This document shows positions 1 through 64,000 of a DNA stretch of 64,000 nucleotides, in pieces (positions within the stretch are counted from its first letter, which is position 1; the number at the start of each line of letters is the position of its first letter). The translations under genes and the position numbers were made by a program. The notes beneath the pieces are model-generated. The model was given only the letters and a program-made list of their open reading frames with translations. It was not told the DNA's origin and did not search any database. This stretch comes from Thermacetogenium sp. UBA4966 (GTDB taxonomy: Bacteria > Bacillota > DSM-12270 > Thermacetogeniales > Thermacetogeniaceae). The stretch covers positions 4,694 through 68,693 of the forward strand of contig DHAA01000113.1 of the NCBI GenBank assembly GCA_002397275.1. Reading direction: 5' to 3'.

Positions 1-1153
1 TGCTTTTGGGCCGAGCGGAATCTCCCCCTTTTTTATGGAACCGAGCGGTGTGCAGAGGGCCGCGACAAAGGCCGACTGTATTGATTATTTGAAGCTGGCG
101 CAGTCCTGCGACCTGATCGCTTTTAACCGGCAGGCGGTTTTAGCGTCGGATGTGCCTCAGGAAGACAATCATTTTTGGCATCTCTTGGCTGAGATCAAGT
201 ATACTGATAAGCCCTGCCAGATCTACGACGAGAATTCCCTGCGCCTGGCTTGCATGGCCTTCGGCATTACTCCGCAAAGGATGAAGGAAGACGCGCAAAA
301 GGGAATTCACTATGCGCTGGGCGGGATTAATCCTGTTTCACCCTTATTTCTGACAGCGGACCAGAGCGACCGCCTGCTCCTGCTGGCGGAACACGGGATA
401 CCTGTTGTTGTCGCCGCCATGCCGGCCGCCGGCATGTCCGCTCCCTGCACCCTGCCCGGATTGTTAATCGCTCAGAACTGCGAGAACCTGGGAACTATTG
501 TGCTCAGTCAGTTGAGCAGGCCCGGGGCCCCGGTTATTTACGGCGCCATAGGTACTGTTACCCATATGAAAACCGGCGGCGCCCCGATCGGCGCTCCGGA
601 GACGCGTATTATAGAGCGGGCCTCCGCTCAGATAGCAAGATATTACCGGCTTCCCTCCAGGGGTGATTGCGGCCTGACCGATTCCCTGGATACAGATTTT
701 CAGGCCGGAGCGGAATCAGCACTGCAGTTTTATAATACTGTGAACAGCGGGCTTAACCTGCTCCCGGGGATCGGGGAGCTGGGAAGCTGGCTGCATGCCT
801 CCCTGGAAAAGTTTGTTCTGGATTGCGAGATCGCCGGTTATGTGCAGAGAATGTGCAGACCGCTGGAGTTCACAGAAGAGAACATGGCCGCGGACCTGAT
901 CAAAAAAGTTGGAACCGCCGGCTCCTATATCAGCGAGATGCATACTTTTAAGCATTTCAGGGATGAATTCTATGAGCCATCTGTTTTCCAAAGGACCGTT
1001 TATGACAGGTGGGAACAGGAGGGCAGAATAGATTTAAAGGAAAGAGCGAGGAAAAAGGCGCGGGAGCTGCTGGAGAATTATGAAAAGCCGGACATCGATC
1101 CGCAGCTGGAAAAAGATCTGGAGAAGTTTGTGGAGAGGCGTTTGGGAGATTGA
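1..1153 (+). CDS. MttB-superfamily corrinoid-dependent methyltransferase (non-pyrrolysine type), 5' end outside the window
   Basis: The frame is open from nt 2, with no stop before the ATG at 35. The product aligns along its length with the complete MttB-like paralogs at 16939 and 18697 (for example ARYYRLPS shared with the 16939 copy, and a similar C-terminal HT..HFR.E block). There is no in-frame TAG. Confidence 0.85.
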   Translation, partial: AFGPSGISPFFMEPSGVQRAATKADCIDYLKLAQSCDLIAFNRQAVLASDVPQEDNHFWHLLAEIKYTDKPCQIYDENSLRLACMAFGITPQRMKEDAQKGIHYALGGINPVSPLFLTADQSDRLLLLAEHGIPVVVAAMPAAGMSAPCTLPGLLIAQNCENLGTIVLSQLSRPGAPVIYGAIGTVTHMKTGGAPIGAPETRIIERASAQIARYYRLPSRGDCGLTDSLDTDFQAGAESALQFYNTVNSGLNLLPGIGELGSWLHASLEKFVLDCEIAGYVQRMCRPLEFTEENMAADLIKKVGTAGSYISEMHTFKHFRDEFYEPSVFQRTVYDRWEQEGRIDLKERARKKARELLENYEKPDIDPQLEKDLEKFVERRLGD

Positions 1154-1224
1154 TCATTTAGTGGTTGAAAAAGAATCGCTGCTTTAGTATACTGTAGCTA
1201 GAGACTCATAGTTATGAGACATGA

Positions 1225-1270
1225 GGGAGTAAGCGCAGATGGTTTGCGGCGTGTATTCCCTTTTTGTTTT
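1225..1270 (+). terminator. Intrinsic terminator-like hairpin 1 in the mttB-hutH spacer
   Basis: GGGAGTA...TATTCCC stem with inner GCGCA/TGCG pairing, followed by TTTTTGTTTT. Confidence 0.5.
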
Positions 1271-1297
1271 GCGGCTGCTCACAGTCATGAGTTATGA

Positions 1298-1341
1298 GGG
1301 AGCGGAAGGCGCGTTTTGTGCGCCTCTGCTCCCTTTTCTTT
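1298..1341 (+). terminator. Intrinsic terminator-like hairpin 2 (possible attenuator) just upstream of hutH
   Basis: GGGAGCGGAAGGCGC-GTTTTGT-GCGCCTCTGCTCCC hairpin followed by TTTTCTTT. It ends about 40 nt before the hutH start. Confidence 0.55.
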
Positions 1342-1379
1342 AAAACAATATTCTTAGCACTCTTAGGAGGTTTACCGCA

Positions 1380-2933
1380 ATGATCGAAATGGAGACAGCT
1401 CTCAAGGACACAATTTTTATAGACGGCGAGCACCTGACGCTGGAACAGGTTTGCGCGGCGGCCAGGGATAAGGCCGCTGTAAAGCTGCATCTGTCGGGAA
1501 AAGAAAAGCTGCTCAGATCGAGGAAGGTTGTGGAGAAGATTATTTCCGGCGGGGATGTTGCTTATGGGATCACTACCGGTTTCGGCAAGTTCAGCGATGT
1601 CTCCATTTCTCAGGAAGACTGTGATACGCTGCAAAGAAACATCATCATCAGCCATTCCTGCGGGGTAGGGGAACCCCTTCCCCAGGATGTTGTACGGGCG
1701 ATGATGCTGCTGCGCGCCAATTCGCTGGTCAAGGGTTACTCCGGCGTTCGGCTTGAGCTGGTGGAACTCCTGTTGAATATGCTGAACAGCGGTATTCATC
1801 CGGTGGTTCCCTGCAAGGGCTCGGTTGGCGCCAGCGGTGATCTGATCCCCCTCTCCCACATCGCTCTGTCCATGATCGGGTTGAGTGATGCCGAATATAA
1901 GGGCAGGAGAATCCCTTCCCAAGAGGCTCTGCAGAAGGCAGGGCTGAGCCCGATCTCCCTTACTGCCAAAGAGGGGCTGGCTCTGATCAACGGCACCCAG
2001 TATATGAGCGCTCTCGGGGCTCTGGCGGTCTGCGATGCGCTGCAGCTTTTCAAGGGGGCGTCTATCGCCGCGGCCATGACCTTTGAAGCCCTGGAGGGCA
2101 TAACGGATGCCTTTGACCCCAGGGTGCATGAAGTTCGTCCTCACCAGGGGCAGAAGTTCTGCGCCCGGCTGATGCTGAGGCTTTTGCAGGGAAGCGAACT
2201 GCTGGAAAAAAAGAGGCGTAAAAGGGTTCAGGACGCCTACACCCTGAGGTGCATCCCTCAGGTGCACGGGGCTTCTCTTGATGCCCTCAATTATGTGAAA
2301 GGCGTTTTGGAAATAGAGATCAACTCCGCAACGGACAACCCGCTCATCTTCCCGGATGGGGGAGACGTGATCAGCGGAGGGAATTTTCACGGGCAGCCTT
2401 TGGCTTTAGCTCTGGACTTTCTGGCGATAGCTGTCTCCGAACTGGGCAGTATCTCTGAGCGGCGCACCGAGAGATTGGTCAACCCGTCACTTAACGGCGA
2501 TCTGCCTCCCTTCCTGACCAGAAACGGGGGGCTCAACTCCGGGCTGATGCTGCTTCAGTATGCCGCGGCGGCCCTGGTTTCTGAGAATAAGGTCCTCTCT
2601 CACCCGGCCAGTGTGGATTCTATTCCCACATCGGGCAACCAGGAGGACCATGTCAGCATGGGGTCTATAGCCGCCCACAAAGTTCGAACTGTCGTGGAGA
2701 ATGTTTCCTGGGTTATCGCGGCGGAGATGCTGGCCGCGGGCCGCGCCCTGGGATTCGTTTCCCATAAGGCCGGGCGGGGAACCGAAACCGCCCGCCGCTT
2801 GATTGAGGAAAGAGTCCCCTTTCAAGATGGCGACCAAATTCTATATGAGGAGCTCAATCAGGTATATGATCTGCTGCGCTCCGGGTTGATCGCGGAGGAG
2901 GTAGAAAAAGCTGTGGGGGGAAGGCTCTGTTGA
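1380..2933 (+). CDS. hutH: Histidine ammonia-lyase
   Basis: 517 aa. MIO-forming Ala-Ser-Gly triad in GSVGASGDLIPLSH, full-length HAL-like architecture, and an AGGAGG RBS upstream of the ATG. Confidence 0.93.
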   Translation: MIEMETALKDTIFIDGEHLTLEQVCAAARDKAAVKLHLSGKEKLLRSRKVVEKIISGGDVAYGITTGFGKFSDVSISQEDCDTLQRNIIISHSCGVGEPLPQDVVRAMMLLRANSLVKGYSGVRLELVELLLNMLNSGIHPVVPCKGSVGASGDLIPLSHIALSMIGLSDAEYKGRRIPSQEALQKAGLSPISLTAKEGLALINGTQYMSALGALAVCDALQLFKGASIAAAMTFEALEGITDAFDPRVHEVRPHQGQKFCARLMLRLLQGSELLEKKRRKRVQDAYTLRCIPQVHGASLDALNYVKGVLEIEINSATDNPLIFPDGGDVISGGNFHGQPLALALDFLAIAVSELGSISERRTERLVNPSLNGDLPPFLTRNGGLNSGLMLLQYAAAALVSENKVLSHPASVDSIPTSGNQEDHVSMGSIAAHKVRTVVENVSWVIAAEMLAAGRALGFVSHKAGRGTETARRLIEERVPFQDGDQILYEELNQVYDLLRSGLIAEEVEKAVGGRLC

Positions 2934-3013
2934 ACTGCCCGGCCTGCGGCGCCAGAATTTCCGCAGCAGTGAATCAGGTTTGCATGTGTGTTTTAGTGAA
3001 GGGAGTTTTATAG

Positions 3014-4294
3014 ATGGCAAAAAAAATTGAGGCCGATTTTCTACTAATAAACGCCGGGCAGCTAATTACCGCGGGGGGGAATTCCGATCACCCCAAGCGA
3101 GGCGATCAGCTGGCGGAGATCGGATTGATCAACGATGGCGCCGTCGCGGCCAGGGATGGCGTGATCGTCGCTGTGGGACCCACATCAGACCTTCGGCAAA
3201 GTGTGGAGCTGATGGAGGGCGCGCTGCTCATCCGTGCCCGGGGGAAAGTAGTTTTGCCCGGTCTGGTGGACCCTCACACTCACCTTGTCTTTGCCGGTTC
3301 CCGGGAGCATGAACTGGAAATGAAGATCCAGGGGGCGTCCTATCTGGAGATCCTGGCCCGCGGCGGGGGGATCCTGGACACTGTACGCTCTACCAGAGCT
3401 GCCGAACATGAAGAACTGATCAGGATCGGGCGCGAATACCTGGACGAGATGCTGGCCCAGGGGACCACAACTATAGAAGCTAAAAGCGGCTACGGCCTGA
3501 CCCTGCGTGACGAGGTGAAGATGCTGGATGTGATCAGGGCCCTGCAAGAGACGCACCCTGTGGACATCCAGCCCACCTTTCTGGGAGCGCATGCCGTTCC
3601 GGAGGAATATAAAGAGGACGCCGATGGTTTTGTAGAACTGGTTGCGCGGGAGATGCTTCCGGCCGTTTCCTCTCTAGGCCTGGCCAGGTTCTGCGACGTT
3701 TTCTGTGAAGAGGGGGTTTTTTCGGTGGCTCAAACCCGCAGGATCCTCACAGAGGCAAAAAGGCTTGGCTTTGAACTGAAGATCCATGCGGATGAGATGG
3801 CCCCCCTGGGAGGGGCGGAACTGGCCGCTGAACTGGGCGCCACCTCTGCCGATCACCTGATGATGATTTCAGATAAGGGGATCGAGATGCTGGCTGCCTC
3901 CGATACTATCGCCGTGCTTTTGCCTGCTACGACCTTCTGTGTGATGGGCGAGCGCTATGCCCCGGCCCGGGAGATGATTGAAAAGGGAGTGGCCGTGGCC
4001 TTATCCACTGATTTCAACCCGGGGAGCAGCCCGGTCAACTCATTGCAGATCGTGATGGGGATCGCCTGCCGCTGCCTGAAAATGACCCCGGCGGAGGTTA
4101 TCTCCGCGGTGACGATCAATGCCGCTCATGCCATGGGGAGCGCCGCCAGTGTGGGGAGCATTGAGGTGGGCAAAAAGGCTGATCTGGTTATTTTTGATGC
4201 GTATGATTACAGATATTTGATGTACCGCTTCGGAACGAACCTTGTTGATCAAGTAGTTAAATGCGGACGAATAGTAGCAGGAGGGCAGTGCTGA
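3014..4294 (+). CDS. hutI: Imidazolonepropionase
   Basis: 426 aa amidohydrolase-fold protein with the DPHTHLVFAGSR metal-binding block and downstream KIHADE / STDFNPGS blocks typical of HutI. Confidence 0.9.
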   Translation: MAKKIEADFLLINAGQLITAGGNSDHPKRGDQLAEIGLINDGAVAARDGVIVAVGPTSDLRQSVELMEGALLIRARGKVVLPGLVDPHTHLVFAGSREHELEMKIQGASYLEILARGGGILDTVRSTRAAEHEELIRIGREYLDEMLAQGTTTIEAKSGYGLTLRDEVKMLDVIRALQETHPVDIQPTFLGAHAVPEEYKEDADGFVELVAREMLPAVSSLGLARFCDVFCEEGVFSVAQTRRILTEAKRLGFELKIHADEMAPLGGAELAAELGATSADHLMMISDKGIEMLAASDTIAVLLPATTFCVMGERYAPAREMIEKGVAVALSTDFNPGSSPVNSLQIVMGIACRCLKMTPAEVISAVTINAAHAMGSAASVGSIEVGKKADLVIFDAYDYRYLMYRFGTNLVDQVVKCGRIVAGGQC

Positions 4295-5181
4295 TGAAAA
4301 TTGTGGAATGTGTGCCTAATTTCAGCGAGGGGCGCCGCAGGGATGTGGTGGAACAGATTTTGGACGCCATTCGCCGCACGGCGGGAGTTAAACTCCTGGA
4401 TTCGTCGTCAGATGCCAGTCATAACCGGACGGTGGCCACCTTTGTCGGGGACCCGCAAGGGGTAAAAGAGGCAGCCCTGGCGGCCGCGGAAATGGCGGCG
4501 TCTTTGATCGATATGGAGAAGCATCATGGAGAGCACCCCCGCATCGGCGCCGCGGATGTGATCCCCCTTATTCCGATCAGCGGCGTGACCATGGATGAAT
4601 GCGTAGAGCTCGCCCGGGAACTGGGGCAGGAGATCGGGGAGAAGCTGTCTATTCCCGTTTTTCTCTATGAAGAGGCAGCGGCAAAGCCTGAACGCAGGAA
4701 CCTGGCCGCGGTGCGCCGCGGTGAATATGAAGGCCTCAAAGATGCGATCAGCCTGCCGGAGAGGCGCCCGGACTTTGGACCCGCGCGTATGCACCCCAGG
4801 GCAGGCGCCGCGGCGGTAGGAGCGCGGCATCCCTTGGTGGCTTATAACATCAATCTGAACACAGGTGATCTGCGGGTGGCCAAAGCGATAGCCAAAAGCA
4901 TCAGGGGGAGCAGCGGCGGTTATCCCAGCATCAAGGCCCTGGGCGTTCTCATTGAGGAAACAGGCGCGGCCCAGGTAACGATCAATGTCTGCAACTTCAG
5001 GGATGTTTCCCTGCCCAGGGTTTTCGAAACGGTGAAAAGCGAGGCCGAGCGTTATGGCGTGAGCATCAAAAGCAGCGAGATCGTGGGGCTGACCCCTATG
5101 GAAGCCCTGCTGGATGCGGCTGTCTTTTACCTGCGGCTCGACGGCTTCCAGCCGGATCAGGTATTGGAGAAGAGACTGTGA
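4294..5181 (+). CDS. ftcD: Glutamate formimidoyltransferase (formiminotransferase domain only)
   Basis: Hallmark N-terminus KIVECVPNFSEGRR. Start placed at ATG 4294, which overlaps the hutI stop (ATGA), rather than the ORF-track start at 4261. Confidence 0.88.
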   Translation: MKIVECVPNFSEGRRRDVVEQILDAIRRTAGVKLLDSSSDASHNRTVATFVGDPQGVKEAALAAAEMAASLIDMEKHHGEHPRIGAADVIPLIPISGVTMDECVELARELGQEIGEKLSIPVFLYEEAAAKPERRNLAAVRRGEYEGLKDAISLPERRPDFGPARMHPRAGAAAVGARHPLVAYNINLNTGDLRVAKAIAKSIRGSSGGYPSIKALGVLIEETGAAQVTINVCNFRDVSLPRVFETVKSEAERYGVSIKSSEIVGLTPMEALLDAAVFYLRLDGFQPDQVLEKRL

Positions 5182-5201
5182 GTACTGAGGAGGTTCCGGT
5201 A

Positions 5202-5807
5202 ATGTTGATGGATATGACTGTCAAAGATTTCTTAGCAGAATTGGCCTCAGAATCCCCTGCCCCCGGGGGCGGGAGTGTTTCCGCGTTAGCCGGGAGTCTT
5301 GCCGCCGCTCTGCTCTCCATGGTGGCCAACCTCTCCGCGGGAGTAGGGGATGCGGAGGCTGTCTTGAAAAAGTCGGCGGCGCTGAAGGTTTCCCTGGAAA
5401 GGGATGTAGATGCCGATACCGAGGCTTTTAACAGAGTAATGGGCGCCTACCGTCTCCCGAAACAAACAGATGGGCAAAAGGAAAAACGAGCTCAGGCTAT
5501 TCAGCAGGCTCTGCAGGATGCGGCGCTGCATCCCCTGAAAGTCGCCCGGCGGTGCCTGGATGTGATGAAGCTTTGCCGCTGGGCCGTAACCTCCGGAAAT
5601 CCCCATGCTTTAAGCGACGCGGGCGTAGCCTCCTTGATGGCGCAATCCGGGATCAGAGGAGCGCTGTACAATGTAGAGATCAATTTAAAAAGCATCAAAG
5701 ACGCAGAATTCAAAGCTGAGATGGAGAGGGAGAGGGAACAGATCCTCAAAGAGGCCCGTGCGCTTGAAGAGGATATCGAAGAGTTTCTAGAAAGCCGTTT
5801 ATCATGA
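5202..5807 (+). CDS. Formimidoyltetrahydrofolate cyclodeaminase family protein
   Basis: VKDFLAELASESPAPGGGSVSALAGSLAAAL block of the cyclodeaminase (FTCD C-terminal-like) family. The ORF is open from 5178; ATG 5202 is preferred because GAGGAGG lies 8 nt upstream. Confidence 0.8.
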   Translation: MLMDMTVKDFLAELASESPAPGGGSVSALAGSLAAALLSMVANLSAGVGDAEAVLKKSAALKVSLERDVDADTEAFNRVMGAYRLPKQTDGQKEKRAQAIQQALQDAALHPLKVARRCLDVMKLCRWAVTSGNPHALSDAGVASLMAQSGIRGALYNVEINLKSIKDAEFKAEMEREREQILKEARALEEDIEEFLESRLS

Positions 5808-5998
5808 ACTGTGTTCGCCTGATCGGCCCGGCATTCATTGTCATTGAGACTGAGGCGCCGGGTTGATGCCGTAAACCGTTATACAGTCAAATGGCGCCGG
5901 ATGCCGGATAACTCTTAGAATTAAGAACATGCTGCAAAAGGAGTTTCGTCGAATATAGTCGAATTTAAGCATATCTCCATTTTTGGGGGGTGTGTAAG

Positions 5999-7438
5999 AT
6001 GCAAAAGAAAAAACTAGAGCCGCTTGAAGAGCGTTTGGCCTTGCTGGAAAATGTTCTGGATACTATTTATGAAGGCGTTATCGTCACAGACACCGAGGGT
6101 AAGATAGTTTTCTTTAACAGCGCTCTGGAGAGTATGGAGGGTTTAAAAAAGAGCGAGGTGCTGGGGCGCTATCTTTCAGATGTATACAAAGTTTCGCCGG
6201 AAAAAAATGACCACCGCCAGGTGCTCAAATCAGGAAAACCATATAAAGAGCAGTCGATAACATATTTTACCACTAAAGGCGAAGAGATCAATCTTGTGGC
6301 CGGCTTTTATCCGGTCAGTCATCAAGGGCAGGTTATCGGAGCTTTTTCGCTATGCCGTGACTTTACCAGGATCAAAGAGCTGCTCACTAAAAACATGAAT
6401 CTGCAGAGGCAGGTTCAGCTGAAGAGGGACGGTGCAGAGCGCTTAAACAATGGAACCCGCTACGAACTTGAGGATTTTATCTATGCCAGCGAACAGATTG
6501 AAAGGCTGATCAATCAAGCACAGAAAGCGGCCTTGACCGATTTTCCGGTCCTGGTTTATGGAGAAACCGGGACGGGAAAGGAGATACTGGCGCAGGGAAT
6601 ACACAATGCCAGCATCCGGCGGGAGGAGCCCTTCATCGGGATCAACTGTGCGGCGATCCCGGAAACGCTGTTGGAGAGCACCCTCTTCGGCACAGTGAAA
6701 GGGGCCTTTACAGGCGCTGTCGACAGCCCGGGGTTATTTCAGCAAGTGGGCAAAGGTACGCTGTTTCTCGATGAGATCAATTCCATGCCCCTCACGCTGC
6801 AGGCTAAACTGCTCAGGGTTCTGCAGGAAAGAAGATACCTGCGGGTGGGGTGTACCAGGGAACTCCCTTTGGAATGCCGGATCATGACCTCGACGAATAT
6901 CGACCCTTATCAGTGTATTGAAGAGGGGACCCTGAGAGAGGACATCTATTACCGTTTTGCGGTTTTTACACTGTGCATACCGCCTTTAAGAGAGCGCGTA
7001 GAGGATATTGAAGAGCTTGTCAATCACTTTATTAAAAATTTCTGCAGGCTTTATGGACAGCGTGATGTGCGGCTGGACTCCGAACTGAAACAGGCTTTTC
7101 TAGGTTACAAGTGGCCGGGCAATGTCAGGGAATTGCAGCATGTGGTAGAGAGCAGCCTGGTCATGCTGAACCCCGGTCAAAGTGAGATCACCTTTGAACA
7201 CTTACCATCGTTTATCCGTCACAAATTTAAACAGCAAAAAGCTCACCTTACGCTAAAGTACACAGCGCAGAAGGATACGAAGACTTTGAACCAGATCATC
7301 AGAGACACGGAAAAACAGGTTATTGTGGATGTGCTGAGCAGCCATGGGGGGAATATCACCAGGGCTGCCGAGTCACTGGGGATTGTGCGGCAGAATCTCC
7401 AGTACCGCATGCGCAAACTGGGGATCAGCTCCCAGTAA
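5999..7438 (+). CDS. Sigma-54-dependent transcriptional activator with N-terminal PAS-like sensor domain
   Basis: Central AAA+ domain with Walker A GETGTGKE, the GAFTGA sigma-54 contact loop and Walker B LFLDEI. C-terminal Fis-type HTH (NITRAAESLGIVRQNLQYRMRKLGI). Confidence 0.9.
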   Translation: MQKKKLEPLEERLALLENVLDTIYEGVIVTDTEGKIVFFNSALESMEGLKKSEVLGRYLSDVYKVSPEKNDHRQVLKSGKPYKEQSITYFTTKGEEINLVAGFYPVSHQGQVIGAFSLCRDFTRIKELLTKNMNLQRQVQLKRDGAERLNNGTRYELEDFIYASEQIERLINQAQKAALTDFPVLVYGETGTGKEILAQGIHNASIRREEPFIGINCAAIPETLLESTLFGTVKGAFTGAVDSPGLFQQVGKGTLFLDEINSMPLTLQAKLLRVLQERRYLRVGCTRELPLECRIMTSTNIDPYQCIEEGTLREDIYYRFAVFTLCIPPLRERVEDIEELVNHFIKNFCRLYGQRDVRLDSELKQAFLGYKWPGNVRELQHVVESSLVMLNPGQSEITFEHLPSFIRHKFKQQKAHLTLKYTAQKDTKTLNQIIRDTEKQVIVDVLSSHGGNITRAAESLGIVRQNLQYRMRKLGISSQ

Positions 7439-7488
7439 ACATATCTTTTACCAGTAATTGCAGCTATGGGGAGGAGAGGAAAGAAGAG

Positions 7489-9540
7489 ATGTTTACGAAT
7501 CTTGAGATAGCAGACGCCATGACGATCAAACTGAGTGATCAGCTGCCGGAGGCGCCGGAGTTTCAACCGGGTATTCGCCGGGCGCCGGACAGGGGCTTCC
7601 ACTTGTCCAGACATCAGGCCAAAATTGCCTTAAAAAACGCACTACGTTATGTTCCGCAGGAACTTCATGAGAAGCTCGCCCCTGAATTTTTGAATGAACT
7701 GCTCACCAGGGGGCGTATTTACGCCTACCGCTACCGCCCGCAAGGGAGGATTTACGCTAAATCCATAGATGAATACAAAGGCGCCTGTATTGAGGGCAGG
7801 GCGTTTCAGGTGATGATCGACAACAACCTGGACTTCGAAGTGGCCCTCTACCCTTACGAACTGGTCACTTATGGGGAGACGGGGAGCGTCTGTCAGAACT
7901 GGCTGCAGTACCGGCTGATCAAAAAGTACCTGGAGGTGTTGACCGACCGCCAGACACTGGTGGTCATGTCCGGGCATCCCCTGGGGCTTTTCCCGTCCAG
8001 GCCGGAAGCACCGCGGGTGATCATCACCAATGCCTTGATGGTGGGGATGTTCGACAATCCCCATGACTGGGAGATCGCAGAAGAGATGGGAGTGGCCAAC
8101 TACGGCCAGATGACCGCTGGCGGGTGGATGTATATCGGGCCGCAGGGAATCGTCCACGGCACCTTTAACACGCTGCTCAACGCCGGGCGGCTGAAGCTGG
8201 GGATTCCCCATGACCGCGACCTGCGGGGACACCTCTTTGTTTCCTCAGGCCTCGGGGGTATGAGCGGCGCCCAGCCCAAGGCTGTGGAGATCGCCGGGGG
8301 GGTCGGCATCATCGCTGAAGTCGATTATTCTCGGATCAAGACGAGGCATGACCAGGGCTGGGTAGGCATGGTTTCAGACGACCTGGAGGAGATTTTTAGA
8401 ACAGCCGGCGAGTATCTCCGCAAAAAGGAATCGATCTCCATCGCCTATCACGGCAATATCGTCGACCTGCTGGAGTATGCGGTGGAGAAGAACATTCATA
8501 TCGATCTGCTGACGGATCAGACCTCCTGCCATGCTGTTTATGAAGGGGGCTACTGCCCGCAGGGGATTACCTTTGAGGAAAGAACGAGGCTGCTGGCAGA
8601 GGACCGGGAGAGGTTTAATCAACTGGTCGACCGCACTTTACAGCGCCACTTTTCACTGATCAAAACCCTTACAGAACGGGGAGTCTACTTTTTCGATTAC
8701 GGCAACTCCTTTATGAAAGCGGTGTTTGACGCCGGAGTAAAGGAGATCTCCAAAAACGGCATAGATGAAAAAGACGGCTTTATCTGGCCTTCTTATGTGG
8801 AGGATATCATGGGGCCGATGCTCTTCGACTACGGATACGGCCCTTTTCGCTGGGTCTGCCTGAGCGGCAGGCATGAGGACCTGGTTAAAACAGACCATGC
8901 CGCCATGGAATGCATCGACCCCCATCGCCGCGGCCAGGACCGGGATAACTACATCTGGATCCGGGACGCCGAAAAAAATGAGCTGGTCGTGGGGTCTGAG
9001 GCGCGTATCCTTTACCAGGATGCGGAGGGCAGGATCAGGATTGCCCTCAAGTTCAATGAAATGGTGCGCAACCGCGAGATCGGCCCGGTGATGCTCGGCC
9101 GCGACCATCATGATGTCAGCGGCACAGATTCGCCCTTTAGAGAGACTGCCAACATCAAGGACGGCAGCAATGTGATGGCCGATATGGCCGTCCACTGCTT
9201 CGCCGGCAACGCCGCCCGGGGGATGAGCCTCATCGCCTTGCATAACGGGGGCGGAGTCGGTATCGGCAAATCGATCAACGGTGGTTTCGGTCTGGTTTTG
9301 GATGGCAGCGCAAGGGTTGACGCCATCATCAAATCCGCTCTGCTCTGGGATGTGATGGGAGGTGTGGCCAGGCGTTCCTGGGCCAGAAATGAGAATTCCG
9401 TCGCCACAAGTATGGAGTTTAACAGGAACCGCCGGGGGGATGCTCAGATCACCATTCCTTACCTGGCAGATGAAGAACTGGTCGAGAAATTAGTCGGGGA
9501 AGCTGTAGGGAAACAAAACCCTGAGGGGGTAAAATCTTGA
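7489..9540 (+). CDS. hutU: Urocanate hydratase (long form)
   Basis: 683 aa with the GLGGMSGAQPKA NAD-binding block and overall urocanase architecture. GGGGAGGAGAGG RBS upstream. Confidence 0.9.
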   Translation: MFTNLEIADAMTIKLSDQLPEAPEFQPGIRRAPDRGFHLSRHQAKIALKNALRYVPQELHEKLAPEFLNELLTRGRIYAYRYRPQGRIYAKSIDEYKGACIEGRAFQVMIDNNLDFEVALYPYELVTYGETGSVCQNWLQYRLIKKYLEVLTDRQTLVVMSGHPLGLFPSRPEAPRVIITNALMVGMFDNPHDWEIAEEMGVANYGQMTAGGWMYIGPQGIVHGTFNTLLNAGRLKLGIPHDRDLRGHLFVSSGLGGMSGAQPKAVEIAGGVGIIAEVDYSRIKTRHDQGWVGMVSDDLEEIFRTAGEYLRKKESISIAYHGNIVDLLEYAVEKNIHIDLLTDQTSCHAVYEGGYCPQGITFEERTRLLAEDRERFNQLVDRTLQRHFSLIKTLTERGVYFFDYGNSFMKAVFDAGVKEISKNGIDEKDGFIWPSYVEDIMGPMLFDYGYGPFRWVCLSGRHEDLVKTDHAAMECIDPHRRGQDRDNYIWIRDAEKNELVVGSEARILYQDAEGRIRIALKFNEMVRNREIGPVMLGRDHHDVSGTDSPFRETANIKDGSNVMADMAVHCFAGNAARGMSLIALHNGGGVGIGKSINGGFGLVLDGSARVDAIIKSALLWDVMGGVARRSWARNENSVATSMEFNRNRRGDAQITIPYLADEELVEKLVGEAVGKQNPEGVKS

Positions 9541-10193
9541 GCGATTTACTGAAGTATATGGTGGAAAACGCTTCAATCATTCTGAATTATACCGAAACTC
9601 ATTTTTCTCTGATCTTCAGCGCGGTGATCATCTCGCTGCTGCTCTGGATTCCTGTAGGTATACTCATCTCTCGGAATGAGAAGCTGGCCGGTATAGTGCT
9701 GGGTATCGCCAACACTATCTTTTGCATACCCAGTCTCGCTTTGTTCGCGGTTTTCGTGACGGTTCCCTTTTTAGGGCTGGGGAGATCATCCGCTCTTCTC
9801 GCCCTGGTGCTCTATGCCATGATGCCGATGGTGATCAATGTGTACCAGGGGATTAAAATTGTTGATAAAAATGTGATCGAAGCGGCCAAAGGGATGGGCA
9901 TGAATTCCGGGCAGATTCTAAAAGAGATCCAGTTCCCTCTGGCGGTTCCGGTGATGTTCGCCGGCGTCAGGATAACGGTGGTTATGTCGACAGGCATTGC
10001 CGCTATCGCCGCCTATATCGGTGAGAGGAACCTGGGACGCCTGATTACCGAGGGCTTGACGAGGAATAACATCGAGATGATTCTCACAGGAGCTATACTG
10101 GTAGCCCTGATCGCTATTTTCTTTGACACCGTGCTGGGAGCCTTTGAGAAGATGCTGGTGCCGAAAGGCCTAAAGATACGCCGCAGTAATTAA
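9537..10193 (+). CDS. OpuC/ProW-type quaternary-amine ABC transporter permease
   Basis: Multi-pass membrane protein with the EAA-type loop AAKGMGMNSGQILKEIQFPLA. TTG 9537 overlaps the hutU stop; an alternative ATG lies at 9558. Confidence 0.8.
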   Translation: MSDLLKYMVENASIILNYTETHFSLIFSAVIISLLLWIPVGILISRNEKLAGIVLGIANTIFCIPSLALFAVFVTVPFLGLGRSSALLALVLYAMMPMVINVYQGIKIVDKNVIEAAKGMGMNSGQILKEIQFPLAVPVMFAGVRITVVMSTGIAAIAAYIGERNLGRLITEGLTRNNIEMILTGAILVALIAIFFDTVLGAFEKMLVPKGLKIRRSN

Positions 10194-10229
10194 CCGGATG
10201 CAGAGGACAGAGGACAAGGGGGAAAAAGA

Positions 10230-11357
10230 GTGATTGAATTACACGATGTCACAAAAATATATGATGGACAGACTGTTCCGGCTGTAGAGGATTTAACGCT
10301 GAAGATCGAGGAAGGGGAGACCTGTGTCTTTGTCGGACCCTCCGGTTGCGGTAAAAGCACTATCCTGCGCATGATCAACCGCATGATCGAACAGACCTCC
10401 GGGGATGTATTGATCGACGGCAAGGATGTGCGGGAAACGGACCCCAACCAGCTTCGCATGAGCATCGGCTATGTTATTCAGCAGATCGGCTTGCTGCCTC
10501 ACCGTACCGTCGCCGAAAACATCGGCATCGTTCCCCGCCTTCACGGCTGGGGGAAAGACAGGGTCGCCGCACGTGTCGACGAACTGCTGGAGCTGATGGG
10601 ATTGGACCCGGAAGAAACAAGAACGAAGTTTCCCGCCCAGCTCAGCGGCGGGCAGATGCAGAGGGTGGGGGTCGCCCGGGCGATGGCGGTGGACCCTCCG
10701 GTCATGCTGATGGACGAACCATTTGGAGCCGTCGATCCCATCGTCAGGAGCCGCCTGCAGGATGAATTTCTCAGACTGCAGAGAGAGATGAGGAAAACCA
10801 TCTGTTTTGTCACCCATGACATTAACGAGGCCATCAAGATGGGGGATACGATCGCCATTTTCACCAAGGGCCGGCTTGTTCAGCACGGTACCCCGCAGGA
10901 GATCCTGTCGCATCCCAAAAACGAGTTCGTAAAAGACTTTATCGGACAGGACCGGGTTGTGAAGATGCTGACCCTCTTCCAGGTCCATAATATAGCAAGG
11001 CCAAACCCATGTATTATCCGGGAGAACGAGCTGCCCGATATCGGCCGGAAAATGCAGCAAGAGCAAGCGCCGGTGATCTTCCTGGTGGACGATTCCGGAA
11101 AACCATGCGGCCTGATTACAGCTGAGGACCTGGAAAGGGAGACCGCGAACGGCGCCGGGACGGAAAGGCTCAAGGAGCTGGCTTACAGCAAACGGGGCGC
11201 TTTCATAGGAGGGGATCTGCTTTTAAACGACGCCCTTTCTTATATGTTGGAGTGGGATACGGATTACCTTGGCGTGATGAATGGACGCGGCCTTGCCGAG
11301 GTGCTCTCCATGGCCGATATCAGAGAGTGTGCCTGCCGGAAAGAAGGGGATCAGTAG
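10230..11357 (+). CDS. Quaternary-amine ABC transporter ATP-binding protein with C-terminal CBS-like region (OpuCA/ProV-like)
   Basis: Walker A GPSGCGKST, signature LSGGQMQRV, Walker B VMLMDEP. The roughly 130 aa C-terminal extension is typical of osmoprotectant-importer ATPases. Confidence 0.88.
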   Translation: MIELHDVTKIYDGQTVPAVEDLTLKIEEGETCVFVGPSGCGKSTILRMINRMIEQTSGDVLIDGKDVRETDPNQLRMSIGYVIQQIGLLPHRTVAENIGIVPRLHGWGKDRVAARVDELLELMGLDPEETRTKFPAQLSGGQMQRVGVARAMAVDPPVMLMDEPFGAVDPIVRSRLQDEFLRLQREMRKTICFVTHDINEAIKMGDTIAIFTKGRLVQHGTPQEILSHPKNEFVKDFIGQDRVVKMLTLFQVHNIARPNPCIIRENELPDIGRKMQQEQAPVIFLVDDSGKPCGLITAEDLERETANGAGTERLKELAYSKRGAFIGGDLLLNDALSYMLEWDTDYLGVMNGRGLAEVLSMADIRECACRKEGDQ

Positions 11358-11999
11358 ATGAATGGCGTGCGTATACTGGATGCGTTGTCCAGGGTGCCGC
11401 AAGAGCTGACGATCCATATTATCATGGTGGTCGTGTCTTTAGCTATCGCCATCGCCGTCTCTATTCCTCTGGGAGTCTTTTTGACCAGGCCGCGCTTTAA
11501 AAAGTTCGGAGTAGTGGCGATGAATATCCTCAATATTTTTCAGGCTTTTCCCGGCATGGCGATCATCGCCCTGACCATGCCTATTCTGGGATTGGGGCTC
11601 AAGCCTGCTATTGGAGCTTTAGTTGTGCAGGCCCTCTTGCCTATCGCCAGGAATACCATCGCCGGGCTTTACGGGGTCGATTCCAGTATCAAGGAGGCGG
11701 CCCAGGGGATGGGAATGTCTGAGGGGAGGATACTAAAAGAGGTCGAGGTTCCTCTCGCCCTGCCGGTTATTCTGGCAGGGATCAGGACCTCCGCGGTCTA
11801 TGTGGTCAGCGTGGGTACCCTGGCCGCCTACATCGGCGGAGGGGGTCTGGGGAACTTGATTATAACCGGACTGAATATGCTCTGGGTCGAATTCCTGATC
11901 GTAGGCGCCGGTTTTGGAGCTTTGCTGGCAATCGCTTTTGACCGGGGGCTGAGTTATGTAGAGTTCAGACTCACGCCTCCTGGTTTTTCCACTAAATAG
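11358..11999 (+). CDS. OpuC/ProW-type quaternary-amine ABC transporter permease (second subunit)
   Basis: Paralog of the 9537 permease, with EAA-type loop AAQGMGMSEGRILKEVEVPLA. The ATG directly follows the ATPase stop. Confidence 0.8.
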   Translation: MNGVRILDALSRVPQELTIHIIMVVVSLAIAIAVSIPLGVFLTRPRFKKFGVVAMNILNIFQAFPGMAIIALTMPILGLGLKPAIGALVVQALLPIARNTIAGLYGVDSSIKEAAQGMGMSEGRILKEVEVPLALPVILAGIRTSAVYVVSVGTLAAYIGGGGLGNLIITGLNMLWVEFLIVGAGFGALLAIAFDRGLSYVEFRLTPPGFSTK

Positions 12000-12087
12000 A
12001 ATAAAAGCTTTCCGCTTGAGGAGGTGAGAGCCTGCTTCAATTGCTGCCTATTGCGGTAAAAGTGAAAAAAGGAAAAGGGGGATATCT

Positions 12088-13008
12088 GTGAAAAAAACTT
12101 TTATGCGGAGTCTTGTTTTGCTGCTGGTTCTGTCATTGGCTGTCTTCGCCCTCGCCGGATGCGGCGATAAAAAGGCTGATGCGGACAAGCCTACGATTGT
12201 AGTCGGTTCCAAGACCTTCACCGAAGCCCTGCTGCTGGGGACGCTGACCTATGATTACCTGGAAGCGAAGGAGTATCCGGTGGAAAACAAGGTCGGTCTG
12301 GGCGAATTGGCTGTTGTCAGGCCGGCTTTGGAATCAGGGGAGATCAACTGCTACTGGGAGTATACCGGCACTGTTTTGATTTCTGTTATGGAAGAAGAGC
12401 CGAGCTATGACGAAGAGAAGTGCTACAATGCGGTCAAGGACTGGGACGCCAAGAACGATATCGTCTGGCTGCCCTATGCGAAATACCAGAGCACATATTG
12501 TCTGCCGGTCAGGAAAGAGATCGCCGAAAAGTACAACTTAAAAACCATCTCCGATTTGGTCGCCCAGGTTAAGAAAGGCGAGAAAATCCGCCTTGCCGGT
12601 TTCCAGGAATGGGTGGAGCGCCCGGATGGGCTGCCGCATGTGGAAGAAGTTTATGAATTCAAGTATCCCAAGGACCAGATCAGCTTGCTCGCCATGTTCA
12701 TGGGCTTAGAAGCCATGAAAGAAGGGGAAGTCGACGTTTGCATCTCCAACACAATCGAGCCCAGGATCAATTCTTATGGCCTGGCCGTTCTGGAAGATGA
12801 CAAGAACTGCTTCCCGGTTTACAATCCGGCGCCGCTTGTCAGAAAAGAGATTATCGACGCTTATCCGGAACTTGCCGACGATATTCAGAAGCTCACAGAC
12901 GAGCTGAACGAGGACTCGATCAACGATCTGTGCGCCAGAGTCGATGTTGACAAGCAGAGCGTGGAGAAGGTATCCAAAGATTTCTTAAAGGAAAAAAAGC
13001 TGATCTAA
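12088..13008 (+). CDS. Lipoprotein substrate-binding protein of the glycine-betaine/OpuC family
   Basis: Signal peptide ending in the lipobox LAGC. Its size and position as the fourth gene of the ABC operon fit OpuCC-type binding proteins. The substrate is not deducible by eye. Confidence 0.75.
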   Translation: MKKTFMRSLVLLLVLSLAVFALAGCGDKKADADKPTIVVGSKTFTEALLLGTLTYDYLEAKEYPVENKVGLGELAVVRPALESGEINCYWEYTGTVLISVMEEEPSYDEEKCYNAVKDWDAKNDIVWLPYAKYQSTYCLPVRKEIAEKYNLKTISDLVAQVKKGEKIRLAGFQEWVERPDGLPHVEEVYEFKYPKDQISLLAMFMGLEAMKEGEVDVCISNTIEPRINSYGLAVLEDDKNCFPVYNPAPLVRKEIIDAYPELADDIQKLTDELNEDSINDLCARVDVDKQSVEKVSKDFLKEKKLI

Positions 13009-13283
13009 AGTAACCGTAATAACTGAATCTAACCGGCCCCGGCGCCTGCCTGCAAGAGAGCCGCCAGGGGCGAATAACGGAAACCCGGGTTTGCAGTAAT
13101 CGCACGTATATTTAATTTTTGCATTAATATCATGCACCCGCTGGAATTATCGCCGTCACCCTGGGTTGAGAAAAAGATATAAAAAGTTCTGCTTAGAGTG
13201 AAGAGATGCCGGGGGGTGGAGAGCGGAAAAATCGCGTCTGCTCCCTATTTTCTTTTGATTTAATGAGAGAGGGGTATTGTGTT

Positions 13284-14486
13284 GTGTACCTGACCGAGTA
13301 TGAACAAGAGATGCTTGACGGGAAATATGGTTCCGCATCAAAGATGGCTCTCCAGGTACAGGTTGCCGTCGGGGAGTGTTTTGGAGCAAAGCGCCTGCTG
13401 GAGGCGAGCCGTGTGCATGTGGCTTCCAGCAACCAGGAGGCTGACGTTTGGTTCGCTGAAAAACTGCTCAAGTTGGGGGGGCGCTGCCGGATAACGCCTA
13501 CTGTGAACCCCGGCTTCAACCTTTCCTATTTGAGCCGCTACCTCTCCATATCCAGGGAAGATGCCGGCCTGATGGAAAGAGCGCGCCGGGCTTACAGGGA
13601 TCTGGGGGCGCTGCTGACCTTAAGCTGCACCCCTTATTTAGAGGCCAATGTGCCCCGCTTCGGCGAGATCCTGTCTTATTCGGAAACCAGCGTTACCATC
13701 TATGTTAATTCCGTGATCGGCGCTCGCACCAACCGGGAAGCGGTACAGAGTTCCCTTTGCGCGGCGATCACCGGCAGAGTTCCTGAATACGGATTTCTGC
13801 TCAATGAAAACCGCCGGGGGACGGTACTCGTGCAGGTGGATGCCGACCTCAGATCAGATTTCGACTACCAGCTCCTGGGGTGCTGTACGCAAAAGATCGG
13901 GCCGGGGGTTCCTGTTTTTGTCGGACTGCCCGCAAACCCTTCCCAGGAGGCGCTGATCAACCTCGGTACTCAGCTGAATACCACCGCTTCCTATGCCATG
14001 TTCCATATCCCGGGCGTTACGCCGGAAGCGCCCGATCTGAAGGCGGCTTTTGCCGGGAGGGAACCGGAAAGAGTGGTTACCGTTACCGATGATGATCTGC
14101 ATGAGATTCATCAGATAATCTCTCAGCCCCCGCAAAAGATCGATTTCGCCATGTTCGGCTGCCCGCACTTCACCATCCGCCAGGTGCAGGAGGTGGCGAG
14201 CCTTGTCCGAGGAAAGAAACTGGCCGCGGAGATGTGGGTGCTCACCTCCAGCCTGAACAGGGAGCTGGCGCGGCGCACAGGCATGCTGCAGGACATTGAG
14301 CAGGCCGGGGGGCGCCTTGTGGAGGATACCTGTATCGACCAACCCTGCTGGTCGCACCTGAAGGGGAAGGTGGGGGTCACAGATTCACCGAAATGCGCTT
14401 ACTACGCCAAAATGAGGGGCATGGATTTTGTCGTCAGGGATTTGGCGTCCTGTGTCCAGGCAGCTGTAAAGGGGGAAGTGTCGTGA
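13284..14486 (+). CDS. Aconitase X (AcnX, DUF521) catalytic subunit
   Basis: N-terminal YLTEYEQEMLDGKYG... and overall DUF521-like sequence. GTG 13284 is preferred (AGAGAGGGG RBS), with an alternative ATG at 13263; the ORF-track start 13206 is probably too far upstream. Confidence 0.75.
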   Translation: MYLTEYEQEMLDGKYGSASKMALQVQVAVGECFGAKRLLEASRVHVASSNQEADVWFAEKLLKLGGRCRITPTVNPGFNLSYLSRYLSISREDAGLMERARRAYRDLGALLTLSCTPYLEANVPRFGEILSYSETSVTIYVNSVIGARTNREAVQSSLCAAITGRVPEYGFLLNENRRGTVLVQVDADLRSDFDYQLLGCCTQKIGPGVPVFVGLPANPSQEALINLGTQLNTTASYAMFHIPGVTPEAPDLKAAFAGREPERVVTVTDDDLHEIHQIISQPPQKIDFAMFGCPHFTIRQVQEVASLVRGKKLAAEMWVLTSSLNRELARRTGMLQDIEQAGGRLVEDTCIDQPCWSHLKGKVGVTDSPKCAYYAKMRGMDFVVRDLASCVQAAVKGEVS

Positions 14487-14899
14487 AAGGCCGGGAGAGC
14501 ACCTTCAACTGCCATATGATAGCCGAGGGGAGAGCCGGCGGAGAGGCTCTTGTCTCACAGGATGAGATTTTATTCTATCTGGTTGATCCGCAAAGCGGCA
14601 TAGTTATCGAAAAAGGCCATTCCCTTGAAGGGAAAAGCATCGCCGGGAAAATCCTTGTCTTCCCGGCGGGCAAAGGCAGTTCCTCAGTGCAGGTTGACGG
14701 CCTCTACCAGCTTCTCAGGCGCGGCAACGCCCCCCGGGGGATGATCATTGAGAGACCCGATACCATCCTGGTAACCAGCGCCATCATCATGGAGATCCCC
14801 CTTGTCGACCGAGTGGATCCCGCCTTCTATGAGCTGGTTAAGGATGGCGACCGCCTGGAGCTTGACGCCGGCCAGGGCCGCCTCACCTGGCGTAATTAG
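14483..14899 (+). CDS. Aconitase X swivel-domain subunit (DUF126)
   Basis: GKILVFPAGKGSSS and GNAPRGMI blocks typical of the AcnX small/swivel subunit. GTG 14483 overlaps the large-subunit stop (GTGA) and has an AAAGGGGGAAG RBS. Confidence 0.75.
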   Translation: MKGRESTFNCHMIAEGRAGGEALVSQDEILFYLVDPQSGIVIEKGHSLEGKSIAGKILVFPAGKGSSSVQVDGLYQLLRRGNAPRGMIIERPDTILVTSAIIMEIPLVDRVDPAFYELVKDGDRLELDAGQGRLTWRN

Positions 14900-15170
14900 T
14901 GGTTGGTAAAATAGAAGTCGGAGGCTGGAAGTCGGATGTCGGAAAGTGGAGGCCGGCTGGATTCCAGCGAAGCGACCATAATGGAGTTCCGGGTAACGAG
15001 CCGGTTCTGGGCTGCTGTGGAATTCACCCCCTGATCGTCTTTTCCAACTTCTAACTTCGGACTTCTCACATCCAGGCATAATAGGGAGCGAGCGGAATCC
15101 ACCGGGGTGACCCACCCCTGAATAGACACAAGACGTGGTTGCTAGTTAGTCGTTAGTGGTTGGTAGTTGG
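14900..15170 (+). repeat. Modular intergenic repeat, copy A (GT-rich, GAAGTCGGAGG and core IR modules)
   Basis: The core is bounded by CCGGCTGGATTCC (14953) and GGAATCCACCGG (15105). It contains GGATTCCAGCGAAGCGACCATAATGGAGTTCCGGGTAACG and CATAATAGGGAGCGAGCGGAATCC, and is flanked by GT-rich GTGGTTGG... blocks. Confidence 0.85.
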
Positions 15171-15256
15171 AGAAAGTAATTGGAAAGAGAATTTAGCAGC
15201 CGGCGGTCAGTGGTTGGGAGCATAGTACTGATTTTGAATGAGAGGAGATGGATTTG

Positions 15257-15637
15257 ATGAAAGAGGCGTTTAATTCCTCAAAGGCGCCGGGACCTATGGG
15301 CGCTTATTCCCCTGCGGTCAAGGCGGGCGCCGTGATCTTTGTATCGGGACAGGGGCCTGAAGATGCCGTGACGCATGCAGCTAAAGGGAATAATATTGAG
15401 GAGCAGACACGCTTTGCCCTCGATAACCTGCTGGCGCAGCTGGAGGCGGCGGGAGCGGAGAGGGATGATGTGGTTAAGGTCAATGTTTATTTGAAAGACC
15501 TTAATGATTTTGAGAGATTCAACCAGGTTTATGCCGGCTATTTTCCGGATCCGAAGCCGGCCCGGACCACGGTTGGCTGCGATTTGATCAATGGGATCAT
15601 GATTGAACTAGACGCCGTCGCTTTGCTGAGCAAATAA
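15257..15637 (+). CDS. RidA/YjgF-family reactive enamine/imine deaminase
   Basis: About 126 aa with the characteristic YSPAV..G..IFVSGQ and C-terminal PARTTV...L....IE blocks. Confidence 0.85.
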   Translation: MKEAFNSSKAPGPMGAYSPAVKAGAVIFVSGQGPEDAVTHAAKGNNIEEQTRFALDNLLAQLEAAGAERDDVVKVNVYLKDLNDFERFNQVYAGYFPDPKPARTTVGCDLINGIMIELDAVALLSK

Positions 15638-15662
15638 ATGCGGCAGATAGGGAGTGTGGAAG

Positions 15663-16760
15663 TTGGCGACTGAGATCAGGAAGTGTATCTTGAATATCGA
15701 CCCTTATGTGCCCGGGAAACCTATAGAGGATGTGCAGCGTGAACTGGGGATCGACGACGTGATCAAACTGGCGTCTAATGAGAATCCCCTAGGGCCTTCA
15801 CCGCTGGCTGTTCAGGCAGTGCAGGAGGCGGCCGCGAAGCTGAATCTTTACCCGGACAGCAACTGTTATTATTTAAAGCAAGAGTTATCCGCGCATCTGG
15901 GAGTCAGCCCGGACAATTTAATTATTGGGAATGGAATCGATGAACTGCTTACCATTTTGGGCGAAATCTATCTCAACCCCTGTGATGAGGTTGTTTTCGC
16001 CGACCCCTCGTTTCCTGCTTATGCAACGGTAACCCGTCTGATGGGCGCCAAACCCGTCGCCGTACCTGTGGACGGGCATTTTAGCCATGATCTAGAAGCC
16101 ATGGCTAAGGCGGTCACAGATCAAACCAAGCTGGTTTTTCTGTGCAACCCCAATAACCCTACGGGAAGCATGTTAACCAGAGAGCAGATCGATGCTTTTT
16201 TGGAGCAGGCGCCGCCAAAAGTGTTGGTCGTTCTGGATGAAGCGTATGCAGAGTACGCGGCGTCCAAGGATTACCCTGATGGAATTGATTATGTGCGGGA
16301 AGGGCGTAATGTGATTGTTTTCCGGACATTTTCCAAGGTCTATGGTCTGGCCGGGGCGCGGGTGGGATACGGCGCCGCGGATCCGAAAATCATTTCTCTC
16401 TTTAATCGTGTCCGTGAGCCCTTTAATGTAAACTGCCTGGCACAAATCGCCGCCTCTGCCGCTCTGCGAGACAGAGGGCATGTCGAGGCCACATTAAAGA
16501 ATAATGAGCGGGGGAAACTCTTTTATTATCAAAAATTTGAGGAATTGGGGCTCCCTTATGTTCCAACCGAGACCAATTTCATCTTTGTCGACCTGCAAGG
16601 GGACGGTAAAAAAATATTTAACGCTTTGCTGCGGAAGGGCGTGATCATCAGGCCCGGGGATATTTACGGCTATCCCCGCTGCGCACGGGTAACTATTGGG
16701 AAACCGGAAGAGAACGCCCGTTTTATTGACGAGTTGCGGAGGCTTTCCCTTGGCGCATAG
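15663..16760 (+). CDS. Histidinol-phosphate aminotransferase-like class II aminotransferase
   Basis: LASNENPLGPSP and the PLP-lysine context FRTFSKVYGLAGARVGY. The start is uncertain (TTG 15663 or GTG 15654). Confidence 0.8.
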   Translation: MATEIRKCILNIDPYVPGKPIEDVQRELGIDDVIKLASNENPLGPSPLAVQAVQEAAAKLNLYPDSNCYYLKQELSAHLGVSPDNLIIGNGIDELLTILGEIYLNPCDEVVFADPSFPAYATVTRLMGAKPVAVPVDGHFSHDLEAMAKAVTDQTKLVFLCNPNNPTGSMLTREQIDAFLEQAPPKVLVVLDEAYAEYAASKDYPDGIDYVREGRNVIVFRTFSKVYGLAGARVGYGAADPKIISLFNRVREPFNVNCLAQIAASAALRDRGHVEATLKNNERGKLFYYQKFEELGLPYVPTETNFIFVDLQGDGKKIFNALLRKGVIIRPGDIYGYPRCARVTIGKPEENARFIDELRRLSLGA

Positions 16761-16771
16761 AATATTTGCGC
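16753..16771. promoter_or_regulatory. Candidate enhancer (UAS) inverted repeat GCGCATA-N5-TTTGCGC
   Basis: 7-5-7 inverted repeat lying 41 nt upstream of the sigma-54 promoter at 16812. The same architecture occurs at 18438 and 22304. Confidence 0.55.
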
Positions 16772-16811
16772 TGCGGATGATTATTATCCTATATTAGCGC
16801 ATATTTTTGTC

Positions 16812-16827
16812 TGGTATGGTTTTTGCA
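16812..16827 (+). promoter_or_regulatory. Sigma-54 (-24/-12) promoter
   Basis: TGGTATGGTTTTTGCA, with GG and GC exactly 12 nt apart, matches TGGCAC-N5-TTGCA. It lies about 110 nt upstream of the MttB gene at 16939. Confidence 0.7.
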
Positions 16828-16938
16828 ATATAATAATTTACCAGGATCAATTAATACCGGTCGGGCGCCTTGAATCATGACAGCGTTCGGGCGGGAAGGC
16901 GGAGCGATTTCAACTACTATTTTTAGGAGGTATTCCTG

Positions 16939-18375
16939 ATGTATCTAGGTAAGCTTTACAACGAACCGGAGATTATGTTCAATACGTTGAACCAGGACCA
17001 GGTCAGGGAGATTCATTCGAAAAGCATTAGGATCCTAGAAGAACTGGGAATGGTCGTTCACCACGAAGAAGCCCGGCGGCTGTTAAAAGAGGCGGGGGCC
17101 TTTGTAGAGGGTGATAAGGTGTTCGTGCCCGCTTTTTTGGTGGAAAATGCGATCAGAACAGCGCCTTCAACCTTTACTTTATATGATCGCTGCGGGGATG
17201 CGGCAATGCATGTAGAACACCGCAATATTTACTATGGGACGGGATCCGATACGCCAAATCTCATTGATTTTGAGACCAGAGAAAGACGCAAGTGGACGAA
17301 AAAGGATGTGGAGGGCGGCATTGCCCTCTGCGACTATCTGGAAAATATCGATTTTGTGATGTCCATGGGCTTGATTTCTGATGTAGATCCGCTGCTGAAC
17401 ACTCGTGAGCAGTATGCGGTTATGATCAGAAAATCAAAGAAGCCGCAGATTGTCGTCTGCGACGACGTCAATGATTTAAATGATGTTATTGCCATGGCTG
17501 TAGCGGTGAGGGGCAGCCTGGAAAATTTGCAGCGAAAACCTCTGTTCGCCGTATATTGTGAGCCCAGCTCGCCTCTCGTCAACACCTTCAACGCCATCGA
17601 CAAGCTTTTGCTCTGCGCCGAGCAGAGAATTCCGGTTAATTATGCCGGCGGCGGATTGGCAGGGGGAACGACCCCGGTCACAGCCGCGGGAACGATTCTT
17701 TTGAATAACGCCGAGTGCTTGCTGGGACTGGTTATACACCAGCTTAAAAATCCGGGCGCTCCATTTTTGTATGGGTTCGGCAACGGGCCGCTGGATATGA
17801 AAACCATGCAGTCCATCTATTCTTCGCCGACCGCCATCCAGATTCAGGGCGGAATGTGTGAAATGGCCAGGTATTACCGCTTGCCCTCCTGGGGAGAGGC
17901 CGGGGACGGCGCCTCTAAAATGTGCGATGAGCAGAGCACCATGGAAGCATCCCACTTTATCTTGATGGCAGCCCTGCAGGGCTGCAATATAACCCATGAT
18001 GTCGGTTATCTGGATTGCGGCTTGAGTATTTCATTCGAGCATCTGGTGATCTGCGATCAGATCATCGGCAGAACAAAGGCTACGGTAAAAGAGCTGAAAA
18101 CAGATGAGGAATATTTGGGCTATGAGGCCATCGCCAGGGTCGGTCATGGCGGTAACTATATCTGCGACAAGCATACCTTTAATCATATGAAGGAAGAGTG
18201 GCGCGGGGATCTGTCTGATTTCAATTCTTATGAAACCTGGCACGGCAAAGGAAAACTGAGCATGAGAGAGCGCGCTCATGAAAAGGTGCTGCATATTCTC
18301 TCTAATTATCAGCCGGAACCGCTGGCCGCGGAAGTTGATGCCCAGATTGAAGAGATTTTAAACCAGGCCAGATAA
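16939..18375 (+). CDS. MttB-superfamily corrinoid-dependent methyltransferase (non-pyrrolysine)
   Basis: 478 aa uninterrupted ORF with MttB-family architecture and an AGGAGG RBS. It is a paralog of the ORFs at 1 and 18697. Confidence 0.88.
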   Translation: MYLGKLYNEPEIMFNTLNQDQVREIHSKSIRILEELGMVVHHEEARRLLKEAGAFVEGDKVFVPAFLVENAIRTAPSTFTLYDRCGDAAMHVEHRNIYYGTGSDTPNLIDFETRERRKWTKKDVEGGIALCDYLENIDFVMSMGLISDVDPLLNTREQYAVMIRKSKKPQIVVCDDVNDLNDVIAMAVAVRGSLENLQRKPLFAVYCEPSSPLVNTFNAIDKLLLCAEQRIPVNYAGGGLAGGTTPVTAAGTILLNNAECLLGLVIHQLKNPGAPFLYGFGNGPLDMKTMQSIYSSPTAIQIQGGMCEMARYYRLPSWGEAGDGASKMCDEQSTMEASHFILMAALQGCNITHDVGYLDCGLSISFEHLVICDQIIGRTKATVKELKTDEEYLGYEAIARVGHGGNYICDKHTFNHMKEEWRGDLSDFNSYETWHGKGKLSMRERAHEKVLHILSNYQPEPLAAEVDAQIEEILNQAR

Positions 18376-18390
18376 TAAGGGCTATGGCAT

Positions 18391-18428
18391 ACCGTTCCCA
18401 TCCTGATGGGGACGGTATATTTATTTCT
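18391..18428 (+). terminator. Rho-independent terminator
   Basis: ACCGTTCCCATC-CT-GATGGGGACGGT hairpin (one mismatch) followed by ATATTTATTTCT, 15 nt after the stop codon. Confidence 0.7.
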
Positions 18429-18437
18429 ACGTTCACA

Positions 18438-18456
18438 GCGCAAAATTTTTATGCGC
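18438..18456. promoter_or_regulatory. Candidate enhancer (UAS) inverted repeat GCGCAAA-N5-TATGCGC
   Basis: Same 7-5-7 motif as at 16753 and 22304. It lies about 140 nt upstream of the sigma-54 promoter at 18595. Confidence 0.5.
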
Positions 18457-18594
18457 GCATTATTATTTTCCGTGATCGCTCGTAGCAAGGGGGGAGAGCA
18501 TATTCCACTCCAATTCCTTTGAACATTACACAAAAGCGGAGACCGCCGTTATTAAATATGACCGCTATGCAGGGCAAGCGCCGCGGCGAGCCGC

Positions 18595-18610
18595 GGGCAT
18601 GTTTCTTGCA
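18595..18610 (+). promoter_or_regulatory. Sigma-54 (-24/-12) promoter
   Basis: GGGCATGTTTCTTGCA with the GG-N10-GC spacing correct, followed by ATA as in the other two sites. It lies about 85 nt upstream of the MttB gene at 18697. Confidence 0.65.
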
Positions 18611-18696
18611 ATACATAATTGACGGATAAAAGCTTCACATGGAGTGGAGGGCCTTGCATGGAGTGGGGGCAAATTACCGGGAAGGGGTTTTAGCTT

Positions 18697-20157
18697 ATGG
18701 CGAACAAGATATCAAATTATGAGGAACAGATTACGCCGCGTCTGCAATGGCTTTCTGATGCTCAGGTGGAACAAATCCACTATTCTTCACTGGAGGTATT
18801 GGAAAACACGGGTATTATAGTGCAGAATGCCGAGGCGCTTGCTTTGCTGAAGGGCGCGGGGTGCAGAGTACAGGAAAACCGGGTCTGGATACCGGCCTGG
18901 CTGGTGGAAGAATGCCTGCGGTCCGCGCCGAAGCGCATAACTGTGGCTAACCGCCTGGGCGAGCGGGTGATGCCTCTGGAGAAGAACCGCGTCTATTACG
19001 GGACAGGATCGGATTTGCCCTTTACCATCGACCTGGAAACAGGGAAAAGAAGATCATGCACAAAGAATGATATAGATGCCGCAGCCAAACTGTTGGACTA
19101 TCTACCTAATTTCGATTTTCTGATGAGTTACGGTATCGCTACCGATATGCCTCCCTGTGTCAGTGATCTGCACCAGTTTGAGGCCATGACCCGCAACAGC
19201 GGCAAACCGGTGATCTTTACCTCCCATAACGCCGCGAACACAGAAGCGATCATCGAGATGGCCGCGGCCTGCGCCGGCGGGCTGGATGAACTAAAAAGAA
19301 ATCCGTATATTATTTTGTTCACTCAGCCGATCCCTCCCCTGGTGCATACCAGCGATGGGATCGGCAAGATGTATAAGTGCATTGAATATGACATTCCGGT
19401 GATCTACATGCCGGGTGTGGTCGGGGGAGCAACCACACCTGTCACCAAGGCCGGTATGGTCACGCTGATCAATGCGGAGTGCCTGGCCGGAGTGGTTCTC
19501 TCCCAGTTGAAGAAAAAGGGCGCCAAGATTTTGATCGGGGCCGGGGCGACGCCTATGGATATGAAGACCACCTCCACCCTTTACGGATCCCCGGAGACAT
19601 CGATGAACTATGCGGTGTTGACGCAGCTGGCTCAGTTCTATGGTTTGGCGAACTTTACGGAGGCAGGCTGTGTCAACGCCACCCTTCCTGATGTGCAGGC
19701 AGGGATCGAGGCGGCGATGAGCGTGCTCTTGACCAAGCTGGAAGGCTGCAGCCTGGTACATGATGTCGGCTATCTTGAAGGGGGAAAAACAGGGTACCTG
19801 CCCTTCCTGGTGATCTGCGACGACATCATCGCCATGGCTCGCTACACCGGCGCCGGAACAAGGGTGACCGCGGAGACTATGGCTGTGGACGTGATCGACG
19901 AGGTTGGCCCGGGCGGGAACTATTTAATACATGCACACACCGCGAATCACTTCCGTGAAGAGATTTGGCAGCCGCGGACTTTCATCCGTTATATGTGGGA
20001 TCAGTGGGAATCCAAAGGTAAAAAGACCTGCCGGGATCTGGCTGCGGAGAAGGTTCATCAGGTTTTAGCGGAGCACCGGCCTGTTCCAGCCTCAGAGCAG
20101 GCGCTTGCCGCCATGAAAGAGATCATCAGCCGCCGCCGGAGCGAGTGTGAAGGCTGA
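18697..20157 (+). CDS. MttB-superfamily corrinoid-dependent methyltransferase (non-pyrrolysine)
   Basis: 486 aa uninterrupted ORF, colinear with the 16939 paralog (YYGTGSD, P.N/D..GG, GPGGNY..H.HT..HFREE blocks). Confidence 0.88.
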   Translation: MANKISNYEEQITPRLQWLSDAQVEQIHYSSLEVLENTGIIVQNAEALALLKGAGCRVQENRVWIPAWLVEECLRSAPKRITVANRLGERVMPLEKNRVYYGTGSDLPFTIDLETGKRRSCTKNDIDAAAKLLDYLPNFDFLMSYGIATDMPPCVSDLHQFEAMTRNSGKPVIFTSHNAANTEAIIEMAAACAGGLDELKRNPYIILFTQPIPPLVHTSDGIGKMYKCIEYDIPVIYMPGVVGGATTPVTKAGMVTLINAECLAGVVLSQLKKKGAKILIGAGATPMDMKTTSTLYGSPETSMNYAVLTQLAQFYGLANFTEAGCVNATLPDVQAGIEAAMSVLLTKLEGCSLVHDVGYLEGGKTGYLPFLVICDDIIAMARYTGAGTRVTAETMAVDVIDEVGPGGNYLIHAHTANHFREEIWQPRTFIRYMWDQWESKGKKTCRDLAAEKVHQVLAEHRPVPASEQALAAMKEIISRRRSECEG

Positions 20158-20200
20158 TTGAGGATGGCGCTTGATAAATCATATCGTGGGGGGTTGTGGC

Positions 20201-21292
20201 GTGAAAAAATATGAAATACCGAGTCCGGCTGTTATTGTTGATCTCGCCGGCGCGGAAAGAAATATCGAGCGGGTAGCCGCTCTTACTCGTAAATATGGGG
20301 TGCTGCACCGTCCGCATATCAAGGCGCATAAAAGCGAGTATTTCGCGCGCAAGCAGCTGCTGGCGGGAGCTATAGGGGTAACCGTATCCAAAATATCTGA
20401 AGCCGAAACCATGGTTGAGCACGGGATTAATGATATTTTGATCGCCTATTCCATCGTTGGGGAAGAAAAGCTGCGCAGGCTGAAAAAACTCCATGAAACC
20501 GCCCGGGTGATGGTCACTGCGGACAGCATTGAGGCGGCCAAGGGATTGGCCGGCACAGGCGCCCCGCAACACCCCCTGCCTGTGTTGATCGAGGTCGACT
20601 GTGGAACACACCGCGGCGGAAGGCAGCCTGGGGATGATGCTCTGCTGTTCGCTTTACAGTTAAAGGAGTTTCCTTCGCTGAAGATCGAGGGGATCTTTAC
20701 CTACAACGGCAACCTCTATCATACCGAGAACACAGAACAGCTGAATAGACTTGTTGCCCGGGAATCGCAATTGCTGACGGAAACAGCAGAAAATTTAAGG
20801 CGGCATGACATTCCCGTGCAGATCATAAGCGGGGGTTCGACCCCGGCTCTTGCGGCTTTGGATAAGCTGCAAGGGGTTACTGAGATCCGAGCGGGGAACT
20901 ACTTGTTCAGCGATGTTTCCGGGATTCAGTTCGGAACCGCCGGCATTGAGGATTGCGCTCTGCGAGTTCTGGCTACGGTGATCAGCGTTCCTCTTCCCGG
21001 CTATGCCACCATTGATGCCGGCTCCAAGACTCTGACAAATGATCTCTCTGTGCGCGGCGAGGGGTATGGACTCATTGTGGGGCGTCCAGGGGTGCGGTTG
21101 GTCAATCTCAATGAAGAACACGGCTACCTCCGCTATGCTCCGGAGCGGGCGCCGTTACAGATAGGCGAGCGGATCGAGATTATTCCCAATCACGCCTGCG
21201 TCCTGCCTAATCTCTGCGATAAAATCTATGGGATCCGCGGAGAAGATGTTGCCGAAGAGATCTCGGTCGATGCCCGTGGAAGAAACTATTGA
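20201..21292 (+). CDS. D-threonine aldolase / D-serine dehydratase (DSD1-like) family PLP enzyme
   Basis: HRPHIKAHK PLP-lysine motif and alanine-racemase-N-terminal-like fold pattern. GTG 20201 is preferred; the ORF is open from 20171. Confidence 0.7.
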   Translation: MKKYEIPSPAVIVDLAGAERNIERVAALTRKYGVLHRPHIKAHKSEYFARKQLLAGAIGVTVSKISEAETMVEHGINDILIAYSIVGEEKLRRLKKLHETARVMVTADSIEAAKGLAGTGAPQHPLPVLIEVDCGTHRGGRQPGDDALLFALQLKEFPSLKIEGIFTYNGNLYHTENTEQLNRLVARESQLLTETAENLRRHDIPVQIISGGSTPALAALDKLQGVTEIRAGNYLFSDVSGIQFGTAGIEDCALRVLATVISVPLPGYATIDAGSKTLTNDLSVRGEGYGLIVGRPGVRLVNLNEEHGYLRYAPERAPLQIGERIEIIPNHACVLPNLCDKIYGIRGEDVAEEISVDARGRNY

Positions 21293-21313
21293 CGCTGAGA
21301 GGGGGTGTAAAAA

Positions 21314-22282
21314 GTGGCTGTCCTTGAGCAATTCATGGCTGTCTTTCGGGCGCCGGAGTTTGTGAAGCCCTATTGGCATCATTTTGTAACAGAACAGGAG
21401 ATGGAACTCGTCGCCAGGATGGATTCCCGGCGCCTGAGCAGGGATGAAATCGCTTCCCTGTTTGTGGAGCCTGTTCCGGATGTGGACAGGCTGCTGGAAG
21501 AGGCCTACCGGCGGTTTGTGGTCAATAAAGAGGAAAAAGAAGGGGTTGTTTATTACACTGCCGGCGAGTTTTATGACAGATTGGACAACCAGTGCAAGTT
21601 CGGCAACTACTATGTTTTGCCTCCGAAGATCCGGCGGCGGTTGGACAGGTGGTGCTATGAGGAGTATCTCCAGAGGCATAATTATTTTCAATTAGTTGTG
21701 GACAACGACCCTGATTATGATAACTGTCACAACGAGCTGATTCTCCTGGCATCTGAAGTCGAAGAGATGATCGGCGCCGCTGAAAGCATAATGGCGCTGC
21801 CCTGCAACTGCAAGATGCTGGCAGATAATTGCGACAGGCCGCGCGAGGTCTGCATGTTTTTTGACAACCACATCACCGACCGCACCGGCGGAAGATATCT
21901 GAGCAAGGAAGAGGCCAGGGAGCTGCTGCGCATGGCGGACAGAAGTGGCTTGATTCACACCGGCGGCCCCTATAACTGGAGAGAAAAGGGGCTCGCTGCT
22001 GTTTGTAACTGCTGTGCCGACTGCTGTTACCCCTTGAGGGCGGCTCAGCAGCTGGGCACAAAGGGGAAGTGGCCTAAATCTCGTTATATCGCTCGCTACG
22101 ACGCCGATAAATGCCGCTTGTGCGGGCGATGCCTTAAACGCTGCCAGTTCGGCGCTTTTTATGACGACGGTAGTACAATGGCGTTCAACCCTGATCTCTG
22201 CTGGGGATGCGGCCTCTGTGCCAACACCTGCCCCGAGGGCGCCATCACTATGGAAAAAGTGGAAACTTTAGAGCAAAAATAA
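21314..22282 (+). CDS. Cysteine-rich 4Fe-4S dicluster domain protein of unknown role
   Basis: C-terminal ferredoxin motifs CRLCGRCLKRC and CWGCGLCANTCP, plus extra Cys clusters CNCKMLADNC and CNCCADCC. There is no ASKHA/ATPase domain, so it is not a canonical RamA. Confidence 0.65.
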   Translation: MAVLEQFMAVFRAPEFVKPYWHHFVTEQEMELVARMDSRRLSRDEIASLFVEPVPDVDRLLEEAYRRFVVNKEEKEGVVYYTAGEFYDRLDNQCKFGNYYVLPPKIRRRLDRWCYEEYLQRHNYFQLVVDNDPDYDNCHNELILLASEVEEMIGAAESIMALPCNCKMLADNCDRPREVCMFFDNHITDRTGGRYLSKEEARELLRMADRSGLIHTGGPYNWREKGLAAVCNCCADCCYPLRAAQQLGTKGKWPKSRYIARYDADKCRLCGRCLKRCQFGAFYDDGSTMAFNPDLCWGCGLCANTCPEGAITMEKVETLEQK

Positions 22283-22303
22283 TATTCTTTAGGCGTCCGG
22301 CAG

Positions 22304-22322
22304 ACGCAAAGATTATTTGCGT
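22304..22322. promoter_or_regulatory. Candidate enhancer (UAS) inverted repeat ACGCAAA-N5-TTTGCGT
   Basis: Perfect 7-bp inverted repeat with a 5-nt spacer, 40 nt upstream of the sigma-54 promoter at 22362. Confidence 0.55.
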
Positions 22323-22361
22323 TAAAGGGGAAAGAAGGCGCGCAAACGGTAATAATAAGTT

Positions 22362-22377
22362 TGGCACGCTTTTTGCA
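22362..22377 (+). promoter_or_regulatory. Sigma-54 (-24/-12) promoter
   Basis: TGGCACGCTTTTTGCA is a near-perfect match to TGGCAC-N5-TTGCA. Confidence 0.8.
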
Positions 22378-22807
22378 ATAAAATTAAGATGAGTGAGACG
22401 GGCAATGTTAATAGAGGGGAAATAAAGCTTAAGGGGGATTTGCCGGAGATGCGCCACAGAAGCAGCAAGGAAGATGGAAACAGAGGCGGTACTTAAACAC
22501 AGATGCTAATTCAGTAAAATCACAGCAGCGGTCGCCGTATTCAGATGAAGCAGCGGTCATGACAGGATACAGCATAATCAGACAGTAAATTGCATAGTAC
22601 ATGGGACGCTTATTGATAATCATCGTCGCACCCGGATTGCAGCAAAAGTCACCGCAAGGGCGTCCCATACCACCCCCTTAAAAATTTGATGTCGCCGCCA
22701 CATGGCGCGGTGTAGACTGTAAAAGTTCTTTGACAGCCATAATAACATTAAAAGCGAATGTTTCGCTTGGTGCAAACGACACAACACAAAAAATGGGAGG
22801 GATTTAC

Positions 22808-23440
22808 ATGGCAGATTTTAAGGAATTGGCGGGTCTTGTGATCAGCGGCGATGTGGAGAAGGTTATCAGCACGACGCGGCAGATGCTTGACGCCGGGGAA
22901 GACCCCATGAAGATCATCAACGAGGGATTGATTAACGGTATCAATGTCATCGGCGAACGCTTCAAAGAAGGGGAGATCTATGTCCCGGAAATGATGATGG
23001 CTGCTCAGGCGATGAAGTCCGGGATGGAACTGGCCAAAGAAAAGGTTGAGGGGAGCGACATTCCCACAGCCGGCAAGGTGATTATGGGAACAGTGGCGGG
23101 AGACCTCCATGATATCGGCAAGAATCTAGTGGCTATGATGCTGGAGAGCAGCGGCTTTAACGTGGTGGATCTTGGTGTTGATGTGGAGGCAGACAAATTT
23201 ATCGCCGCTGTCAGGGAACACAATGCCCAGGTTATCGGCATGTCCGCTCTGCTGACCACCACCATGCCCGCGATGAAAGAGGTTATTGAAGCGCTGAAAG
23301 AGGATGGCCTGCGCAGCAATGTTAAGGTTATGATCGGCGGAGCGCCCGTTACCCAGGATTACGCCGATGAGATCGGCGCCGATGGTTTTGCCGCGGATGC
23401 AGGAATCGCCATCGATCTGTGTAAACAGCTGGTTGGATAG
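22808..23440 (+). CDS. Corrinoid (cobalamin-binding) methyltransferase partner protein, MtgC/MtbC-like
   Basis: About 210 aa with a helical cap plus a B12-binding Rossmann domain carrying DxHxxG (GDLHDIGKN) and SALLTTT. ATG 22808 has a GGGAGGG RBS; the ORF-track start 22730 is probably too long. Confidence 0.85.
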
Positions 23441-23493
23441 ATCGACGGGACTATGCCATATATGTTGGAAAAGGGTTAAAGGAGGCCGGGCCT

Positions 23494-23907
23494 GTGCCTG
23501 GGAACAACAGGATAATCCTCGGTGTAATCGGGTCTGATGTTCATGCCGTCGGCAACAAAATTTTGGAGATGAGCTTTCAAGAAGCCGGTTTTAAGGTGAT
23601 CAACCTCGGGGTGATGGTTTCACAGGAGGAGTTTATCCATGCCGCTATAGAGAGCAGCGCGGGGGCTATTCTGGTCTCTTCTCTTTACGGACATGGCGAA
23701 ATGGACTGCCGCGGGTTGAGGGAAAAATGCCGTGAAGCCGGCTTGGGAGATATACTGCTCTATGTGGGCGGCAACCTGGTTGTGGGGAAACGCACCTTTT
23801 CAGAGGTTGATCAACAATTCAAAAAAATGGGTTTTGATCGTGTTTATCCCCCCGGTACGCTGCCGGAGGAGGCTATTGCTGAATTAAAGAGGGATCTCGA
23901 CTTATGA
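23494..23907 (+). CDS. glmS: Glutamate mutase (methylaspartate mutase) small sigma subunit
   Basis: 137 aa with very close colinearity to clostridial MutS/GlmS ([42 protein letters not shown]). Confidence 0.92.
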
Positions 23908-25274
23908 AGGCACTGCTGATCGACTTTGGAAGCACCTTTACCAAGGCAACCCTGGCGGATTTAGAACCTCCGGGTCTGATCGGTACTTTCAGAGCGCCGA
24001 CCACAGCAGATACCGATCTGATGGATGGCTTTCACAGAGCGATAGAGGGATTCTCCCCGGAGCAGCTGGATGGTATAGCAGTAAAAAGGGCCAGCAGTTC
24101 CGCAGCCGGGGGATTGAAGATTGCGGCCGTTGGACTTGTACCGCAGCTTACGGTAAAAGCGGCCAGGGAGGCGGCTTTGGGCGCCGGGGCGCGGGTCGTG
24201 GCAGCCTGTGCTTATACGTTGACTGAGGATGAGATAAGAAAAATAAAAGATTTAAAGCCGGATCTGCTGCTGCTGGCCGGCGGCACTGACGGCGGAGATA
24301 AAAGAACCATACTGGAAAACGCGGCCAGAATAGCGGAATCAGAGTTATCCGCCCCCGTTGTTGTCGCCGGGAACAAGGCAGCCGCCCCGCAAGCGGAAGC
24401 GATTCTCAAGGATAAGGTATCACGAGTGGTGGTTACCGGAAACGTGATGCCGGATATCAATGTGCTTGCAGTGGAACCGGCGCGCCGGGCGATCAGGGAG
24501 CTTTATCTGCAGGAGATTACTAAAGCAAAGGGATGGGAACATGTTCAAAAGCAGGTCGGTCTGGCTATGCCCACCCCCCTCGCTGTGATGAAGGCGGGAG
24601 AACTTTGCGGCAAGGTCCGCGGAGAGGAAATTATGATCGTTGATGTGGGCGGCGCCACGACCGATATCCATTCCTTTGCAGACGGCGCCCCGAAAAGAAG
24701 CGGCTGTATTCTCAAAGGGCTGCCTGAGCCGTTCATCAAGCGGACAGTGGAAGGGGATCTGGGGATGCGCGTCAGCCTGCGCTCTCTGCTGGAAGTGATC
24801 AGCGCCAAGGGCTTGCCCGCGGAGATCCCCTTTGCGGCAAGCGACGGCGAGATGGCTGCTTTTATTGACCGGGTGAGCAGCGACAGGGGTTCCCTGGCGA
24901 GAAATGAAAGAGAAAAGCATTTTGACCGCGCCTTTGCCGTCGCCTGTATCAGAGAAGCGCTGCGGCGGCATGCGGGAACCGTAACTGAAGCCTATACTCC
25001 GGAAGGCAAATTATGGGTGCAGAGCGGCAAAGATCTGACGGAAGTGGAGATGCTGATCGCCACGGGAGGCGCCCTCGTTTTTGCCGATGATCCTGGAAGT
25101 TTGTTAAAAGCCGGGCTGAGGCCGGACGACCCCTTATCTCTTACCCCCCGCCGGCCTCGGCTCGCGCTTGATCATCAATATACCCTCTACGCCGTAGGAC
25201 TGTTGGCTGATCTTTATCCGGAAGCGGCGGAGATGCTTTTAAAGGAAACCTTGTTATCGTTAGGGGAGGTATAG
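23904..25274 (+). CDS. glmL: Glutamate mutase accessory/reactivase protein
   Basis: Sits between glmS and glmE as in clostridial operons, with an N-terminal [15 protein letters not shown]-like phosphate loop. The start overlaps the glmS stop. Confidence 0.8.
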
Positions 25275-26729
25275 GTGTTGAAGCTGAAGAATCAGAGGTG
25301 GGAGAAGGCTTACTTTGAGCAGGAGCGAGGCTCTGTCTTAAATTCCTGGCCCACCGGACAGGAAGTTGACCTTGAAGACGCCTTCCGGTTTCACCAATCC
25401 CTGCCGGAGAGCAAGAGGGCATACTGCAAGCTGCGCGCAGGAGAGGAAAGCAAAATCATTTATCTCCAGCCCCGCGCCGGCGTTGCCTTGCTTACGCAAC
25501 ATATAGAACTATTATCCGCGCTGGAATCAAAGGGCGAGGCGGATTTCTTGCCGACAACCATTGATTCTTATACCCGTCAGAACCGCTATTCCGAAGCAGC
25601 CAGAGGAATTGACGAATCAAAAGCCGCCGGTAGATCATTGTTGAACGGCCTTCCCGCTGTAAATTATGGCGTGGCTAATTGCCGCAAGATCATCAATGCT
25701 CTCCACCTGCCTGTTCAGATCAGGCACGGCACGCCGGATGCGCGGCTGCTGGCGGAGATCACGCTGGCCGCGGGCTTTACCGATTTTGAAGGAGGGGGAA
25801 TTTCCTATAATATCCCCTATGCCAAGGATGTGCCGCTGGAGCGCTCCCTCGCTCACTGGCAGTATGTGGACCGTCTCTGCGGGGTTTATGCAGATGAGGG
25901 GATTATCATCAACAGGGAGATGTTCGGACCCCTGACCGGCACGCTGGTTCCGCCATGCATTTCGCACGCGGTCGGCATAATCGAAGCCCTGCTCGCCGCG
26001 GCTCAGGGGGTGAAGAGCATCGCCGTCGGCTATGGCCAGGGGGGAAACATCTACCAGGACACGGCGGCTCTGCGCACGCTTGCGCGGCTGGGAAGAAAAT
26101 ACCTTGATCAATATGATTTCCCTGACGTCTTGCTGACCACCGTATTTCACCAGTGGATGGGGGGCTTCCCCCAGGAGGAATCGCGAGCTCTGGGAGTGAT
26201 CGCCTGGGGCGCCGCCACCGCGGCTTTAGCCGGTGTAAATAAGGTGATTGTCAAGACTCCCCATGAAGCCCTGGGGATACCCACAGCCGAGGCTAATATC
26301 GCGGGGCTTCTCTGTACGCGGCAGGTGATGCGTATGCTGGGCGAGCAGTCATTGGCGACGACCTCCCGCCTCAAGGAGGAACAGGATATCATTGAGCAGG
26401 AAGTCGATGAGATATTATGCAAAATCTTCGAACTGGGAGAAGGAGACCTTGCCGCGGGAGCTGTGCGCTCCTTTGAAGCAGGTGTGCTGGATATTCCCTT
26501 TGCTCCTTCCCGTTATGCCAGGGGGAGCATTATGCCCGTGCGGGATAATAACGGCGCCATCAGGTTTCTGAACACCGGAAACATCCCTTTTTCGCAAGAA
26601 ATTAAGGATTTTCACCGCAAAAAAATTGAGGAACGGGCGCAGATGGAAAAAAGAGAACCGGGCTTTAGGATGGTCATCGACGACATCTATGCCATCAGCA
26701 AGGGCAGGCTGGTGGGGAAACCGAGGTGA
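25275..26729 (+). CDS. glmE: Glutamate mutase (methylaspartate mutase) large epsilon subunit
   Basis: 484 aa TIM-barrel-type subunit in the canonical glmS-L-E-mal order. Confidence 0.88.
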   Translation: MLKLKNQRWEKAYFEQERGSVLNSWPTGQEVDLEDAFRFHQSLPESKRAYCKLRAGEESKIIYLQPRAGVALLTQHIELLSALESKGEADFLPTTIDSYTRQNRYSEAARGIDESKAAGRSLLNGLPAVNYGVANCRKIINALHLPVQIRHGTPDARLLAEITLAAGFTDFEGGGISYNIPYAKDVPLERSLAHWQYVDRLCGVYADEGIIINREMFGPLTGTLVPPCISHAVGIIEALLAAAQGVKSIAVGYGQGGNIYQDTAALRTLARLGRKYLDQYDFPDVLLTTVFHQWMGGFPQEESRALGVIAWGAATAALAGVNKVIVKTPHEALGIPTAEANIAGLLCTRQVMRMLGEQSLATTSRLKEEQDIIEQEVDEILCKIFELGEGDLAAGAVRSFEAGVLDIPFAPSRYARGSIMPVRDNNGAIRFLNTGNIPFSQEIKDFHRKKIEERAQMEKREPGFRMVIDDIYAISKGRLVGKPR

Positions 26730-26737
26730 ATGGGAAG

Positions 26738-27982
26738 ATGTATATAGAAAAGGTTCTGGCAGCGCCGGGTTTGACCGGTTTTTATTTCGACGATCAGCTG
26801 GCGATCAAGAAAGGGGCCGGAGAAAATGGCGCGGCCTACAGCGGCCGGCCGTTGACCCCCGGTTTTATAGAGGTGCGTCAGCGCGGGGAATCATTGTGTA
26901 TTATGTTTTTGCTTTCCGACGGACAGGTGGCTTATGGAGACTGCGCCGCTGTTCAGTACTCCGGAGCGGATGGCCGGGATCCCCTTTTCCTGGCGGCGGA
27001 TTTTATACCGCTGGTCGAGGGTTATCTGGCGGAGAGGCTGGAGGGGATGCAGATTTCTACATTTCGGGCGCCCGCGGAGGAGTTTGACGCTCTCCCGGGA
27101 CCCGATGGCCAAAGGATGCATACCGCTTTGCGCTATGGGCTGACCCAGGCTCTGCTCCATGCCGTCGCGATCAAAGAGAAGAAGCTGATGTGCGAGGTTC
27201 TGGCAGAGGAGTACAATACCGGATTAATTGCCGAGCCGGTCCCAATTTTTGCTCAGACCGGTGATGATCGTTACAGCAACGCCGACAAAGCAATTATCAA
27301 ACGGGCCGATGTGCTGCCGCACGGCCTGATCAATAATGTAGAGCTCAAGCTGGGAGGCAGCGGAGAGAAGCTGTACGACTATGTGTCCTGGCTGAGGAAG
27401 AGGGTGGCGGAACTGGGGGGCGAGGATTACCGTCCGGTTCTGCACATCGATGTTTACGGGACTCTAGGCCTGGCCTTTGAGAACAACCTGGAGGGGATAG
27501 CTGATTATTTGGCTCGCCTGGAGACCGCGGCCTCCCCCTTGCGGCTGCGCGTCGAGGGGCCGGTAGATATGGGGTCGAAGGAGCAGCAAATAGAAGCCCT
27601 GAGCAGGCTGAAGATACTCCTGGTAACAAAAGGGACAAAGGTGGAGATCGTGGCTGACGAGTGGTGCAACACGCTGGAGGATGTGCGGGATTTTGTGGAT
27701 GCCGGCGCAGGCCATATGGTGCAGATCAAGACCCCTGATTTGGGAGGAATCAACAACACCATAGACGCTATTCTCTATGCCAGGGCTCATGGAGCAGGCG
27801 CCTATCAGGGAGGGACCTGCAATGAAACAGACCGCTCGGCCCGTGTCTGTGTGCATTTAGCCCTGGCTGCCCGCCCTGATCAGATGCTGGCTAAACCGGG
27901 GATGGGTGTGGACGAGGGAATGATGATTGTGATGAATGAAATGCAGCGTGCCCTGCGCATCTTGAAGTATAGATCGGGGTAG
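26738..27982 (+). CDS. mal: Methylaspartate ammonia-lyase
   Basis: Colinear with clostridial beta-methylaspartase (PGLTGFYFDDQ.AIKKGAG, CAAVQYSGA.GRDPLF, HMVQIKTPDLGG, GGTCNET.RSA). ATG 26738 is preferred; the ORF is open from 26726. Confidence 0.92.
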   Translation: MYIEKVLAAPGLTGFYFDDQLAIKKGAGENGAAYSGRPLTPGFIEVRQRGESLCIMFLLSDGQVAYGDCAAVQYSGADGRDPLFLAADFIPLVEGYLAERLEGMQISTFRAPAEEFDALPGPDGQRMHTALRYGLTQALLHAVAIKEKKLMCEVLAEEYNTGLIAEPVPIFAQTGDDRYSNADKAIIKRADVLPHGLINNVELKLGGSGEKLYDYVSWLRKRVAELGGEDYRPVLHIDVYGTLGLAFENNLEGIADYLARLETAASPLRLRVEGPVDMGSKEQQIEALSRLKILLVTKGTKVEIVADEWCNTLEDVRDFVDAGAGHMVQIKTPDLGGINNTIDAILYARAHGAGAYQGGTCNETDRSARVCVHLALAARPDQMLAKPGMGVDEGMMIVMNEMQRALRILKYRSG

Positions 27983-28046
27983 ATCAGAGCAGTTCGGAGC
28001 AGATCAGAGCAGACAGATCAGATCTGAGCAGGGTGGCGCCCTCCTG

Positions 28047-28141
28047 AGCTGCCGGTTAATTTGGATGTCGGATGCCTGAAGTCGGAGGTCAGAGATTTGG
28101 AATCCGCCGACACGGGAGACATCCGATGAAAATAGCAGAAC
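28047..28141. repeat. Modular intergenic repeat, copy B (partial)
   Basis: Shares GCCGGTTAATTTGGATGTCGGA with copy D, GAAGTCGGAGGTCAGA with copy E, and GGAATCCGCCGACA..GAGACATCCGATGAAAATAGCAGAAC with the reverse complement of copies F and G. Confidence 0.8.
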
Positions 28142-28206
28142 AAACCGCTCTTGCTCATGTGTTGCTTAATTGTGTTATTTAATTTAGAAAGGGCCTGGTG
28201 ATATGC

Positions 28207-29562
28207 ATGGAACAGTTGACTCTGCTTTCTCCGACAGCCATTCTGGGGTACGGGTTCCCTGATCGATCCTTTGAGCGCGGCCTTTCTTTCGGACCGGATG
28301 TGATAGCTGTCGATGCCGGCTCAACAGACCCGGGTCCATATTACCTGGGTTCGGGTAAATCTTTTGTGCCGCGGGTAGCTGTCAAAAGAGACCTGACCTA
28401 TTTGCTGAGGGCTGCCAGGACGCTGCGCGTACCCCTGGTGATCGGTTCGGCCGGAGGGTCCGGAGCAAAGCCGCACCTGGAATGGTGCTGCGGCTTGGTC
28501 AGGGATGTAGCGAAAGAGGATGGAATATCCTTTCGCATGGCTGTTATCCCTGCGGATGTGCCGCCTTCATATCTGAAAGAAGCCTTATGGGATCAGCGCC
28601 TCAACCCCCTGGGGCCGGCGCCGGAACTGAGCGAAGCGGATATCTCCGACAGCACATATTTGGTGGCGCAGATGGGAATCGAGCCTTTCGTCAAAGCGCT
28701 GGACGGAGGAGCGGATGTTATCATCGCCGGGCGCTCTTATGACCCCGCTGTTTTCGCGGCGTTCCCTGTGTGGAAAGGCTTTGATGAAGGGCTTGCCCTG
28801 CACCTGGGAAAGATCCTGGAGTGTGCCGCAATCGCGGCGCTGCCGGGAAGCGGAAGCGACTGCATGGTTGGTTTCCTGGAGAATGAACGCTTTATGGTAG
28901 AGCCCGCCAATAGAGAGCGGCGGGCTACCGTGGCTTCGGTAGCGGCGCATACCCTCTATGAAAAGAGCAACCCCTACCTGCTCCCGGGACCGGGAGGGGA
29001 GCTGGATCTGTACAGGACGGAGTTTGAACAGATCGCAGAGCGCAGGGTGGCTGTCAGGGGAAGTTCCTTCCGCCCGCAGCCATATACGGTCAAGGTCGAG
29101 GGAGCGAAGAGGATCGGCTGCCGTGTGGTCACCATCGCCGGGGCGAGGGATCCGCGCTTTATCGAGAATCTGGATGAGATAGTCGCCGGTGTTGAGAAAC
29201 GTACCGAGGGCAACTTTAAATGGGAGAAGGGCAAGTTCAAACTGATGTTTCATATTTATGGCAGGGACGGTGTTATGGGGGAGCAGGAACCGCATCCCGG
29301 CATGGGACATGAGATTGGAATAGTGATCGAAGCGCTGGCTGAAACAGCAGAACTGGCGGAGGCTGTTTTAGGGTTTGCACGCTCGACCATGCTTCATTAC
29401 GGATTTCCGGGAAGGATTGCTACGGCAGGGAATCTCGCTTTTCCCTATTCACCTTCCGACTTCAAGGTGGGGGAAGCATACGCTTTCTCGGTTCACCACC
29501 TTTTATCGCTGGAAAACCCGGAGGAATTCTTTCCGGTGCACTTTGAGGAGGTGTGCTCATGA
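28207..29562 (+). CDS. DUF1446 (AtuA-like) family protein, function unknown
   Basis: N-terminal ILGYGFP....F.RG....PD.IAVDAGSTDPGPYYLG pattern characteristic of AtuA/DUF1446. The start is 28198 or 28207. Confidence 0.65.
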   Translation: MEQLTLLSPTAILGYGFPDRSFERGLSFGPDVIAVDAGSTDPGPYYLGSGKSFVPRVAVKRDLTYLLRAARTLRVPLVIGSAGGSGAKPHLEWCCGLVRDVAKEDGISFRMAVIPADVPPSYLKEALWDQRLNPLGPAPELSEADISDSTYLVAQMGIEPFVKALDGGADVIIAGRSYDPAVFAAFPVWKGFDEGLALHLGKILECAAIAALPGSGSDCMVGFLENERFMVEPANRERRATVASVAAHTLYEKSNPYLLPGPGGELDLYRTEFEQIAERRVAVRGSSFRPQPYTVKVEGAKRIGCRVVTIAGARDPRFIENLDEIVAGVEKRTEGNFKWEKGKFKLMFHIYGRDGVMGEQEPHPGMGHEIGIVIEALAETAELAEAVLGFARSTMLHYGFPGRIATAGNLAFPYSPSDFKVGEAYAFSVHHLLSLENPEEFFPVHFEEVCS

Positions 29563-29897
29563 AACCCTTGTTGGAACTGGCTTCAGTGATCAGAACCAAG
29601 AATGCGGGCCCCTATGAGCTGACGATCGACGTTATCTTCAATGACCGCCGGACCTATGAGCAGGCCAAGAGAGAAAACAGTTTAAATGCCTCTCTGATCG
29701 CCGGGCTATATGGGATAGCGGAAACCGATGTTCTGACAGCTATTTATTTTGATCCCGCCTGTGCCTTTAAAGCGACGATGAAGAGAAAAATACCCTGTGG
29801 TGATTTCGGTGAAAAGGACATCTATGGGGCCCAGCAGCATGCTCCTTTGCTGGACCTTGTAGTACAGTGGGGAGATAAGGATGCCGATCAGTCATGA
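29559..29897 (+). CDS. DUF4387-like small protein (usual partner of DUF1446)
   Basis: About 112 aa with an IRTKNAGPYELTIDVIF block. ATG 29559 overlaps the upstream stop (ATGA), and GAGGAGG lies 7 nt upstream. Confidence 0.6.
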   Translation: MKPLLELASVIRTKNAGPYELTIDVIFNDRRTYEQAKRENSLNASLIAGLYGIAETDVLTAIYFDPACAFKATMKRKIPCGDFGEKDIYGAQQHAPLLDLVVQWGDKDADQS

Positions 29898-30789
29898 GTT
29901 TTTGATGCATGCCGTTTATTTCGCTCCTCGAGGGAGGAGAAGGATCCATGCGCTGGGGGAGGAGATCGCTCAGCGCTATCTGTCAGCGGAGGATCTGCTC
30001 ATCGGGGTGATTGGAGATGCGGGAGCGGGGAAATCTCTTCTCATTCAGGGGATGTTTCCTGGTCTGGAACTCTCCAATGATGACCGGGGGATCAATGTGC
30101 GTCCGCTTCCTTTGCTCAGCCATGCTGAAAACGATAATTTTGAACATCATACTTACCACGTGGACATGCTCTTTGAGCTCGCTTTTTCACAGCCGGCACA
30201 GCTTGCCGATGCTGTGCGCAAGGCGCTGAAGGAAAATTGCCGCGTTGTTGTGGAGCACTACGAGCTCCTTTACCCTCAGCTGGAGAGAAACGCCCACGTG
30301 CTGGTGGGCGTGGGGGAAGAGGTGATCATCGCCAGACCCGGCATCTTCGGCCCTCTCCCTGATGAGATCAAGACTATTGTCTACAAGTCTCTCTATTATC
30401 GTAAGATGGCGCATTCGTCGGAAGACATCACCCAGCAGGTGCTGGAAAGAATGGGGGTTACCAGAGCGTCGGACCACGATGATGTGCGCCGCGGTTTCAT
30501 GCTCTGCTACCCGCAGCGGCCCCAGGCGGATCTCCGCCTTGTGGAAGAGCTTGTCAAGGAGATAATCGCCAAGGATTTAACCATTATTCCAGAAGGAAAC
30601 AGGAGAATCAAATTCGGCGATATGAAAATGAGATGTACAGGCCCGCGCATCCATGTGCGCAGCACAGGAGAGATCAAAAATTTCCGCTTGTTAAAAAACT
30701 ATGTTTATGACCCGCAGCGCGAAGGATATGGTATTGTGGGACTGGTGGGAGAGGAACCGGCAAGCTTCTTCGCCGTAGATGAAGATTAG
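29881..30789 (+). CDS. Hypothetical protein with Walker-A-like P-loop
   Basis: GVIGDAGAGKS motif near the N-terminus. It overlaps the preceding gene by 17 nt. No family was recognised with confidence. Confidence 0.5.
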   Translation: MPISHEFLMHAVYFAPRGRRRIHALGEEIAQRYLSAEDLLIGVIGDAGAGKSLLIQGMFPGLELSNDDRGINVRPLPLLSHAENDNFEHHTYHVDMLFELAFSQPAQLADAVRKALKENCRVVVEHYELLYPQLERNAHVLVGVGEEVIIARPGIFGPLPDEIKTIVYKSLYYRKMAHSSEDITQQVLERMGVTRASDHDDVRRGFMLCYPQRPQADLRLVEELVKEIIAKDLTIIPEGNRRIKFGDMKMRCTGPRIHVRSTGEIKNFRLLKNYVYDPQREGYGIVGLVGEEPASFFAVDED

Positions 30790-30900
30790 TTTAGTGGTTG
30801 GTCGTTGGTGGTTAGTAGTTGGTAGAGCCATCCCGGTGATTTTGTAGGCCGGAGGCCGGATGTCTGAGGTCGGAAATTGGTGGCCGGGTGGATTCCAGTG
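30790..30900. repeat. Modular intergenic repeat, copy C (partial)
   Basis: TTTAGTGGTTGGTCGTTGGTGGTTAG starts directly after the stop codon. It is followed by a GGCCGGAGGCCGGATGTCTGAGGTCGGA module and only the left arm CCGGGTGGATTCCAGTG. Confidence 0.8.
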
Positions 30901-30978
30901 GCTCCTGGATGACGACCCGGACAGCCGTCTTGGACTGGATGTGAGCTAAAGCACTTTTCGTTTGGGGGGTGGAAAGCA

Positions 30979-33249
30979 TTGAGTAAAGAATTCAGGTATG
31001 TCGGCGGTACTTTTCCCTGTGATCAAGCGCTGCGGAAGGTTACGGGGGACCTGCTCTACGGCTGTGATATGAAGCCCGCGGAGATGCTCTATGCCAAGCT
31101 GCTGTTAAGCCCTATTCCGCATGGTATTGTTAAAAGGATCGACACGGCCGGAGCGGAAAAAGTTCCCGGGGTCGTTAAAATTTTTTCGCACTTCAATGCT
31201 CCGCATAAGATGTTCAACAGCTGCAGAATTATTCCCGGACAAAAGTTTTGTATCGAAGATGAGCCTCTCTTTGCCGCCAGGGTGAAATTCGCCGGGGAGA
31301 GGGTGGCCGCGGTTGTCGCCGACAGTCTTGCCGCGGCCAGGGAAGCTGTTTCTTTGCTTGATGTGGAGTACGAGGAACTCCCGGCTCTGCTGACGACTGA
31401 AGAAGCCTTGAACAACAAGGCGGTGAAGATTCAGCCCGGGGGCAACCTGGCCGATCAGTATGAAATAGAGGTAGGGGATTCTGCTCCCGCTGCCGATTGC
31501 CTTGTGGTGGAAAGCGTGACCCAGACGCAGAGAACCCATCACGCCGCCATCGAGCCGCATGTTTGCCTGGCTCACTACGACGGCTCGGGGAAACTGACGG
31601 TTTGGACCCCTACCCAGGGTGTTTTTGGGGTGAGGAGTGTGCTGGCGGAATTTTTCAATTTAAGCTACAGCAAGATCAGGGTTATTAAAATTCCCATCGG
31701 CGGTTCATTCGGAGGCAAGCAGGAGTATCTCTTTGAGCCGGTAACCAGTTTTATGGCTATGGAAACACGGCGGCCGGTGAAGCTGATGCTGGATCGGGAA
31801 GAGTGCATCATTCAGACGAGAGTAAGGCCGGCGGTAAGGGTTAAGATCAAGACCGCAGTGAGCAGAAGCGGCGAACTGCAGGAATTTATTGCCGATACTA
31901 CCCTTGACGCGGGCGCCTTTACCGGCAGTGCGGTGGACTATTCCCGTACTTTGGCTACCAAGGCGCCGAAACTGTACAGGATTCCGCACTATAAGCATAC
32001 CGGCAGGGCCGTCTATACCAATACTGTCAAATCAGGGGGGGCCAGAGGATGGGGCGCCCCGGAGATCATTACCGCCGTTGAGGTGCACATGGACCAGGTC
32101 GCCAAACGGCTGCAGATGGATCCGCTGGAATTCCGTCTGCATAATCTGGTTTATCCGTATGATAGGGACCCGGTGCTCAACCTTTCCCTGGGAGATGCCC
32201 GGGTGAGGGAGTGTCTGGAAAAGGGCGCCGAGGCTTTTCACTGGAAGGAAAGGTTTCATCGCCATGCCCAAGAGGGGGGGCGTTATCGCCGAGGGGTCGG
32301 CCTGGCCTGCGGCGCCCACAAAAACGGGATGTACGGCGGTTTTGTGGACTGCACCAGCATGACCCTGAGGATGAATGAAGACGGCAGTTTAAATCTGAAC
32401 GCCTCCCTGCATGATGTGGGCTGCGGCACGGCGACCGCCATGAAGATCATCGTCGCGGAAGTCTTGGATCTAGAACCTGACCTGATTACTGTAACAGAGG
32501 CGGATACCGAGCTTACCGGATACGATCCCGGGTGCTATGGCAGCAGGGTGATCTACAATGTCGGCGCCTGTGCCAAAGAGACCGCGGAGAAGCTGAAAGA
32601 CAAAATCATGGAGAGCGCCGCTTTTATTCTGCAAAAACCGAAAGAATACCTGTGCATGGCGGAGGGACATGTCTTTACTATGGAGGGAACCGATGAGCGG
32701 CGAGTTCTTTCCTATAAGGAGATAGCGGAAAGGGCTATCCGGGAGAACTACACGGATTTGGGCGTTGCCCACACCTATTACTCGCCCTCCAATCCGGGGT
32801 CATATTCTGTTCAGTTTGCCGAAGCGACGGTGGACACGATGACCGGATTGACCAGGGTTACTGATTTCCTGGCTGTCGGCGATGTAGGACGCGCCCTGAA
32901 CAGGGGAATGATCGAGGGACAGTTTCAAGGGGCCGTACAGATGGGAATAGGGTATGCCCTTTGCGAAGAGGTGAAGATCAACGACCGGGGGAAGCCGGTT
33001 AACAATGGTTTTAAGAAATATCACCTGGTCAACGCCCCGGATATGCCTGACGTGAAGGTGCTCTTGATTGAGCATGAGGGTGACGACGGCCCCTTCGGGG
33101 CAAAAAGCGTCGGAGAAATTTCAGCCGTTCCTACTGCAGGAGCGGTTATTAACGCCGTCAATCATGCTTTAGGGACTTCTCTGTCCGATATGCCGCTTAC
33201 CCCCGAGAAGGTCCTGGCAGCTATCAAACAAACTGAGGATCAAGGGTGA
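30979..33249 (+). CDS. Xanthine dehydrogenase/aldehyde oxidase-family molybdopterin-binding large subunit
   Basis: 756 aa with an a/b-hammerhead N-terminal region, the IGGSFGGKQE motif and the C-terminal FGAKSVGE block. TTG start with a GGGGGTGG RBS. Confidence 0.88.
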   Translation: MSKEFRYVGGTFPCDQALRKVTGDLLYGCDMKPAEMLYAKLLLSPIPHGIVKRIDTAGAEKVPGVVKIFSHFNAPHKMFNSCRIIPGQKFCIEDEPLFAARVKFAGERVAAVVADSLAAAREAVSLLDVEYEELPALLTTEEALNNKAVKIQPGGNLADQYEIEVGDSAPAADCLVVESVTQTQRTHHAAIEPHVCLAHYDGSGKLTVWTPTQGVFGVRSVLAEFFNLSYSKIRVIKIPIGGSFGGKQEYLFEPVTSFMAMETRRPVKLMLDREECIIQTRVRPAVRVKIKTAVSRSGELQEFIADTTLDAGAFTGSAVDYSRTLATKAPKLYRIPHYKHTGRAVYTNTVKSGGARGWGAPEIITAVEVHMDQVAKRLQMDPLEFRLHNLVYPYDRDPVLNLSLGDARVRECLEKGAEAFHWKERFHRHAQEGGRYRRGVGLACGAHKNGMYGGFVDCTSMTLRMNEDGSLNLNASLHDVGCGTATAMKIIVAEVLDLEPDLITVTEADTELTGYDPGCYGSRVIYNVGACAKETAEKLKDKIMESAAFILQKPKEYLCMAEGHVFTMEGTDERRVLSYKEIAERAIRENYTDLGVAHTYYSPSNPGSYSVQFAEATVDTMTGLTRVTDFLAVGDVGRALNRGMIEGQFQGAVQMGIGYALCEEVKINDRGKPVNNGFKKYHLVNAPDMPDVKVLLIEHEGDDGPFGAKSVGEISAVPTAGAVINAVNHALGTSLSDMPLTPEKVLAAIKQTEDQG

Positions 33250-33728
33250 GAGCGATGCTGATAGAATTTAAAGTGAACGGTAAGAACTACGGCCGGGAGG
33301 TCCGCCCTACGATGAGGCTGCTTGACCTGCTGCGGGATGAACTGGGACTGACCGGAACCAAGGAAGGTTGCGCCGAAGGGGAATGCGGGGCCTGCACGGT
33401 GATTATGGACGGAGAGGCCGTTAATTCCTGCCTGGTGCTGGCGCCGCAGATCAGGGGGAGAGAGATCATAACTGTGGAAGGGCTGGAGCAAGGCGGGGAA
33501 CTGGATCTGCTGCAGCAAAAATTCCTGGAACATTCAGCGGTAGAGTGCGGTTTCTGCACACCGGGCATGCTCATGTCGGCTAAGGCCCTGTTGATGAAAA
33601 ATCCGCATCCCAGCGAAGAGGAGATACGTTTGGCTATCGCCGGGAACCTGTGCCGCTGCGCCGGATATTCTAAAATCGTCGCTGCGATAAAAGATGCTTC
33701 TCACTCCGCGGACGGAGGCTGCCGCTAA
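33246..33728 (+). CDS. [2Fe-2S]-binding small subunit of the XDH-family enzyme
   Basis: CAEGECGACTV and CGFCTPG ... CRCAGY cluster motifs. It overlaps the large-subunit stop. Confidence 0.9.
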   Translation: MRAMLIEFKVNGKNYGREVRPTMRLLDLLRDELGLTGTKEGCAEGECGACTVIMDGEAVNSCLVLAPQIRGREIITVEGLEQGGELDLLQQKFLEHSAVECGFCTPGMLMSAKALLMKNPHPSEEEIRLAIAGNLCRCAGYSKIVAAIKDASHSADGGCR

Positions 33729-33760
33729 CTTTCTTGCTCTGCGTCAAGAGCCGGGGCAAT

Positions 33761-33895
33761 CCCTCTGGATTCCAGTGAAGCGACCATTATGGAGTTCCGG
33801 GTAACGGCATCAGGCGAAGCGAAGTTGCCGGTTAATTTGGATGTCGGAAACTTCTCACTTCTAGTCATAATAGGGAGCAAGCGGAATCCAGAGGG
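33761..33895 (+). repeat. Modular intergenic repeat, copy D (complete 135-bp core with perfect 13-bp terminal inverted repeats)
   Basis: CCCTCTGGATTCC ... GGAATCCAGAGGG. It lies between the 2Fe-2S and FAD subunit genes of the XDH-family enzyme. Confidence 0.88.
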
Positions 33896-33975
33896 CCTGA
33901 GTAGTTACAAATTTTCATCCATCTGATGGTGAAGCGAGCTTCATGAGCGTCTACTTGAGAAAGGAGGCCGACCGC

Positions 33976-34866
33976 ATGAGAGAAGCTGCAATGCTCACTC
34001 CCAACAATTTATCAGAACTGAGAGAGGCTTTGGGTCAGGCAACCCCCCCAAGCAAAATATTGGCCGGCGGCACCGACCTGGTGTTGGCCATCCATCAAGG
34101 CAGGTGCAAACCGGATCTGCTCATTGATCTTTCAGGGGTCGAGGAGCTGAAGATTATTAAATTAACAGAGGGCAGGATTCATATCGGCGCCATGGCTACT
34201 TTTACGCAGCTTATGGACAATCAGCTTATAAAAGGCAGTCTTCCCTGTCTGAGAGAGGCGGCCTCGCTCATTGGGTCGAATCAGATTCGCAGCGCCGGCA
34301 CCATTGGGGGGAATATCGGCAACGCCTCCCCGGCCGGAGATACCATCCCCGTTTTGTTGGCTTTTGATGCCGTTGTCAGGGTTTTAGACAGCTCCGGGCA
34401 AGCGGTGGAACAAAGCATCGATCAGGTCATTAGCGGGGCAGGGAGGACAAGCCTGCGCAGAGACCAAGTGATCACAGAGATCATCATCCCGCTCCTTGGC
34501 GAACATTATAGGAGCACTTTTGTGAAGATCGGTTCCAGAACCGCGGTGACCATAGCTAAGCTGAATATGGCCCTGGCGGTCAAGTACGACGAGACGGCGA
34601 AAAGCATATCCGATGTGCGGGTAGGGCTGGGAGCTATTGGAACCAAAGCATTCCGGGAGCGGCAGGTGGAGGAAATCTTAAACGGCAGGCGGGTTGATCA
34701 GTGTCTGGCCGATACCCTGGCCGAAGAGTTATCTGCGGCTGTGCAAAGGGCTATCCCCGGCCGCTACTCGCTTCCCTATAAGAGAGAGGCGGTCAAGGGG
34801 CTGGCCCAAAGCGCCTTTGCCAACTTATTCCCAAAGCTGTATGGCGGCGTTTCGTTTACCACATAG
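33976..34866 (+). CDS. FAD-binding (CoxM/XdhB-like) medium subunit of the XDH-family enzyme
   Basis: GGTDL and GTIGGNIGNASPAGD motifs. ATG 33976 is preferred (GGAGG 8 nt upstream); the ORF is open from 33943. Confidence 0.85.
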   Translation: MREAAMLTPNNLSELREALGQATPPSKILAGGTDLVLAIHQGRCKPDLLIDLSGVEELKIIKLTEGRIHIGAMATFTQLMDNQLIKGSLPCLREAASLIGSNQIRSAGTIGGNIGNASPAGDTIPVLLAFDAVVRVLDSSGQAVEQSIDQVISGAGRTSLRRDQVITEIIIPLLGEHYRSTFVKIGSRTAVTIAKLNMALAVKYDETAKSISDVRVGLGAIGTKAFRERQVEEILNGRRVDQCLADTLAEELSAAVQRAIPGRYSLPYKREAVKGLAQSAFANLFPKLYGGVSFTT

Positions 34867-34955
34867 TTGGTGGTTGGGAAAATAGAAGTCGGAGGCCAGA
34901 GGTCGGAGGTCAGAAATTTGAAGCCGGTCGGTTTGGGATGCCGGATGCCGGAATA
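34867..34955. repeat. Modular intergenic repeat, copy E (GT-rich plus GAAGTCGGAGG modules only)
   Basis: TTGGTGGTTGGGAAAATAGAAGTCGGAGGCCAGAGGTCGGAGGTCAGAAATTTGAAGCCGG, nearly the same as the left flank of copy A. Confidence 0.8.
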
Positions 34956-35050
34956 GGATTCTTAAACCGTAGCCGCTGAAGTCACTTCTCTGAATCAAGC
35001 CGGCATTTGGATATGGCTGAGTAACAACATCTGTAAAAGTGGTGTAATCT

Positions 35051-35935
35051 ATGAACTATAATAAGGGAATTTTGCTTGTTCTAATTTCTGCGGTCTGTTA
35101 CGGCTTTATACCAATTTTTACTCTTTATGCCTATGAAGAAGGGGTCAGTACCCTTGACTTTTTATTTTACCGGTTTCTGGTGGCAACCGTCGTTTTTTTT
35201 CTCTATCTGCTGCTGCGCGGGATAAGGATCCGTCTCAACCGGGCCCAGGTTTTCCGGCTGTTTATCCTGGGGGGTGTGTTTAATCTGCTGCAGGCGATTT
35301 TTTTCGTTGCTGCAATCAAATACATCTCCGCGGGGCTGAACACTCTTTTGTTTTTTATACATCCTTTGCTGGTGGCGTTATTCTATTATTTCAGGGGAGA
35401 GAAGCTTTCTCGGGGAACGGCGGCGGCGATCTTTGTTTCTTTCGGAGGGCTGGCGCTGGTTCTCGGCGCTTCTCTGGGGATGGTAAACTCACTGGGAATT
35501 GTCCTCTCACTGAGCGCTGCTGTGTGCTATACAGCGTTTATTGTGCTGGGCAACAGGCTGGTCGAAGATATCGACCCGGTGGTGATGAGTACATTTATTT
35601 CCTTATTCACAGTTGTTTCTCTGTTTTTGCTGTCCGGTATTGATGGTGGATTGGGAACGCCGGCGACAGTCAAGGGGTGGCTGGCGGCTGCCGGGTGTGG
35701 GATTGTTACTTCCAACATCGCTCTTTTTACTTTTTTCGCAGGCATTACGTCTGTCGGCGCCACTACCGCTACGATTCTCTCTAATTTAGAACCGGTGACA
35801 GCCGTCGTTCTGTCTGCCCTGCTTTTTTCCCAGCGCCTGACCGGAATGCAGTGTTGGGGGGGAGCGCTCATCCTTGCCGGAGGCGCTGTCGCCGTGTTGT
35901 CCAAGAAGAATACGGCAGGCGAGGATTCGTCATGA
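35051..35935 (+). CDS. EamA/DMT-superfamily transporter
   Basis: 294 aa with about ten hydrophobic segments in a two-fold internal repeat typical of EamA. Confidence 0.75.
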   Translation: MNYNKGILLVLISAVCYGFIPIFTLYAYEEGVSTLDFLFYRFLVATVVFFLYLLLRGIRIRLNRAQVFRLFILGGVFNLLQAIFFVAAIKYISAGLNTLLFFIHPLLVALFYYFRGEKLSRGTAAAIFVSFGGLALVLGASLGMVNSLGIVLSLSAAVCYTAFIVLGNRLVEDIDPVVMSTFISLFTVVSLFLLSGIDGGLGTPATVKGWLAAAGCGIVTSNIALFTFFAGITSVGATTATILSNLEPVTAVVLSALLFSQRLTGMQCWGGALILAGGAVAVLSKKNTAGEDSS

Positions 35936-35988
35936 TATAATGCTGTCATAATAAATAATATAAAATGCATGCTCGAAGGGTGGTTATT

Positions 35989-36849
35989 TTGCGAGAGATC
36001 GCTGTTTCTTTGATCACGGATAAGGTCGCTCAGCTCTGCCGGGATGCTAATTTTGAACTACCCTCCGCCGTCCGGGAGGCGCTGGAAGAGGCGAAGGGTG
36101 TGGAGGAATCCCCCCAGGGCAGACGAATTCTGGGCGAGATATGTGAAAACGCCGCTATAGCTCGTGAAGAGCGGATTCCTCTCTGCCAGGATACGGGAAT
36201 GGTCTCTGTTTTTGTGGAGATCGGGCAGGATGTGCATGTCAGCGGCGGCTCGCTGAGCGAGGCGATTAACGCCGGCGTGGCCCGGGGGTATAAAGATGGA
36301 TATCTGCGCAAATCCATTGTTTCAGACCCTTTGTTTAGGGTGAACAGCGGGGACAATACCCCTGCCGTAATACACTATGACATTGTGCCGGGAGATGGTT
36401 TGCGCCTTACCGTGATGCCCAAGGGTTTCGGGAGCGAGAACTGCACGGCTCTGGGGATGCTCAAACCGGCAGACGGGCGGGACGGAGTGAAAAAATTTGT
36501 GGTGGGCGCGGTCGACAAAGCCGGACCCAACCCCTGCCCGCCCGTAATTGTAGGGGTGGGGATCGGGGGGAACGCGGAAAAAGCGCTGTTGCTGGCAAAG
36601 AAAGCATTGCTGCGCGACCCGCAAACACCTGCTGTAAATGCGGAGGATGCAAGGCTGGAGAGAGAACTGCTGGAGGCGGTCAACAAGCTGGGCTATGGCC
36701 CCGGAGGATTAGGGGGCAGGGTGACGGCGCTGGCCGTACATGTGGAAACATACCCCACACATATTGCCGGCCTTCCGGTGGCGGTTTGCCTTAATTGTCA
36801 CTCTACGCGGCATAAGACTTGGGAGTGGAGAGGTGAGGATGATGAGTAG
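35989..36849 (+). CDS. Class I (Fe-S) fumarate hydratase-type hydro-lyase alpha subunit; likely mesaconase in this context
   Basis: LCQDTGMVSVFVEIGQDVH and PPVIVGVGIGG blocks of the tartrate/fumarate Fe-S hydro-lyase alpha family. The start is TTG 35989 or ATG 35965. Confidence 0.8.
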   Translation: MREIAVSLITDKVAQLCRDANFELPSAVREALEEAKGVEESPQGRRILGEICENAAIAREERIPLCQDTGMVSVFVEIGQDVHVSGGSLSEAINAGVARGYKDGYLRKSIVSDPLFRVNSGDNTPAVIHYDIVPGDGLRLTVMPKGFGSENCTALGMLKPADGRDGVKKFVVGAVDKAGPNPCPPVIVGVGIGGNAEKALLLAKKALLRDPQTPAVNAEDARLERELLEAVNKLGYGPGGLGGRVTALAVHVETYPTHIAGLPVAVCLNCHSTRHKTWEWRGEDDE

Positions 36850-37411
36850 AGAACCGGCGGAACGGATAGAGGCGCCTTTTGCCGGGGGTGTGGCCGCAAG
36901 ACTGGTGACAGGCCAAAGGCTGCTTCTCAACGGTGTGCTCTACGGCGCCAGGGATGAGGCGCATCTACGCTTTACAGACGCCCTGGACAGAGGGGAAGAA
37001 CCCCCGGTGGACTTGCGCGGACAGGTGATCTATTATGTCGGTCCGACCTCGCCGCGGCCCGGGCGTCCCTGTGGCGCGGCAGGGCCGACCACCAGCGGGC
37101 GTATGGATAAATACACCCCGCGCATGTTGGAGTACGGGGTCTCTGCGGTCATCGGAAAAGGAAGAAGATCTCCGGAGGTGGCGGAGGCGATTCAAAAGCA
37201 GGGAGCGGTTTATCTGGCGGCGACAGGGGGAGCGGGAGCGCTGCTCGGGCGCTGCATTAAAGAGATGCATGCGGTCGCCTATCCGGAACTGGGGCCTGAG
37301 GCGGTCTACCGCATCACTGTTGAGGATTTTCCGGTGACCGTGGCTATTGACGGCAGAGGGGACGACATTTACAGAATAGGCCCTGCCCGCTACCGCATGG
37401 AATGCGAATAG
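36839..37411 (+). CDS. Class I fumarate hydratase-type hydro-lyase beta subunit
   Basis: GPTTSGRMD and GKG.R blocks of the beta (C-terminal) domain family. The start overlaps the alpha-subunit stop. Confidence 0.8.
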   Translation: MMSREPAERIEAPFAGGVAARLVTGQRLLLNGVLYGARDEAHLRFTDALDRGEEPPVDLRGQVIYYVGPTSPRPGRPCGAAGPTTSGRMDKYTPRMLEYGVSAVIGKGRRSPEVAEAIQKQGAVYLAATGGAGALLGRCIKEMHAVAYPELGPEAVYRITVEDFPVTVAIDGRGDDIYRIGPARYRMECE

Positions 37412-37435
37412 GGTGAGTTTTCGCCCCACCCTATC

Positions 37436-37612
37436 TACCCTGAAAGTAACGTTCTGCTATTTTCATCGGATGTCTACCATGTCGGTGGATTCCGCTTGCT
37501 CCCTATTATGACTATCTTCGCTGCGCCTGATGCCGTTACCCGGAACTCCATAATGGTCGCTTCACTGGAATCCAGCCGGACACTACCCCTGAAAGCAATG
37601 TTCTGCCGCGGC
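37436..37612 (-). repeat. Modular intergenic repeat, copy F (minimal 97-bp core, inverted orientation)
   Basis: The core at 37483..37579 runs from CGGTGGATTCCGCTTGCTCCCTATTATGAC to CATAATGGTCGCTTCACTGGAATCCAGCCGG. It is flanked on both sides by CTACC(C)CTGAAAG.AA.GTTCTGC. Confidence 0.88.
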
Positions 37613-37614
37613 GA

Positions 37615-39339
37615 TCATGGCCACTCCATACCCATTTCGTCGAGCTCTTTGTAGTTGAAATGAGCGAACAGGGGAGTCAAAGAGGCCATCTCCGCAAAGA
37701 TCTGCTCGGGATGCGGGTAATCCATCGGGTAACCCATCCTGGCGCTCAGGGCGGCGATGGTTTCCCAGTTGGCCTTGCCCGGAATCGGTTCGATCGCCTT
37801 GCGCACCCTCTGCAGGCGGCGCTTGTTATTGGTGAAGGTGCCGTCGGTTTCCGCAAAGCTGGCCGCGGGCAAAACCACATCCGCATATTCTGTGGTTTCT
37901 GTCGGGAAAAGGTCATGAAGCACAAGGAACTCCAGGTTGGAGAGCGCCGAGCGGATGTCCTCACTGTTAAGCTCCGAGAGCACGGGGTTTTCACCCATGA
38001 TGTACATCGCCTTGACGCTGCCCTGATTGGCCTGTTCAAACATCTCGGATACGGTCAGACCGGCTTCTCCGGGCAGGGAAGCCCCCCAGGCCTCCTTGAA
38101 TTTCGTGCGTATTTTTTTCTGTTCTACCCTCTGATAACCGGGCAGGGATCCGCTCAGAGCGCCCATGTCGCTTGCCCCCTGCAGGTTATTTTGGCAGCGA
38201 AGCGTGGCTATGCCCGTAAATTCGCCGACTGTTCCGCTGCAAAAGGCGTCCTCACGATACATGGCGCCATGGCAGGGGCTGGGGTAGTGGTCGATGTTGT
38301 TTGTGCCGATCACTGCCCGCACAAACTTCTGGAAAAGATAGATCTCTTCGTTGGTAAACCTGGTGGAACTTATAGCGGCAAAAGAATTTGGCCCGTATTG
38401 ATTCGTGATCTCTTGAAGGCGCGCAGCGGCAAAATCCAGGGCTTCATCCCAGGAGGCGGGGACAAGTTTGCCGTTTCGCCTGATGAGCGGTGTTGTCAGC
38501 CGCTTGTCGCTGTGGATGAAGTCACGGGTTGCAAAGCGGCCTCTGATGCACAGAGCGCGCCCATTGACTGCATTTTCAGGATTAGAGGTTACCCCTATGA
38601 CTTTGCCGTCCTTAACGCGCAGGTCAAAGGTGCATCCTGTGCCACAGAAGGTACAGGTGGTTTTTACCTTTTTTAAATTCCAGCGGCGGCCCTGGTTGAG
38701 CATTTGCTTCTCCGACAGGGCGCCGACCGGGCAGAAAGCCACGCAGTTGCCGCAGTAGATGCACTCTGATTCACTTAAAGGCGTATCGCCGAAAGGCGCC
38801 ACCCTGGTGTTGAAGCCGCGGTAGGAAAAATCGATGATGTTCTTTCCGGTGATCTCCGCACAGGCTCGGATACACCTGCCGCAGAGGATGCACTTGTTCA
38901 TGTCGCGGACGATAAAAGGGTTGTCCGCTTCTGTCTCGTACTGGTGTTTTTCACCCGTAAATGGACTCTTAATGACGCCGTAATCATAGCAGTATTTGGC
39001 CAGTACACATTCTCCCAGCTTTTCACAGGTGAGGCAATCCGTTGGATGGTTGGCAATCAGCAGTTCCAATACGGTTTTGCGTGCTTCGGTGACCACCGGT
39101 GTGTTGGTGCGCACCACCATGCCCTCTCTTGCTTCGGTGACGCAGGACGCGGGCAGATTGCGCATCCCTTCGATCTCCACTATACAAAGGCGACAGGCGC
39201 CTACCGAACTCAGATCCGGGTCATAGCAGAGCCTGGGGATATGAATCCCCATCGTTTGCGCCGCCTCTAAAACTGTGGTTCCTTGCGGAACCTGAACTTC
39301 ATTCCCGTCAATGATCAGCTTGACGAGTCCCACTTTCAT
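37615..39339 (-). pseudogene. fdhA: Remnant of NAD-linked formate dehydrogenase alpha subunit (internal deletion plus 3' truncation)
   Basis: The N-terminal 2Fe-2S and 4Fe-4S domains are intact. After GTNNIDH the catalytic Cys/Sec segment and much of the MopB domain are missing, and the sequence resumes at LRCQNNLQGASDMGAL. The ORF stops at ...MEWP, where full-length enzymes continue into the C-terminal molybdopterin dinucleotide-binding domain. The stop abuts repeat copy F. Confidence 0.7.
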
Positions 39340-39680
39340 CCCCCCTCAAAATTTTTGTTTTCGTACGCCCTGCCGGCTCAGCCGTCGCAGCCTCTGCCGC
39401 AGGGCAGGCCCCTCGCTTTTATAGGGATAATTCGCCGGTTCCTGCTAAAATTCCTTCCTTCTCCTATAGATTTGGCTGCGCGAACGAGGATTCACTGAGG
39501 CGGATTATATTTTATTCTCTTTCCGCCTTCGCCAACTGTCGAAAAAAATGATAAGATAAAGAGTAAGGATTCATTCTGACGGCAATAAGGCGTCAAGGTC
39601 AAATATGATCAGTGATTTCGGCGCCGGGAAATACCCCTGGCGATCTCATGGCCGGGGATAAGAAGGGAAGTAGTTGAAAA

Positions 39681-40424
39681 ATGGCTAAACATATCGCTCT
39701 TGCCGGCAAAGGGGGGACAGGCAAGACCACCATCGCCGCCCTCGTCATCAAAAACCTGATTGCCGGAAATAAGGGAAGGATTCTGGCTGTGGACGCGGAC
39801 CCCAACGCTACATTGAACGAGGCTTTAGGCGTGGAATTAACGTGTACCCTTGCCGAAATTATGGAGAATGTCAAAGAGAACAAAGAAGCCGATGACTCAG
39901 AACGGAAAGAGTACATCAAAACCAGGTTCAGCGAGGATGCCCTGATCAGAGCAGACGGTTATGACCTGTTGGTGATGGGCCCGTCACGGCAGGCGGGCTG
40001 CTATTGCTTTCCCAATGCCGTTTTGAAGAACAGCATTTTGGAGCTGGAGAACGATTACGACTACATGGTTATCGATAATGAAGCCGGGATGGAGCATATC
40101 AGCAGGGGAACTATTCAGGATGTGGACACCATGCTGGTCATTTCAGACGGTTCGGTCAAAGGGGTGCGTGCCGCCGGCAGGATAAAAAAACTGACGGAAA
40201 GTCTGAATTTCGACATTGGAGAGGCCTACCTGATCATAACCAAGGTTGACGGCACCTCTCTTCTCCAAGAGGAAATAGACGCCACAGGGTTGAAGCTGTT
40301 GGGGGTTATCCCCTATGATAAACAGCTGACGGAATATGACCTCTACGGGAAGCCTTTGCTCGCTCTGCCTGAGGACAGCCCGGCGGTCAAGGCCGTCAGG
40401 GAGATATGTGAAAAAATTTTTTAA
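39681..40424 (+). CDS. cooC: CooC-like (MinD/ParA-class) nickel-insertion ATPase
   Basis: Deviant Walker A GKGGTGKTT, DADPN, the CxC motif (GCYCFPN) and DNEAGMEHISRGT, as in CooC/AcsF. Confidence 0.75.
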   Translation: MAKHIALAGKGGTGKTTIAALVIKNLIAGNKGRILAVDADPNATLNEALGVELTCTLAEIMENVKENKEADDSERKEYIKTRFSEDALIRADGYDLLVMGPSRQAGCYCFPNAVLKNSILELENDYDYMVIDNEAGMEHISRGTIQDVDTMLVISDGSVKGVRAAGRIKKLTESLNFDIGEAYLIITKVDGTSLLQEEIDATGLKLLGVIPYDKQLTEYDLYGKPLLALPEDSPAVKAVREICEKIF

Positions 40425-40458
40425 TTCTTAAAAATTCACCGTTTAGTTATACAAGGGA

Positions 40459-41733
40459 TTGGAGTGCTGTTGGTTGCAGCTGATTGAATTATCTCCTCAT
40501 GACCGTCTGATAATTGATGCGCAGGCGCTGTTTACCGGCATTGATTCACGTTTTAAAAAAGATGTAAGCATATATATTGGGGATGGTAGGGTTCAGCTTA
40601 TTAAAAAACGGGCAAAAAACCATGAAGCTCATCAAAGGGAAGCGGCGGGCGACAGGAAAAACTGCCGGATTATCTCTTCCCACAGTTTGACGGTGATCCC
40701 GGGGCTGATCGACTGTCATGTTCACCTGGCCTTAGACGGTATGAGCGGACAACACCCGCATGAGGATGCCTTTAGTTTAGCGGAAAGGCTGCAGGGGAAC
40801 TTGGCCTCTACCCTTGCCTGCGGCATTGTCGCTGTTCGGGACGGCGGGGACCGGGGCGGCGCCGGACTTCTCTGCAGGGATCTGGTTAATGCAGCGGAGT
40901 TAACGGGGCCTGTGGTGATGGCTTCGGGGAAAGCCCTGCATAAGGCCGGCGGCTATGGTTCATTTTTAGGCGCCGGAATTTCTCCTGGGGAGGCGCCGGC
41001 AAAATTCATCAAAAGGCTGGCCAAAGAAGGCGTCGACCAGGTTAAGGCGCTTGTCTCCGGCATCGTCAGCTTTAAAGAATACGGCCGGGTCGGCGGCGTC
41101 CAATTCTCATTAGAGGAGCTGCGGCGGATCGTAAGGATAGCCGCTGATTATGGGCTCAAGGTAATGGCCCATGCCAGTTCGGAGCAGGCGGTGCGGTTGT
41201 GTATCGCCGCCGGGGTTCATTCCATTGAGCATGGTTACTTTATCAGTGAAAGTTCCCTGAAGGCAATGGCTGATCAGGGGATCGCCTGGGCGCCTACGGT
41301 TGTTCCGGTGGCGGTGCAGAGCCGTAGGGCAGATCAAACAGAAGCGGCGGTTATCGAGCGCACATACCGGCGCCAGCTTCGTATGATCAGGCTTGCGCAG
41401 CGGCTGGGGGTGATCCTGGGTGTGGGAACTGACGCCGGAGCCTCGGGTGTGCGGCATGGGGCCGGTTTTTGGCAGGAATTACAGCTTTACCGGGAAGCCG
41501 GGCTGACCGTCGAGGAGACACTGCTGGCCGCTACAAGAAATGGCGCCCGGATCATCGGCAGGGAAGAGAGTTTAGGCGTCATTGCCCCGGGCAGACCCGC
41601 GTTTCTGCTTATTGCGGAGGGGGATCCCCTTTCTCCACCGGGAAAACAAGTTCGTTTAAAATATCTTATTCGTCCCCGGCAAAGAAGAGCCGCCGCAGGT
41701 TCGTTTCAGTTCCGCGTAAACCAATCGTCCTAA
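40459..41733 (+). CDS. Amidohydrolase-superfamily metal-dependent hydrolase
   Basis: GLIDCHVHL, HSIEHG and GTDAG metal-ligand blocks. Substrate unknown and start uncertain. Confidence 0.75.
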   Translation: MECCWLQLIELSPHDRLIIDAQALFTGIDSRFKKDVSIYIGDGRVQLIKKRAKNHEAHQREAAGDRKNCRIISSHSLTVIPGLIDCHVHLALDGMSGQHPHEDAFSLAERLQGNLASTLACGIVAVRDGGDRGGAGLLCRDLVNAAELTGPVVMASGKALHKAGGYGSFLGAGISPGEAPAKFIKRLAKEGVDQVKALVSGIVSFKEYGRVGGVQFSLEELRRIVRIAADYGLKVMAHASSEQAVRLCIAAGVHSIEHGYFISESSLKAMADQGIAWAPTVVPVAVQSRRADQTEAAVIERTYRRQLRMIRLAQRLGVILGVGTDAGASGVRHGAGFWQELQLYREAGLTVEETLLAATRNGARIIGREESLGVIAPGRPAFLLIAEGDPLSPPGKQVRLKYLIRPRQRRAAAGSFQFRVNQSS

Positions 41734-41761
41734 CAATCCTCGCCGTTTTTCCTCTAAAACA

Positions 41762-42141
41762 TACCTTGGAAATAACGCTCTGCTATTTTCATCGGTGTTT
41801 ACTATGCCGCCGGATTCCGCTCGCTCCCTACTATTACTGGAAGTGAAGTTTGAAATTATAAGTTGGAATAGAAGTTTCCAACTTCTAATTTCCGGGCGGC
41901 TCTGCCGCTGTTCCTATTTCCGGCCTCCGACATCCTGCTTCCGACCTCCAAAATAGCCTGCAGCTTCGCTGTGCCTGATGCCGTTACCCGGAACTCCATA
42001 ATGGTCGCTTCGCTGGAATCCATCCGGTTTGACGCCACCTCCGAATAGACATCCATGCTGCTTGGCGGCGCCATTGCCAACGACCAACGACTAACCACTA
42101 ACGACTAACCATGTGGCACACGAAACATCCCCCCGCCACAT
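41762..42141 (-). repeat. Modular intergenic repeat, copy G (219-bp core with internal insertion, plus CA-rich module and conserved hairpin)
   Basis: The core lies at 41809..42027, the CA-rich CCAACGACCAACGACTAACCACTAACGACTAACC at 42077..42110, and the ATGTGGC..GCCACAT hairpin at 42111..42141. Confidence 0.88.
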
Positions 42142-42331
42142 TCCTGCAAGGTAGGATTTTTGGAAGCAGATGTCGAAGAAAAAAGCAGAAGCCGCCGCTA
42201 AACCGGGGGGGGTAAGAGGCGGCAGTCGCTCTGCAGAGGGCGTTAAGATCTGTGAAAAACCCAGGGGGAGGGCGATGGGGGCCGTGAAACCGGAAGAAAG
42301 GCCTGCGGATAGCTACCGGCAGGCGGTAAAG

Positions 42332-43204
42332 ATGAAAAGGCTGAATGAGAGAATACAGATTAAGCTGCGGGCTTACTGGGAACTGACAAAAAGCAAGCAG
42401 ACATTCCTTTTGCTGATCACCGGATGGGCGGGATACGCCTCGGCAGGGGGCCCGGCGACAGACTGGGCGACGCTGCTGTCGTTGCTGGGCAGCCTTTATT
42501 TGGCCGTCAGCGGCAGCACGGTGCTCAACATGTATGTGGACCGTGATATCGATGCCCGTATGCCCAGGACGATCAAGCGTCCGCTTCCTGCCGGGGTTTT
42601 GCGTCCGCGGGAAGCCCTGGCCTTCGGTTCGTTGATCTCCGTGCTCGGCGTGGCGTGGGCGTTTTCATTATCACCTTTGTTCGGCCTGGTTGTTGCTGCG
42701 GGTTTGTTTTTTCATGCTGTGATCTATACCATGTGGCTGAAAAGAATGACCCCTTTCTCCGTGATACCGGGAGGCGTTTCCGGAGGGATGCCTGTTCTGG
42801 CGGGGCGTGTTTTGGGGACGGGCAGTATTGATCTCATTGGGGCGCTTTTAGCTGTCGCTATTCTGCTGTGGATCCCTATCCATATCTTAACCTTTGCCAT
42901 GAGGTATTCCCGGGACTATGATCTGGCGGGGGTACCCACTTTCCCCGCAGTTTATGGGGAGAAACAGACACGGCTGGTTCTGGCAGGCTCAACTGTTTTA
43001 ACGGGGTTGGCCCTCATGCTGGCTGTCTTTTTAAATGGCGTACGCGGCCCGTATCTGTCGGCTTCTATCCTCTCCGTCGCTTTGCTCGTTGCTCTGGCGG
43101 TTTTCTGCTCTGCCTTTCCTACGCCAAAACGAAACTTCTTGCTGTTTAAAGCCGCCTCTATTTATATGCTGGCCTCTATGCTGCTGATTGGCCTGGCAGG
43201 ATAG
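42332..43204 (+). CDS. ctaB: Protoheme IX farnesyltransferase (heme O synthase), UbiA family
   Basis: NMYVDRDIDARMPRT..RPLP motif and nine-TM pattern. The ORF is open from 42170, but the basic, low-complexity N-terminal 54 aa are probably not translated (alternative ATG at 42275). Confidence 0.8.
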   Translation: MKRLNERIQIKLRAYWELTKSKQTFLLLITGWAGYASAGGPATDWATLLSLLGSLYLAVSGSTVLNMYVDRDIDARMPRTIKRPLPAGVLRPREALAFGSLISVLGVAWAFSLSPLFGLVVAAGLFFHAVIYTMWLKRMTPFSVIPGGVSGGMPVLAGRVLGTGSIDLIGALLAVAILLWIPIHILTFAMRYSRDYDLAGVPTFPAVYGEKQTRLVLAGSTVLTGLALMLAVFLNGVRGPYLSASILSVALLVALAVFCSAFPTPKRNFLLFKAASIYMLASMLLIGLAG

Positions 43205-43206
43205 GG

Positions 43207-43674
43207 TTATTGTTTATGGATCAGGATGCTATTGACCAGGTTTTCATCCGCGGTGACCCTGGTGTTTCCAACCTGAAAGACAAAGGTAGGGTATCTTTGA
43301 ATCATAGTTACCCTTTCACCGGGAAGGATCCCCAGGGCCATGATCTTATTCAGCGTTCCCTGGTCGCCGGTATCAATCTCGGAAATTACTGCTTCCTCCC
43401 CGTTGTTCAGCCGGGAAAGAGCTGCCGCAGTTGCTGCTCCTTGATGACCTTCTTCCTTACCCGGCTTTCCCGGACACGGCGCCTTGCTTTTCATTTCTCC
43501 TTTACCGGCCATGTTCCTGCGGCGCCGGAACCAACCGAACAGCCGGTTTTCTTTGGGAATATCAAAGCCGCAATTAGGACAGCGCACCTTGCTGCAGGTG
43601 TTATGCAGCGGGCAGGAGGCGCACCCCTGAGCTGTTGTTTCGTCGAATTCATAACCGCAAAAGCCGCATTTCAT
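43207..43674 (-). CDS. feoA: FeoA-domain protein with N-terminal Cys-rich zinc-ribbon-like extension
   Basis: The C-terminal ~75 aa form a FeoA SH3-like domain (ISEI....L...GILPGE.V). The N-terminus carries CGFCG, CASC and CPNCG motifs. Confidence 0.75.
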   Translation of the reverse strand: MKCGFCGYEFDETTAQGCASCPLHNTCSKVRCPNCGFDIPKENRLFGWFRRRRNMAGKGEMKSKAPCPGKPGKEEGHQGAATAAALSRLNNGEEAVISEIDTGDQGTLNKIMALGILPGERVTMIQRYPTFVFQVGNTRVTADENLVNSILIHKQ

Positions 43675-43688
43675 TTCCTCTCATCCTC

Positions 43689-43740
43689 TCTAACCACCAA
43701 CGACCAACGACTAACCACTAACCGCCATCTAACCGCCATC
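43689..43740. repeat. CA/GT-rich repeat module, copy H (between feoB and feoA)
   Basis: CTAACCACCAACGACCAACGACTAACCACTAACCGCCATCTAACCGCCATC is the reverse complement of the GT-rich module seen in copies A and C. Confidence 0.8.
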
Positions 43741-45199
43741 AAAAGGTTAGTCCCAGCAGCGCCAGCGCCTGGTTGAGTATATAGCCGCAGAAGAAGGCGA
43801 AGGGGAAGATGAAACAGGCGATAGCCAGCGCCGTTTTCCATCCTCTCTCTTTGACCATGATGGCGAACTGTGCTATACAGGGAACGAATATGGTCAGGGT
43901 TACCGCGGCCACTAACATCTGAACCCCTGTGAGAACCCCACTTTTTTGCAGATCATAGAGCCCCGCGGCTCCATAGTCACGGCGGAAGAAGCCGAAGAGA
44001 AAGATCTCTGCGGCTTTAGAGGGAAGCCCCAGCGCTCCCATCAGGGGCGTCGTCGCCTGGATAACGGCATCGAAAGCGCCGGTTATCTTTCCTGCCCAGA
44101 TGAGGACGCTGGCCAGGATGAAGAAGGGCACGATTTCAATAAAATACCACTGCATGCGGGAGAGGGTCTTTTCCAGTATGTTGGAGAGTTTGGGCATTCT
44201 CAAAGGGGGAAGTTCCATATAAAAGGAGGGCTTTTTCCCGGGCATCAGCTTGGCCGCCAGATAGCCCACCAAAAGGAAGAGCAGAATAATGAACCCTGAC
44301 CAAATCGCTAAGGCCAGGGGCTTGGCGGAGAGAAGGCCCAACACTACGCCCAGCTGTGCAGAGCAGGGGATGGCCAGAGCCAGGAGCAGGGTGGCGATTA
44401 CCCGCTCTCTGTTGGTTTCCAGGGTTCTGCTGACCAGGGTGGCCATCGTGTCGCACCCGAACCCGAGGGCCATGGGGATCACCGCTCTTCCGCTGAGGCC
44501 GATTTTTTTAAAGAGGCGGTCCACCAAAAGAGCAAGCCGCGGCAGATAGCCGGAGTCCTCGAGAAGTGAGAAAGCGAGAAAAAATGTGCCCACGATAGGC
44601 AGAATGATGGCTACCGCGTAGCGAAGGCCCAGGGTGACGACGCCATAATCGAAGGCGAGCAGGGTCTGCAGGGCAGGCCAGGGGATCAAGTTCCCGACGA
44701 CCTGATTGACCCAGGGGTTGATATATGCTTCAAACAGCTTCCCTTCGATAAGGTCTACCAGTGTCCCGGCGCCGAATTGCCCTACAAACTTGTACAAGCC
44801 GAAGTAGAGAACAAGCAGCAGGATGGGGATTCCGGTCAGAGGCTGTATTGTAAGGCGGTCGAGGACCGAGTGGAGACGCTTCTTTTTGTCGCTGTCCTTC
44901 ACAACTCCCGCAAGAATTTCTTTTGACTTTTGATGGGTCTGCAGGGTAATAACATAACGCAGGGGGTCCTTGTATTGAGAACGTGTATTTTGGATTACCG
45001 CAAAAATGCGGGGGAATTCACGCTCCCGCAGTTTAACCATTTTCATAATCTCTTCATCTTGCTGAAGCAAAAGCAGAGCGATCATGCGTTTAGAGAAGGT
45101 ATATCTGGCCTTCAGCAGTTTTTCAATGCTCTCCAGTGATTTTTCAATGGTTTCGTCATAGCGAAGGGCGAACCTTTCAGGCGACCCGCTTCCTGACAT
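43739..45199 (-). CDS. feoB: Ferrous iron transporter FeoB, helical plus membrane (gate/nucleoside-recognition) portion
   Basis: 486 aa polytopic protein colinear with residues after the G-domain of FeoB. It overlaps the G-domain ORF by 23 nt in another frame. Confidence 0.8.
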   Translation of the reverse strand: MSGSGSPERFALRYDETIEKSLESIEKLLKARYTFSKRMIALLLLQQDEEIMKMVKLREREFPRIFAVIQNTRSQYKDPLRYVITLQTHQKSKEILAGVVKDSDKKKRLHSVLDRLTIQPLTGIPILLLVLYFGLYKFVGQFGAGTLVDLIEGKLFEAYINPWVNQVVGNLIPWPALQTLLAFDYGVVTLGLRYAVAIILPIVGTFFLAFSLLEDSGYLPRLALLVDRLFKKIGLSGRAVIPMALGFGCDTMATLVSRTLETNRERVIATLLLALAIPCSAQLGVVLGLLSAKPLALAIWSGFIILLFLLVGYLAAKLMPGKKPSFYMELPPLRMPKLSNILEKTLSRMQWYFIEIVPFFILASVLIWAGKITGAFDAVIQATTPLMGALGLPSKAAEIFLFGFFRRDYGAAGLYDLQKSGVLTGVQMLVAAVTLTIFVPCIAQFAIMVKERGWKTALAIACFIFPFAFFCGYILNQALALLGLTF

Positions 45200-45755
45200 A
45201 CTGCGCCACCATCCTCTTTAGCTGCTCCATACCGCGGTTTAAGGCTGCTGCGGTTCCTGCCACAGGGATCCCCAAAGCCTGGGAGAGAGCATCCAGGTCG
45301 ATGCTGCGTCCGATTTTTTTCGCCTCGTCCATCATGTTGACCGCGAGTATGACAGGCAGGCCGGCCTCCAGCAGCTGCAGGGTGAGGGGGAGCATCCTTT
45401 CAATGTTTTTCGCATCCACCACATGCATAACCACATCCGGTTTTTCCTGCAGCAGGAGTGTTCTGGTTACCCGTTCCTCTTCGGTAATTGGAAACAGGGA
45501 ATACATGCCGGGAGTGTCGATTACCTCATACATTTGCCGATCAAGCTTGGCGGCGCCCCGAGAGACCTCGACCGTGGTTCCCGGGTAATTGGAAACGGTA
45601 ACATAGGTTCCGGTTATGAGATTGAAGATCACGCTTTTCCCTACGTTAGGTGTTCCCACTAAAACCAGCTTTGTTTTTCTGTTTCTAAATGCCGGTTGCG
45701 GCGGTTTGCTTTTATTGGCTGTATTGCGCCGGTCATCTTCCGTTTGTTTGTCCAT
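45177..45755 (-). CDS. feoB: FeoB N-terminal GTPase domain encoded as a separate ORF
   Basis: G1 GTPNVGKS, G3 DTPG and G4 NMMD motifs. Confidence 0.8.
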   Translation of the reverse strand: MDKQTEDDRRNTANKSKPPQPAFRNRKTKLVLVGTPNVGKSVIFNLITGTYVTVSNYPGTTVEVSRGAAKLDRQMYEVIDTPGMYSLFPITEEERVTRTLLLQEKPDVVMHVVDAKNIERMLPLTLQLLEAGLPVILAVNMMDEAKKIGRSIDLDALSQALGIPVAGTAAALNRGMEQLKRMVAQYVRKRVA

Positions 45756-45822
45756 TTGCTTTCTCCTCCGCTTTATTGAAACAAATTGTCAGGCCGCGGC
45801 GCCGGGCGCCGGGTACAATATT

Positions 45823-45841
45823 GACAACGATAATCGTTATC
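45823..45841. promoter_or_regulatory. Fur box candidate
   Basis: GACAACGATAATCGTTATC matches the 19-bp consensus GATAATGATAATCATTATC at 16 of 19 positions. It lies 68 nt upstream of the feoB G-domain ORF. Confidence 0.6.
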
Positions 45842-45991
45842 AGCAGTTAAGCCCATCTCTGCTGCATAGAACCCGCAGTTGCGGCAAATAATAGATTGAA
45901 TGCTGCATTAAAGGGGATACGCATCACTTCATTATCGGCTGTTGATGAAAGCTTTGCGGCACTCTTGCATCTTTCTATCACTATTAATGTA

Positions 45992-46006
45992 TGATAATTA
46001 TTCTCA
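45992..46006. promoter_or_regulatory. Fur box candidate (7-1-7 type)
   Basis: TGATAATTATTCTCA against TGATAAT-N-ATTATCA (14 of 15), in the divergent feoB / radical SAM intergenic region. Confidence 0.55.
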
Positions 46007-46102
46007 ACTGTCAATACAATATTTTCATTCCATTTAAGATATATTATGTATTATATTGCCATATGATAAGATAAATGACTCTCACTAAACTTATTGATGG
46101 TA

Positions 46103-46131
46103 TTGACGGCAGAAAGACTGAAGTATATTAT
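46103..46131 (+). promoter_or_regulatory. SigA-type promoter candidate for the radical SAM gene
   Basis: TTGACG, a 17-nt spacer, then TATTAT. Confidence 0.45.
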
Positions 46132-46251
46132 AATATTAAAGCAAACGTTAGAATGTAGGACTACAGTAAATCCCGGCGAGCTGAAGGGAGGGTCTATTTT
46201 AGCAACCGGGTAACCGGAGGAGTTCGACCGAACCCTTAAATTTTCAGGGAG

Positions 46252-47628
46252 GTGGCAGGTGTGGATGAGAAAGCAAAAAAATTAAATATTAGTTTCGCCA
46301 AGCGCTATGCAGAAGAGAAAATTCTCGCCCAAGCGTTGAATTACCTGGAGGGCAATCCCGAGAAGAATATACCGCGCTTAACAAAATTACTGGAAAAAAT
46401 GACCTCCGTGCCGCTGCATCGCCAATTCATCGCCAATATACGGACCTTTTATGAGGAGAATGACGCCATAAAAACGTATTTAAACGGCTTTTTTACAGAC
46501 ATCGATAAGGATGTGCGCAATAAAATAGTGATCGATTTTGTGATCAACAGCCTTATCTTCTCCCCGGAACGCCGGCGGCAGGTCCAGGATGATGGGCATA
46601 TCCATGTGCCCTATACCATTTTGATTGATCCCACCAGTGCTTGCAATCTGAAATGTACAGGGTGCTGGGCAGGGGAGTACACCAAGCATGATCAGCTGGA
46701 ACCCGAACTTTTTAACCGCATCCTGGCGGAGGCTAAAGAGCTGGGGATTTACGCTGTCGTTGTTTCAGGCGGGGAACCATTTGTTTATCCCTATCTACTA
46801 GATATTGCGGAACAGAACAATGACATGATCTTTATGATCTATACCAATGGGACAAGGATCGATGAGAAAACCGCGGACAGAATGAAAGTTCTCGGCAACA
46901 TCTCGCCGGCGATCAGTTTGGAGGGATGGGAAACCGAGACTGATGCCCGCCGGGGGAAGGGAACTTTTAAGAAGATTATCGCCGCTATGAAACTCCTGCG
47001 GGAACGGGGGCTTCTTTTCGGAGCATCTGTGACCGCCACCAGGAATAATGTGGAAGAACTGACCAGCGACCAGTTTATTGATTTTCTCGTTGAACAGGGC
47101 GCCAAATATATGTGGCTGTTTCACTATGTGCCTATCGGACGTCAGCCGAATACCGAACTGATGCTTTTACCGGAGCAACGGGCCTCTTTGGCCAAAAGAA
47201 GCGCTTATATAAGACTGCACAAACCCCTGCCTGTTATGGACTTTTGGAATGATGGGGCCTATACCGACGGCTGCATTGCCGGGGGTAAGTGTTACTTCCA
47301 TATCAACGCCCGCGGCGATGTGGAACCCTGCGCCTTTGTACATTTTGCTGTCGATAATATCAGAGAGAAGAGCCTGAAAGAAGTATTAAAGAATCCGCTG
47401 TTTACAGCGTATCAGAAGGCGCAGCCCTTTTCAAAAAATATGCTGTGTCCCTGCCCGATCATCGATGAACCAGATGCTCTGCGGCAGATTGTTAAAGAAA
47501 CAGGCGCCCATCCTACGCATGAGGGTGCGGACACAGTCCTTAACGGGGAAATCGCCGGGTTCCTTGACGAGCGTTCCGCTAACTGGAAAAAGGTAGCGGA
47601 CCCTCTTTGGGACTCCCGTGTCAGATAG
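46252..47628 (+). CDS. Radical SAM protein with C-terminal Cys-rich auxiliary region, function unknown
   Basis: CNLKCTGCW (CX3CX2C) about 125 aa from the N-terminus, GGEPF, and later CIAGGKC, EPCAF and CPCP motifs. The start is GTG 46252 or 46261. Confidence 0.8.
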   Translation: MAGVDEKAKKLNISFAKRYAEEKILAQALNYLEGNPEKNIPRLTKLLEKMTSVPLHRQFIANIRTFYEENDAIKTYLNGFFTDIDKDVRNKIVIDFVINSLIFSPERRRQVQDDGHIHVPYTILIDPTSACNLKCTGCWAGEYTKHDQLEPELFNRILAEAKELGIYAVVVSGGEPFVYPYLLDIAEQNNDMIFMIYTNGTRIDEKTADRMKVLGNISPAISLEGWETETDARRGKGTFKKIIAAMKLLRERGLLFGASVTATRNNVEELTSDQFIDFLVEQGAKYMWLFHYVPIGRQPNTELMLLPEQRASLAKRSAYIRLHKPLPVMDFWNDGAYTDGCIAGGKCYFHINARGDVEPCAFVHFAVDNIREKSLKEVLKNPLFTAYQKAQPFSKNMLCPCPIIDEPDALRQIVKETGAHPTHEGADTVLNGEIAGFLDERSANWKKVADPLWDSRVR

Positions 47629-47735
47629 CAAGCGTCGCTGGGAAAAACAGTTATAGACAGCCCGGGTATTTTTGTATAAGCTTGTATGAGTGTAATGCCC
47701 GGGCTATTCTGTGCATCTGGATAAGGGGTGATTCT

Positions 47736-48104
47736 ATGAGCGTAGATCAAAGCGACGACACTTCAAACCATAATTTTATAACACCCGATGCGGGAAAAGT
47801 TGAAAGGCTAAAAAAAGAGATCGCCATAACCGACGGCCTTTCTGCATTTTTTAAGGCTATGGCCGACGACACCAGATTAAAGGTTATTCATGCCCTTTCT
47901 CTGGATGAACTCTGTGTTTGTGATGTGGCCGATGTCCTGGGTTCCAGCGTTCAGGCGGCTTCTCATCATCTGCGTATTTTACGAAATACCGGCCTGGCTA
48001 AATACCGCAGAGAGGGAAAAAAGATATTCTACAGTTTAAGTGACCGCAAAACAGCGGGTCTTGTTCAAAAGTTTATTGCCGATCTCATTGAAAGAGAGAA
48101 ATGA
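47736..48104 (+). CDS. arsR: ArsR/SmtB-family metalloregulator with ELCVCD motif
   Basis: Winged HTH (ASHHLRILRNTGL) and the CVC metal(loid)-binding motif in DELCVCDVADVLG. ATG 47736 has an AAGGGGTGA RBS. Confidence 0.8.
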   Translation: MSVDQSDDTSNHNFITPDAGKVERLKKEIAITDGLSAFFKAMADDTRLKVIHALSLDELCVCDVADVLGSSVQAASHHLRILRNTGLAKYRREGKKIFYSLSDRKTAGLVQKFIADLIEREK

Positions 48105-48165
48105 TGGCCGTTATTTCCACCCACCTGCACCCTCAAAAAAATAGTCTAATTTTGTCGATCAATGC

Positions 48166-48194
48166 TTGACATTCGTTTTCATGAGAAATATAAT
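48166..48194 (+). promoter_or_regulatory. Consensus SigA promoter with no downstream ORF
   Basis: TTGACA (48166-48171), exactly 17 nt, then TATAAT (48189-48194). Confidence 0.7.
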
Positions 48195-48200
48195 ATAGAT

Positions 48201-48418
48201 GAATTAGAAATAAATTTCACAAGGATACTTACTACCGATATTTTTATTAAAAGATATCCAGCAAATGCACTCTAGACGCGCTAATAAATGATCTAAGGGA
48301 CGAGGTTCGCAGCAATATTCCTACTATAATCTTCAGAACTTTGGATGGGGGACCGGCCCCTTCCATGAGTTTAGCGGGATGACTCCGAAAAGGTGATTCA
48401 TCCCTTTTTGTTTTTCTG
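48201..48418 (+). ncRNA. Candidate small non-coding RNA (promoter-to-terminator unit, family not recognised)
   Basis: About 215 nt between the perfect promoter and an intrinsic terminator. The longest ORF is under 10 codons. There is an internal hairpin TGGATGGGG-N8-CCCCTTCCA. Confidence 0.45.
48376..48418 (+). terminator. Rho-independent terminator
   Basis: GGGATGA...TCATCCC stem (extended by CTCC/GGTG pairing) followed by TTTTTGTTTTTCTG. Confidence 0.7.
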
Positions 48419-48428
48419 TTCTGCGGTA

Positions 48429-48533
48429 TCAGGTTGGGGGCTTGCGCAGAGGGATAATAATGTGCGTATATATCACATAGGCCAGGGTTCCGCCCAGAAG
48501 GATTAGGAGTAGAATTGCCGCTAATTTTTCCAT
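48429..48533 (-). CDS. 34-codon hydrophobic small ORF (MEKLAAILLLILLGGTLAYVIYTHIIIPLRKPPT)
   Basis: Not in the ORF track because it is under 60 aa. It has an ATG with a weak AAGGGAA RBS, one predicted TM helix and a basic/proline tail. It lies 71 nt downstream of the ABC permease and converges on the sRNA candidate. Confidence 0.3.
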   Translation of the reverse strand: MEKLAAILLLILLGGTLAYVIYTHIIIPLRKPPT

Positions 48534-48604
48534 AAAGATTTTCCCTTCTTTCTCTTCTTTCCTTAATGTAACCGCGGGCAGGGGGTAATTATGCGAGTCG
48601 TTGC

Positions 48605-51226
48605 CTACAAATTCTCTGCCCGCAAAGCCTCAATGATGTTGTCGTTTTTCAGCTTGGCGCCGGCATGCAGCATGGTGATGAAGACGATGCCGAACACCCC
48701 GATGACGCAGGCCAGGATCTCTTTCCCGGGCAGGAAGAAAGCGAACTCAAACACCTCGCTGAAGGAGCTGTGCAGCAGCATGCTGATCAGGATGCCCACA
48801 GGCAGCCCGTAGAGAAGGGCTTTCAGGCCGTAGAAGACGCTCTCGTAGTTGATCATTTTGTTAAAGCCCCGCGGGGTCAGCCCCACCGATTGCAGCATGG
48901 CGAATTCACGGCGGCGCAGGGCGATATTGGTGCTGATCGTGTTGAATATATTGGTGACGCCGATCAGGGTGATCAGGGTGACGAAGCCGTAGAGAAAGAT
49001 GGAAATCATTTTTTTTGCGCGTTCCATATTGTTCTGTTCGGCTTGCACGTCATAAAGGTGCAGGGAGCAGTGGCCTGAATAATCTTCAAAAATAGTGCGG
49101 ATCCGCTCCGCCAGATCCCCCGGGGCTGCGCTGTTATCCGCGCAGATAAAAAGCTCCGCTTCATTCCCTGAACGCATAGTCTCATCTGTCAGCAGCGAAC
49201 TGAGCACAGGGAACGCTGCTTCGGAGACGACCATGTTGACCTCTGCCGGCTCGGTGTAGGCGACCCCCAGGGGAAGCGTGTCGGTGATGGCGCCGATCTC
49301 CATGGAAAAGGGGACGGGAGCGGGAGGAGCAGGAACTCCGCTCGCTGTCGTCAGCAGCAGTTTCTCGCCTGTTTTCGCCTGCAGCGGCTCGTACCCGGTA
49401 TGTTTGCCGGCCTCCCGCAGGACGTTTTTGTTGATGAGGATCCCTCTTAACTTTTTGGTATCCTGAAATGCCGCGGCGTCAATTCCATTTTCCGCGGCGT
49501 AAGCCTTGAATTCCGCTTCCCCCAGCGCGGTGATTCGAACAGTACAGCGGTATTGGTTTTTTTTATTCACGGGAAATAGCTTTTGCTCATCAAGATGCTT
49601 TTCTTGAAGATAAGAGCCGAATCGGGAGCGCGTCAGCCAGGATTCGGCAAAAACCATCCTGGCGGTCGCATATCTCTCCACACCGTCAAGAGCGGCAATC
49701 CGTTTATAAAAGGCTGCTTGCTCCTCCGGGGAGGCATTATTGAGAGTCACCGATAAATCGAAGGCCCCCTCCTGGAAATACATATTGGTACCGGTAAACC
49801 CATAGTTGAGGAATGAGGAGAAAGAGATGAAGAGGACGATGCTGATGAAGAGGGAGAGCACGGTCGTCCGGTAGCGGCGGCGGTTGCGCTTCAGGTTTTT
49901 TAAGGCCAGCTCTCCCTCAAACCCCCATAAAAGGCGGCTCAGCCTGGAGGTTTTCATGGCTTTCCCCTTGATTTTGATATCCGAGCTCAGCCTGATCGCC
50001 TCGATGGGGGAGGCGGAGGAGGCCCTTTTGGCCGGGATGTAGGCAGAGATAAAGATGAGCAGGGCCATAAAAACGATCGAGCCCAGGATTACACCGGGAG
50101 AGACGATCAGCCGCCGCAGTGCAACATCTTCGATGCCGATCATGCCGCTCGCCAGGCGGTTGACCACGGAGAAGGTTACGGCGATGCCGCCGATACCGGA
50201 GAGGATACCGGCGGGTATGCCGGCCAAAGCCAGGATAGCGCCTTCGAAAAATACGGACCTCCGGATCTGCCCGGGCGTGGCGCCGACGCCGGCCAGCATG
50301 CCGAACTGCTTTTTGCGCTCGCTTACCGATATGGCGAAGGCATTGTAGATGACGATCACCGAGCCGACCGCGATCAGAGCGATGACGATGGCGGTTATAG
50401 AATAGAGCATCGCTTTCACACTATCATATTTAGAAATGCCCATCCACTTTAGAAGTTCGTCGTTGTAGTCGTAATGCTCGATCCCGGCATTTTTGGCCAT
50501 CTGCGGAACCTTGTCGTAAATCTGGCGCGGGTTTTTCCCCTGGATGGACACAGTGACCGGTTTGGCGGCAGGGCTGCTCTGATCCAGATAGGCGAGCACC
50601 GTAAAACCCGGAATGCCGTAGATATTTTCATGAGCGGGCTTGGCCATTAATCCTGTAACAGTATAAGTTTTTTTTGCGGCAGTGGCTTTAAATTGCTCTG
50701 TTTCTTCAAGTGAACTGTCAAAGGGCAGCTGCTGCCCCTCATTGATTCTCTCGCCCAAAGCGAAGGTAATGGCGTCGCCGATCTGATAAGCCTCTCCGCC
50801 ATGTTTCAAGATCTCTTTGGAGAGTAGTATTTCCCCGGCTTTTTCCGGGAAACGCCCAGCGGTTAATTGGACCGGCATCTGCCGGAAAGCTGTGTCATCG
50901 TATTCTCTGACAAAGAAATAGGGCTTAGTTTTAGATGTGGACCGCTCAAAACGGGCGTACCCCAGATCTCCGCTGAGCATGCTTTTTTTAGTGTATGTGT
51001 TGTCGGTGATGTACTTGATCTGCTCAGGGTTGACATTGAAAAAGGCGGCATGGAAATTTCCCTGGGTCTTGATCGCTTCCTGCACAAAAACATCCTGGAA
51101 ACTGGCGGCCAGAGTGAACGTGCCGCAGATCATCGCCCCGGAGAGGATGATGCCGATGATGGTGACGATGGTGCGCTTGCGGTTCAGCTTCAGGCTGCGC
51201 CAGGTAAGGGTATTAATGATATTCAC
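48605..51226 (-). CDS. FtsX-family ABC transporter permease (MacB/BceB-like, duplicated FtsX domains)
   Basis: 873 aa with two 4-TM FtsX modules separated by and flanking large extracytoplasmic regions. It overlaps the ATPase gene stop. Confidence 0.8.
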   Translation of the reverse strand: MNIINTLTWRSLKLNRKRTIVTIIGIILSGAMICGTFTLAASFQDVFVQEAIKTQGNFHAAFFNVNPEQIKYITDNTYTKKSMLSGDLGYARFERSTSKTKPYFFVREYDDTAFRQMPVQLTAGRFPEKAGEILLSKEILKHGGEAYQIGDAITFALGERINEGQQLPFDSSLEETEQFKATAAKKTYTVTGLMAKPAHENIYGIPGFTVLAYLDQSSPAAKPVTVSIQGKNPRQIYDKVPQMAKNAGIEHYDYNDELLKWMGISKYDSVKAMLYSITAIVIALIAVGSVIVIYNAFAISVSERKKQFGMLAGVGATPGQIRRSVFFEGAILALAGIPAGILSGIGGIAVTFSVVNRLASGMIGIEDVALRRLIVSPGVILGSIVFMALLIFISAYIPAKRASSASPIEAIRLSSDIKIKGKAMKTSRLSRLLWGFEGELALKNLKRNRRRYRTTVLSLFISIVLFISFSSFLNYGFTGTNMYFQEGAFDLSVTLNNASPEEQAAFYKRIAALDGVERYATARMVFAESWLTRSRFGSYLQEKHLDEQKLFPVNKKNQYRCTVRITALGEAEFKAYAAENGIDAAAFQDTKKLRGILINKNVLREAGKHTGYEPLQAKTGEKLLLTTASGVPAPPAPVPFSMEIGAITDTLPLGVAYTEPAEVNMVVSEAAFPVLSSLLTDETMRSGNEAELFICADNSAAPGDLAERIRTIFEDYSGHCSLHLYDVQAEQNNMERAKKMISIFLYGFVTLITLIGVTNIFNTISTNIALRRREFAMLQSVGLTPRGFNKMINYESVFYGLKALLYGLPVGILISMLLHSSFSEVFEFAFFLPGKEILACVIGVFGIVFITMLHAGAKLKNDNIIEALRAENL

Positions 51227-51906
51227 GGCCTGATCACCTCGTCTTTAACGATGCGCCCGTCGGCCAGGGTGATCAGGCGATCCGCCTGCAGGGCTATTTT
51301 GTGATCGTGGGTGACGATGAGCAGGGTTTGCTGATAGCGCTTATTGGATAGCTTGAGCAGGTCGACGATCTCTTCCGAATTTTTGCTGTCCAGGTTTCCT
51401 GTCGGTTCGTCCGCCAGAACCAGGGCCGGGCGGTTGATCAGGGCGCGGCCGATGGACACTCTCTGCTGTTCTCCGCCGGAGAGTTCATTGGGCAGATGGC
51501 CGGCCCTTTCCGTCAGGTTGAGAGTTGCCAGAAGCTCGCTTAAGAATTCCGGGTCTGCCTTTCTTTCATCAAGCAGCAGAGGCAGTGTGATATTTTCCTC
51601 TACATTTAAGATAGGGAGCAGGTTATAAAACTGATAAATGAGGCCGACCTGCCTTCTTCTGAAGATGGCCAGCCTGGTTTTGTCCAGCTGATAGATATCG
51701 GTGTCTTCGATAAACACCTTGCCCGCGCTGGGCCGGTCGACCCCGCCCAGCATATGCAGCAGAGTGGATTTGCCGGAGCCAGAGGCCCCGACAATGGCCG
51801 CGAACTCGCCTTTTTTTACGCTGAAGGAGACGCCGTCGAGGGCTTTCACCTGCGCTGCGCCGCTTCCGTATATTTTGGACAGATTCTCAACCCGCAGTAT
51901 TTCCAT
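51223..51906 (-). CDS. ABC transporter ATP-binding protein (MacB/LolD/BceA-like)
   Basis: Walker [10 protein letters not shown], signature LSGGEQQRV, Walker [16 protein letters not shown] 51906 has an AAGGAG RBS; the ORF-track start 51966 is too long. Confidence 0.88.
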
Positions 51907-52045
51907 AAACTCAAGCTCCTTTACTATGGTACTTACCAGATACTTACCTAGATTGTATCTGTCCAAGATGACTATCCGGTGACAGTTTTGGTGACAATTA
52001 TGTCATATTAAAACAAGGTAACTACTATCCAGCTATATCCTAAAG

Positions 52046-52134
52046 CCGGCAGGTTCCAGCGAAGCGACCCATATGGAGTCCCGGCATAAATACCCTTGAT
52101 TTAATGTGGCAAACGAAACGTCCCTATGCCACAT
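52046..52134. repeat. Degenerate partial repeat, copy I, plus conserved hairpin
   Basis: CCGGCAGGTTCCAGCGAAGCGACCCATATGGAGTCCCGGC is a diverged left arm. The hairpin ATGTGGCAAACGAAACGTCCCTATGCCACAT at 52104..52134 matches the one at 42111. Confidence 0.7.
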
Positions 52135-53381
52135 CAGCTTTTGCTTCGATAGAATTTGATTGTAAATTCCGAACCGCTGTTGGTTTCGCTTTTGACCGTA
52201 ATGTCCCCGCCCTGCTTGGCTACGATCGTCTGGGCCATGGCCAGACCGATGCCCGCCTGATCATCCGCCGCGTTTTTGCCTTTGTAAAAGCGGTTGAAAA
52301 TATAGGGGAGGTCCTCCTGCTCGATTCCCACGCCGCTGTCTTTGATGATAATTTCCGTATACAGCGGGTTTTCATGGAAAGAAATGCGCAGCTCTCCCTG
52401 TTCGGGGGTGTGCTCGATGCAGTTCTTGAGGATATTGATCAGCGCTTCGCAGCTCCAGTTGAAATCGCCGCTGAAACGGACGTTTTCGTCCCCTTCCAGA
52501 TCAACATGCAGCATTTTAATGTCCAGAGGGATGCGCAGGGAATCCAGGGCTTTCTCCACCAGGGCACGGACAGGGACCGGCGCCTTTTTCATGACTGCCG
52601 TGCCGGCGTCGAGTTTAGAGAGCTTCAGCAGGGAGCTGACCAACCACTCGATCCGTTTCAGCTGCGGCCTTATGCGCTCCAGGTAGTTCGCCCTGTTTTT
52701 TGGCGAAGGGTCTTCGGACAGCAGATCGCTTAAAACAAAGAGGGAGGTCAATGGCGTTTTCAGCTGGTGTGATATGTCGGCCAGAGAGTTGGCGAGACTC
52801 GTTTTGTCCCTCTGCAGAGCCGCGGAGCGTTCTCTGAGCATGGTGGTGATTTTGTAGATCTCGTTTTTGAGGATGCTCAGTTCCCCCTCACGATTATCCC
52901 GGATATCCAGCGAATAGTCCCCGGCGTTGATTTTCCCCGCATAGCGTGCGGTTTCCCCGATCTGAGCGTACTGCTTTCTCAGAAACAGCAGTATTGCCGG
53001 AATAAAGGCGCCGCACGCCAGGATGATCAGCAAGAGATAGCTCTCCAAGCTGTAGCGGAAATATTTTTGCAGCAAAGGGGTGTCTGCTTGCCCGTCTTCG
53101 CTGTTGATCCCGTATTTGGAGAGGATATCCTTTCCTCTTTTTATATCTGCTGCTTTGTCTGTTTCCATGACCTGCCTGACCAGTTCCTGCTCGGTCTCCG
53201 GGTATTTTTCTGCAGTCGCCCCGACCAGCGCGGCCTGGCCGTCGATGATCGCCTGCGTCAGGTATCCTCTGCCGGCCAGGCTGAACAGTAGGGCGGCGGC
53301 GACCAGTGCGATCAGCAAGAAGGCGAATATGGTCAGCAGCCTGTTTACCTCGGGATTTTTGGTCAGTTTCACGTCAATCAC
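52134..53381 (-). CDS. Sensor histidine kinase (two TM segments, HAMP, HisKA, HATPase)
   Basis: H-box SHQLKTPLTSL plus N, G1 and G2 boxes (NILKNCIEHT, DSGVGI, GIGLAMA). Confidence 0.88.
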   Translation of the reverse strand: MIDVKLTKNPEVNRLLTIFAFLLIALVAAALLFSLAGRGYLTQAIIDGQAALVGATAEKYPETEQELVRQVMETDKAADIKRGKDILSKYGINSEDGQADTPLLQKYFRYSLESYLLLIILACGAFIPAILLFLRKQYAQIGETARYAGKINAGDYSLDIRDNREGELSILKNEIYKITTMLRERSAALQRDKTSLANSLADISHQLKTPLTSLFVLSDLLSEDPSPKNRANYLERIRPQLKRIEWLVSSLLKLSKLDAGTAVMKKAPVPVRALVEKALDSLRIPLDIKMLHVDLEGDENVRFSGDFNWSCEALINILKNCIEHTPEQGELRISFHENPLYTEIIIKDSGVGIEQEDLPYIFNRFYKGKNAADDQAGIGLAMAQTIVAKQGGDITVKSETNSGSEFTIKFYRSKS

Positions 53382-54057
53382 CAGCCTTGTAGCCTAAACC
53401 GCGGACGGTAACGATCAGCTTAGGCGAACGGGGATCGTCTTCGATTTTCTCACGCAGCCGCTTGATATAAACGGTAAGGGTGTTGTCGTTGACAAAATCA
53501 CCCGCTACATCCCAGATTTCCTCAAGGATTTGTTTTCGGCTCAGCACCTGCCCTTTGCTGCGGGCGAGGGTCAGCAAGAGCTTATACTCCAGGGCGGACA
53601 GCCAAATAGGCTGCTCACTCTTATAAACTTTGGCTTCGGCCGGGTTGATCCTGAGGTTCCCCAGAAAAAATTCTGCAGCATTAAGCTCCGGCTGCCTGTT
53701 GTATCTGCGCAGAACGCTGTTGATCCGTGAAATCAGCTCCCTCAAGCGAAAGGGCTTGGTGATATAATCATCCGCTCCCAGATCCAGCCCCATCACGGTA
53801 TTTGCTTCATCATCGTTAACCGTGAGAAAGACGACAGGCGTGTCTCCCCTTTCCCTGGCCAGCTTGCACAACTCGAAGCCGCTGCCATCCGGCAGATTCA
53901 CATCCAGGATGAGCAGTAAAAAGGAGAGGTTGAGGATGGCCTCTTTGGCGCTGCGGAAATCATAACAAATATAGGTGGCAAAGCCCTCCTGGGCTAATGT
54001 GAACTCGATGCCCATGGCAATGGTTTTATCGTCTTCTACAATCAAAATTTCGCTCAC
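53374..54057 (-). CDS. OmpR/PhoB-family response regulator
   Basis: Receiver domain (ILIVEDD, LLILDVNLPDGSG, K in ITKPF) and a winged-helix output (TVRGLGYK). GTG 54057 has a GAGGAGGG RBS. Confidence 0.88.
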   Translation of the reverse strand: MSEILIVEDDKTIAMGIEFTLAQEGFATYICYDFRSAKEAILNLSFLLLILDVNLPDGSGFELCKLARERGDTPVVFLTVNDDEANTVMGLDLGADDYITKPFRLRELISRINSVLRRYNRQPELNAAEFFLGNLRINPAEAKVYKSEQPIWLSALEYKLLLTLARSKGQVLSRKQILEEIWDVAGDFVNDNTLTVYIKRLREKIEDDPRSPKLIVTVRGLGYKAGD

Positions 54058-54114
54058 AGAATCCCTCCTCAATAGACCAGGGGTAGATCAGGCGGACGGT
54101 TATCCTGATCCGGA

Positions 54115-54321
54115 TCACCGGGACGGTTCCGCTGATCGGTAAAAGATCATCCCTATCACGTTTCCCAATAATGCAATTAGTCCATATCCTGGAGCATAGA
54201 CCCATGCGCTTAAGTTATAAAAAATGAAGATAGACGGCACAAATAGAATTGCGACGGTTAATACATAAAACAGAACGGCAGCAAATAAAAACTTAGTGTA
54301 ATAATAACCAAATAAGGCCAC
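54115..54321 (-). CDS. Possible small two-TM membrane protein (uncertain; overlaps a better-initiated 27-codon ORF at 54258..54341 in another frame)
   Basis: The 68-aa ORF is highly hydrophobic but has no RBS. The ATG at 54341 has GGAGAGGAG 7 nt upstream but terminates after 27 codons. A frameshift or sequencing error is possible. Confidence 0.3.
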   Translation of the reverse strand: MALFGYYYTKFLFAAVLFYVLTVAILFVPSIFIFYNLSAWVYAPGYGLIALLGNVIGMIFYRSAEPSR

Positions 54322-54712
54322 ATCTTCTTCACTTTTTCCATTATGGACTCCTCTCCGATATTAAATTTCACCTCCGTCGGGGGACGCGGAACACCGGAAC
54401 AGCGCGCCGGTAATCACCAGACTATTTTTTACAGTATATCATAATTGCAAGCAGTCAAAGACCAAACTGCCTGTATCCCAAACGGTTTGTGTTCACAGCT
54501 TTATGTCTCCATATGCTTTGCCCTCGAAAACATAATAAGCTGCTATGCTGTTTACATTGAATTGACCGACAAAGCGAACGCATATATGCAGGCAATGAGT
54601 GCAAAGCCCCGCATGGTAAAGAAGGAGAGGGCAATCCGTGATCCGTAAGATTGGCGGATTGCCCCTGATCTTAATCTCAGGCGATCATTTGCGGGCGATT
54701 ATATGCCGCATT

Positions 54713-57700
54713 TTATAGCGAGCGTCTTTTCCTCATCAGCAGATAGGCGGCGGCTAGTATCCCCGCGCCGCAGATGAGCGACCAGATGGCCATGGATGAC
54801 CTATCTCCGGTAGCGGGGCTTTTTGTTTCCTCTTTTTCTCTTTCATTGCCGATTTCAATTTTTTGGCCGATTTTTTTCTGCGTCAGGAAATAATCGGATA
54901 GGTGAGTGAGGGTAAAGCTGACATAGCCGTCCTTTACCGTTAACCCTGTTGCGAAATCTTCCGCCCGTTTTGTTTTTTTATTGAAATAATACAGGTTTAA
55001 CTGATCGCCGTCTTTGTATTTTTCTCCCACGTACACTTTTATTAATGCCGGCGCCGGCAGTTTCCCTTCGTAGGTGAAGGAGAGATAGACGCTGTTTGCA
55101 TCCCCGGCCAGCTTGTCGATGGCCGCTTTGTTGTCGGTCGTAAAGGAGATCTTCAAGTCGATGTCGTCCATAGTAGTGCCTACTTTACCGCCGTCAAAGG
55201 TCCAGCTGTATAATACCTTGCCGTTCTCTTTCTTGACGAAGGTTACCTTTTTGCCGGAATCTTTTATGGCTTGCAGAACAGTTTTGCTTAGCCCAGAGGA
55301 TTTGCCTAATTCAATGGAAACTATTTTCTCTGTTGATGATTTGATTTTCTCGACTACAACTTTCTCCTCTTCTGCTATTAACTGAGCGTTGGTTTTGATC
55401 TTGTCCAGCTGGGCTTTGGCTGCCGCTAAGGCGCTGTTCACCGCGTCAACATCCGCCGCTTTGCCGATGGCGGCTTTTCCTTTGGTGATGGCTGCCGCCA
55501 GTTCGGCCTTTTGAGCTTCACGGTAGTCAGCAGGCTTCTTATAATTGTCAAGCTCGTTCTTAGCTGCTTTCTTCACTGCTGCTATGTCTTTTACTGCTGC
55601 CGCATAAGCCGCTTCTGCCGCTTTCAAGTCAGCTTCATTGGTGACCAGAATTTGCCGGTCTTCATTCAACAGATCGAACGCCCGGCGGGCCGCTTCGATC
55701 CTCTCCCTGCAGGCGTCGCCGGCATCCACTTGGCCGATGGCCTCGATCAGCTGAATGACCGCGGTGGCTGCTTCCTGATTGGCTTTCGCTATTGCACACT
55801 GCCAGGCGAGTACCGGATAACCGCCGTTGATCTGATAGGTGTCCGCGGCGTAGGCGTCGCCCAGCGTCGTGGCCAGAGCCTTCATCTGATCGGCGGTTTT
55901 GCTTACAGTGGCGTCAGGGGCCGTTTCGCCGGAGGCGAAGTAGCCTATTCCATGCAAGGCGCCGCTTTTGAGGTAGTAATTGCCCTCACTGCTCTCGTCT
56001 GAGGCCCAGAAACCGGCAACCGAGCCGACGCGGGTTTGCGCGGGGTCGGCCGAGCAGCTTATTGAACCGATGTTATAGCAGTTTGTAATTTTGGTTTTCT
56101 GGACATACCCGGCGATACCGCCGATTCCGGTGTCGGCGTCGCTCTTTTTACCCAGGACAGTCCCCGTGTTATAGCAACTGGCGACAGGTTTTTGAGCGTA
56201 CCCGGTAATGCCGCCGACATTGTTTCTATGCGCGCTCACAGCGCCTTTATTCACGCACAGGGTGAGGGAAATACCGCTTTTGGTCCCGGCGTTGGCGCCT
56301 GTGATGCCGCCGACCCTGTCGTCGCCAACAACCTGGCCATAGTTGATGCACTTCTGCAGATAAGTGGTGCTGGTCGCTTGTCCGCAGATACCACCGACAT
56401 ACTGCGTGCCGCCGACGGAACCTTTATTGGAACAATTCTGAATCACACTGGACCCCGAGGCGTTGCCGGCTATGCCTCCACTGTTCACCGTGCCCTGGAC
56501 TGCCGCCGTATTCACACAATTATCAATTGTAGAATACATGGCAATGCCCGCGATACCGCCGGTACAGTAATTAGTTCCATTCACCTGCCCGGACACGGTC
56601 AGGTTTTTGATGGTTGCATATTTGACATAGCCGAACAATCCTTGATAAAAATCCTCGCTGTTGATATTTAACCCAAAGACCTGATGCCCGTCGCCGTCAA
56701 AAGTACCGGAGTAAACGACATTCATATCGATGCCGATCGGCGACCACGGGGCGCCGTCCAAATCTATGTCGCCCGTTAAGCGGCCTTTGAGATCAGCGAC
56801 GCCCTTAACGTTAACTTGTTCGGCGAACCAAAACAGATCGTCCGCCTCGGCAAGCAAATAAAAGCCATTGCGACACTGCGGTTCTTGTTGCCCGGGCCCC
56901 GGCGCGCCCGGTGTGATTGTCAGCGTAATCGTCTGTTTATCCGGCAGGTAATTAGGATTAGTCAGCGTCAAACTATACTCGCCGGGTTCGGTAAGCGCTC
57001 CTGTGGCAAAGTAATTCGCTTTGATCGTCAATCTGCCCGGTTCACTCCGGTCCAGATAGGATTCCGTAATAGATTTTCCATCAATCGCCGCCTCAATTTC
57101 CGCCTGATAGGCCTGGGTTGGATCGTCAAAGGTCAGCATAATATCTTTGTACATGGGATAAGCGGCCGCTATCTTTAGTTGCGGCGCCATTCCCTTGAGC
57201 GATCCTTCTACCGTGCGTGTGGCGTAATTAGGCGCCTTAACGATCAAAGTATGTTTACCTGTCGTGGCAAACAGCTCCTTGCCGAGGGTGATTGTTTTGT
57301 TTTCATTATTGATCCGGTATTGATCGGCAGCGAGATCTTTGGAGGCGCCGTCCGGATACCGTATAGTGACGTTTGAAATATTAGCGGTCCAGGCGCCCCA
57401 TTCCGCTGCAGTTACACTATCTATGGCTGTAAAGACAACATTTTCACCGAGGAAACCGTCGCCGGAATCCCTTTGAAAAGAGGGAGCGGTTTGGTAATAG
57501 TACATTATCTGCGGGCCCTGGTCGTCATACCCCTCGCGGACCGTGCGCGTATAATATATAACCGGATCGGCAGCCAGATCTCTGTCCGTCACATCAATTG
57601 TAAACGGTTCCGCATACGTTGTCTGCGCGGAATGTTCTTTGGGGTCTGTTCCGTCATTGTAATAGATGGTTGCGCCATCCGTGGGGCTGGTCAGGGTCAC

Positions 57701-58648
57701 CGTCAGCAATCTTTTGCCGCCGTCTTCAGTTAGTTGATATGAAGGGACTGCCGCGGGCACGGTTCCCTTGGACTTGACATCGGGCAGGTTTTCCATCCTC
57801 AGTCTGATGGCATAGATCCATTTGAAGTTCTCGCTGGCAGTACGCTTTCCTTTCATGAACTGCTCGTAAGAAGTCGGGATATAGAGGGTTAAAGCCTTGT
57901 CCGTACCCAAGGCATCCCGCAGGCAACCCCTGACGACGCCGTCGTTGTCGTCGACATATTTCCCAATGCCGTCACTCGTCTCGTCATGATACATCAGGAC
58001 TCTGCCGCTGTTCGAATACGGAGAGAGGATGACCGGCATGTCGTCGCCTTCATCCCAAGCCTGCTCTTTATAGGACTTTGTCCCGGGGTCCAGATCCTCA
58101 ATATAATCGACTTCCCAGGTCTTAAGGTCGCCTTCGTCGACATCCTCGTAGTATTTTTTCCAACCCTCATAAAGGCCTGTCACGAATTTTCGCTCGACAC
58201 CGTTCAGATTTTTAGCGGTGTATCTTCGTATCCAAAGTCTTTCGCTGTCGTCGGCCATGAAGGACATTATGTCTTTTCCTGCGTAAGTCAGCGTACCCAT
58301 TTCAGGGAGATTATTTGCCAGATAGCTGTTCAGGTAATCGATCAATTCATCTGTGGTAAAGCCCTCTGCTTCGGCATAGCCGGTGGTCGGGAAATTGTCG
58401 GTATAGGAAAATCCGTAGTTTTGGCCGTTGGGCATTGGATGAGATAGGGCTTCAATCTCCTCGATCGGCGCCGCCTTCACCAGAATATCCTTCTCGTCCG
58501 CGTTGGTGACATAAAAGAATACCGTCTTCGCCGCCTGCGCATCCACAGTTTTCGCCAAGACATAGGCAGCCGGTATAAGGCACAGGAATAAGGTCAATAC
58601 CAGCAGCCAAACCGATTTCTTGTTAAAGTTAAACTTTTTTTTCGTCAT
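54713..58648 (-). CDS. Giant cell-surface protein with GLUG-motif repeats and (S/P)PXTG-type sorting signal
   Basis: Signal peptide after ATG 58648 (GGAGG RBS). It has a chitobiase-C-like block (GATIYYNDGTDP), two DUF1533/HID-like modules, at least 8 GLUG repeats (GGIAG/GGITG/GGICG), a helical A/K-rich repeat, and a C-terminal SPATGD plus TM plus RKRRSL. Confidence 0.85.
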   Translation of the reverse strand: MTKKKFNFNKKSVWLLVLTLFLCLIPAAYVLAKTVDAQAAKTVFFYVTNADEKDILVKAAPIEEIEALSHPMPNGQNYGFSYTDNFPTTGYAEAEGFTTDELIDYLNSYLANNLPEMGTLTYAGKDIMSFMADDSERLWIRRYTAKNLNGVERKFVTGLYEGWKKYYEDVDEGDLKTWEVDYIEDLDPGTKSYKEQAWDEGDDMPVILSPYSNSGRVLMYHDETSDGIGKYVDDNDGVVRGCLRDALGTDKALTLYIPTSYEQFMKGKRTASENFKWIYAIRLRMENLPDVKSKGTVPAAVPSYQLTEDGGKRLLTVTLTSPTDGATIYYNDGTDPKEHSAQTTYAEPFTIDVTDRDLAADPVIYYTRTVREGYDDQGPQIMYYYQTAPSFQRDSGDGFLGENVVFTAIDSVTAAEWGAWTANISNVTIRYPDGASKDLAADQYRINNENKTITLGKELFATTGKHTLIVKAPNYATRTVEGSLKGMAPQLKIAAAYPMYKDIMLTFDDPTQAYQAEIEAAIDGKSITESYLDRSEPGRLTIKANYFATGALTEPGEYSLTLTNPNYLPDKQTITLTITPGAPGPGQQEPQCRNGFYLLAEADDLFWFAEQVNVKGVADLKGRLTGDIDLDGAPWSPIGIDMNVVYSGTFDGDGHQVFGLNINSEDFYQGLFGYVKYATIKNLTVSGQVNGTNYCTGGIAGIAMYSTIDNCVNTAAVQGTVNSGGIAGNASGSSVIQNCSNKGSVGGTQYVGGICGQATSTTYLQKCINYGQVVGDDRVGGITGANAGTKSGISLTLCVNKGAVSAHRNNVGGITGYAQKPVASCYNTGTVLGKKSDADTGIGGIAGYVQKTKITNCYNIGSISCSADPAQTRVGSVAGFWASDESSEGNYYLKSGALHGIGYFASGETAPDATVSKTADQMKALATTLGDAYAADTYQINGGYPVLAWQCAIAKANQEAATAVIQLIEAIGQVDAGDACRERIEAARRAFDLLNEDRQILVTNEADLKAAEAAYAAAVKDIAAVKKAAKNELDNYKKPADYREAQKAELAAAITKGKAAIGKAADVDAVNSALAAAKAQLDKIKTNAQLIAEEEKVVVEKIKSSTEKIVSIELGKSSGLSKTVLQAIKDSGKKVTFVKKENGKVLYSWTFDGGKVGTTMDDIDLKISFTTDNKAAIDKLAGDANSVYLSFTYEGKLPAPALIKVYVGEKYKDGDQLNLYYFNKKTKRAEDFATGLTVKDGYVSFTLTHLSDYFLTQKKIGQKIEIGNEREKEETKSPATGDRSSMAIWSLICGAGILAAAYLLMRKRRSL

Positions 58649-58772
58649 ATACCCCCCTCCTAATTGAACCAAGAACCAAAGGCGCCTGCAGGAGTCTCCT
58701 GGGCGGAAAGTAATGGGTGAAACGGGAAAGGAACAACCCCTGTAGATTGTTCCTTCCTTATCCACCGTTAAT

Positions 58773-61700
58773 CTACGATGTGCGTTTTCTCCTGAGCAGG
58801 TATGCGGCGCTTACTAAACCGGCGCCGCAGATCAACGGCCAGATGGCCGCTGATGATCTGTCACCGGTAGCGGCGCCGTTTTCTTTTCCGTCGCTGATTC
58901 CATTTTGGCCGATTTTATTTGCTGTTAGGAAGTAATCCGACATGTGAATTAGGGTAAAGCTCACATAGCCGTCCTTCACCGTTAACCCTGCGGCGATCTC
59001 TTCCGCCTGCTTTGTTTTTTCGTTGAAATAGTACAGGTTTAATGTATCGCCGTCTTTGTATTTGTCCCCAACATACACCGTTATCCGCACCGGCGCCGGC
59101 AGTTCCCCTTGATAGGCAAAGGAGAGATAGAGGCTGTTTTTATCCCCGGCCAGTTTGTCGATGGCGGCTTTATTTTCCGTTGTAAAGGAGATATTCAAGT
59201 CGATGTCCTGGATTGTGTCTGTGTCCCCTAATTCACTGCCGTCGAAGGTCCAGCTGTACAGTGCTCTGCCGTTCTCTTTTTTGACGAAGGTTACCTCTTT
59301 GCCGGAGTCTTTTATGGCTTGCAGAACAGTTTTGCTCAGCCCGGAAGATTCTCCTAATTCAATGGAAATTGTTTTCTCTGTTGATGATTTGATTTTATTT
59401 ACTACAGCTTTCTCCTCTTCTGCTATTAACTGGGCGTTGGTTTTGATCTTGTCCAGCTCGGTTTTAGCTGTTGCCAGTGCGCTGTCCACCGCGTCGATAT
59501 CTGCGGCGTTGTCGATAGCTGTCTTTCCTGCGGTGATGGCGTCTGCCAGTTCAGTTTTTTGAGCATCGCGGTAATCGGAAGCATTCTTATAGCTGTCGAG
59601 TTCGTTTTTAGCTGTGATTTTAGCAGCGGCCAGCTCTTCGGCGGTCAGCTGGGCGTTGGTTTTGATCTTGTCTATGGCAGCTTTGGCAGCTGCCATGGCG
59701 CTGTTCACAGCGTCGATATCTGCAGCGGAGTCGATGGCGGCCTTACCTGTATTGATGGCCGCCGTCAGTTCAGCCTTTTGAGCATCGCGGTAGTCTGCGG
59801 GGTTTTTGTAACTGTCTAATTCACCCTTGGCTGCGGTTTTTGCCGCGGCCAGCTCTTCTTCTGTCAGCTGGGCATCGGTTTTGATCTTGTCCAGTCCGGC
59901 TTTGGCAGCTGCCATGGCGCTGTTCACAGCGTCGATATCTGCAGCGGAGTCGATGGCGGCCTTACCTGTATTGATGGCCGCCGTCAGTTCGGCCTTTTGA
60001 GCATCGCGGTAATCAGCGGGGTTCTTGTAGCTGTCTAATTCACCCTTGGCTGCGGTTTTAGCATCCGACAGTTCTTTTACTGCTGTTTCATAGGCCGCTT
60101 CTGCCGCTGTCAAAGCATCTTTATTGGAGACCAGCTTTTGCTGAACTTCAGTCAATCGATCAAACGCTTGGCGGGCTGCTTCGATTCTCTCCCTGCAGGC
60201 GTCGCCGGCATCTACCTTACCGATTGTGCTGATTTGGAGAATGACCGCATTAGCAGCTGTCTGATTTTCTGAAGCTACCGTCGATTGCCAGGCGAGTACC
60301 GGATAGCCGCCGTTGATCTGATAAGTGTCCGCGGCGTAGGCATCGCCTAACGCCGGGGCCAGAGACTTCATTTCGTCGATCGTTTTGCTTTCAGTGGCGT
60401 CCGGCGCCTGCTCGTTGTATGTGCAGTAGCCTATTCCGTTCAGAGTATCGTTTTTCAGGTAGTAATTGCCGGCGCTGCTGTAGTTGGAGAGCCAGAAACC
60501 GACGAACGAACCGATGCGGGTTGTTGCATCGCTCGCAGAGCACCTTACCGAACCGATGTTATAGCAGTTTGTGACCTGGGTGTTGGCAACATACCCGGCG
60601 ATACCGCCGATGCCGGTGGCGGAATCGCTTTTTTTGCCCAGGATAGTTCCTGTGTTATAGCAGCTGCTAACAGGTTCTTGAACATACCCGGAAATGCCGC
60701 CGACATTGTTTTCCTCCGCGCTCACATCGCCCTTATTAACGCACAGGATGACCGAAATACCGTCTTTTATCCCCGCGTTGGCTCCTGTGATGCCGCCGAC
60801 CCGGTCGTTGCCGCTGATCATGCCGTAGTTGATGCAGTTACGCAGATAAGTGGTGCTGGCGGACTGTCCGCAGATACCGCCCACAAACTGTGTGCCGCTG
60901 ATGGTTCCCTCATTGGAGCAATTCTCTATCACGCTGTTTCTAGTGGCGTTGCCGGCTATGCCTCCGCTGTCCACCGTACCCTGAACGGTCGCCTTATTCA
61001 CGCAATTGGCAATCGTGGTGCCTGAGGCTGTGCCTACGATGCCTCCCGTCCATCCTGCTCCGTTCACCTGTCCGGAAACCGTCAGATTTTTGATAACCGC
61101 ATCTTTGGCCTGACCGAATAATCCCTGATGGTTATTCTGACTGTTTACTTTTAAGCCGATGATCTGATGTCCGTCGCCGTCGAAAACCCCGGAGTAAACA
61201 ATCGACGTGCTGATGCCGATAGGCGTCCATAGAGCATTATTTAAATTAATGTTGTTCGTTAAACGGGCATCAATATCTTTAATACCCTTAGCATTGACCT
61301 GCTTGGCAAACCAGAACAGATCGTCCGCGTCGGTGAGCAGATAAACGCCGTCCTTGTTTTCCGGCGCTTTACCGGCTGTTTCCGGTGTGATCTTCAGCTG
61401 AAGCGTCTGATCTTTCGGCAGATAATTGGTATTGCTCAGCACTAAAGTATACTCGCCCGGTTCTTTGATCGCCCCGCCGGCGAAGTAACTCGCTTTGATT
61501 GTCAGCTTACCCGCTTCACTACGATCCAGATAGTCGGCGGAAACGGTTTTTCCATCGATTTTTCCAGTAATTTTTTCCTGGTAAGCCTGGGTCGGGTCAT
61601 CAAAGGTCAGCACGATATCCTCATACAGCGGATAGCCTCCTGCAGCCGTCTTGATCTCGGGGGCGGCGCCCTTCATCGTTCGTGTAGTTGTGCGTGTGGC

Positions 61701-63116
61701 GTAGCCGTTGGCCTCGATGGTCAAGGGATGATTGCCTGTCGTCTGGAACAGGTCCTTATTGACGATGATTGTCTTGTTTTCATTATTGATCTGGTATTGA
61801 CCGGCAGCGAGGTCCTTGGTTGTTTTGTCCGGATACCCTAAAGTTATCTTTGTTATCTGGGCTGTCCAGGCGCTCCATTCCTCCGCAGTCACGTTAGCGT
61901 TAGCCGTGAAGACGACGTCTTCCCCGAGCGGGCTGCCTCCGGAAACGTTTTGAAACATGGGCGATGCCAGATAATACTGCATGGTTTGTAAGCCTTTATC
62001 GTCATACCCCTCACGCACAGTGCGTGTATAATATTTGATCGGATTGGCAGACAGGTCTTTGCCGGTCACGTCGATGGTGAACGGATCCTCATACTTGGTC
62101 TGCGCGGAACGTTCGGCGGGGTTTGTTCCGTCATTGTAATAGATCGCCGCATCATCAGTGGGGCTGGTCAGTGTTACTGTCAATAATGTTCTGCCGTCGG
62201 CCTCTTTTAACTCATACGAGGGTACGGCCGCTTCTACCGTGCCTTTGGATTTAGCCGCAGGCAGGTTTTCCATCTTCAGCTTAATCGCGTAGATCCATTT
62301 GAAGTTCTCGCTGGCGGTGCGGGTTCCTTTCATGAACTGTTCGTAAGAAGTCGGGATATAGAGGGTTATAGCCTTGTCCGTACCCAAGGTATTCCTTAGA
62401 CAGCCTCTGATAACATTACCGTTTTGAACAACATAATCCAGGATGCCGTCGCTTGTCTCCGACACATTTGTCGTTGTTCTGCCGCTGTCGGACAGCGTGG
62501 AGAGAAGAGCCGGCATGACCTCGCCGTCAGACCAAGCCTGTTCTTTATATGTCTTTGTATCAGGATCTAGATCTTCAACATCATCAACTTCCCAGGTCTG
62601 GTCATCACCTTGTTGCAACGGAGCGTCGTAGTAGCGCTGCCAGCCTTCATAAAGGCCCGGCACATATCTTCGCTCAACGCCGTTCAGTTTCGCGGCCGTG
62701 TAGGAGCGAGTATAATTTGTGCCGCTGTCGTCCGCCATGAAATACAATCGGTCGTTTCCCTGATAGGTCAGCGTACCCATCTTATAGCCGGCATTCTGAT
62801 TCAGATAAGCGATTAACTCATCTGTCGTAAAACCCAGCGCTTCACCATAGCCGGTGGTCGGCAAATTGTCCGTATAGGAAAATCCGTAATTCGGACCGCC
62901 GTCGGACATGGGATGCGATAGGTTTCTGATTTCATCAATAGGCGCTGCCTTCACCAAAACGTCCTTATTGTCCGCGTCGGCGACGTAAAAAAATACCGTC
63001 TCCGCCTCCTGCGCCTCCACTGTTTTCGCCAAGACGTAGGCGGCCGGAGCAAGGCAGAGAATGGAGCACAATAGCAACAACCAAACCAATTTTTTGTTAA
63101 ACTTTTGTTTCATCAT
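58773..63116 (-). CDS. Giant cell-surface protein, tandem paralog of 54713..58648, with expanded helical repeats
   Basis: Colinear with the neighbouring gene and has the same domain order. It carries three 73-aa helical repeats, and its C-terminus is AATGD plus TM plus RRKRTS. Confidence 0.85.
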   Translation of the reverse strand: MMKQKFNKKLVWLLLLCSILCLAPAAYVLAKTVEAQEAETVFFYVADADNKDVLVKAAPIDEIRNLSHPMSDGGPNYGFSYTDNLPTTGYGEALGFTTDELIAYLNQNAGYKMGTLTYQGNDRLYFMADDSGTNYTRSYTAAKLNGVERRYVPGLYEGWQRYYDAPLQQGDDQTWEVDDVEDLDPDTKTYKEQAWSDGEVMPALLSTLSDSGRTTTNVSETSDGILDYVVQNGNVIRGCLRNTLGTDKAITLYIPTSYEQFMKGTRTASENFKWIYAIKLKMENLPAAKSKGTVEAAVPSYELKEADGRTLLTVTLTSPTDDAAIYYNDGTNPAERSAQTKYEDPFTIDVTGKDLSANPIKYYTRTVREGYDDKGLQTMQYYLASPMFQNVSGGSPLGEDVVFTANANVTAEEWSAWTAQITKITLGYPDKTTKDLAAGQYQINNENKTIIVNKDLFQTTGNHPLTIEANGYATRTTTRTMKGAAPEIKTAAGGYPLYEDIVLTFDDPTQAYQEKITGKIDGKTVSADYLDRSEAGKLTIKASYFAGGAIKEPGEYTLVLSNTNYLPKDQTLQLKITPETAGKAPENKDGVYLLTDADDLFWFAKQVNAKGIKDIDARLTNNINLNNALWTPIGISTSIVYSGVFDGDGHQIIGLKVNSQNNHQGLFGQAKDAVIKNLTVSGQVNGAGWTGGIVGTASGTTIANCVNKATVQGTVDSGGIAGNATRNSVIENCSNEGTISGTQFVGGICGQSASTTYLRNCINYGMISGNDRVGGITGANAGIKDGISVILCVNKGDVSAEENNVGGISGYVQEPVSSCYNTGTILGKKSDSATGIGGIAGYVANTQVTNCYNIGSVRCSASDATTRIGSFVGFWLSNYSSAGNYYLKNDTLNGIGYCTYNEQAPDATESKTIDEMKSLAPALGDAYAADTYQINGGYPVLAWQSTVASENQTAANAVILQISTIGKVDAGDACRERIEAARQAFDRLTEVQQKLVSNKDALTAAEAAYETAVKELSDAKTAAKGELDSYKNPADYRDAQKAELTAAINTGKAAIDSAADIDAVNSAMAAAKAGLDKIKTDAQLTEEELAAAKTAAKGELDSYKNPADYRDAQKAELTAAINTGKAAIDSAADIDAVNSAMAAAKAAIDKIKTNAQLTAEELAAAKITAKNELDSYKNASDYRDAQKTELADAITAGKTAIDNAADIDAVDSALATAKTELDKIKTNAQLIAEEEKAVVNKIKSSTEKTISIELGESSGLSKTVLQAIKDSGKEVTFVKKENGRALYSWTFDGSELGDTDTIQDIDLNISFTTENKAAIDKLAGDKNSLYLSFAYQGELPAPVRITVYVGDKYKDGDTLNLYYFNEKTKQAEEIAAGLTVKDGYVSFTLIHMSDYFLTANKIGQNGISDGKENGAATGDRSSAAIWPLICGAGLVSAAYLLRRKRTS
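59410..60070 (-). repeat. Three tandem 219-bp (73-codon) in-frame repeats inside the giant surface-protein gene
   Basis: TGCCATGGCG recurs at 59691 and 59910 (period 219), with a diverged copy at 59472. Copies 1 and 2 are nearly identical at the DNA level. Confidence 0.85.
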
Positions 63117-63198
63117 GACCCTCCTAAAATATACTAAACCTACATTGTTCCTACGATCCATCCCTTACTGCATATGGATTTGAAAAGATACCGCTGCA

Positions 63199-63687
63199 TC
63201 ACACAGCCATAAACTTGATCTCGGTCACCATGCGGATCCATTTGCTTGACTCTGCTCCCGGAATCACCACTCGGAGCGGCGCTTCCTGTCCGGAAAGCGG
63301 CTCTTTACCGTTGGCTAAAGATAAAATTATGTCGTATTTCGTTAAATCTTGTGTCCCAAGGGTGATCGTGTAGCCGTCTTTTGCTCTGAAAACAACTTTC
63401 TTGAAATCGGTTTGCTTTTTGCCGTATTGCTTCACAAATGTGTCCAGAGTAGGGCCGATGCCGCTAACCGTGCCGGCTTTCTGAGTTTTTCCCGTTGCCG
63501 TCTGCGATTCGCAGTCGAACTTGGCAAGTTCTCCCGGTGTTACTGTGAAATCTTCGGAGCGCAGGCCGGTGATGCGGATCTCTTCGTCTTCATATGCAGA
63601 CAGATCAGCCTTAATCGAGGGAGAACACCCGGCTGCAATCCCTGCGGCTAAGCAAATGATCAATAAGACGCATACTTTTGTCCTCAT
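63199..63687 (-). CDS. Lipoprotein; C-terminal part weakly resembles the molybdopterin-oxidoreductase-like (sulfite-oxidase-fold) domain
   Basis: Signal peptide with lipobox AAGC. The LRVVIPG...SKWIRMVTEIKF block is reminiscent of the MsrP/YedY-like fold. The domain assignment is tentative. Confidence 0.5.
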   Translation of the reverse strand: MRTKVCVLLIICLAAGIAAGCSPSIKADLSAYEDEEIRITGLRSEDFTVTPGELAKFDCESQTATGKTQKAGTVSGIGPTLDTFVKQYGKKQTDFKKVVFRAKDGYTITLGTQDLTKYDIILSLANGKEPLSGQEAPLRVVIPGAESSKWIRMVTEIKFMAV

Positions 63688-63718
63688 AGAACCTTGTTCT
63701 TCACCCCCTTATCCCGGA

Positions 63719-64000
63719 TTATTTTTCTGTGAATAAATAGGCCTCGCCGGTGTCGGGATCAACGTAAATTATCCCTCGGCCCATCTCCTTGAGCTGTTCT
63801 GTGTCCACCGCTTTGTCGGAATCGACCTCTCCCACTCCCTCCAGCTTTTCTTTTGCCCCGGGCCCGCTATTGCCTGCTGTCTGCTCACTGCCGATATCGA
63901 GGTTCCAATTGATTACCAGCGCCAGCATGGCGCCCACGGCGAGAACAAGCATGCAGTCGGCAAGATTCACCAGACCCTCTATGGGATTGACATCAGGTTC
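63719..64000 (-). CDS. Membrane protein, 5' end outside window; ExbD/TolR-like or DUF2149-like N-terminal TM signature
   Basis: The frame is open to the window edge. The PDVNPIEGLVNLADCMLVLAVGAMLAL segment resembles the ExbD/TolR-type anchor. The assignment is weak. Confidence 0.35.
   Translation of the reverse strand, partial: EPDVNPIEGLVNLADCMLVLAVGAMLALVINWNLDIGSEQTAGNSGPGAKEKLEGVGEVDSDKAVDTEQLKEMGRGIIYVDPDTGEAYLFTEK

Follow-up and report, generated by a model that had tools for sequence, protein, structure and literature searches.

The window analyzed here is a 64,000-nucleotide stretch of contig DHAA01000113.1 from Thermacetogenium sp. UBA4966. It carries an island of genes for histidine degradation (hut), an OpuB/OpuC-type importer, three MttB-family paralogs and the methylaspartate route of glutamate fermentation (Table 1). 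All island genes listed in the first-pass annotation were confirmed by ORF calls, Pfam and NCBIfam, at the coordinates given there and on the forward strand. The pathway extends past position 27982, where it had been taken to end, to a mesaconase-type fumarase (35965-37411).

Table 1. Genes and signals of the island, with positions in the window.
Feature	Position	Strand	Evidence or remark
MttB1, clade C, Arg-type	1-1153	+	PF06253, 270 bits
hutH, histidine ammonia-lyase with MIO	1380-2933	+	TIGR01225, 689 bits (cut-off 539)
hutI, imidazolonepropionase	3014-4294	+	TIGR01224, 489 bits (cut-off 298)
Glutamate formimidoyltransferase	4261/4294-5181	+	FTCD_N, FTCD and FTCD_C across this and the next gene
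Formimidoyl-THF cyclodeaminase	5178-5807	+	Joint span with formimidoyltransferase 4261-5807
PAS/sigma-54 enhancer-binding activator, PrdR-like	5990-7438	+	Pfam, NCBIfam
hutU, urocanate hydratase, long 683-aa form	7489-9540	+	TIGR01228, 424 bits (cut-off 375)
OpuB/OpuC-type ABC importer, 4 genes	9537-13008	+	Pfam, NCBIfam
Importer permease	9537-10193	+	
Importer CBS-ATPase	10230-11357	+	
Importer second permease	11358-11999	+	
OpuAC-type lipoprotein binding protein	12088-13008	+	
AcnX large subunit	13206-14486	+	PF04412/PF01989 pair; Fe-S dehydratase family
AcnX small subunit	14483-14899	+	PF04412/PF01989 pair
RidA imine deaminase	15248-15637	+	Pfam, NCBIfam
HisC-type aminotransferase	15654-16760	+	Pfam, NCBIfam
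Sigma-54 promoter-like site TGGTATGGTTTTTGCA	16812-16827	+	Upstream of MttB2; also in L012, L013
MttB2, clade D, sister to B'	16939-18375	+	No internal stops
Intrinsic terminator-like hairpin	18389-18418	+	After MttB2; 13-bp stem
Sigma-54 promoter-like site GGGCATGTTTCTTGCA	18595-18610	+	Upstream of MttB3
MttB3, clade A (hut-linked clade)	18697-20157	+	No internal stops
Fold-type-III PLP enzyme, D-threonine aldolase/D-serine dehydratase-like	20171-21292	+	PF01168, PF14031
FeS320	21314-22282	+	Winged-helix N-terminus, 8-Cys central domain, 2[4Fe-4S] ferredoxin domain
Perfect predicted sigma-54 promoter TGGCACGCTTTTTGCA	22362-22377	+	430 nt upstream of corrinoid gene
MttB-cognate corrinoid protein, MtgC/MtbC-like	22808-23440	+	PF02607, PF02310; NCBIfam MtgC-type, 225 bits
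glmS, glmL, glmE, glutamate mutase and chaperone	starts 23494, 23904, 25275	+	
mal, methylaspartate ammonia-lyase	26726-27982	+	
AtuA-like, DUF4387 and uncharacterised 302-aa protein	28198-30789	+	Always after mal
Molybdenum hydroxylase, large, 2Fe-2S and FAD subunits	30979-34866	+	Pfam
Class-I fumarase-type hydratase, alpha and beta, candidate mesaconase	35965-37411	+	PF05681, PF05683

HutH contains the MIO motif GSVGASGDL at residue 151, and HutU is 77-83% identical across related loci; thiourocanate models (NCBIfam) score on HutU far under their cut-offs. The presence of FTCD, HutI and a HutU that exceeds its equivalog cut-off implies an intermediate with an unsubstituted imidazole C2, hence urocanate and not thiourocanate. 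An MIO-containing HutH requires a primary amine, so a betaine entering this route would have to be demethylated completely. Orthologs of the PAS/sigma-54 activator (52-62% identity) occur in related loci. Sigma-54 promoter-like sites of the form TGGCAY-N5-TTGC precede MttB2, MttB3 and the corrinoid protein-glm operon in the window. In 20 of the scanned loci they also stand before clade-A genes; they occur further 5' of the importer in Desulfosporosinus and before glmS in L010 and L027, and L029 and L031 have one at the corresponding place. No Rfam element was found in the leader of the corrinoid gene.

Clade A, defined as MttB genes at least 58% identical to MttB3, has members in 31 other loci (59-85% identity) from Desulfosporosinus, Paradesulfitobacterium, Desulfurispora, Desulfofundulus, Zhaonella, Syntrophaceticus, Thermacetogenium and Syntrophomonadaceae MAGs. 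In 30 of the 31 the clade-A gene is followed immediately by a second paralog, B'. Among the 21 loci for which at least 12 kb were fetched, 15 contain hut genes and 20 contain hut or glutamate mutase (glm) genes. Most clade-A loci also hold the importer (orthologous OpuC-type genes in 16 loci), the PAS/sigma-54 activator, a corrinoid protein and the 320-aa Fe-S protein FeS320. The unit of corrinoid protein, glmSLE and mal is conserved in L013, L016, L022-24 and L045, L010 too has the fumarase-type hydratase after its glm-mal block, and the molybdenum hydroxylase recurs near MttB clusters in L034, L044, L048 and L050. More distant relatives of clade A (55-56% identity) stand either in a hutH-HutP-MttB context or with a HisC aminotransferase, an ADP-forming acyl-CoA synthetase, HutP and a 2-oxoacid:ferredoxin oxidoreductase; in L039 and L040 a HisC-type aminotransferase (53% identity) shares an operon with a clade-A-like MttB.

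The juxtaposition of MttB and Hut, far from being absent in related genomes, goes far beyond chance, and several families of Bacillota show it with the genes rearranged. This variation in gene order from one lineage to another argues for selection, beyond mere common descent. These neighborhoods support the view that MttB demethylases, a betaine-type importer, the Hut enzymes and the methylaspartate route constitute one conserved system, with sigma-54 promoter-like sites in common. Some observations fit it less well. The canonical A-B' pair, which in relatives stands between the Fe-S gene and the corrinoid gene, has been lost from the window, where no B' paralog was found; no hutH was found within 10 kb in Desulfosporosinus orientis. 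FeS320 (16 invariant Cys; AF2 pLDDT 91; matches in the PDB confined to the ferredoxin and winged-helix parts) is present in 19 of 31 clade-A loci, but also in a cluster of Anaerolineae that is unconnected with histidine.

The three MttB paralogs had been read as a stepwise demethylation series, which does not hold, as they fall into three separate clades and two of them belong to types that are found without hut genes. Candidatus Formimonas warabiya carries MttB1-type and MttB2-type genes together with AcnX and RidA in such a hut-free setting, and MttB1 relatives at 51-62% identity are not hut-linked. Orthologs of MttB2 (76-88% identity) occur in L012, L013, L024 and L050, in the last two linked to AcnX. 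MttB1, MttB2, AcnX and RidA may therefore act on a second N-methyl amino acid, perhaps together with the PLP enzyme and the aminotransferase. With NF051439, AcnX scores no more than 227 (cut-off 700), and with the BhcC model the PLP enzyme, which is restricted to the closest relatives (L013), scores 189 (cut-off 690).

The window includes the 3' 383 codons of MttB1, whose start is 272 bp to the left and whose full length is 474 aa (L046 4171-5595). The protein is 35% identical to MtgB and keeps the equivalent of MtgB R312, an Arg common to MtgB, MtcB, MtpB, MtyB and MthB (PMC13080624); it has Trp in place of F356, and its residue at the pyrrolysine position is Leu. MttB2 has Trp, Gly and Asp at these three positions, and MttB3 has Phe, Gly and Cys, so that the comparison with characterized ligand sets separates MttB1, which retains the Arg, from MttB2 and MttB3, which do not. 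Clades A, B' and D all lack this carboxylate Arg of the five characterized quaternary-amine MttBs and, as hercynine carries a carboxylate, this counts against hercynine as their substrate. Clades A and B' resemble pyrrolysine-MttB, unlike MtgB, at three of five positions (aromatic at 312, Gly at 356, Tyr97 absent). We know of no non-pyrrolysine MttB shown to demethylate tertiary or secondary amines. A pattern of one Arg-type and two Cys-type MttBs recurs in L010, where it is embedded in hut, in L034 and L044, where an MtgB-like gene adjoins HAL, and in L051, together with BCCT, a corrinoid protein and a THF methyltransferase; against this, no Arg-type MttB was seen within 10 kb in most canonical clusters.

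The overlap of the hutU stop codon with the importer start was confirmed (TTG at 9537, TGA at 9538-9540). Such coupling had been called unusual, but the Pseudomonas hut operon also contains an ABC importer, hutXWV (PMC8034625). The TTG is preceded by GAGGGGG, and no terminator-like site was found between hutU and the importer. HutX is a member of the ProX family. Inspection of the binding protein gave a divided result: in canonical clusters the Tyr/Asn/Tyr/Phe/Tyr pentagon, the cage of quaternary-amine binders (PMC9732360), is intact in the orthologs (5/5), whereas the window protein keeps only 3/5 positions (Asn to Ser, Phe to Asn), so its ligand may not be a trimethylammonium compound. The EgtU signature is also absent from the binding proteins, which have Phe at the Gly244 and Tyr at the Phe293 position of EgtU (PMC9732360), and this too speaks against a histidine-betaine ligand. 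Support for such a ligand comes from Sporomusa termitida, in which an importer orthologous to this one, whose binding protein shares 66-76% identity with those of canonical clusters, and FeS320 flank an ergothionase-like lyase without Ala-Ser-Gly. Among solved proteins this lyase matches T. denticola ergothionase best (333 bits vs 272 for HAL). An MIO-less HAL derivative next to A-B' in Syntrophaceticus schinkii points the same way.

On balance we lean towards the view that the island serves the catabolism of an N-methylated histidine, with a histidine betaine (hercynine, or else ergothioneine or a product of it) as the likeliest candidate, and that a second MttB module is interleaved. The importer would take up the methylated histidine, and MttB-family methyltransferases would move its N-methyl groups onto the corrinoid protein (DxHxxG motif GDLHDIG). 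An Arg-type MttB with an MtgB-like carboxylate clamp, here MttB1, would act on the quaternary amine; the Cys/Asp-type paralogs, which lack the Arg and have a pocket nearer that of pyrrolysine-MttB, would act on the tertiary and secondary amines (A and B' in most genomes, here MttB3 and its neighbor MttB2). A methyltransferase outside the window would then pass the methyl groups to tetrahydrofolate. The first-pass annotation had noted neither this function nor a RamA-type activator in the window; profile searches (Pfam/NCBIfam) likewise found no RamA there, but the same contig encodes a pterin-binding methylcorrinoid:THF methyltransferase (L046 3112-3912; NF005719, 378 bits vs cut-off 259) at 0.5-1.3 kb to the left of position 1. 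Histidine so formed would pass through HutH, HutU, HutI and formimidoyltransferase-cyclodeaminase to glutamate and a second C1 unit on THF, and the glutamate would be fermented via glutamate mutase, methylaspartase and the mesaconase-type hydratase. The earlier proposal of a hercynine-type substrate is partly supported: the Sporomusa arrangement favors it, while the identity of the substrate rests on inference.

An unlikely alternative is that the substrates are ring-methylated histidines (N-pi- and N-tau-methylhistidine, free or from anserine- or balenine-type dipeptides), A and B' each stripping one methylimidazolium regioisomer to yield histidine for Hut. Two paralogs would fit two isomers, the pocket is without the carboxylate-clamp Arg that would be expected beside an alpha-trimethylammonium group, protonated methylimidazole would be a chemically good leaving group, and in L041 a clade-A-like gene stands after hutH-HutP and before an oligopeptide-type (SBP_bac_5) importer. 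The quaternary-amine-type pentagon of the canonical binding proteins, the pairing of the same importer with an ergothionase-like lyase in Sporomusa and the recurrence of Arg-type MttBs next to the A-B' pair argue otherwise, and imidazole N-methyl activity is known for no MttB member. Poorer still are the prospects of a lyase route, by which a trimethylammonia-lyase would cleave histidine betaine to urocanate and trimethylamine and the Cys-type MttBs would demethylate the released TMA and DMA independently of pyrrolysine. Both histidine betaine trimethylammonia-lyase and ergothionase have been described (bioRxiv 10.1101/2025.08.13.670108), an MIO-less HAL derivative lies immediately 5' of A-B' in Syntrophaceticus schinkii, hutU is kept within clusters more often than hutH, and the likeness of A and B' to pyrrolysine-MttB would also fit; however, the window and most clusters have an MIO-containing HutH and no MIO-less lyase, no pyrrolysine-free methyl transfer from trimethylamine is known, and a generic trimethylamine enzyme would have no need to be tightly linked with hut, HutP or HisC-type genes. 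Equally improbable is the absence of any shared substrate, with a histidine importer like hutXWV and MttBs for ordinary betaines (glycine or proline betaine) clustering only through common C1 loading on THF and a need for B12, as the Pseudomonas precedent, the degraded cage and the hut-free MttB1 and MttB2 types would allow, for essentially all clade-A loci with sufficient flank show a link to hut or to histidine, across three histidine-pathway contexts and the histidine-sensing HutP, sigma-54 promoter-like sites are shared, and the Arg that is a ligand in glycine- and proline-betaine enzymes is missing from A, B' and D.

No paper connecting hercynine or urocanate to MttB was found in the literature searched. 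The recurrence of the MttB-Hut pairing in about 30 other genomes of anaerobes points to an undescribed digestion of methylated histidine (e.g., hercynine or ergothioneine), which, if true, would release no trimethylamine.

The evidence best supports reading this region as a gene island for the breakdown of a methylated histidine, in which sigma-54 promoter-like sites lie 5' of the MttB genes and of the operon that encodes a corrinoid protein and glutamate mutase (glm). The source is an uncultured member of the Bacillota, Thermacetogenium/Syntrophaceticus-like, known from fermenter metagenomes. Every gene from position 1 to 37.4 kb lies on the + strand, and the gene identities proposed in the first-pass annotation were each confirmed by Pfam and NCBIfam. 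The features with coordinates are listed below; MttB1, MttB2 and MttB3 are the three MttB paralogs of the window, FeS320 is a 320-aa Fe-S protein, and numbers beginning with L denote loci fetched for comparison, L046 being the window's own contig extended to the left.

Coordinates of the features discussed (window positions unless a locus is named)
Feature	Position	Remark
THF methyltransferase	L046 3112-3912	
Window position 1	L046 4443	
MttB1 (clade C)	2-1153	fragment
TGGCAY-N5-TTGC site	16812	5' of MttB2
MttB2 (clade D)	16939-18375	
TGGCAY-N5-TTGC site	18595	5' of MttB3
MttB3 (clade A)	18697-20157	
FeS320	21314-22282	
Gap before corrinoid gene	22283-22807	525 nt; perfect sigma-54 promoter, then leader of ~430 nt to corrinoid gene
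TGGCAY-N5-TTGC site	22362	perfect match; 5' of corrinoid-glm operon
Corrinoid protein	22808-23440	
AtuA-like, DUF4387 and family-less genes	28198-30789	
Molybdenum hydroxylase	30979-34866	three subunits
Radical-SAM/SPASM maturase, then ArsR-type regulator	46252-48104	
Two tandem giant genes	54713-63161	- strand; 1350 + 1462 aa
238-aa protein	L007 15925-16641	Desulfosporosinus
HAL-derived lyase	L023 2152-3738	Syntrophaceticus schinkii

The giant genes, which encode Shr-like haem-binding and GLUG motifs, adjoin a two-component system and an FtsX-type ABC exporter and are unrelated to the MttB-Hut island.

The Hut (histidine breakdown) pathway is present in its formimidoyltransferase variant, with HutH, HutU, HutI and both halves of the formimidoyltransferase-cyclodeaminase (FTCD) above the family cut-offs. 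HutH exceeds its equivalog cut-off and carries the MIO-forming motif GSVGASGDL; because Ala-Ser-Gly is present and the equivalog score fits HutH, its assignment as an ergothionase or histidine betaine trimethylammonia-lyase was rejected. HutU exceeds the hutU cut-off, and its assignment as a thiourocanate hydratase was likewise rejected (282 bits against a cut-off of 930 for NF058530, 325 against 880 for NF058531). The reported overlap of hutU with the importer genes is real: its stop codon overlaps the TTG start of the first permease gene, which is preceded by a GAGGGGG Shine-Dalgarno sequence, and no terminator-like site was found between the two genes. For the methylaspartate route, glutamate mutase S and E with their chaperone, methylaspartase (mal) and a mesaconase-type hydratase were found in the window, and no citramalate lyase was recognisable among the window genes. 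The genes beyond the end point of the first-pass annotation encode AtuA, DUF4387, a family-less protein, a molybdenum hydroxylase and an EamA transporter, followed by the two subunits of a class-I fumarase-type hydratase that is a candidate for the expected mesaconase. The AtuA-like, DUF4387 and family-less (~300 aa) genes always stand 3' of methylaspartate ammonia-lyase, in the window as in L010, L016, L022-L024, L029 and L045, and this triad may provide the late step that the methylaspartate pathway otherwise lacks here. The molybdenum hydroxylase, a member of the xanthine-dehydrogenase family, is again found next to MttB clusters in L034, L044, L048 and L050, whether or not hut genes are present.

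A methylcorrinoid:tetrahydrofolate (THF) methyltransferase had been reported as missing from the window, which is correct; one is encoded on the same contig. The contig continues 4.4 kb leftward, and a pterin-binding enzyme of this kind (266 aa; NF005719, 378 bits against a cut-off of 259) is encoded 0.5-1.3 kb left of the window, directly 5' of the full-length, 474-aa MttB1 and itself preceded by a sigma-54-like site. The reported absence of a RamA-type reductive activator extends to all window ORFs of at least 110 aa and to the 4.4-kb left flank; the activator may be encoded elsewhere. The cognate corrinoid protein of the MttB system, with B12-binding_2 and B12-binding domains and the DxHxxG motif, is the product of the first gene of the glm operon.

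Homologues of MttB3 were located on their contigs, a scan at one genome per species added 34 loci, and the loci were annotated against the proteins of the window. The juxtaposition of MttB and Hut recurs in related genomes. Clade-A genes, defined by an identity of at least 58% to MttB3, occur in 31 loci, in 30 of which a second MttB gene, B', follows immediately downstream. Where 12 kb or more had been fetched, which was the case for 21 loci, hut genes are present in 15 and hut or glutamate-mutase genes in 20; the importer occurs in 16 loci and FeS320 in 19. Judging from genome sizes, chance would place a hut locus within 10 kb of a given gene in fewer than ~1% of genomes. The usual order is hutU (sometimes after a sigma-54 activator), permease-ATPase-permease-binding protein, FeS320, in some cases an aldehyde:ferredoxin oxidoreductase, A, B' and corrinoid protein, followed either by glmS-L-E-mal-AtuA-DUF4387-unknown or by hutU/hutI/FTCD. 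This order is shuffled among Desulfosporosinus, Paradesulfitobacterium, Zhaonella, Desulfurispora/Desulfofundulus and the Thermacetogeniaceae/Syntrophomonadaceae group. More distant relatives of clade A (55-56% identity) occupy two additional histidine-related settings: they are found in the arrangement hutH-HutP-MttB followed by an oligopeptide-type importer, or with a HisC-type aminotransferase, an ADP-forming acyl-CoA synthetase, HutP and a 2-oxoacid:ferredoxin oxidoreductase before MttB.

Several genes of these loci deserve separate mention. The aldehyde:ferredoxin oxidoreductase, of the tungsten type and absent from the window, usually stands between the binding protein or FeS320 and the clade-A gene (L005, L009, L014-L016, L021, L026, L028, L029). 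The Desulfosporosinus clusters share a conserved 238-aa protein beside hutU (L007, with orthologues in L032, L034, L035 and L044) that gave no Pfam or NCBIfam match. In S. schinkii, a lyase derived from the HutH fold (HAL; 531 bits to the hutH model) lies directly 5' of A-B' and has lost Ala-Ser-Gly (GSVGY---L); as a candidate, it may be a methylamine-eliminating lyase of a histidine derivative that arose independently.

Sites of the form TGGCAY-N5-TTGC precede MttB2, MttB3 and, as a perfect match, the corrinoid-glm operon, and a strong hairpin terminator lies 3' of MttB2. In 20 of the scanned loci this motif also lies 5' of clade-A genes, and it is found before the Desulfosporosinus importer, the MIO-less lyase of S. 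schinkii and glmS in L010 and L027, with a site at the equivalent position in L029 and L031. No such site was found 5' of hutU, hutH or AcnX, and an Rfam scan for riboswitches and other RNAs gave no match anywhere in the window, long leaders included.

All three window MttBs match the PF06253 TIM-barrel (270, 282 and 313 bits) in uninterrupted reading frames with no in-frame UAG. Pairwise identities and a neighbour-joining tree resolve four clades, namely A (MttB3), B' (the partner of A), D (MttB2) and C (MttB1), with D sister to B' at 47-53% identity. The glycine-betaine ligands of MtgB are Y97, R312, H348 and F356, of which R312 binds the acidic group of the substrate and is conserved in MtcB, MtpB, MthB and MtyB (PMC13080624). 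These positions were mapped with HMMER and MAFFT, by alignment to MtgB and pyrrolysine-MttB as sequences of solved structure, the Y97 column being the least certain of the four.

Residues at the MtgB ligand positions and at the pyrrolysine position
Protein	Y97	R312	H348	F356	Pyrrolysine position
MtgB	Y	R	H	F	Leu
MttB1 (C)	G	R	P	W	Leu
MttB2 (D)	S	W	H	G	Asp
MttB3 (A)	S	F	H	G	Cys
B'	S	W	H	G	Cys
Pyrrolysine-MttB	V	Y	Y	G	Pyl

None of the three window MttBs has the full ligand set. MttB2 and MttB3 lack R312, and MttB1 is the only window paralog to keep its equivalent. Since R312 is conserved in the characterised enzymes and absent here, clades A, B' and D appear by this criterion, which stands in for a phylogeny against MtpB, MtcB and MtyB, to lie outside every characterised specificity group; MttB1, from its sequence, looks like a conventional acidic-betaine enzyme. 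Among the 120 MttB3 matches listed, all at least 53% identical and most of them without a name, none of the named ones is from Eubacterium. At three further sites A-B' is joined by an Arg-type gene of a different subclade from MttB1: in L010 this gene is embedded between hutH/MFS and hutI, in L034 and L044 it adjoins a HAL, and in L051 it stands between two Cys-type genes with BCCT, corrinoid protein and THF methyltransferase genes. A supposedly conserved 66-aa ORF beside Arg-type MttBs was rejected, the two examples being unrelated.

Stepwise demethylation by several MttB paralogs had been proposed; the three in the window are of three different kinds from separate clades, and the region is a mosaic rather than one linear pathway. 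Its closest relatives (L012, L013) carry MttB2-MttB3-PLP enzyme-FeS320 followed by a canonical A-B' pair and the corrinoid protein. In the window this 3-kb A-B' segment is missing; its position corresponds to the gap before the corrinoid gene, and a similarity search of 22259-22795 found no remnant of the pair. MttB2-type genes accompany AcnX in L024. Candidatus Formimonas warabiya has an MttB1-type gene (55% identity) and, immediately 3' of it, one of the MttB2 type (76%); genes for both AcnX subunits, for RidA and for a molybdenum hydroxylase come next, and no hut genes are nearby. As hut linkage was also not found for relatives of MttB1 at 51-62% identity, MttB1, MttB2, AcnX and RidA constitute a module able to exist without Hut, which may serve a second N-methyl amino acid. 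AcnX matches its Pfam family and scores 227 against a cut-off of 700 for the cis-3-hydroxy-L-proline dehydratase NF051439; with a match at family level only, the substrate of the module is left unnamed.

The binding protein of the importer belongs to the OpuBC/OpuCC/OsmF/EgtUC group. The aromatic pentagon of EgtUC is formed by F293, N339, Y341, Y419 and Y443 (PMC9732360), and the cage was mapped from it by motif spacing rather than by direct alignment to EgtUC. Inspection of the cage gave a divided result: all 17 cluster orthologues keep five of five positions (Tyr, Asn, Tyr, Phe, Tyr), whereas by the same map the window protein is degraded to three of five, with Ser135 for Asn and Asn for Phe. 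An EgtU-type assignment was rejected, as by motif spacing the protein lacks Gly244/Phe293 (K-T-F and E-Y-T-G motifs) and is encoded by a separate gene (PMC9732360); the Gly244/Phe293 signature is absent from the cluster orthologues as well. The motif E-x-x-x-R-x-D was rejected as a mark of ergothioneine, being shared with Thermoanaerobacter OpuBC and thus uninformative. In Sporomusa termitida, a HAL-fold lyase is encoded between an orthologous importer and FeS320. The binding protein there shares 66-76% identity with the canonical ones and 55% with that of the window, and keeps five of five cage positions with Tyr replacing Phe. The lyase lacks Ala-Ser-Gly, has the T. denticola ergothionase as its best solved relative and keeps a Lys matching the thiolate-binding Lys384 of that enzyme (allowing a one-residue offset in chain numbering). 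This context ties the importer/FeS320 cassette to histidine betaines via a second, mechanistically different route, and a hercynine-specific trimethylammonia-lyase is known.

FeS320 belongs to a widespread Fe-S family without a solved structural relative. Its 62 homologues share 16 invariant Cys, enough for four clusters, and the AlphaFold (AF2) model (pLDDT 91) predicts three parts, namely a winged helix at the N-terminus, an alpha/beta domain that is novel and rich in Cys, and a 2[4Fe-4S] ferredoxin domain; Foldseek against the PDB matched only the ferredoxin and winged-helix parts and gave no whole-protein match. A role as substitute for RamA/RACo was rejected, as FeS320 has no ATPase or ASKHA domain and no wider PDB fold match. 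FeS320 may donate electrons for corrinoid reactivation, act as a redox-sensing regulator or catalyse a desulfurisation. The gene often adjoins a transporter gene. In L048 (Anaerolineae) it occurs with four MttBs, an Orn/DAP decarboxylase, a racemase-like gene, MFS, a zinc alcohol dehydrogenase, a methylaspartase-like lyase and the molybdenum hydroxylase, a cluster that looks like another undescribed N-methyl amino-acid pathway.

In the proposed pathway, methyl groups would pass from the substrate via the MttBs and the corrinoid protein to the THF methyltransferase and THF; the resulting histidine would be converted by Hut to glutamate and formimino-THF, and glutamate would enter the methylaspartate route. 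Ring-methylated histidines are the first rival substrates. The favoured substrate is an N-alpha betaine whose ring is unsubstituted, either hercynine or, once its sulfur has been removed, ergothioneine; in its favour are the canonical FTCD, HutI and HutU, the MIO-HutH, the quaternary-amine cage of the canonical binding proteins and the lyase context in Sporomusa. A second rival is a lyase route in which trimethylamine would donate the methyl groups. MIO-less HAL-fold lyases occur in the related loci L023 and L047. The ergothionase of T. denticola (6s7j) and the histidine betaine trimethylammonia-lyase of Shewanella woodyi share the presumed substrate class, and their product also feeds urocanate metabolism; these known routes, however, eliminate trimethylamine in one step, whereas the window lyase is a true MIO-HutH and the methyls would here leave singly onto THF, with trimethylamine never released. 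The third rival is co-location without a common substrate. For demethylation of the N-alpha betaine, a staged scheme may be envisaged, in which an Arg-type enzyme would act on the quaternary amine and leave the tertiary and secondary ones to Cys-type enzymes; in Formimonas, stepwise betaine demethylation has been inferred from physiology, with the enzymes not assigned. We tentatively suggest, while regarding it as rather doubtful, that the Cys/Asp-type MttBs (A, B', D) form a new catalytic class that acts after the Arg-type enzyme and demethylates N-alpha-dimethyl- and N-alpha-monomethylhistidine to the free amino acid without pyrrolysine.

The components belong to known families. MtgB/MtgC/MtgA of Desulfitobacterium hafniense and MtpB/MtcB/MtyB/MthB of Eubacterium limosum share with the island a non-pyrrolysine PF06253 protein, a DxHxxG corrinoid protein, a THF methyltransferase, a betaine-type transporter alongside and a Wood-Ljungdahl-type C1 host. 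In contrast, MttB2 and MttB3 are only ~28-30% identical to MtgB, lack R312, Y97 and F356 and have Asp or Cys at the pyrrolysine position; two to three paralogs per cluster are embedded in Hut and glutamate-mutase operons, FeS320 and sigma-54 promoter-like sites are added, and no RamA gene is nearby. Pyrrolysine-MttB of Methanosarcina barkeri (PDB 7xcl) has the same fold (~29-31% identity) and, like clades A and B', an aromatic residue at 312 and Gly at 356, but here there is no UAG or pyrrolysine, its place being taken by Cys (A, B') or Asp (MttB2), and the context is bacterial amino-acid catabolism. EgtUV and OpuBC/OpuCC/AfProX (F-III) represent the same binding-protein family (119-152 bits), with the pentagon conserved in the canonical cluster orthologues; unlike EgtU, the importer has a separate lipoprotein binding protein and two permeases, not fused, and no Gly244/Phe293. 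The genes of clostridial histidine and glutamate fermentation (hutH, hutU, hutI, FTCD, glmS, glmL, glmE, mal, mesaconase-type hydratase) are present and canonical, the differences being the conserved triad 3' of mal and the lack of a recognisable citramalate lyase. What appears to be new is the multi-paralog architecture, the Arg-less Cys/Asp active site, the conserved Fe-S partner and the fusion with Hut and glutamate-mutase operons; the proposed substrate class would be new as well, and our literature search found no report joining hercynine or urocanate with MttB.

Among the abundant metabolites of fungi and actinobacteria are ergothioneine and hercynine, whose anaerobic fate is, to our knowledge, known only via trimethylamine-releasing lyases. 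In the corrinoid route, tetrahydrofolate would receive the imidazole C2 along with all three methyls, acetate and pyruvate would be formed from the carbon skeleton, and no trimethylamine would arise. Which enzymes of acetogens demethylate tertiary amines such as dimethylglycine is unsettled (PMC9768040), and the contrast between Arg-type and Cys-type enzymes makes this question directly testable; cultured carriers of the cluster are Desulfosporosinus orientis, Desulfurispora thermophila, Zhaonella formicivorans and S. schinkii. If the tentative assignment of the Cys/Asp-type enzymes is true, the island would represent a trimethylamine-free anaerobic route for hercynine and ergothioneine carbon, and one Arg-type plus two Cys-type enzymes would be a general rule for complete betaine demethylation.

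Follow-up and report, generated by a model that had tools for sequence, protein, structure and literature searches.

A previously undescribed family of non-coding, hairpin-forming mosaic repeats in an uncultured anaerobic digester bacterium

Repeated, hairpin-forming sequences lie between genes in the 64,000-nucleotide stretch of DNA analysed here (the window), which raises the questions of whether they form a single family, how they came to occupy these sites, and which known repeats they resemble.

Shared modules at nine intergenic sites

The first-pass annotation had listed at least nine copies or fragments of a modular repeat in the window. These intergenic repeats are real: a repeat search and self-BLAST linked all nine sites via shared modules, with similarity far above chance (self-BLAST E-values between sites down to 1e-27; 4 occurrences of the 21-nt left-arm motif GGATTCCAGYGAAGCGACCAT versus 0.00 expected). 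The inventory consists of the full cores A, D, F and G, the partial core I and the module fragments B, C, E and H (Table 1). Both orientations occur, and the core lengths given previously agree with ours (F ∼97 nt, D 135, A ∼153, G ∼216-221). Every module listed at first reading recurs within the window, including GGAATCC.CCGACA..GAGACATCCGATGAAAATAGCAGAAC at 28099(+), 37451(-) and 41777(-), and GCCGGTTAATTTGGATGTCGGA at 28050 and 33826; the blocks described as "GT-rich" and as GAAGTCGGAGG also recur, and are more correctly tandem arrays of the 7-nt units GTTGGTA / GTCGGAG. Terminal repeats had been thought to differ from copy to copy while staying complementary, which is true of D alone (CCCTCT/AGAGGG) and not of A, F and G, which share CCGG(C/A)T...ACCG with each other and with copies from outside the window. 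Since D is the sole divergent copy, outer-stem variation with complementarity kept rests on that one copy.

Table 1. Coordinates of family copies, fragments and adjoining modules in the window
Feature	Position	Strand	Description	Evidence
Copy A, left flank	14895..14952	+	7-nt tandem arrays TTAGTGG/TTGGTAA, then GAAGTCG/GAGGCYG; begins inside TAA stop of AcnX-swivel gene	TRF periods 7 and 14 at 14914-14956; direct-repeat families D7, D10
Copy A, full core	14953..15106	+	left arm, apical segment partly matching inverted S-type inner arm, right arm	repeat families D13, D14, I3, I4, I6, I7
Copy A, right flank	15107..15170	+	module GGGGTGACCCACCCCTGAATAGACA common to G, then GTTGGTA heptamer array	I10; TRF 15138-15170
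Fragment B	28047..28141	+	D-type apical module, heptamers, GGAATCC, m3R cut after GCAGAAC; no left arm	I5, D10
Fragment C	30790..30898	+	heptamer arrays, then GGCCGGGTGGATTCCAGTG (first ∼12 nt of left arm), then unrelated sequence	D7, I11
Copy D, full core	33761..33895	+	short D-type apical module; outer stem CCCTCT/AGAGGG replaces CCGGCT/ACCGG	I1, I2, I8; RNA fold -53.8 kcal/mol, z -3.3
Inverted partial left-end unit (…CGCTCATGAAGCTCGCTTCACCATCAGATGGATGAAAAT) adjoining copy D	33911..33953	-	D core flipped relative to unit	matches L022 1479-1563; compared with L001, L026 left ends
Fragment E	34864..34952	+	heptamer arrays TTGGTGG, GTCGGAG, GGATGCC; degenerate core start	D7, D10; TRF
Copy F, minimal complete element	37435..37606	-	partial m3L + GGGGTAG, 97-nt core without apical insert, TGGTAG, m3R + GGGTAG	D16, I2, I5, I7, I8
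Copy G, full core + m3R	41761..42027	-	long G-type apical module	D16, I1, I4, I6, I9
Copy G, outer flank	42028..42110	-	module common to A right flank; heptamer array (AACGACT on + strand)	I10; TRF 42079-42109
Fragment H	43690..43727	-	heptamer array only; between feoB and feoA, sense to both	I11; TRF 43690-43723
Copy I	52046..52090	+	degenerate left arm only, ∼87-90% identity over 31 nt, one indel	D14, I9; nhmmer E = 5e-6

The proposed occupation of most gene-block junctions applies only to 28-44 kb, where family modules are present in 7/8 spacers longer than 60 nt, and not to the rest of the window (1/7 such spacers in 5-27 kb, 1 of ∼4 in 44-64 kb). As had been noticed, one copy abuts a truncated gene: F begins 5 nt past the stop of a formate-dehydrogenase alpha gene devoid of the C-terminal Molydop_binding domain that its paralogue on L024 possesses. 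This strong local enrichment, the position of F at both a truncated gene and a gene-order break, heptamer arrays typical of slippage, and apical segments seemingly inverted between copies (A versus the Syntrophaceticus schinkii form) would all suit repeats that are not mobile, but have built up in a catabolic island prone to rearrangement, as scars and templates of recombination, gene conversion and slippage acting locally. We consider this very improbable in view of the distribution of the family described below.

Architecture and dispersal of the complete element

A complete copy consists of three units in tandem on one strand. The left unit contains a 23-nt hairpin (m3L) and is followed by a long imperfect hairpin of 100-250 nt, with TGTCCGG-CTGGATTCC / GGAATCCA-CCGACA at its foot and, at its tip, one of at least three interchangeable apical modules or none; the right unit carries another hairpin of 23 nt (m3R), which has the same orientation as m3L. 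The junctions between units read GTAG at 13/21 and ATAG at 4/21. The right boundary follows GGTAG in four of five copies, similarity between copies ending directly after the last GGTAG, and (A/G)TAG precedes the left end in three of four. The same differences distinguish m3L from m3R in every copy, and the two are therefore inherited parts of the element rather than target duplications; no target-site duplication was seen at any copy with readable boundaries. Roughly half of the copies are flanked by heptamer arrays without GTAG tags, an array of 7-nt tandem repeats serving as an alternative left flank, and many copies are one-armed decay fragments (B, C, E, I and L021b).

No conserved long ORF was found in the family, in line with the initial reading: no long protein carries the core peptides, searches of 5.8 billion proteins returning no ORF above 107 aa. 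This needs qualifying in that two stop-free frames cross the left arm (LDSSEATIMEFRVTASG on the element strand, PDAVTRNSIMVASLES on the opposite one), which gene callers annotate as hypothetical proteins of 32-107 aa; the spurious ORF P0123 is called through copy G.

Peptides translated across the core match 14 such spurious ORFs, 12 of which lie outside the window. The four copies fetched in this way are all on other contigs of the same JGI metagenome (3300038365) and adjoin housekeeping genes, e.g., the arg operon, ATP synthase, typA and grd genes. In an nhmmer census covering 143 kb, the left arm is complete in 8 cases and clearly partial in 3, with a further, marginal stub in C; for the right arm, the numbers are 6 and 1. 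S. schinkii and Thermacetogenium sp. UBA5472 yielded one exact-pattern match each, ∼92% identical to F. The closest fumarase homologues outside the strain reach at most 81% protein identity. On the S. schinkii-type contig, the element has 51% G+C versus 37-40% in its surroundings. The family is thus no mere local duplication: its copies also lie beside unrelated housekeeping genes on at least four other contigs, as well as in two further genera that differ in base composition. Local processes cannot put copies at dispersed sites, which largely refutes the idea of recombination scars. The host, through whose genome the family is spread, is an uncultured relative of Syntrophaceticus and Thermacetogenium from an anaerobic digester.

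Presence of the family is lineage-specific. Relatives with the same gene order do without it, and nhmmer found no copies in relatives L010-L016. At the site of fragment B, the MAAL and AtuA genes of L010 overlap by 4 nt, and in L016, which has the same gene order, the junctions carry an unrelated REP-type repeat beside a Y1_Tnp (RAYT-like) gene.

Mobility, folding and the competing explanations

As the strain-level contigs are all 100% identical, we infer mobility from the distribution of the copies. The mosaic repeats are probably mobile, and we favor, with somewhat more confidence than doubt, the view that they are non-coding and non-autonomous, and are spreading, or have recently spread, as selfish DNA in this uncultured anaerobe. 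Consistent with the transposase-less nature proposed at first reading, neither the window nor another ∼80 kb from the same metagenome yielded a transposase gene (143 kb of sequence covered). An enzyme encoded elsewhere would move the copies in trans, the likeliest candidate being a RAYT- or IS200/IS605-type single-strand transposase (Y1/HUH) that would recognize the tagged hairpins on one DNA strand and leave no target duplication. Inserted copies may then decay as parts are deleted or the palindrome tip is replaced or inverted, and slippage may lengthen the flanking 7-nt arrays. Side effects on transcripts, e.g., through predicted stable RNA hairpins inside operons, are plausible. Against this explanation stand the lack of a transposase in the 143 kb, the untagged heptamer-array flanks of roughly half of the copies, the ordinary stability of the single-stranded DNA hairpins (see below), and the length of the core, which greatly exceeds that of a classical REP.

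Alternatively, the element could be a classical MITE, i.e., an internally deleted IS moved by a DDE transposase that recognizes the terminal inverted repeats CCGG.TGGATTCC / GGAATCCA.CCGG. A clear terminal inverted repeat of 7-13 bp closes each full core, the copies are non-coding, 100-330 nt long and located at intergenic sites in both orientations, and of nine substitutions in positions 1-49 of the left arm, seven share a codon phase (p = 0.008, uncorrected), which could be a relic of the parent's coding end. Yet target-site duplications are missing from all copies with readable boundaries, exact-pattern scans of genomes and metagenomes gave short copies only and no parent IS, the core peptides match nothing but the short ORFs mentioned above, and the conserved sequence does not stop at the inverted repeats but takes in the end units, which are asymmetric and repeated directly. 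We therefore regard a MITE origin as improbable.

A further possibility is that the element acts at the RNA level first, the transcribed long hairpin and heptamer arrays being mRNA stabilizers, processing sites or protein-binding platforms whose function maintains the repeats. Maintenance of this kind has been proposed for many REP, ERIC and BOX copies. The RNA folds well below shuffled controls (z -3.3, -2.9 and -4.4), whereas the hairpins as single-stranded DNA show no unusual stability (z -1.8 and +0.15), and in 6/7 copies the element-sense RNA is more stable than its antisense counterpart by 5-21 kcal/mol. Copies also show a weak bias to be sense to their flanking genes (13/17, versus 4 antisense; p = 0.049, in a partly biased sample). 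This sense lean, the stability of RNA over single-stranded DNA and the better sense fold are no less compatible with a role at the RNA level than with the spread of selfish DNA. For the roles in rearrangement, transcript punctuation or RNA stability suggested at first reading, the sense lean and the better sense fold are the only hints. The start of many copies coincides with the upstream stop codon or lies no more than 10 nt from it, GGA/GGAGG and UAG motifs abound in the heptamer arrays, and the core is 92% conserved across genera. However, covariation found no support in RNAalifold (term +0.33; 1 compensatory pair in 23), single changes in pairs leave 9 broken versus 8 wobble, and nothing indicates that RNA pairing is under selection. 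The orientation is antisense to the neighboring genes in four or five copies (G and L022 among them), the one-armed fragments are unable to form the hairpin, no terminator-like T run was found behind the hairpins, and close relatives manage the same operons without the element. We thus find it rather unlikely, if worth keeping in mind, that an RNA function is primary. Regarding conserved structure and insertion polymorphism, on which the initial interpretation depended, covariation is absent and presence/absence between lineages is clear; that interpretation otherwise stands as to repeat type, both orientations, want of a transposase and the truncated neighbor.

Relation to known repeats

The family had not been recognized as a described one at first reading, and this was borne out: no match was found in Rfam (which detected riboswitches and a SECIS element in related loci, as a positive control), nor in plasmid, phage and viral-contig searches, and no description was found in the searchable literature. 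Nothing points to a known IS, intron or ncRNA. The family is previously undescribed, yet ordinary in kind: its members are non-coding, hairpin-forming mosaic repeats like REP/BIME, BOX, ERIC and MITE, the likeness to such repeats holding as first suggested.

The BOX elements of Streptococcus pneumoniae, a member of the Firmicutes, have the structure boxA-boxB(n)-boxC and no known transposase. Like them, the present family belongs to Firmicutes, is modular and intergenic, has pairing conserved end modules, a variable middle at one internal point and a stable predicted hairpin, and lacks a known transposase. Sequence and host are unrelated, however, the middle is one of several alternative modules instead of a variable number of one module, and the small-hairpin end units and heptamer arrays are additional here. 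The ERIC/IRU sequences of enterobacteria are imperfect palindromes of ∼127 bp, with longer variants arising via insertions at fixed internal sites; they occupy transcribed intergenic regions, and their mobility is debated. All of these traits recur here, but sequence and phylum are unrelated, and ERIC is not known to have GTAG-separated end units or heptamer arrays.

With the PATEs derived from IS200/IS605, the family has in common that its ends are asymmetric and both carry a subterminal hairpin pointing the same way, that it lacks an outermost terminal inverted repeat and a target duplication, and that a short conserved tetranucleotide marks the right terminus, with a similar one preceding the left end ((A/G)TAG in three of four copies); this comparison concerns the layout of the ends. 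In contrast to PATEs, the cargo is a long palindrome, and no tnpA/tnpB partner was found.

From REP, BIME and REPIN sequences, the family differs in its central hairpin (100-250 nt versus 20-40 nt in REP), in arms that are not mirror copies of one REP as in REPIN, in tagged units that are direct rather than alternating, in numbers (∼20 loci so far, not hundreds), and in having no RAYT that could be linked to it and a sequence unrelated to described REPs. Yet it resembles them as intergenic, non-coding palindromes set in mosaics with other short motifs, free of target duplication, present in both orientations and often directly 3' of genes. It further shares with them the GTAG beside the hairpin foot, a tag described for REP super-families (PMC3733652, PMC3333891), and the relative L016 carries typical REPs beside its Y1_Tnp gene within the same gene order.

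Copies and anatomy of the repeat family

The intergenic repeats described by the first-pass annotation are real: a 21-nt motif of the left arm occurs four times in the window versus 0.00 expected from shuffles, and a repeat search together with self-BLAST linked all nine proposed sites by the modules they share (lowest E-value 1e-27). Four of these sites (A, D, F, and G) carry a full core, i.e. a long imperfect hairpin made of a left arm, an apical module and a right arm; a fifth, I, retains a degenerate left arm, and the remaining four (B, C, E, and H) consist of module fragments (see table). The blocks described as "GT-rich" and "GAAGTCGGAGG" do recur, yet their nature had to be revised to that of tandem arrays of 7-nt units. 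Likewise, the occupancy of most gene junctions holds for the dense 28-44 kb region, where modules lie in seven of the eight spacers longer than 60 nt, and not for 5-27 kb, where only one of seven has any. The flanking genes are ordinary metabolic ones (hut genes, glutamate mutase, methylaspartate ammonia-lyase (MAAL), AtuA, xanthine-dehydrogenase (XDH) L/S/M subunits, fumarase, formate dehydrogenase alpha subunit, UbiA, and FeoAB), and the window (53.0% G+C) contains no transposase gene, no tRNA and no tRNA or tmRNA relics. The family explains most of the otherwise puzzling long spacers in this catabolic island, whose host is an uncultured digester bacterium.

Features of the repeat family, its neighbourhood and the compared loci
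Feature	Sequence	Coordinates	Strand
Copy A, full core	window	14953-15106	+
Copy D, full core	window	33761-33895	+
Copy F, full core	window	37483-37580	-
Copy G, full core	window	41807-42027	-
Copy I, degenerate left arm	window	52046-52090	
Core flipped relative to left unit (with D)	window	33911-33953	
Core flipped relative to left unit	L022	1479-1563	
Alternative left context	L021	13532	
Left-arm positions 1-49 (examples)	window	14959-15007, 33767-33815	
Second small repeat, adjoining G	window	42111-42141	
Second small repeat, adjoining I	window	52104-52132	
Second small repeat, adjoining UBA5472 copy	L002	3096-3136	
Tandem AGATC array	window	27981-28031	
Formate-dehydrogenase alpha-type gene	window	37615-39339	-
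FeoB, two ORFs	window	43739-45199, 45177-45755	-
Giant paralogues, 1350 and 1462 aa	window	54713-58765, 58773-63161	-
219-nt tandem repeat	window	59430-60063	
Part identical to Ga0134850_000200	window	5248-25637	
Swollen spacers	L016	1-18062	
Y1_Tnp gene	L016	12115-12897	
Rfam control site, just past the window's high end	L017 (longer contig)	6850-6971	
Rfam control site	L024	3026-3144	
Rfam control site	L021	16481-16518	

The anatomy of the element was derived from an alignment of all copies, among which F, the copy of Syntrophaceticus schinkii (L001) and two further loci, L026 and L021 (the latter with its right arm deleted), are complete. A complete copy consists of three units on one strand. 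The first runs from (A/G)TAG through ACGCTCATGAAGCTCGCTTCACCATCAGATG and a 23-nt hairpin, m3L (GAAAATAGCAGAACATTGCTTTC), to AGGGGTAG; the second comprises TGTCCGG-CTGGATTCC, the left arm, the apical module, the right arm, GGAATCCA-CCGACA and TGGTAG; and the third is composed of ACATCC-GATG, a second 23-nt hairpin, m3R (GAAAATAGCAGAACGTTACTTTC), and AGGGTAG, after which unique flanking sequence begins. In every copy m3L and m3R show the same difference (TGGATG/ATTGC/GGGGTAG versus CCGATG/GTTAC/GGGTAG). Because they differ so consistently from each other, these long direct repeats are inherited parts of the element, and we discarded their reading as target-site duplications or an att core. In copies with m3 units, 13 of 21 unit junctions read GTAG and 4 of 21 ATAG; the right terminus is GGTAG in four of five copies, three of four have (A/G)TAG on the 5' side of the left end, and similarity between copies stops exactly after GGTAG. 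Copies A, C, and E and the metagenome locus L024, whose flanks are heptamer arrays, have no GTAG tags. These four, as well as L021, have the alternative left context (TTRGTSG)n - GAAAATAG - (GARGTCG)n, which mostly begins in or just past the upstream stop codon, and in the flanking arrays each of the six frames has stop codons and UAG/GGA motifs are repeated. We considered HutP-type UAG-N4-UAG arrays near hut and rejected them: no HutP-like ORF is present, UGG occurs in many of the units, and the hut genes do not have the arrays upstream of them.

All full cores are closed by the terminal inverted repeats GGATTCC/GGAATCC with CCGG extensions, and the core hairpin spans 97-220 nt in the window copies and ∼240 nt in that of S. 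schinkii; at two loci (D and L022) the core is flipped relative to the left unit. Apical modules are of at least three types: a full palindrome, or S-type (S. schinkii, L024, the miscalled ORFs P0135/6 and, inverted, part of A), a G-type of ∼100 nt (G, L021, L022, L026, and five ORF-derived copies), and a short D-type (D and the ORFs P0127-9). Together with the lack of any apical module in F, these alternatives bear out the earlier proposal that extra modules are inserted at one internal point.

Several other features lie close to the copies. A further small repeat, a hairpin of the form ATGTGGC-(A/G)NACGAAAC(G/A)TCCCYNN-GCCACAT (2 found versus 0.07 expected), adjoins three copies in independent orientation; its loop, GAAAC(G/A)TCCC, resembles that of the abundant REP-type palindromes beside a Y1_Tnp gene on L016, a JGI contig of a relative. 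Right before fragment B, an array of AGATC / AGATCAGAGC units (∼5 copies of a 10-mer), seen at no other site, begins in the TAG stop of the MAAL gene. The formate-dehydrogenase alpha-type gene (574 aa, without Molydop_binding domain) has its truncated end 5 nt from copy F, and the paralogue on L024 (355 + 536 aa) possesses this domain and is split at a likely selenocysteine codon. FeoB is divided into an N-terminal GTPase domain (192 aa) and a membrane part (486 aa) whose ORFs overlap by 23 nt; the split is identical in all identical public contigs, and represents either a frameshift/pseudogene or a naturally split gene. Two adjacent paralogous giants (∼74% DNA identity) with Shr-like_HID/Glug matches, one of which contains a 219-nt tandem repeat (2.9 copies), are unrelated to the repeat family.

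Dispersal in the host and occurrence in other genera

Part of the window is 100% identical to part of contig Ga0134850_000200 (JGI metagenome 3300038365), and several digester assemblies from ENA, NCBI, and Logan carry identical sequence. With each GTDB species represented by one genome (185,579 genomes, near-exact matches needed), an exact-pattern scan matched the core in two genomes only, S. schinkii Sp3 and Thermacetogenium sp. UBA5472, and the same scan of JGI metagenomes returned the S. schinkii-type copy again and nothing else. Extra copies were sought via the short ORFs that gene callers sometimes place through the element: profiles of the left arm's two stop-free frames retrieved 10 + 4 "hypothetical proteins" of 32-107 aa, two of which are the window copies A and G and the other 12 additional loci. 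The four loci that were fetched lie on other contigs of metagenome 3300038365, amid housekeeping genes (trx/grdA, argC/radical-SAM, moeA/MFS, and typA). An nhmmer census of 143 kb of host sequence counted eight left arms in full and three clearly partial ones, with a further marginal stub in C; of the right arms, six are full and one is a clear partial. Known loci number ∼20, of which 11 or 12 lie within the 143 kb and 8 are seen solely as miscalled ORFs. This is a certain undercount; detection through miscalled ORFs caught just two of the four window copies, and ∼10 near-complete copies were available for analysis. Since miscalled ORFs, fetched contigs and census all place copies elsewhere, the family is dispersed in its host. 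The possibility of a mere local duplication, left open by the first-pass annotation, fails on the copies from further contigs of that metagenome and from two other genomes, and an origin by purely local recombination is contradicted by this dispersal beyond the window.

The 14 "hypothetical proteins" (P0123-P0136) of JGI, ENA, and NCBI annotations are translated non-coding repeat, one of them carrying the source name tetrahydrodipicolinate N-succinyltransferase. The family accounts for several such miscalled entries in public metagenome annotations, and provides a sequence marker for the host lineage.

Strain-level empty sites were not found, as all contigs that share the fumarase protein match the window at 100% identity. 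Between lineages, presence/absence differences are clear. In the MAG GCA_012839645.1 (L010-L012, fumarase identity 79%), the genes for MAAL and AtuA share 4 nt; between these two genes the window has a spacer of 215 nt that contains fragment B. Contig L016 (80%) has the gene order of the window (AtuA ... XDH L/S/M, EamA, fumarase), and its spacers contain ten copies of an unrelated 30-nt REP-type palindrome (ATGCACCGGGGACGGTTCCTGGCGCAT). No family copy is present in a Thermacetogenium sp. MAG (L013-L015, 77%), and nhmmer profiles of both arms gave no match in any of L010-L016. Different repeat families have thus independently colonised the same junctions in different lineages. On L016, nearly every spacer is swollen to 150-480 nt by the ten palindromes and other local repeats, including those of XDH L/S and fumarase alpha/beta, gene pairs that overlap in the window.

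F and the S. schinkii copy are ∼92% identical; the latter has a G+C content of 51% amid a neighbourhood of 37-40%, the published genome being at 46.6% (PMC4642661). This similarity and composition point to recent spread, horizontal transfer, or strong constraint. The digester host has the family in common with syntrophic acetate oxidisers.

RNA structure and coding potential

Folded as RNA, the copies reach z-scores of -3.3 (D), -2.9 (F), and -4.4 (S. schinkii); as single-stranded DNA, L026 reaches -1.8 and F +0.15. The sense RNA folds 5-21 kcal/mol better than the antisense in six of seven copies. A role at the RNA level, which is compatible with mobility, may exist: 13 of 17 copies are in sense orientation (p = 0.049, in a partly biased sample), but several are antisense or one-armed. 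The covariation check of the core was negative: for the 23 pairs of seven basal stems, RNAalifold gave a covariation term of +0.33, a single compensatory pair, and 8 wobble versus 9 broken instances. The conservation of the pairing follows from that of the sequence, and an independent sign of selection on structure is absent among these seven stems. Outer stems that differ and still stay complementary, a further claim of the earlier reading, were found in D (CCCTCT/AGAGGG), the sole multi-position compensation and limited to that copy. The left arm (GCGAAGCGACCATTATGGAG) pairs only partially with the right (GCTCGCTCCCTATTATG, compared as reverse complement), and the conserved internal loops are asymmetric, so that the core does not show the design of a REPIN, in which two copies of one REP face each other across a short spacer.

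In left-arm positions 1-49, 7/9 substitutions fall at one codon phase (p = 0.008, uncorrected), which is position three in either of the stop-free frames (DSSEATIMEFRVTASG and PDAVTRNSIMVASLES); the pattern is missing in positions 50-64 and may be chance. Peptide profile searches recovered no longer protein with core peptides. A real small protein was rejected given that the phase excess ends at position 49, that the UBA5472 copy and copy I have indels, and that there is no longer homologue.

Rfam had no match to the window at gathering thresholds, and none of relevance at E <= 5-10 for 27.9-44 kb and the S. schinkii copy; as a positive control, two molybdenum/tungsten cofactor riboswitches and one SECIS element were found in loci of the same organism. 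A hammerhead or other ribozyme, considered for the CGAAAC and GAUGAAA strings, was dismissed, as the CUGAUGA core is not conserved among copies and Rfam is silent.

Mobility and comparison with known elements

Dispersed, lineage-specific and common to genera, in both orientations and with many decayed fragments, the family has the distribution of selfish non-autonomous repeats. We infer that a Y1/HUH enzyme would mobilise the copies. We prefer this mechanism because target-site duplications were not found (at D, F, L001, L021, or L026), and because of the direct subterminal hairpins, the GTAG tags, and the abrupt end of similarity after GGTAG. RAYT enzymes have GTAG-tagged palindromes as substrates (PMC3733652, PMC3333891). 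A 260-aa Y1_Tnp (RAYT-like) gene lies close to its own REPs on L016, a relative with the window's gene order. A RAYT-associated family would have such a gene, flanked by cognate repeats, in its own genome; the 143 kb of host sequence contain none, and that of L016 adjoins another repeat. Non-autonomous IS200/IS605-type elements have equally oriented subterminal hairpins, outer ends free of TIR and TSD, and a conserved tetranucleotide at the cleavage sites; the architecture is compatible with these in its direct m3L/m3R and terminal GGTAG and (A/G)TAG, as read from four to five copies. Mobilisation as a DDE-type MITE, which the terminal inverted repeats of all full cores recall, is less likely, given the lack of duplications at readable boundaries and of a parent IS: scans of the 185,579 species genomes and JGI metagenomes gave short copies only, although a diverged parent with matching ends could escape near-exact matching.

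A bolder reading would see a new Clostridia HUH/Y1 composite, a flippable giant GTAG-tagged hairpin between direct subterminal hairpins, exchanged horizontally among Syntrophaceticus/Thermacetogenium-type genera, with the 7-nt arrays as enzyme footprints or RNA-binding-protein platforms. We regard it as improbable; if true, the element would join a mechanism of mobility to a function at the transcript level, a combination undescribed for REP or MITE families.

Integron attC sites carry R''/R' (GTTRRRY) ends between promoterless cassettes and are accompanied by intI, and CRISPR repeats are identical and regularly spaced. Both were rejected on flanking genes that are ordinary operon subunits (XDH L/S/M, fumarase, feoAB), the absence of an integrase, mixed orientations and irregular spacing. 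Plasmids and phages gave no blastn match and viral contigs no pattern match; 15 viral matches to a 17-nt m3 word are chance, inside coding regions and without the flanking motif. A literature text search for family motifs matched primers only, and the S. schinkii genome paper describes no such repeats (PMC4642661). The family, unmatched in Rfam or searchable papers, is thus hitherto undescribed, though ordinary in kind, and opens no long-standing question.

One close comparison is with REP/BIME elements. A classical REP is an imperfect palindrome of ∼20-40 nt with an unpaired GTAG (or CGTC) tag at one end, present in hundreds of copies per genome. In the family, GTAG stands at 13 of 21 unit junctions and is missing from heptamer-flanked copies, the core hairpin is far longer, only the m3 hairpins fall within REP size, and ∼20 loci, an undercount, are known. 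It resembles REP/BIME, BOX, ERIC, and PATE in its working, yet defining features of each were not observed. It should be useful for asking whether Y1 enzymes handle much longer hairpins. Well-characterised REP/BIME-like mosaics are mostly from Proteobacteria, and a GTAG-separated mosaic of Clostridia, ∼92% identical between genera of 47% and 53% G+C, would offer a useful case for the study of repeat movement.

Follow-up and report, generated by a model that had tools for sequence, protein, structure and literature searches.

Genes and Transcription Units of the Locus

The window, that is, the whole 64-kb stretch of DNA analyzed here, carries a hut operon and, further downstream, three candidate transcription units with genes of MttB-family methyltransferases and glutamate mutase; all features described below are on the plus strand, apart from the palindromes, which have no assigned strand. 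The hut operon leader (1165–1340) has a HutP-type antitermination signature: a sigma-70-like promoter TTGAAA-17-TATACT, two NAG-N4-NAG-N4-NAG sites (1209–1225 and 1282–1298), and a strong hairpin at approximately 1298–1333 followed by a U-tract, with a possible further hairpin and U-tract upstream. An identical layout is found upstream of hutH in a related locus (L001). No hutP gene is present within the window; hutP genes were found in two related loci (L004 and L006).

Embedded in this operon, between the FTCD and hutU genes, is the gene of a RocR-family enhancer-binding protein (EBP; 5999–7438), the proposed activator, so that its location within the hut genes is as originally described. 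The product (479 aa from the ATG at 5999; identical to P0001) combines the Pfam domains PAS, Sigma54_activat, AAA_lid_14, and HTH_8, the latter a Fis-type HTH, and has the Walker A motif GETGTGKE and the GAFTGA motif at aa 238; its AAA+ core fits solved bacterial EBPs. It reaches no NCBIfam equivalog cut-off, the best match being PrdR (379 bits versus a cut-off of 795). In a Pfam search of 49 open reading frames, Sigma54_activat was found only in this one (5990/5999–7438), in agreement with the claim that it is the sole sigma-54 EBP of the window. No rpoN/sigL gene was seen within the 64 kb.

The first candidate target is MttB2 (16939–18375; Pfam MTTB), a member of the MttB superfamily whose gene has no in-frame amber codon and whose NCBIfam score, 373.8 bits, is below the trimethylamine-specific cut-off of 525. 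It is followed by an intrinsic terminator (18389–18418; a 13-bp stem, then a T-run), which divides transcription units 1 and 2; a similar hairpin is observed in a related locus (L009). Operon 2 (18697–22282; Pfam, NCBIfam) consists of MttB3 (18697–20157), a PLP enzyme with the alanine-racemase fold, similar to D-serine dehydratase (20171–21292), and a conserved protein of 322 aa that carries a 2x[4Fe-4S] domain at its C terminus (21314–22282), and its gene order is retained in Thermacetogenium sp. UBA5472 (L010). Operon 3 (22808–27982; Pfam) encodes a corrinoid protein, glutamate mutase S, MutL, glutamate mutase E, and methylaspartate ammonia-lyase. The corrinoid protein, read as starting from the ATG at 22808 behind the ribosome-binding site GGGAGGG, is MtgC-like by NCBIfam with a score below the cut-off. 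The 420-nt leader of this operon matches no Rfam family and contains a remnant of an MttB pseudogene (22420–22600), comprising the ribosome-binding site, the ATG, and the initial 50 or so codons of an MttB2-like gene, interrupted by stops; it matches positions 5562–5697 of L020 (blastn E = 7e-7), and its alignment with L020, L021, and L010 (A3) has a mean column identity of 75%.

Candidate Promoters and Palindromic Sites

Three candidate sigma-54 promoters precede these units: TGGTATGGTTTTTGCA (16812–16827, predicted start at approximately 16838) upstream of the monocistronic MttB2, GGGCATGTTTCTTGCA (18595–18610, start at approximately 18621) upstream of operon 2, and TGGCACGCTTTTTGCA (22362–22377, start at approximately 22388) upstream of operon 3. 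Direct reading of the sequence bears out the positions of all three –24/–12 elements, as well as the exact GG-N10-GC spacing and the ATA that follows it in each case. Promoter 3 matches the consensus at 12 of 12 positions; promoter 2, the weakest, at 10 of 12, with G replacing T before the GG. Scoring both strands of the whole window with TGGCACG-N4-TTGCW (at least 10 of 12 matches, GG-N10-GC compulsory) yields promoters 1–3 and nothing else, but the count as such is no excess over chance, as block-shuffled sequence gives a mean of 3.65 matches per window. What is non-random is their placement: all three are intergenic and oriented toward the next gene, intergenic DNA making up only about 9% of the window.

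Each promoter is accompanied by an inverted repeat of the 7-5-7 type, again at the positions given in the original prediction. These candidate upstream activating sequences (UASs) are GCGCATA-GAATA-TTTGCGC (16753–16771, arms complementary at 6 of 7 positions), GCGCAAA-ATTTT-TATGCGC (18438–18456, also 6 of 7), and ACGCAAA-GATTA-TTTGCGT (22304–22322, perfect, 7 of 7), centered 51, 149, and 50 nt upstream of the promoter GG, respectively. By subtraction of coordinates, the distance from the repeat end to the promoter is 41 nt at site 1 and 40 nt at site 3, the 40–41 nt previously noted for two of the three cases, and 139 nt at site 2. The relaxed palindrome [CT]GCA[AT]A-N5-T[AT]TGC[AG] occurs in the window exactly three times, versus 0.04 expected, each copy preceding one of promoters 1–3 by 58–157 nt; a separate count agreed closely.

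The same DNA could be read as a set of sigma-70 promoters with no sigma-54/EBP system involved, the palindromes being repressor operators or small terminator hairpins. Sigma-70-like hexamers do overlap two of the sites (TTGTCT-16-TATAAT, 10 of 12, at site 1 and TTGGCA-18-TAAGAT at site 3), and the palindromes can fold, the first and the third being located at or directly 3′ of stop codons (UAS 1 overlaps the stop codon of an aminotransferase gene). The hairpins, however, are weak (–5 to –7 kcal/mol) and are not followed by U-tracts, and comparison with related genomes makes this explanation very improbable.

Conservation in Related Genomes

In orthologous loci of Thermacetogenium/Syntrophaceticus-like genomes, promoters 1 and 3 and their palindromes are conserved upstream of the orthologous genes, with the palindrome center approximately 50 nt upstream of the GG. 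Alignment A1, of promoter 1, shows the block TCTGGTATGGTT(T/C)TTGC unchanged in L009 and L010 between diverging flanks; the conserved segment is the GG…GC one, which in a sigma-70 promoter would be the spacer. Moreover, GG-N10-GC is retained in about 20 related promoters. In Thermacetogenium sp. UBA5472, the aligned counterpart of UAS 1 is TGCAAA-AGTTA-TTTGCG, and promoter 3 is identical at 26 of 29 nt to the promoter of the same genome at 7588–7616 of its locus. In five related genomes (L009, L010, L015, L020, L046), seven promoters have a proximal palindrome centered 49–52 nt upstream of the GG, as do window sites 1 and 3. Most relatives have a second copy further upstream, mostly by 31–49 nt, the window having single copies.

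Site 2 calls for separate consideration. It is possible, if rather unlikely, that sites 1 and 3 are the sole genuine ones and that the string at 18595 is a chance match; MttB3 would then be transcribed by read-through or from a different promoter, and the palindrome at 18438 would act distantly on promoter 1 or 3 or be a relic. About 3.7 matches of this quality per window are expected by chance, the –26 position deviates from the consensus, and the palindrome is 149 rather than about 50 nt away. The only evaluable orthologue, L009 (the region in L010 is N-masked), retains the palindrome ACGCAAAGGTTATTTGCGT upstream of its MttB3 orthologue and has no GG-N10-GC promoter there. On the other hand, the string is intergenic and properly oriented, with the MttB3 start 102 nt downstream of it, and operon 2 needs some local promoter, because a strong terminator lies upstream; no plus-strand sigma-70-like promoter was flagged between this terminator and the MttB3 start. 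Distal palindromes, at 161–209 nt, also occur at good promoters in relatives.

The proposed link between MttB and glutamate mutase is ancestral: the relatives have MttB-MttB-corrinoid-glmS-mutL-glmE as a single operon downstream of their equivalent of promoter 3.

Association of the Proposed Activator With the Motif

Orthologues of the window EBP (52–60% identical, with the recognition helix RQNLQYR unchanged) adjoin palindromic sites and MttB, hut, or betaine-transporter genes in Zhaonella, Desulfosporosinus/Paradesulfitobacterium, and a Clostridia metagenome-assembled genome. In Zhaonella, the EBP gene is followed by several TGCAAA-N5-TATGCA-type sites, a sigma-54 promoter, and MttB-MttB-hutH-hutU-hutI-FTCD; in Desulfosporosinus/Paradesulfitobacterium, by a sigma-54 promoter, opu-ABC and Fe-S genes, and, beyond these, a UAS with a sigma-54 promoter and MttB-MttB; in L043, by a UAS with a sigma-54 promoter and hutU. 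In DTU068 (L004, L021), the EBP gene and the palindromes are approximately 14 kb apart on one contig.

These data bear on an improbable variant, in which the promoters and palindromes are functional but the EBP that recognizes them is a RocR-family paralogue whose gene is not in the window, and the hut-embedded EBP controls, e.g., hut or transport genes via another site. The recognition helix RQNLQYR(M/I)RKL is conserved among the EBP orthologues from 52% to 100% identity, yet it confers no specificity by itself, since helices of the RQN(L/M)QYR type are common to most of the best 120 homologues, down to 45% identity. Furthermore, no palindrome is present within about 320 nt upstream of the hut-adjacent sigma-54 promoters of relatives (L004:3453, L006:3264, L043:4153; the latter has only a core-disrupted match with three mismatches about 100 nt upstream), so that a second specificity is conceivable. 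On the other side, the window and the clade's related MttB/palindrome loci, including the 14-kb interval in DTU068, encode no further EBP, and the orthologous EBP directly adjoins the motif in three other gene arrangements.

The combined pattern of palindrome, spacer, and promoter was also scanned for blindly in 185,579 species genomes, and 28 loci were returned against an estimated 8 or so expected by chance. Five of these are the Thermacetogeniaceae MttB loci, and twelve are from Bacillaceae. In nine of the latter, the gap between palindrome and promoter is 40–41 nt, as in the window; in most, the next long open reading frame is RocA-like (about 515 aa) or RocD-like (about 400 aa), one of each being confirmed above the NCBIfam equivalog cut-off. 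A full-length PAS-AAA-HTH activator, 38–43% identical to the window EBP, is encoded within the 8-kb locus in nine of the twelve, its gene being divergently adjacent to the site wherever the geometry was worked out. Because the scan recovers rocA/rocD-type loci, most with a homologous activator nearby, the window repeat is predicted to be a RocR-family UAS. Neither a constant spacing of about 50 nt from the GG nor the recurrence of this architecture at Bacillaceae roc genes close to a RocR-like EBP would be expected of terminators or repressor operators.

Proposed Regulation

Taken together, these comparisons favor, with a probability of roughly 0.7, the reading in which the three sites are sigma-54 promoters, each with a 17-bp dyad xGCAWA-N5-TWTGCx of the RocR subfamily, and the activator is the EBP at 5999–7438. 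Sigma-54 RNA polymerase would form a closed complex on the –24/–12 elements, and dimers of the activator would bind the palindromes, centered approximately 75 nt (sites 1 and 3) and 174 nt (site 2) upstream of the predicted starts. By analogy with RocR, binding of a small molecule to the PAS domain would lift the inhibition of the activator, the AAA+ ring would assemble, and its GAFTGA loop would contact sigma-54, ATP being used for promoter opening. The targets, according to the gene map, would be MttB2, MttB3 with the PLP enzyme and the Fe-S protein, and the corrinoid protein/glutamate mutase/methylaspartase operon. A single regulon linking the MttB genes with the latter operon, as originally proposed, gains support from the conservation of promoters 1 and 3 with their palindromes, the like architecture at Bacillaceae rocA/rocD-type genes, the EBP orthologues adjoining the motif, and the ancestral MttB-glm operon. 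As the activator gene is in the hut operon with its HutP-type antiterminator leader, the activator is probably made only with histidine present, and this leader may form the upper tier of a two-tier cascade.

Comparison With Known Systems

Our literature search yielded no paper with both terms “sigma-54” and “MttB.” Sigma-54 regulons of Clostridiales have been reconstructed, including that of HiaR for hiaL-hyp-hutH (Nie et al., 2019; PMC6615313), and in a 2025 PSSM survey MttB (COG5598) is one of the gene families overrepresented downstream of sigma-54 promoters predicted in Clostridia (PMC12316311). In these systems, as in the one predicted for the window, amino-acid catabolic operons of Firmicutes are controlled by PAS-type one-component EBPs. 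The available text of both papers contains no description of the window UAS, the EBP group, or the hut/glutamate-mutase link, and the HiaR site given there, CTTTTTTAAAAATCATAG, is unrelated to the window palindrome.

At enteric glnAp2, a sigma-54 promoter is likewise activated from dyad sites by a dimer with the Fis-type HTH, NtrC (NRI). The NtrC consensus TGCACC-N5-GGTGCA has the 6-5-6 geometry and the GCA…TGC core, as does the window palindrome. However, the inner half-site bases differ, NtrC sites are usually further upstream (–100 to –140), and NtrC is a phosphorylated response regulator, whereas the window EBP is a PAS one-component sensor.

The window system also resembles RocR and the roc regulon of Bacillus and relatives, which serves arginine and ornithine catabolism. 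RocR, in which ornithine binding frees the ATPase from inhibition by the PAS domain (PMC10404663), and the window EBP have one architecture, PAS-AAA+-HTH_8, and the recognition helices are similar (SRQSLQYR in the roc-linked EBPs, VRQNLQYR in the window). The roc loci share the 17-bp dyad CGCAAA-N5-TTTGCG, spaced in those nine of twelve Bacillaceae loci as in the window from TGGCAYG-N4-TTGC, with confirmed or length-matched rocA/rocD-type genes downstream in most, the likeness to B. subtilis resting on the Bacillaceae scan rather than on a published footprint. The systems differ in that the window EBP is only 38–43% identical to the roc-linked EBPs, its gene, unlike that of RocR, is inside a hut operon, and its predicted targets are MttB-family methyltransferase, corrinoid protein, and glutamate mutase genes instead of roc genes. 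Still, the arrangement proposed for the window is RocR-like, with one activator serving several promoters.

Predicted sigma-54 promoters and upstream palindromes

Three 7-5-7 inverted repeats upstream of three sigma-54 promoters had been claimed in the original prediction, and both sets are found at their predicted positions. The repeats at 16753–16771 (IR1), 18438–18456 (IR2) and 22304–22322 (IR3) have arm complementarity of 6/7, 6/7 and 7/7, respectively. The promoters, read directly from the sequence at 16812 (P1), 18595 (P2) and 22362 (P3), have exact GG-N10-GC spacing and share the extended -12 region TTGCAATA. The match to TGGCACG-N4-TTGCW is 10/12 for P1 and P2 and 12/12 for P3, and with GG-N10-GC required these three are the only matches of at least 10/12 on either strand of the whole window, a count not above chance, as block-shuffled sequence yields 3.65 such sites on average. 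Since the match count itself is not significant, the promoter signal lies in intergenic placement and co-occurrence with palindromes: P1–P3 all fall into the intergenic part of the window (approximately 9%), on the + strand and oriented towards the next gene, with start codons at 127 nt (P1), 102 nt (P2) and 446 nt (P3).

The relaxed palindrome [CT]GCA[AT]A-N5-T[AT]TGC[AG] is present in three copies in 64 kb, compared to 0.04 expected, each copy being upstream of one of P1, P2 and P3. The distance from the palindrome center to the GG of the -24 element is 51, 149 and 50 nt at sites 1, 2 and 3, so that a dyad-symmetric site, as expected of an upstream activating sequence (UAS), precedes the sigma-54 promoter in all three cases. 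The repeat-to-promoter spacing of 40–41 nt, noticed earlier at two of the sites, proves to be a conserved architectural feature across relatives, as among 25 promoter regions seven, drawn from five related genomes, have the center of the proximal palindrome at 49–52 nt, just like sites 1 and 3; elsewhere it is located at 58–62 or 72–73 nt. In relatives, a second palindrome copy is usual further upstream, at 31–49 nt in most cases. A search by eye for a second degenerate palindrome approximately 43 nt from IR1 or IR3 yielded half-sites only. These are GCGCATA (16797–16803) at site 1 and GCGCAAA (22340–22346) at site 3, each lying past the full palindrome and ahead of the -24 element, with spacing different from that of the tandem palindromes of relatives. 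The palindromes form weak hairpins without a U-tract, which rules them out as terminators.

IR1 aligns with TGCAAA-AGTTA-TTTGCG in Thermacetogenium sp. UBA5472 (locus L010). In the closest genomes, palindromes of the NCGCAAA-N5-TTTGCGN type precede TGGCATGGTTTTTGCW-type promoters in front of MttB orthologs, and the variant TGCAAA-N5-TTTGCA is observed in the more distant Desulfofundulus, Peptococcaceae, Desulfosporosinus and Paradesulfitobacterium. The P1 block is invariant in the alignment with loci L009 and L010, the flanks being divergent; a sigma-70-like TTGTCT-16-TATAAT overlaps P1, and the conserved block corresponds to the GG...GC segment, not to these hexamers. The equivalent of P3 is kept in L010, with further equivalents in L009 and L019–L022. 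P2 is the weakest of the three: its -24 element reads GGGCAT, and the P2 block is not kept in L009, where the region orthologous to site 2 retains the palindrome with no GG-N10-GC after it; the corresponding region of L010 is masked. As a strong terminator (18389–18418) separates MttB2 (16939–18375) from P2, and no sigma-70-like promoter was flagged on the + strand between this terminator and MttB3 (18697–20157), located downstream of P2, MttB3 needs some promoter in the gap. No rpoN/sigL gene is present in the 64-kb window; an enhancer-binding protein of the GAFTGA type, described below, gives an indirect hint that the genome encodes sigma-54.

Gene content and the ancestral MttB operon

Window ORFs were annotated with Pfam and NCBIfam. 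A partial MttB gene (35–1153) is followed by hutH, hutI, FTCD-N, FTCD-C, the gene of the enhancer-binding protein (EBP, 5999–7438) and hutU, then by an Opu-type ABC transporter, and by AcnX, RidA and aminotransferase genes. Next are IR1, P1, MttB2 and the terminator; IR2, P2, MttB3 and genes for a PLP enzyme and an Fe-S protein; and IR3, P3 and genes for a corrinoid protein, glmS, mutL, glmE and methylaspartase, with AtuA, DUF4387, a xanthine-dehydrogenase-like set and fumarase/mesaconase further downstream.

HutH, HutU and HutI score above NCBIfam equivalog cut-offs, which for hutH and hutU rules out ergothionase and thiourocanate hydratase; the ergothionase reading scores far lower, and the window HutH carries the ASG triad. 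The urocanase (7489–9540) has 683 aa, of which residues 103–640 are covered by the hutU model, leaving an N-terminal extension of approximately 100 aa; this long form is kept in relatives with 79–90% identity. The window MttBs are of full length and lack an amber codon; their scores stay under the trimethylamine-specific NCBIfam cut-off. MttB3, a gene free of in-frame amber codons, contains at 19670–19768 a sub-threshold match (23.6 bits versus the gathering score of 38, E = 0.1) to PYLIS_3, the Rfam pyrrolysine insertion element of mttB; this match probably reflects residual sequence similarity. On the - strand, FeoB is encoded in two overlapping ORFs (43739–45755), FeoB_N of 192 aa (45177–45755) and the Gate/FeoB_C part of 486 aa (43739–45199), and the split may stem from a frameshift, from pseudogene formation or from a sequencing error.

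The original prediction linked the MttB genes with the corrinoid/glutamate-mutase operon, and this link turns out to be ancestral: in relatives, the P3-equivalent promoter drives a single operon of MttB3-like, MttB2-like, corrinoid, glmS, mutL and glmE genes. In the window, ATG 22808, with the ribosome-binding site GGGAGGG, is the start codon of the corrinoid gene and lies 420 nt past the predicted P3 transcription start. No Rfam family matches this leader at the gathering threshold, and at a permissive E-value the only match is the PYLIS_3 one inside MttB3; a riboswitch is thus rejected, the leader being accounted for by a pseudogene. Indeed, the segment 22420–22600 aligns with the beginning of the MttB2-like gene found in relatives (ribosome-binding site, ATG and the first approximately 50 codons), is now interrupted by stops, and, as judged by this alignment, is an MttB2-like remnant. 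Given the intact pair in relatives and this remnant, the window lineage has deleted the MttB3-like/MttB2-like pair at P3 and kept the promoter for the remaining genes. The partial MttB at 35–1153 is not this pair relocated, as it has 27–30% identity to other MttBs; no close homolog of it is found in the fetched loci.

The activator and its candidate binding sites

As originally proposed, the EBP is the only sigma-54 enhancer-binding protein of the window, where it is the sole protein with the Pfam domain Sigma54_activat. It comprises PAS, AAA+ and Fis-type HTH (HTH_8) domains, with the sigma-54 contact loop GAFTGA at aa 238 and the Walker A motif GETGTGKE, and its AAA+ core matches those of bacterial EBPs in PDB with E = 1e-60 to 1e-65. 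In the closest genomes (Thermacetogenium sp. UBA5472, Syntrophaceticus spp. and allied MAGs) its orthologs are 72–84% identical and occupy the same hutH-hutI-FTCD-EBP-hutU-ABC position. As it is 38–43% identical to roc-linked EBPs, has hut, opu and MttB rather than roc genes as neighbors, and reaches no NCBIfam equivalog cut-off, it is not an ortholog of RocR proper and forms a separate orthologous group inside the RocR subfamily. Directly upstream of its start codon is a conserved block of approximately 40 nt (5938–5978), AAGGAGTTTCGTCGAATATAGTCGAATTTAAGCATATCTCC, with a GTCGAA-N4-GTCGAA direct repeat, common to loci L001 and L006 and partly to L004; the block may act as a promoter/operator for this gene, or as an RNA element.

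A blind scan of 185,579 species, one genome each, with CGCAWA-N5-TWTGCG, a gap of 36–66 nt and TGGYAYG-N4-TTGC identified 28 loci, compared to approximately eight expected by chance by our own estimate. Five are Thermacetogeniaceae MttB loci, and 12 belong to Bacillaceae, nine of the latter with a palindrome-promoter gap of 40–41 nt. At most of these 12, the next long ORF is of approximately 515 aa (RocA-like) or 400 aa (RocD-like); one of the former was confirmed as L-glutamate gamma-semialdehyde dehydrogenase (TIGR01237, 849 bits versus the cut-off of 660), and one of the latter as ornithine aminotransferase. A full-length PAS-EBP, 38–43% identical to the window EBP, is encoded in the 8-kb locus in nine of the 12 cases, divergently adjacent to the site wherever the geometry was worked out; in most, its helix reads SRQSLQYR, related to RQNLQYR of the window EBP. 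As the Bacillaceae loci share the motif and most of them also the gap and the PAS-EBP, the palindrome is, by this comparison of genomes, a UAS of the RocR-subfamily type.

The motif also travels with this EBP family across genomes, and in three distinct gene orders orthologs of the window EBP immediately adjoin such sites: EBP, several dyads, sigma-54 promoter and MttB-MttB-hutH-hutU-hutI-FTCD in Zhaonella formicivorans; EBP, sigma-54 promoter, opu-ABC and Fe-S genes, then UAS, sigma-54 promoter and MttB-MttB in Desulfosporosinus/Paradesulfitobacterium; and EBP, UAS, sigma-54 promoter and hutU in a Clostridia MAG (L043). The recognition helix RQNLQYR(M/I)RKL is unchanged among EBP orthologs of 52% to 100% identity. 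Less probably, the true binder is a paralogous EBP encoded outside the window; the RQNLQYR-type helix is common among EBP homologs, and its identity does not discriminate between paralogs. The association of the window EBP with the palindromes is nevertheless strong, short of proof, and suggests that it binds them.

Some sigma-54 promoters beside hut genes in relatives have no palindrome. Good promoters L004:3453, L006:3264 and L043:4153 adjoin hut, MFS or pterin-methyltransferase genes with no palindrome within approximately 320 nt upstream, and may be served by a distant site or another activator. A candidate for such a distant site is CGCATAATAATTTTGCG at 9896 of L043, directly before its EBP gene. 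In Sporomusaceae bacterium UBA7701 (L065, 1705–3340), a palindrome and a sigma-54 promoter precede the gene of a RocR-like EBP itself (43% identical), which suggests autoregulation in that lineage.

The hut leader and a possible regulatory cascade

The hut operon leader (1165–1340) contains a sigma-70-like promoter (1165–1193), two NAG-N4-NAG-N4-NAG sites (1209–1225 and 1282–1298) and a strong hairpin at approximately 1298–1333 followed by a U-tract, with a possible second hairpin with a U-tract upstream of it. The same layout is observed in L001 (4755–4925), and hutP genes are located upstream of hut in L004 and L006; the window contains no hutP gene. By its sequence features, the leader looks like a HutP-type antiterminator. 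The likely logic of the cascade, as we infer it, has two steps: histidine, via HutP, would permit synthesis of the EBP, encoded within the hut operon, and the EBP's own ligand would then license the sigma-54 promoters.

A candidate pathway for N-methylated histidine

A recurring set, comprising an Opu-type ABC transporter, a 320-aa Fe-S protein, an MttB pair from two subfamilies, a corrinoid protein, hutH/U/I, FTCD and the EBP, joined in some relatives by glutamate mutase (glm) genes, is found in at least four genera with different gene orders (L046, 3107–21401; L027, L029, L017, L018, L011, L013; window, 1380–27982). The set points to a catabolic route in which a methylated histidine, or another betaine, feeds Hut. 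In Syntrophaceticus schinkii (L020, 2221–3735), a histidine-ammonia-lyase (HAL) paralog, 42% identical to the window HutH, lacks the Ala-Ser-Gly triad forming the MIO cofactor (GSVGY-LAIESH). Its gene lies directly upstream of the MttB pair behind its own palindrome, centered 51 nt from the GG, and sigma-54 promoter (L020:2035). The closest solved structures are HALs, not ergothionase, and this paralog may act as a lyase on a quaternary-amine derivative of histidine.

From the gene clustering and the MIO-less HAL of S. schinkii, we assign a probability of roughly one in four to the regulon marking an undescribed anaerobic pathway for N-methylated histidine, e.g., hercynine (histidine betaine). 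In this scheme, uptake by the Opu-type transporter would be followed by processing through the paired corrinoid methyltransferases of the MttB family, joined in some relatives by the MIO-less HAL paralog; the product would pass through Hut and FTCD to glutamate and into the methylaspartate pathway, and the PAS domain of the EBP would sense the substrate or an early intermediate. In the literature searched, we found no report linking hercynine with MttB or corrinoid methyltransferases. As the hut-linked MttB pair is lost in the window, and the remaining MttB2 and MttB3 are located with AcnX, RidA and aminotransferase genes, the substrate of the latter two may be different from methylated histidine.

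Comparison with known systems

Anaerobic Firmicutes have many MttB-superfamily methyltransferases that lack pyrrolysine, most of which, to our knowledge, have no known substrate. Thermacetogenium phaeum, a cultured member of the clade that the window resembles, does not grow on trimethylamine or betaine despite carrying such MttB genes (PMC3551663). A defined activator with its DNA site and promoters provides an experimental handle on these enzymes: the EBP-activating ligand should coincide with the substrate of the pathway or with an intermediate close to it, and the palindrome motif allows one to enumerate the regulon in any related genome.

The regulatory mechanism itself is standard; new here are the specific EBP group, its predicted UAS and its target set. 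A 2025 survey counts MttB among the families whose genes are overrepresented downstream of predicted sigma-54 promoters in Clostridia (PMC12316311), and a Clostridiales regulon reconstruction describes the histidine activator HiaR and, in the text consulted, no MttB regulon (PMC6615313); no paper combining sigma-54 with MttB was found in the literature searched. The motif of HiaR, the predicted Clostridium hut activator, is unrelated to the window palindrome, which rules out that the window EBP is HiaR. The PAS domain of RocR keeps the ATPase blocked as long as the effector, ornithine, is not bound, and the N-terminally truncated protein is constitutive (PMC10404663); by analogy, the PAS domain of the window EBP would hold its AAA+ module inactive until the ligand binds. 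The RocR-type enhancer layout, with the dyad center approximately 50 nt upstream of the -24 GG, is extended from arginine catabolism of bacilli to the catabolism of C1 compounds and amino acids by syntrophic acetate oxidizers and Peptococcaceae-like bacteria.
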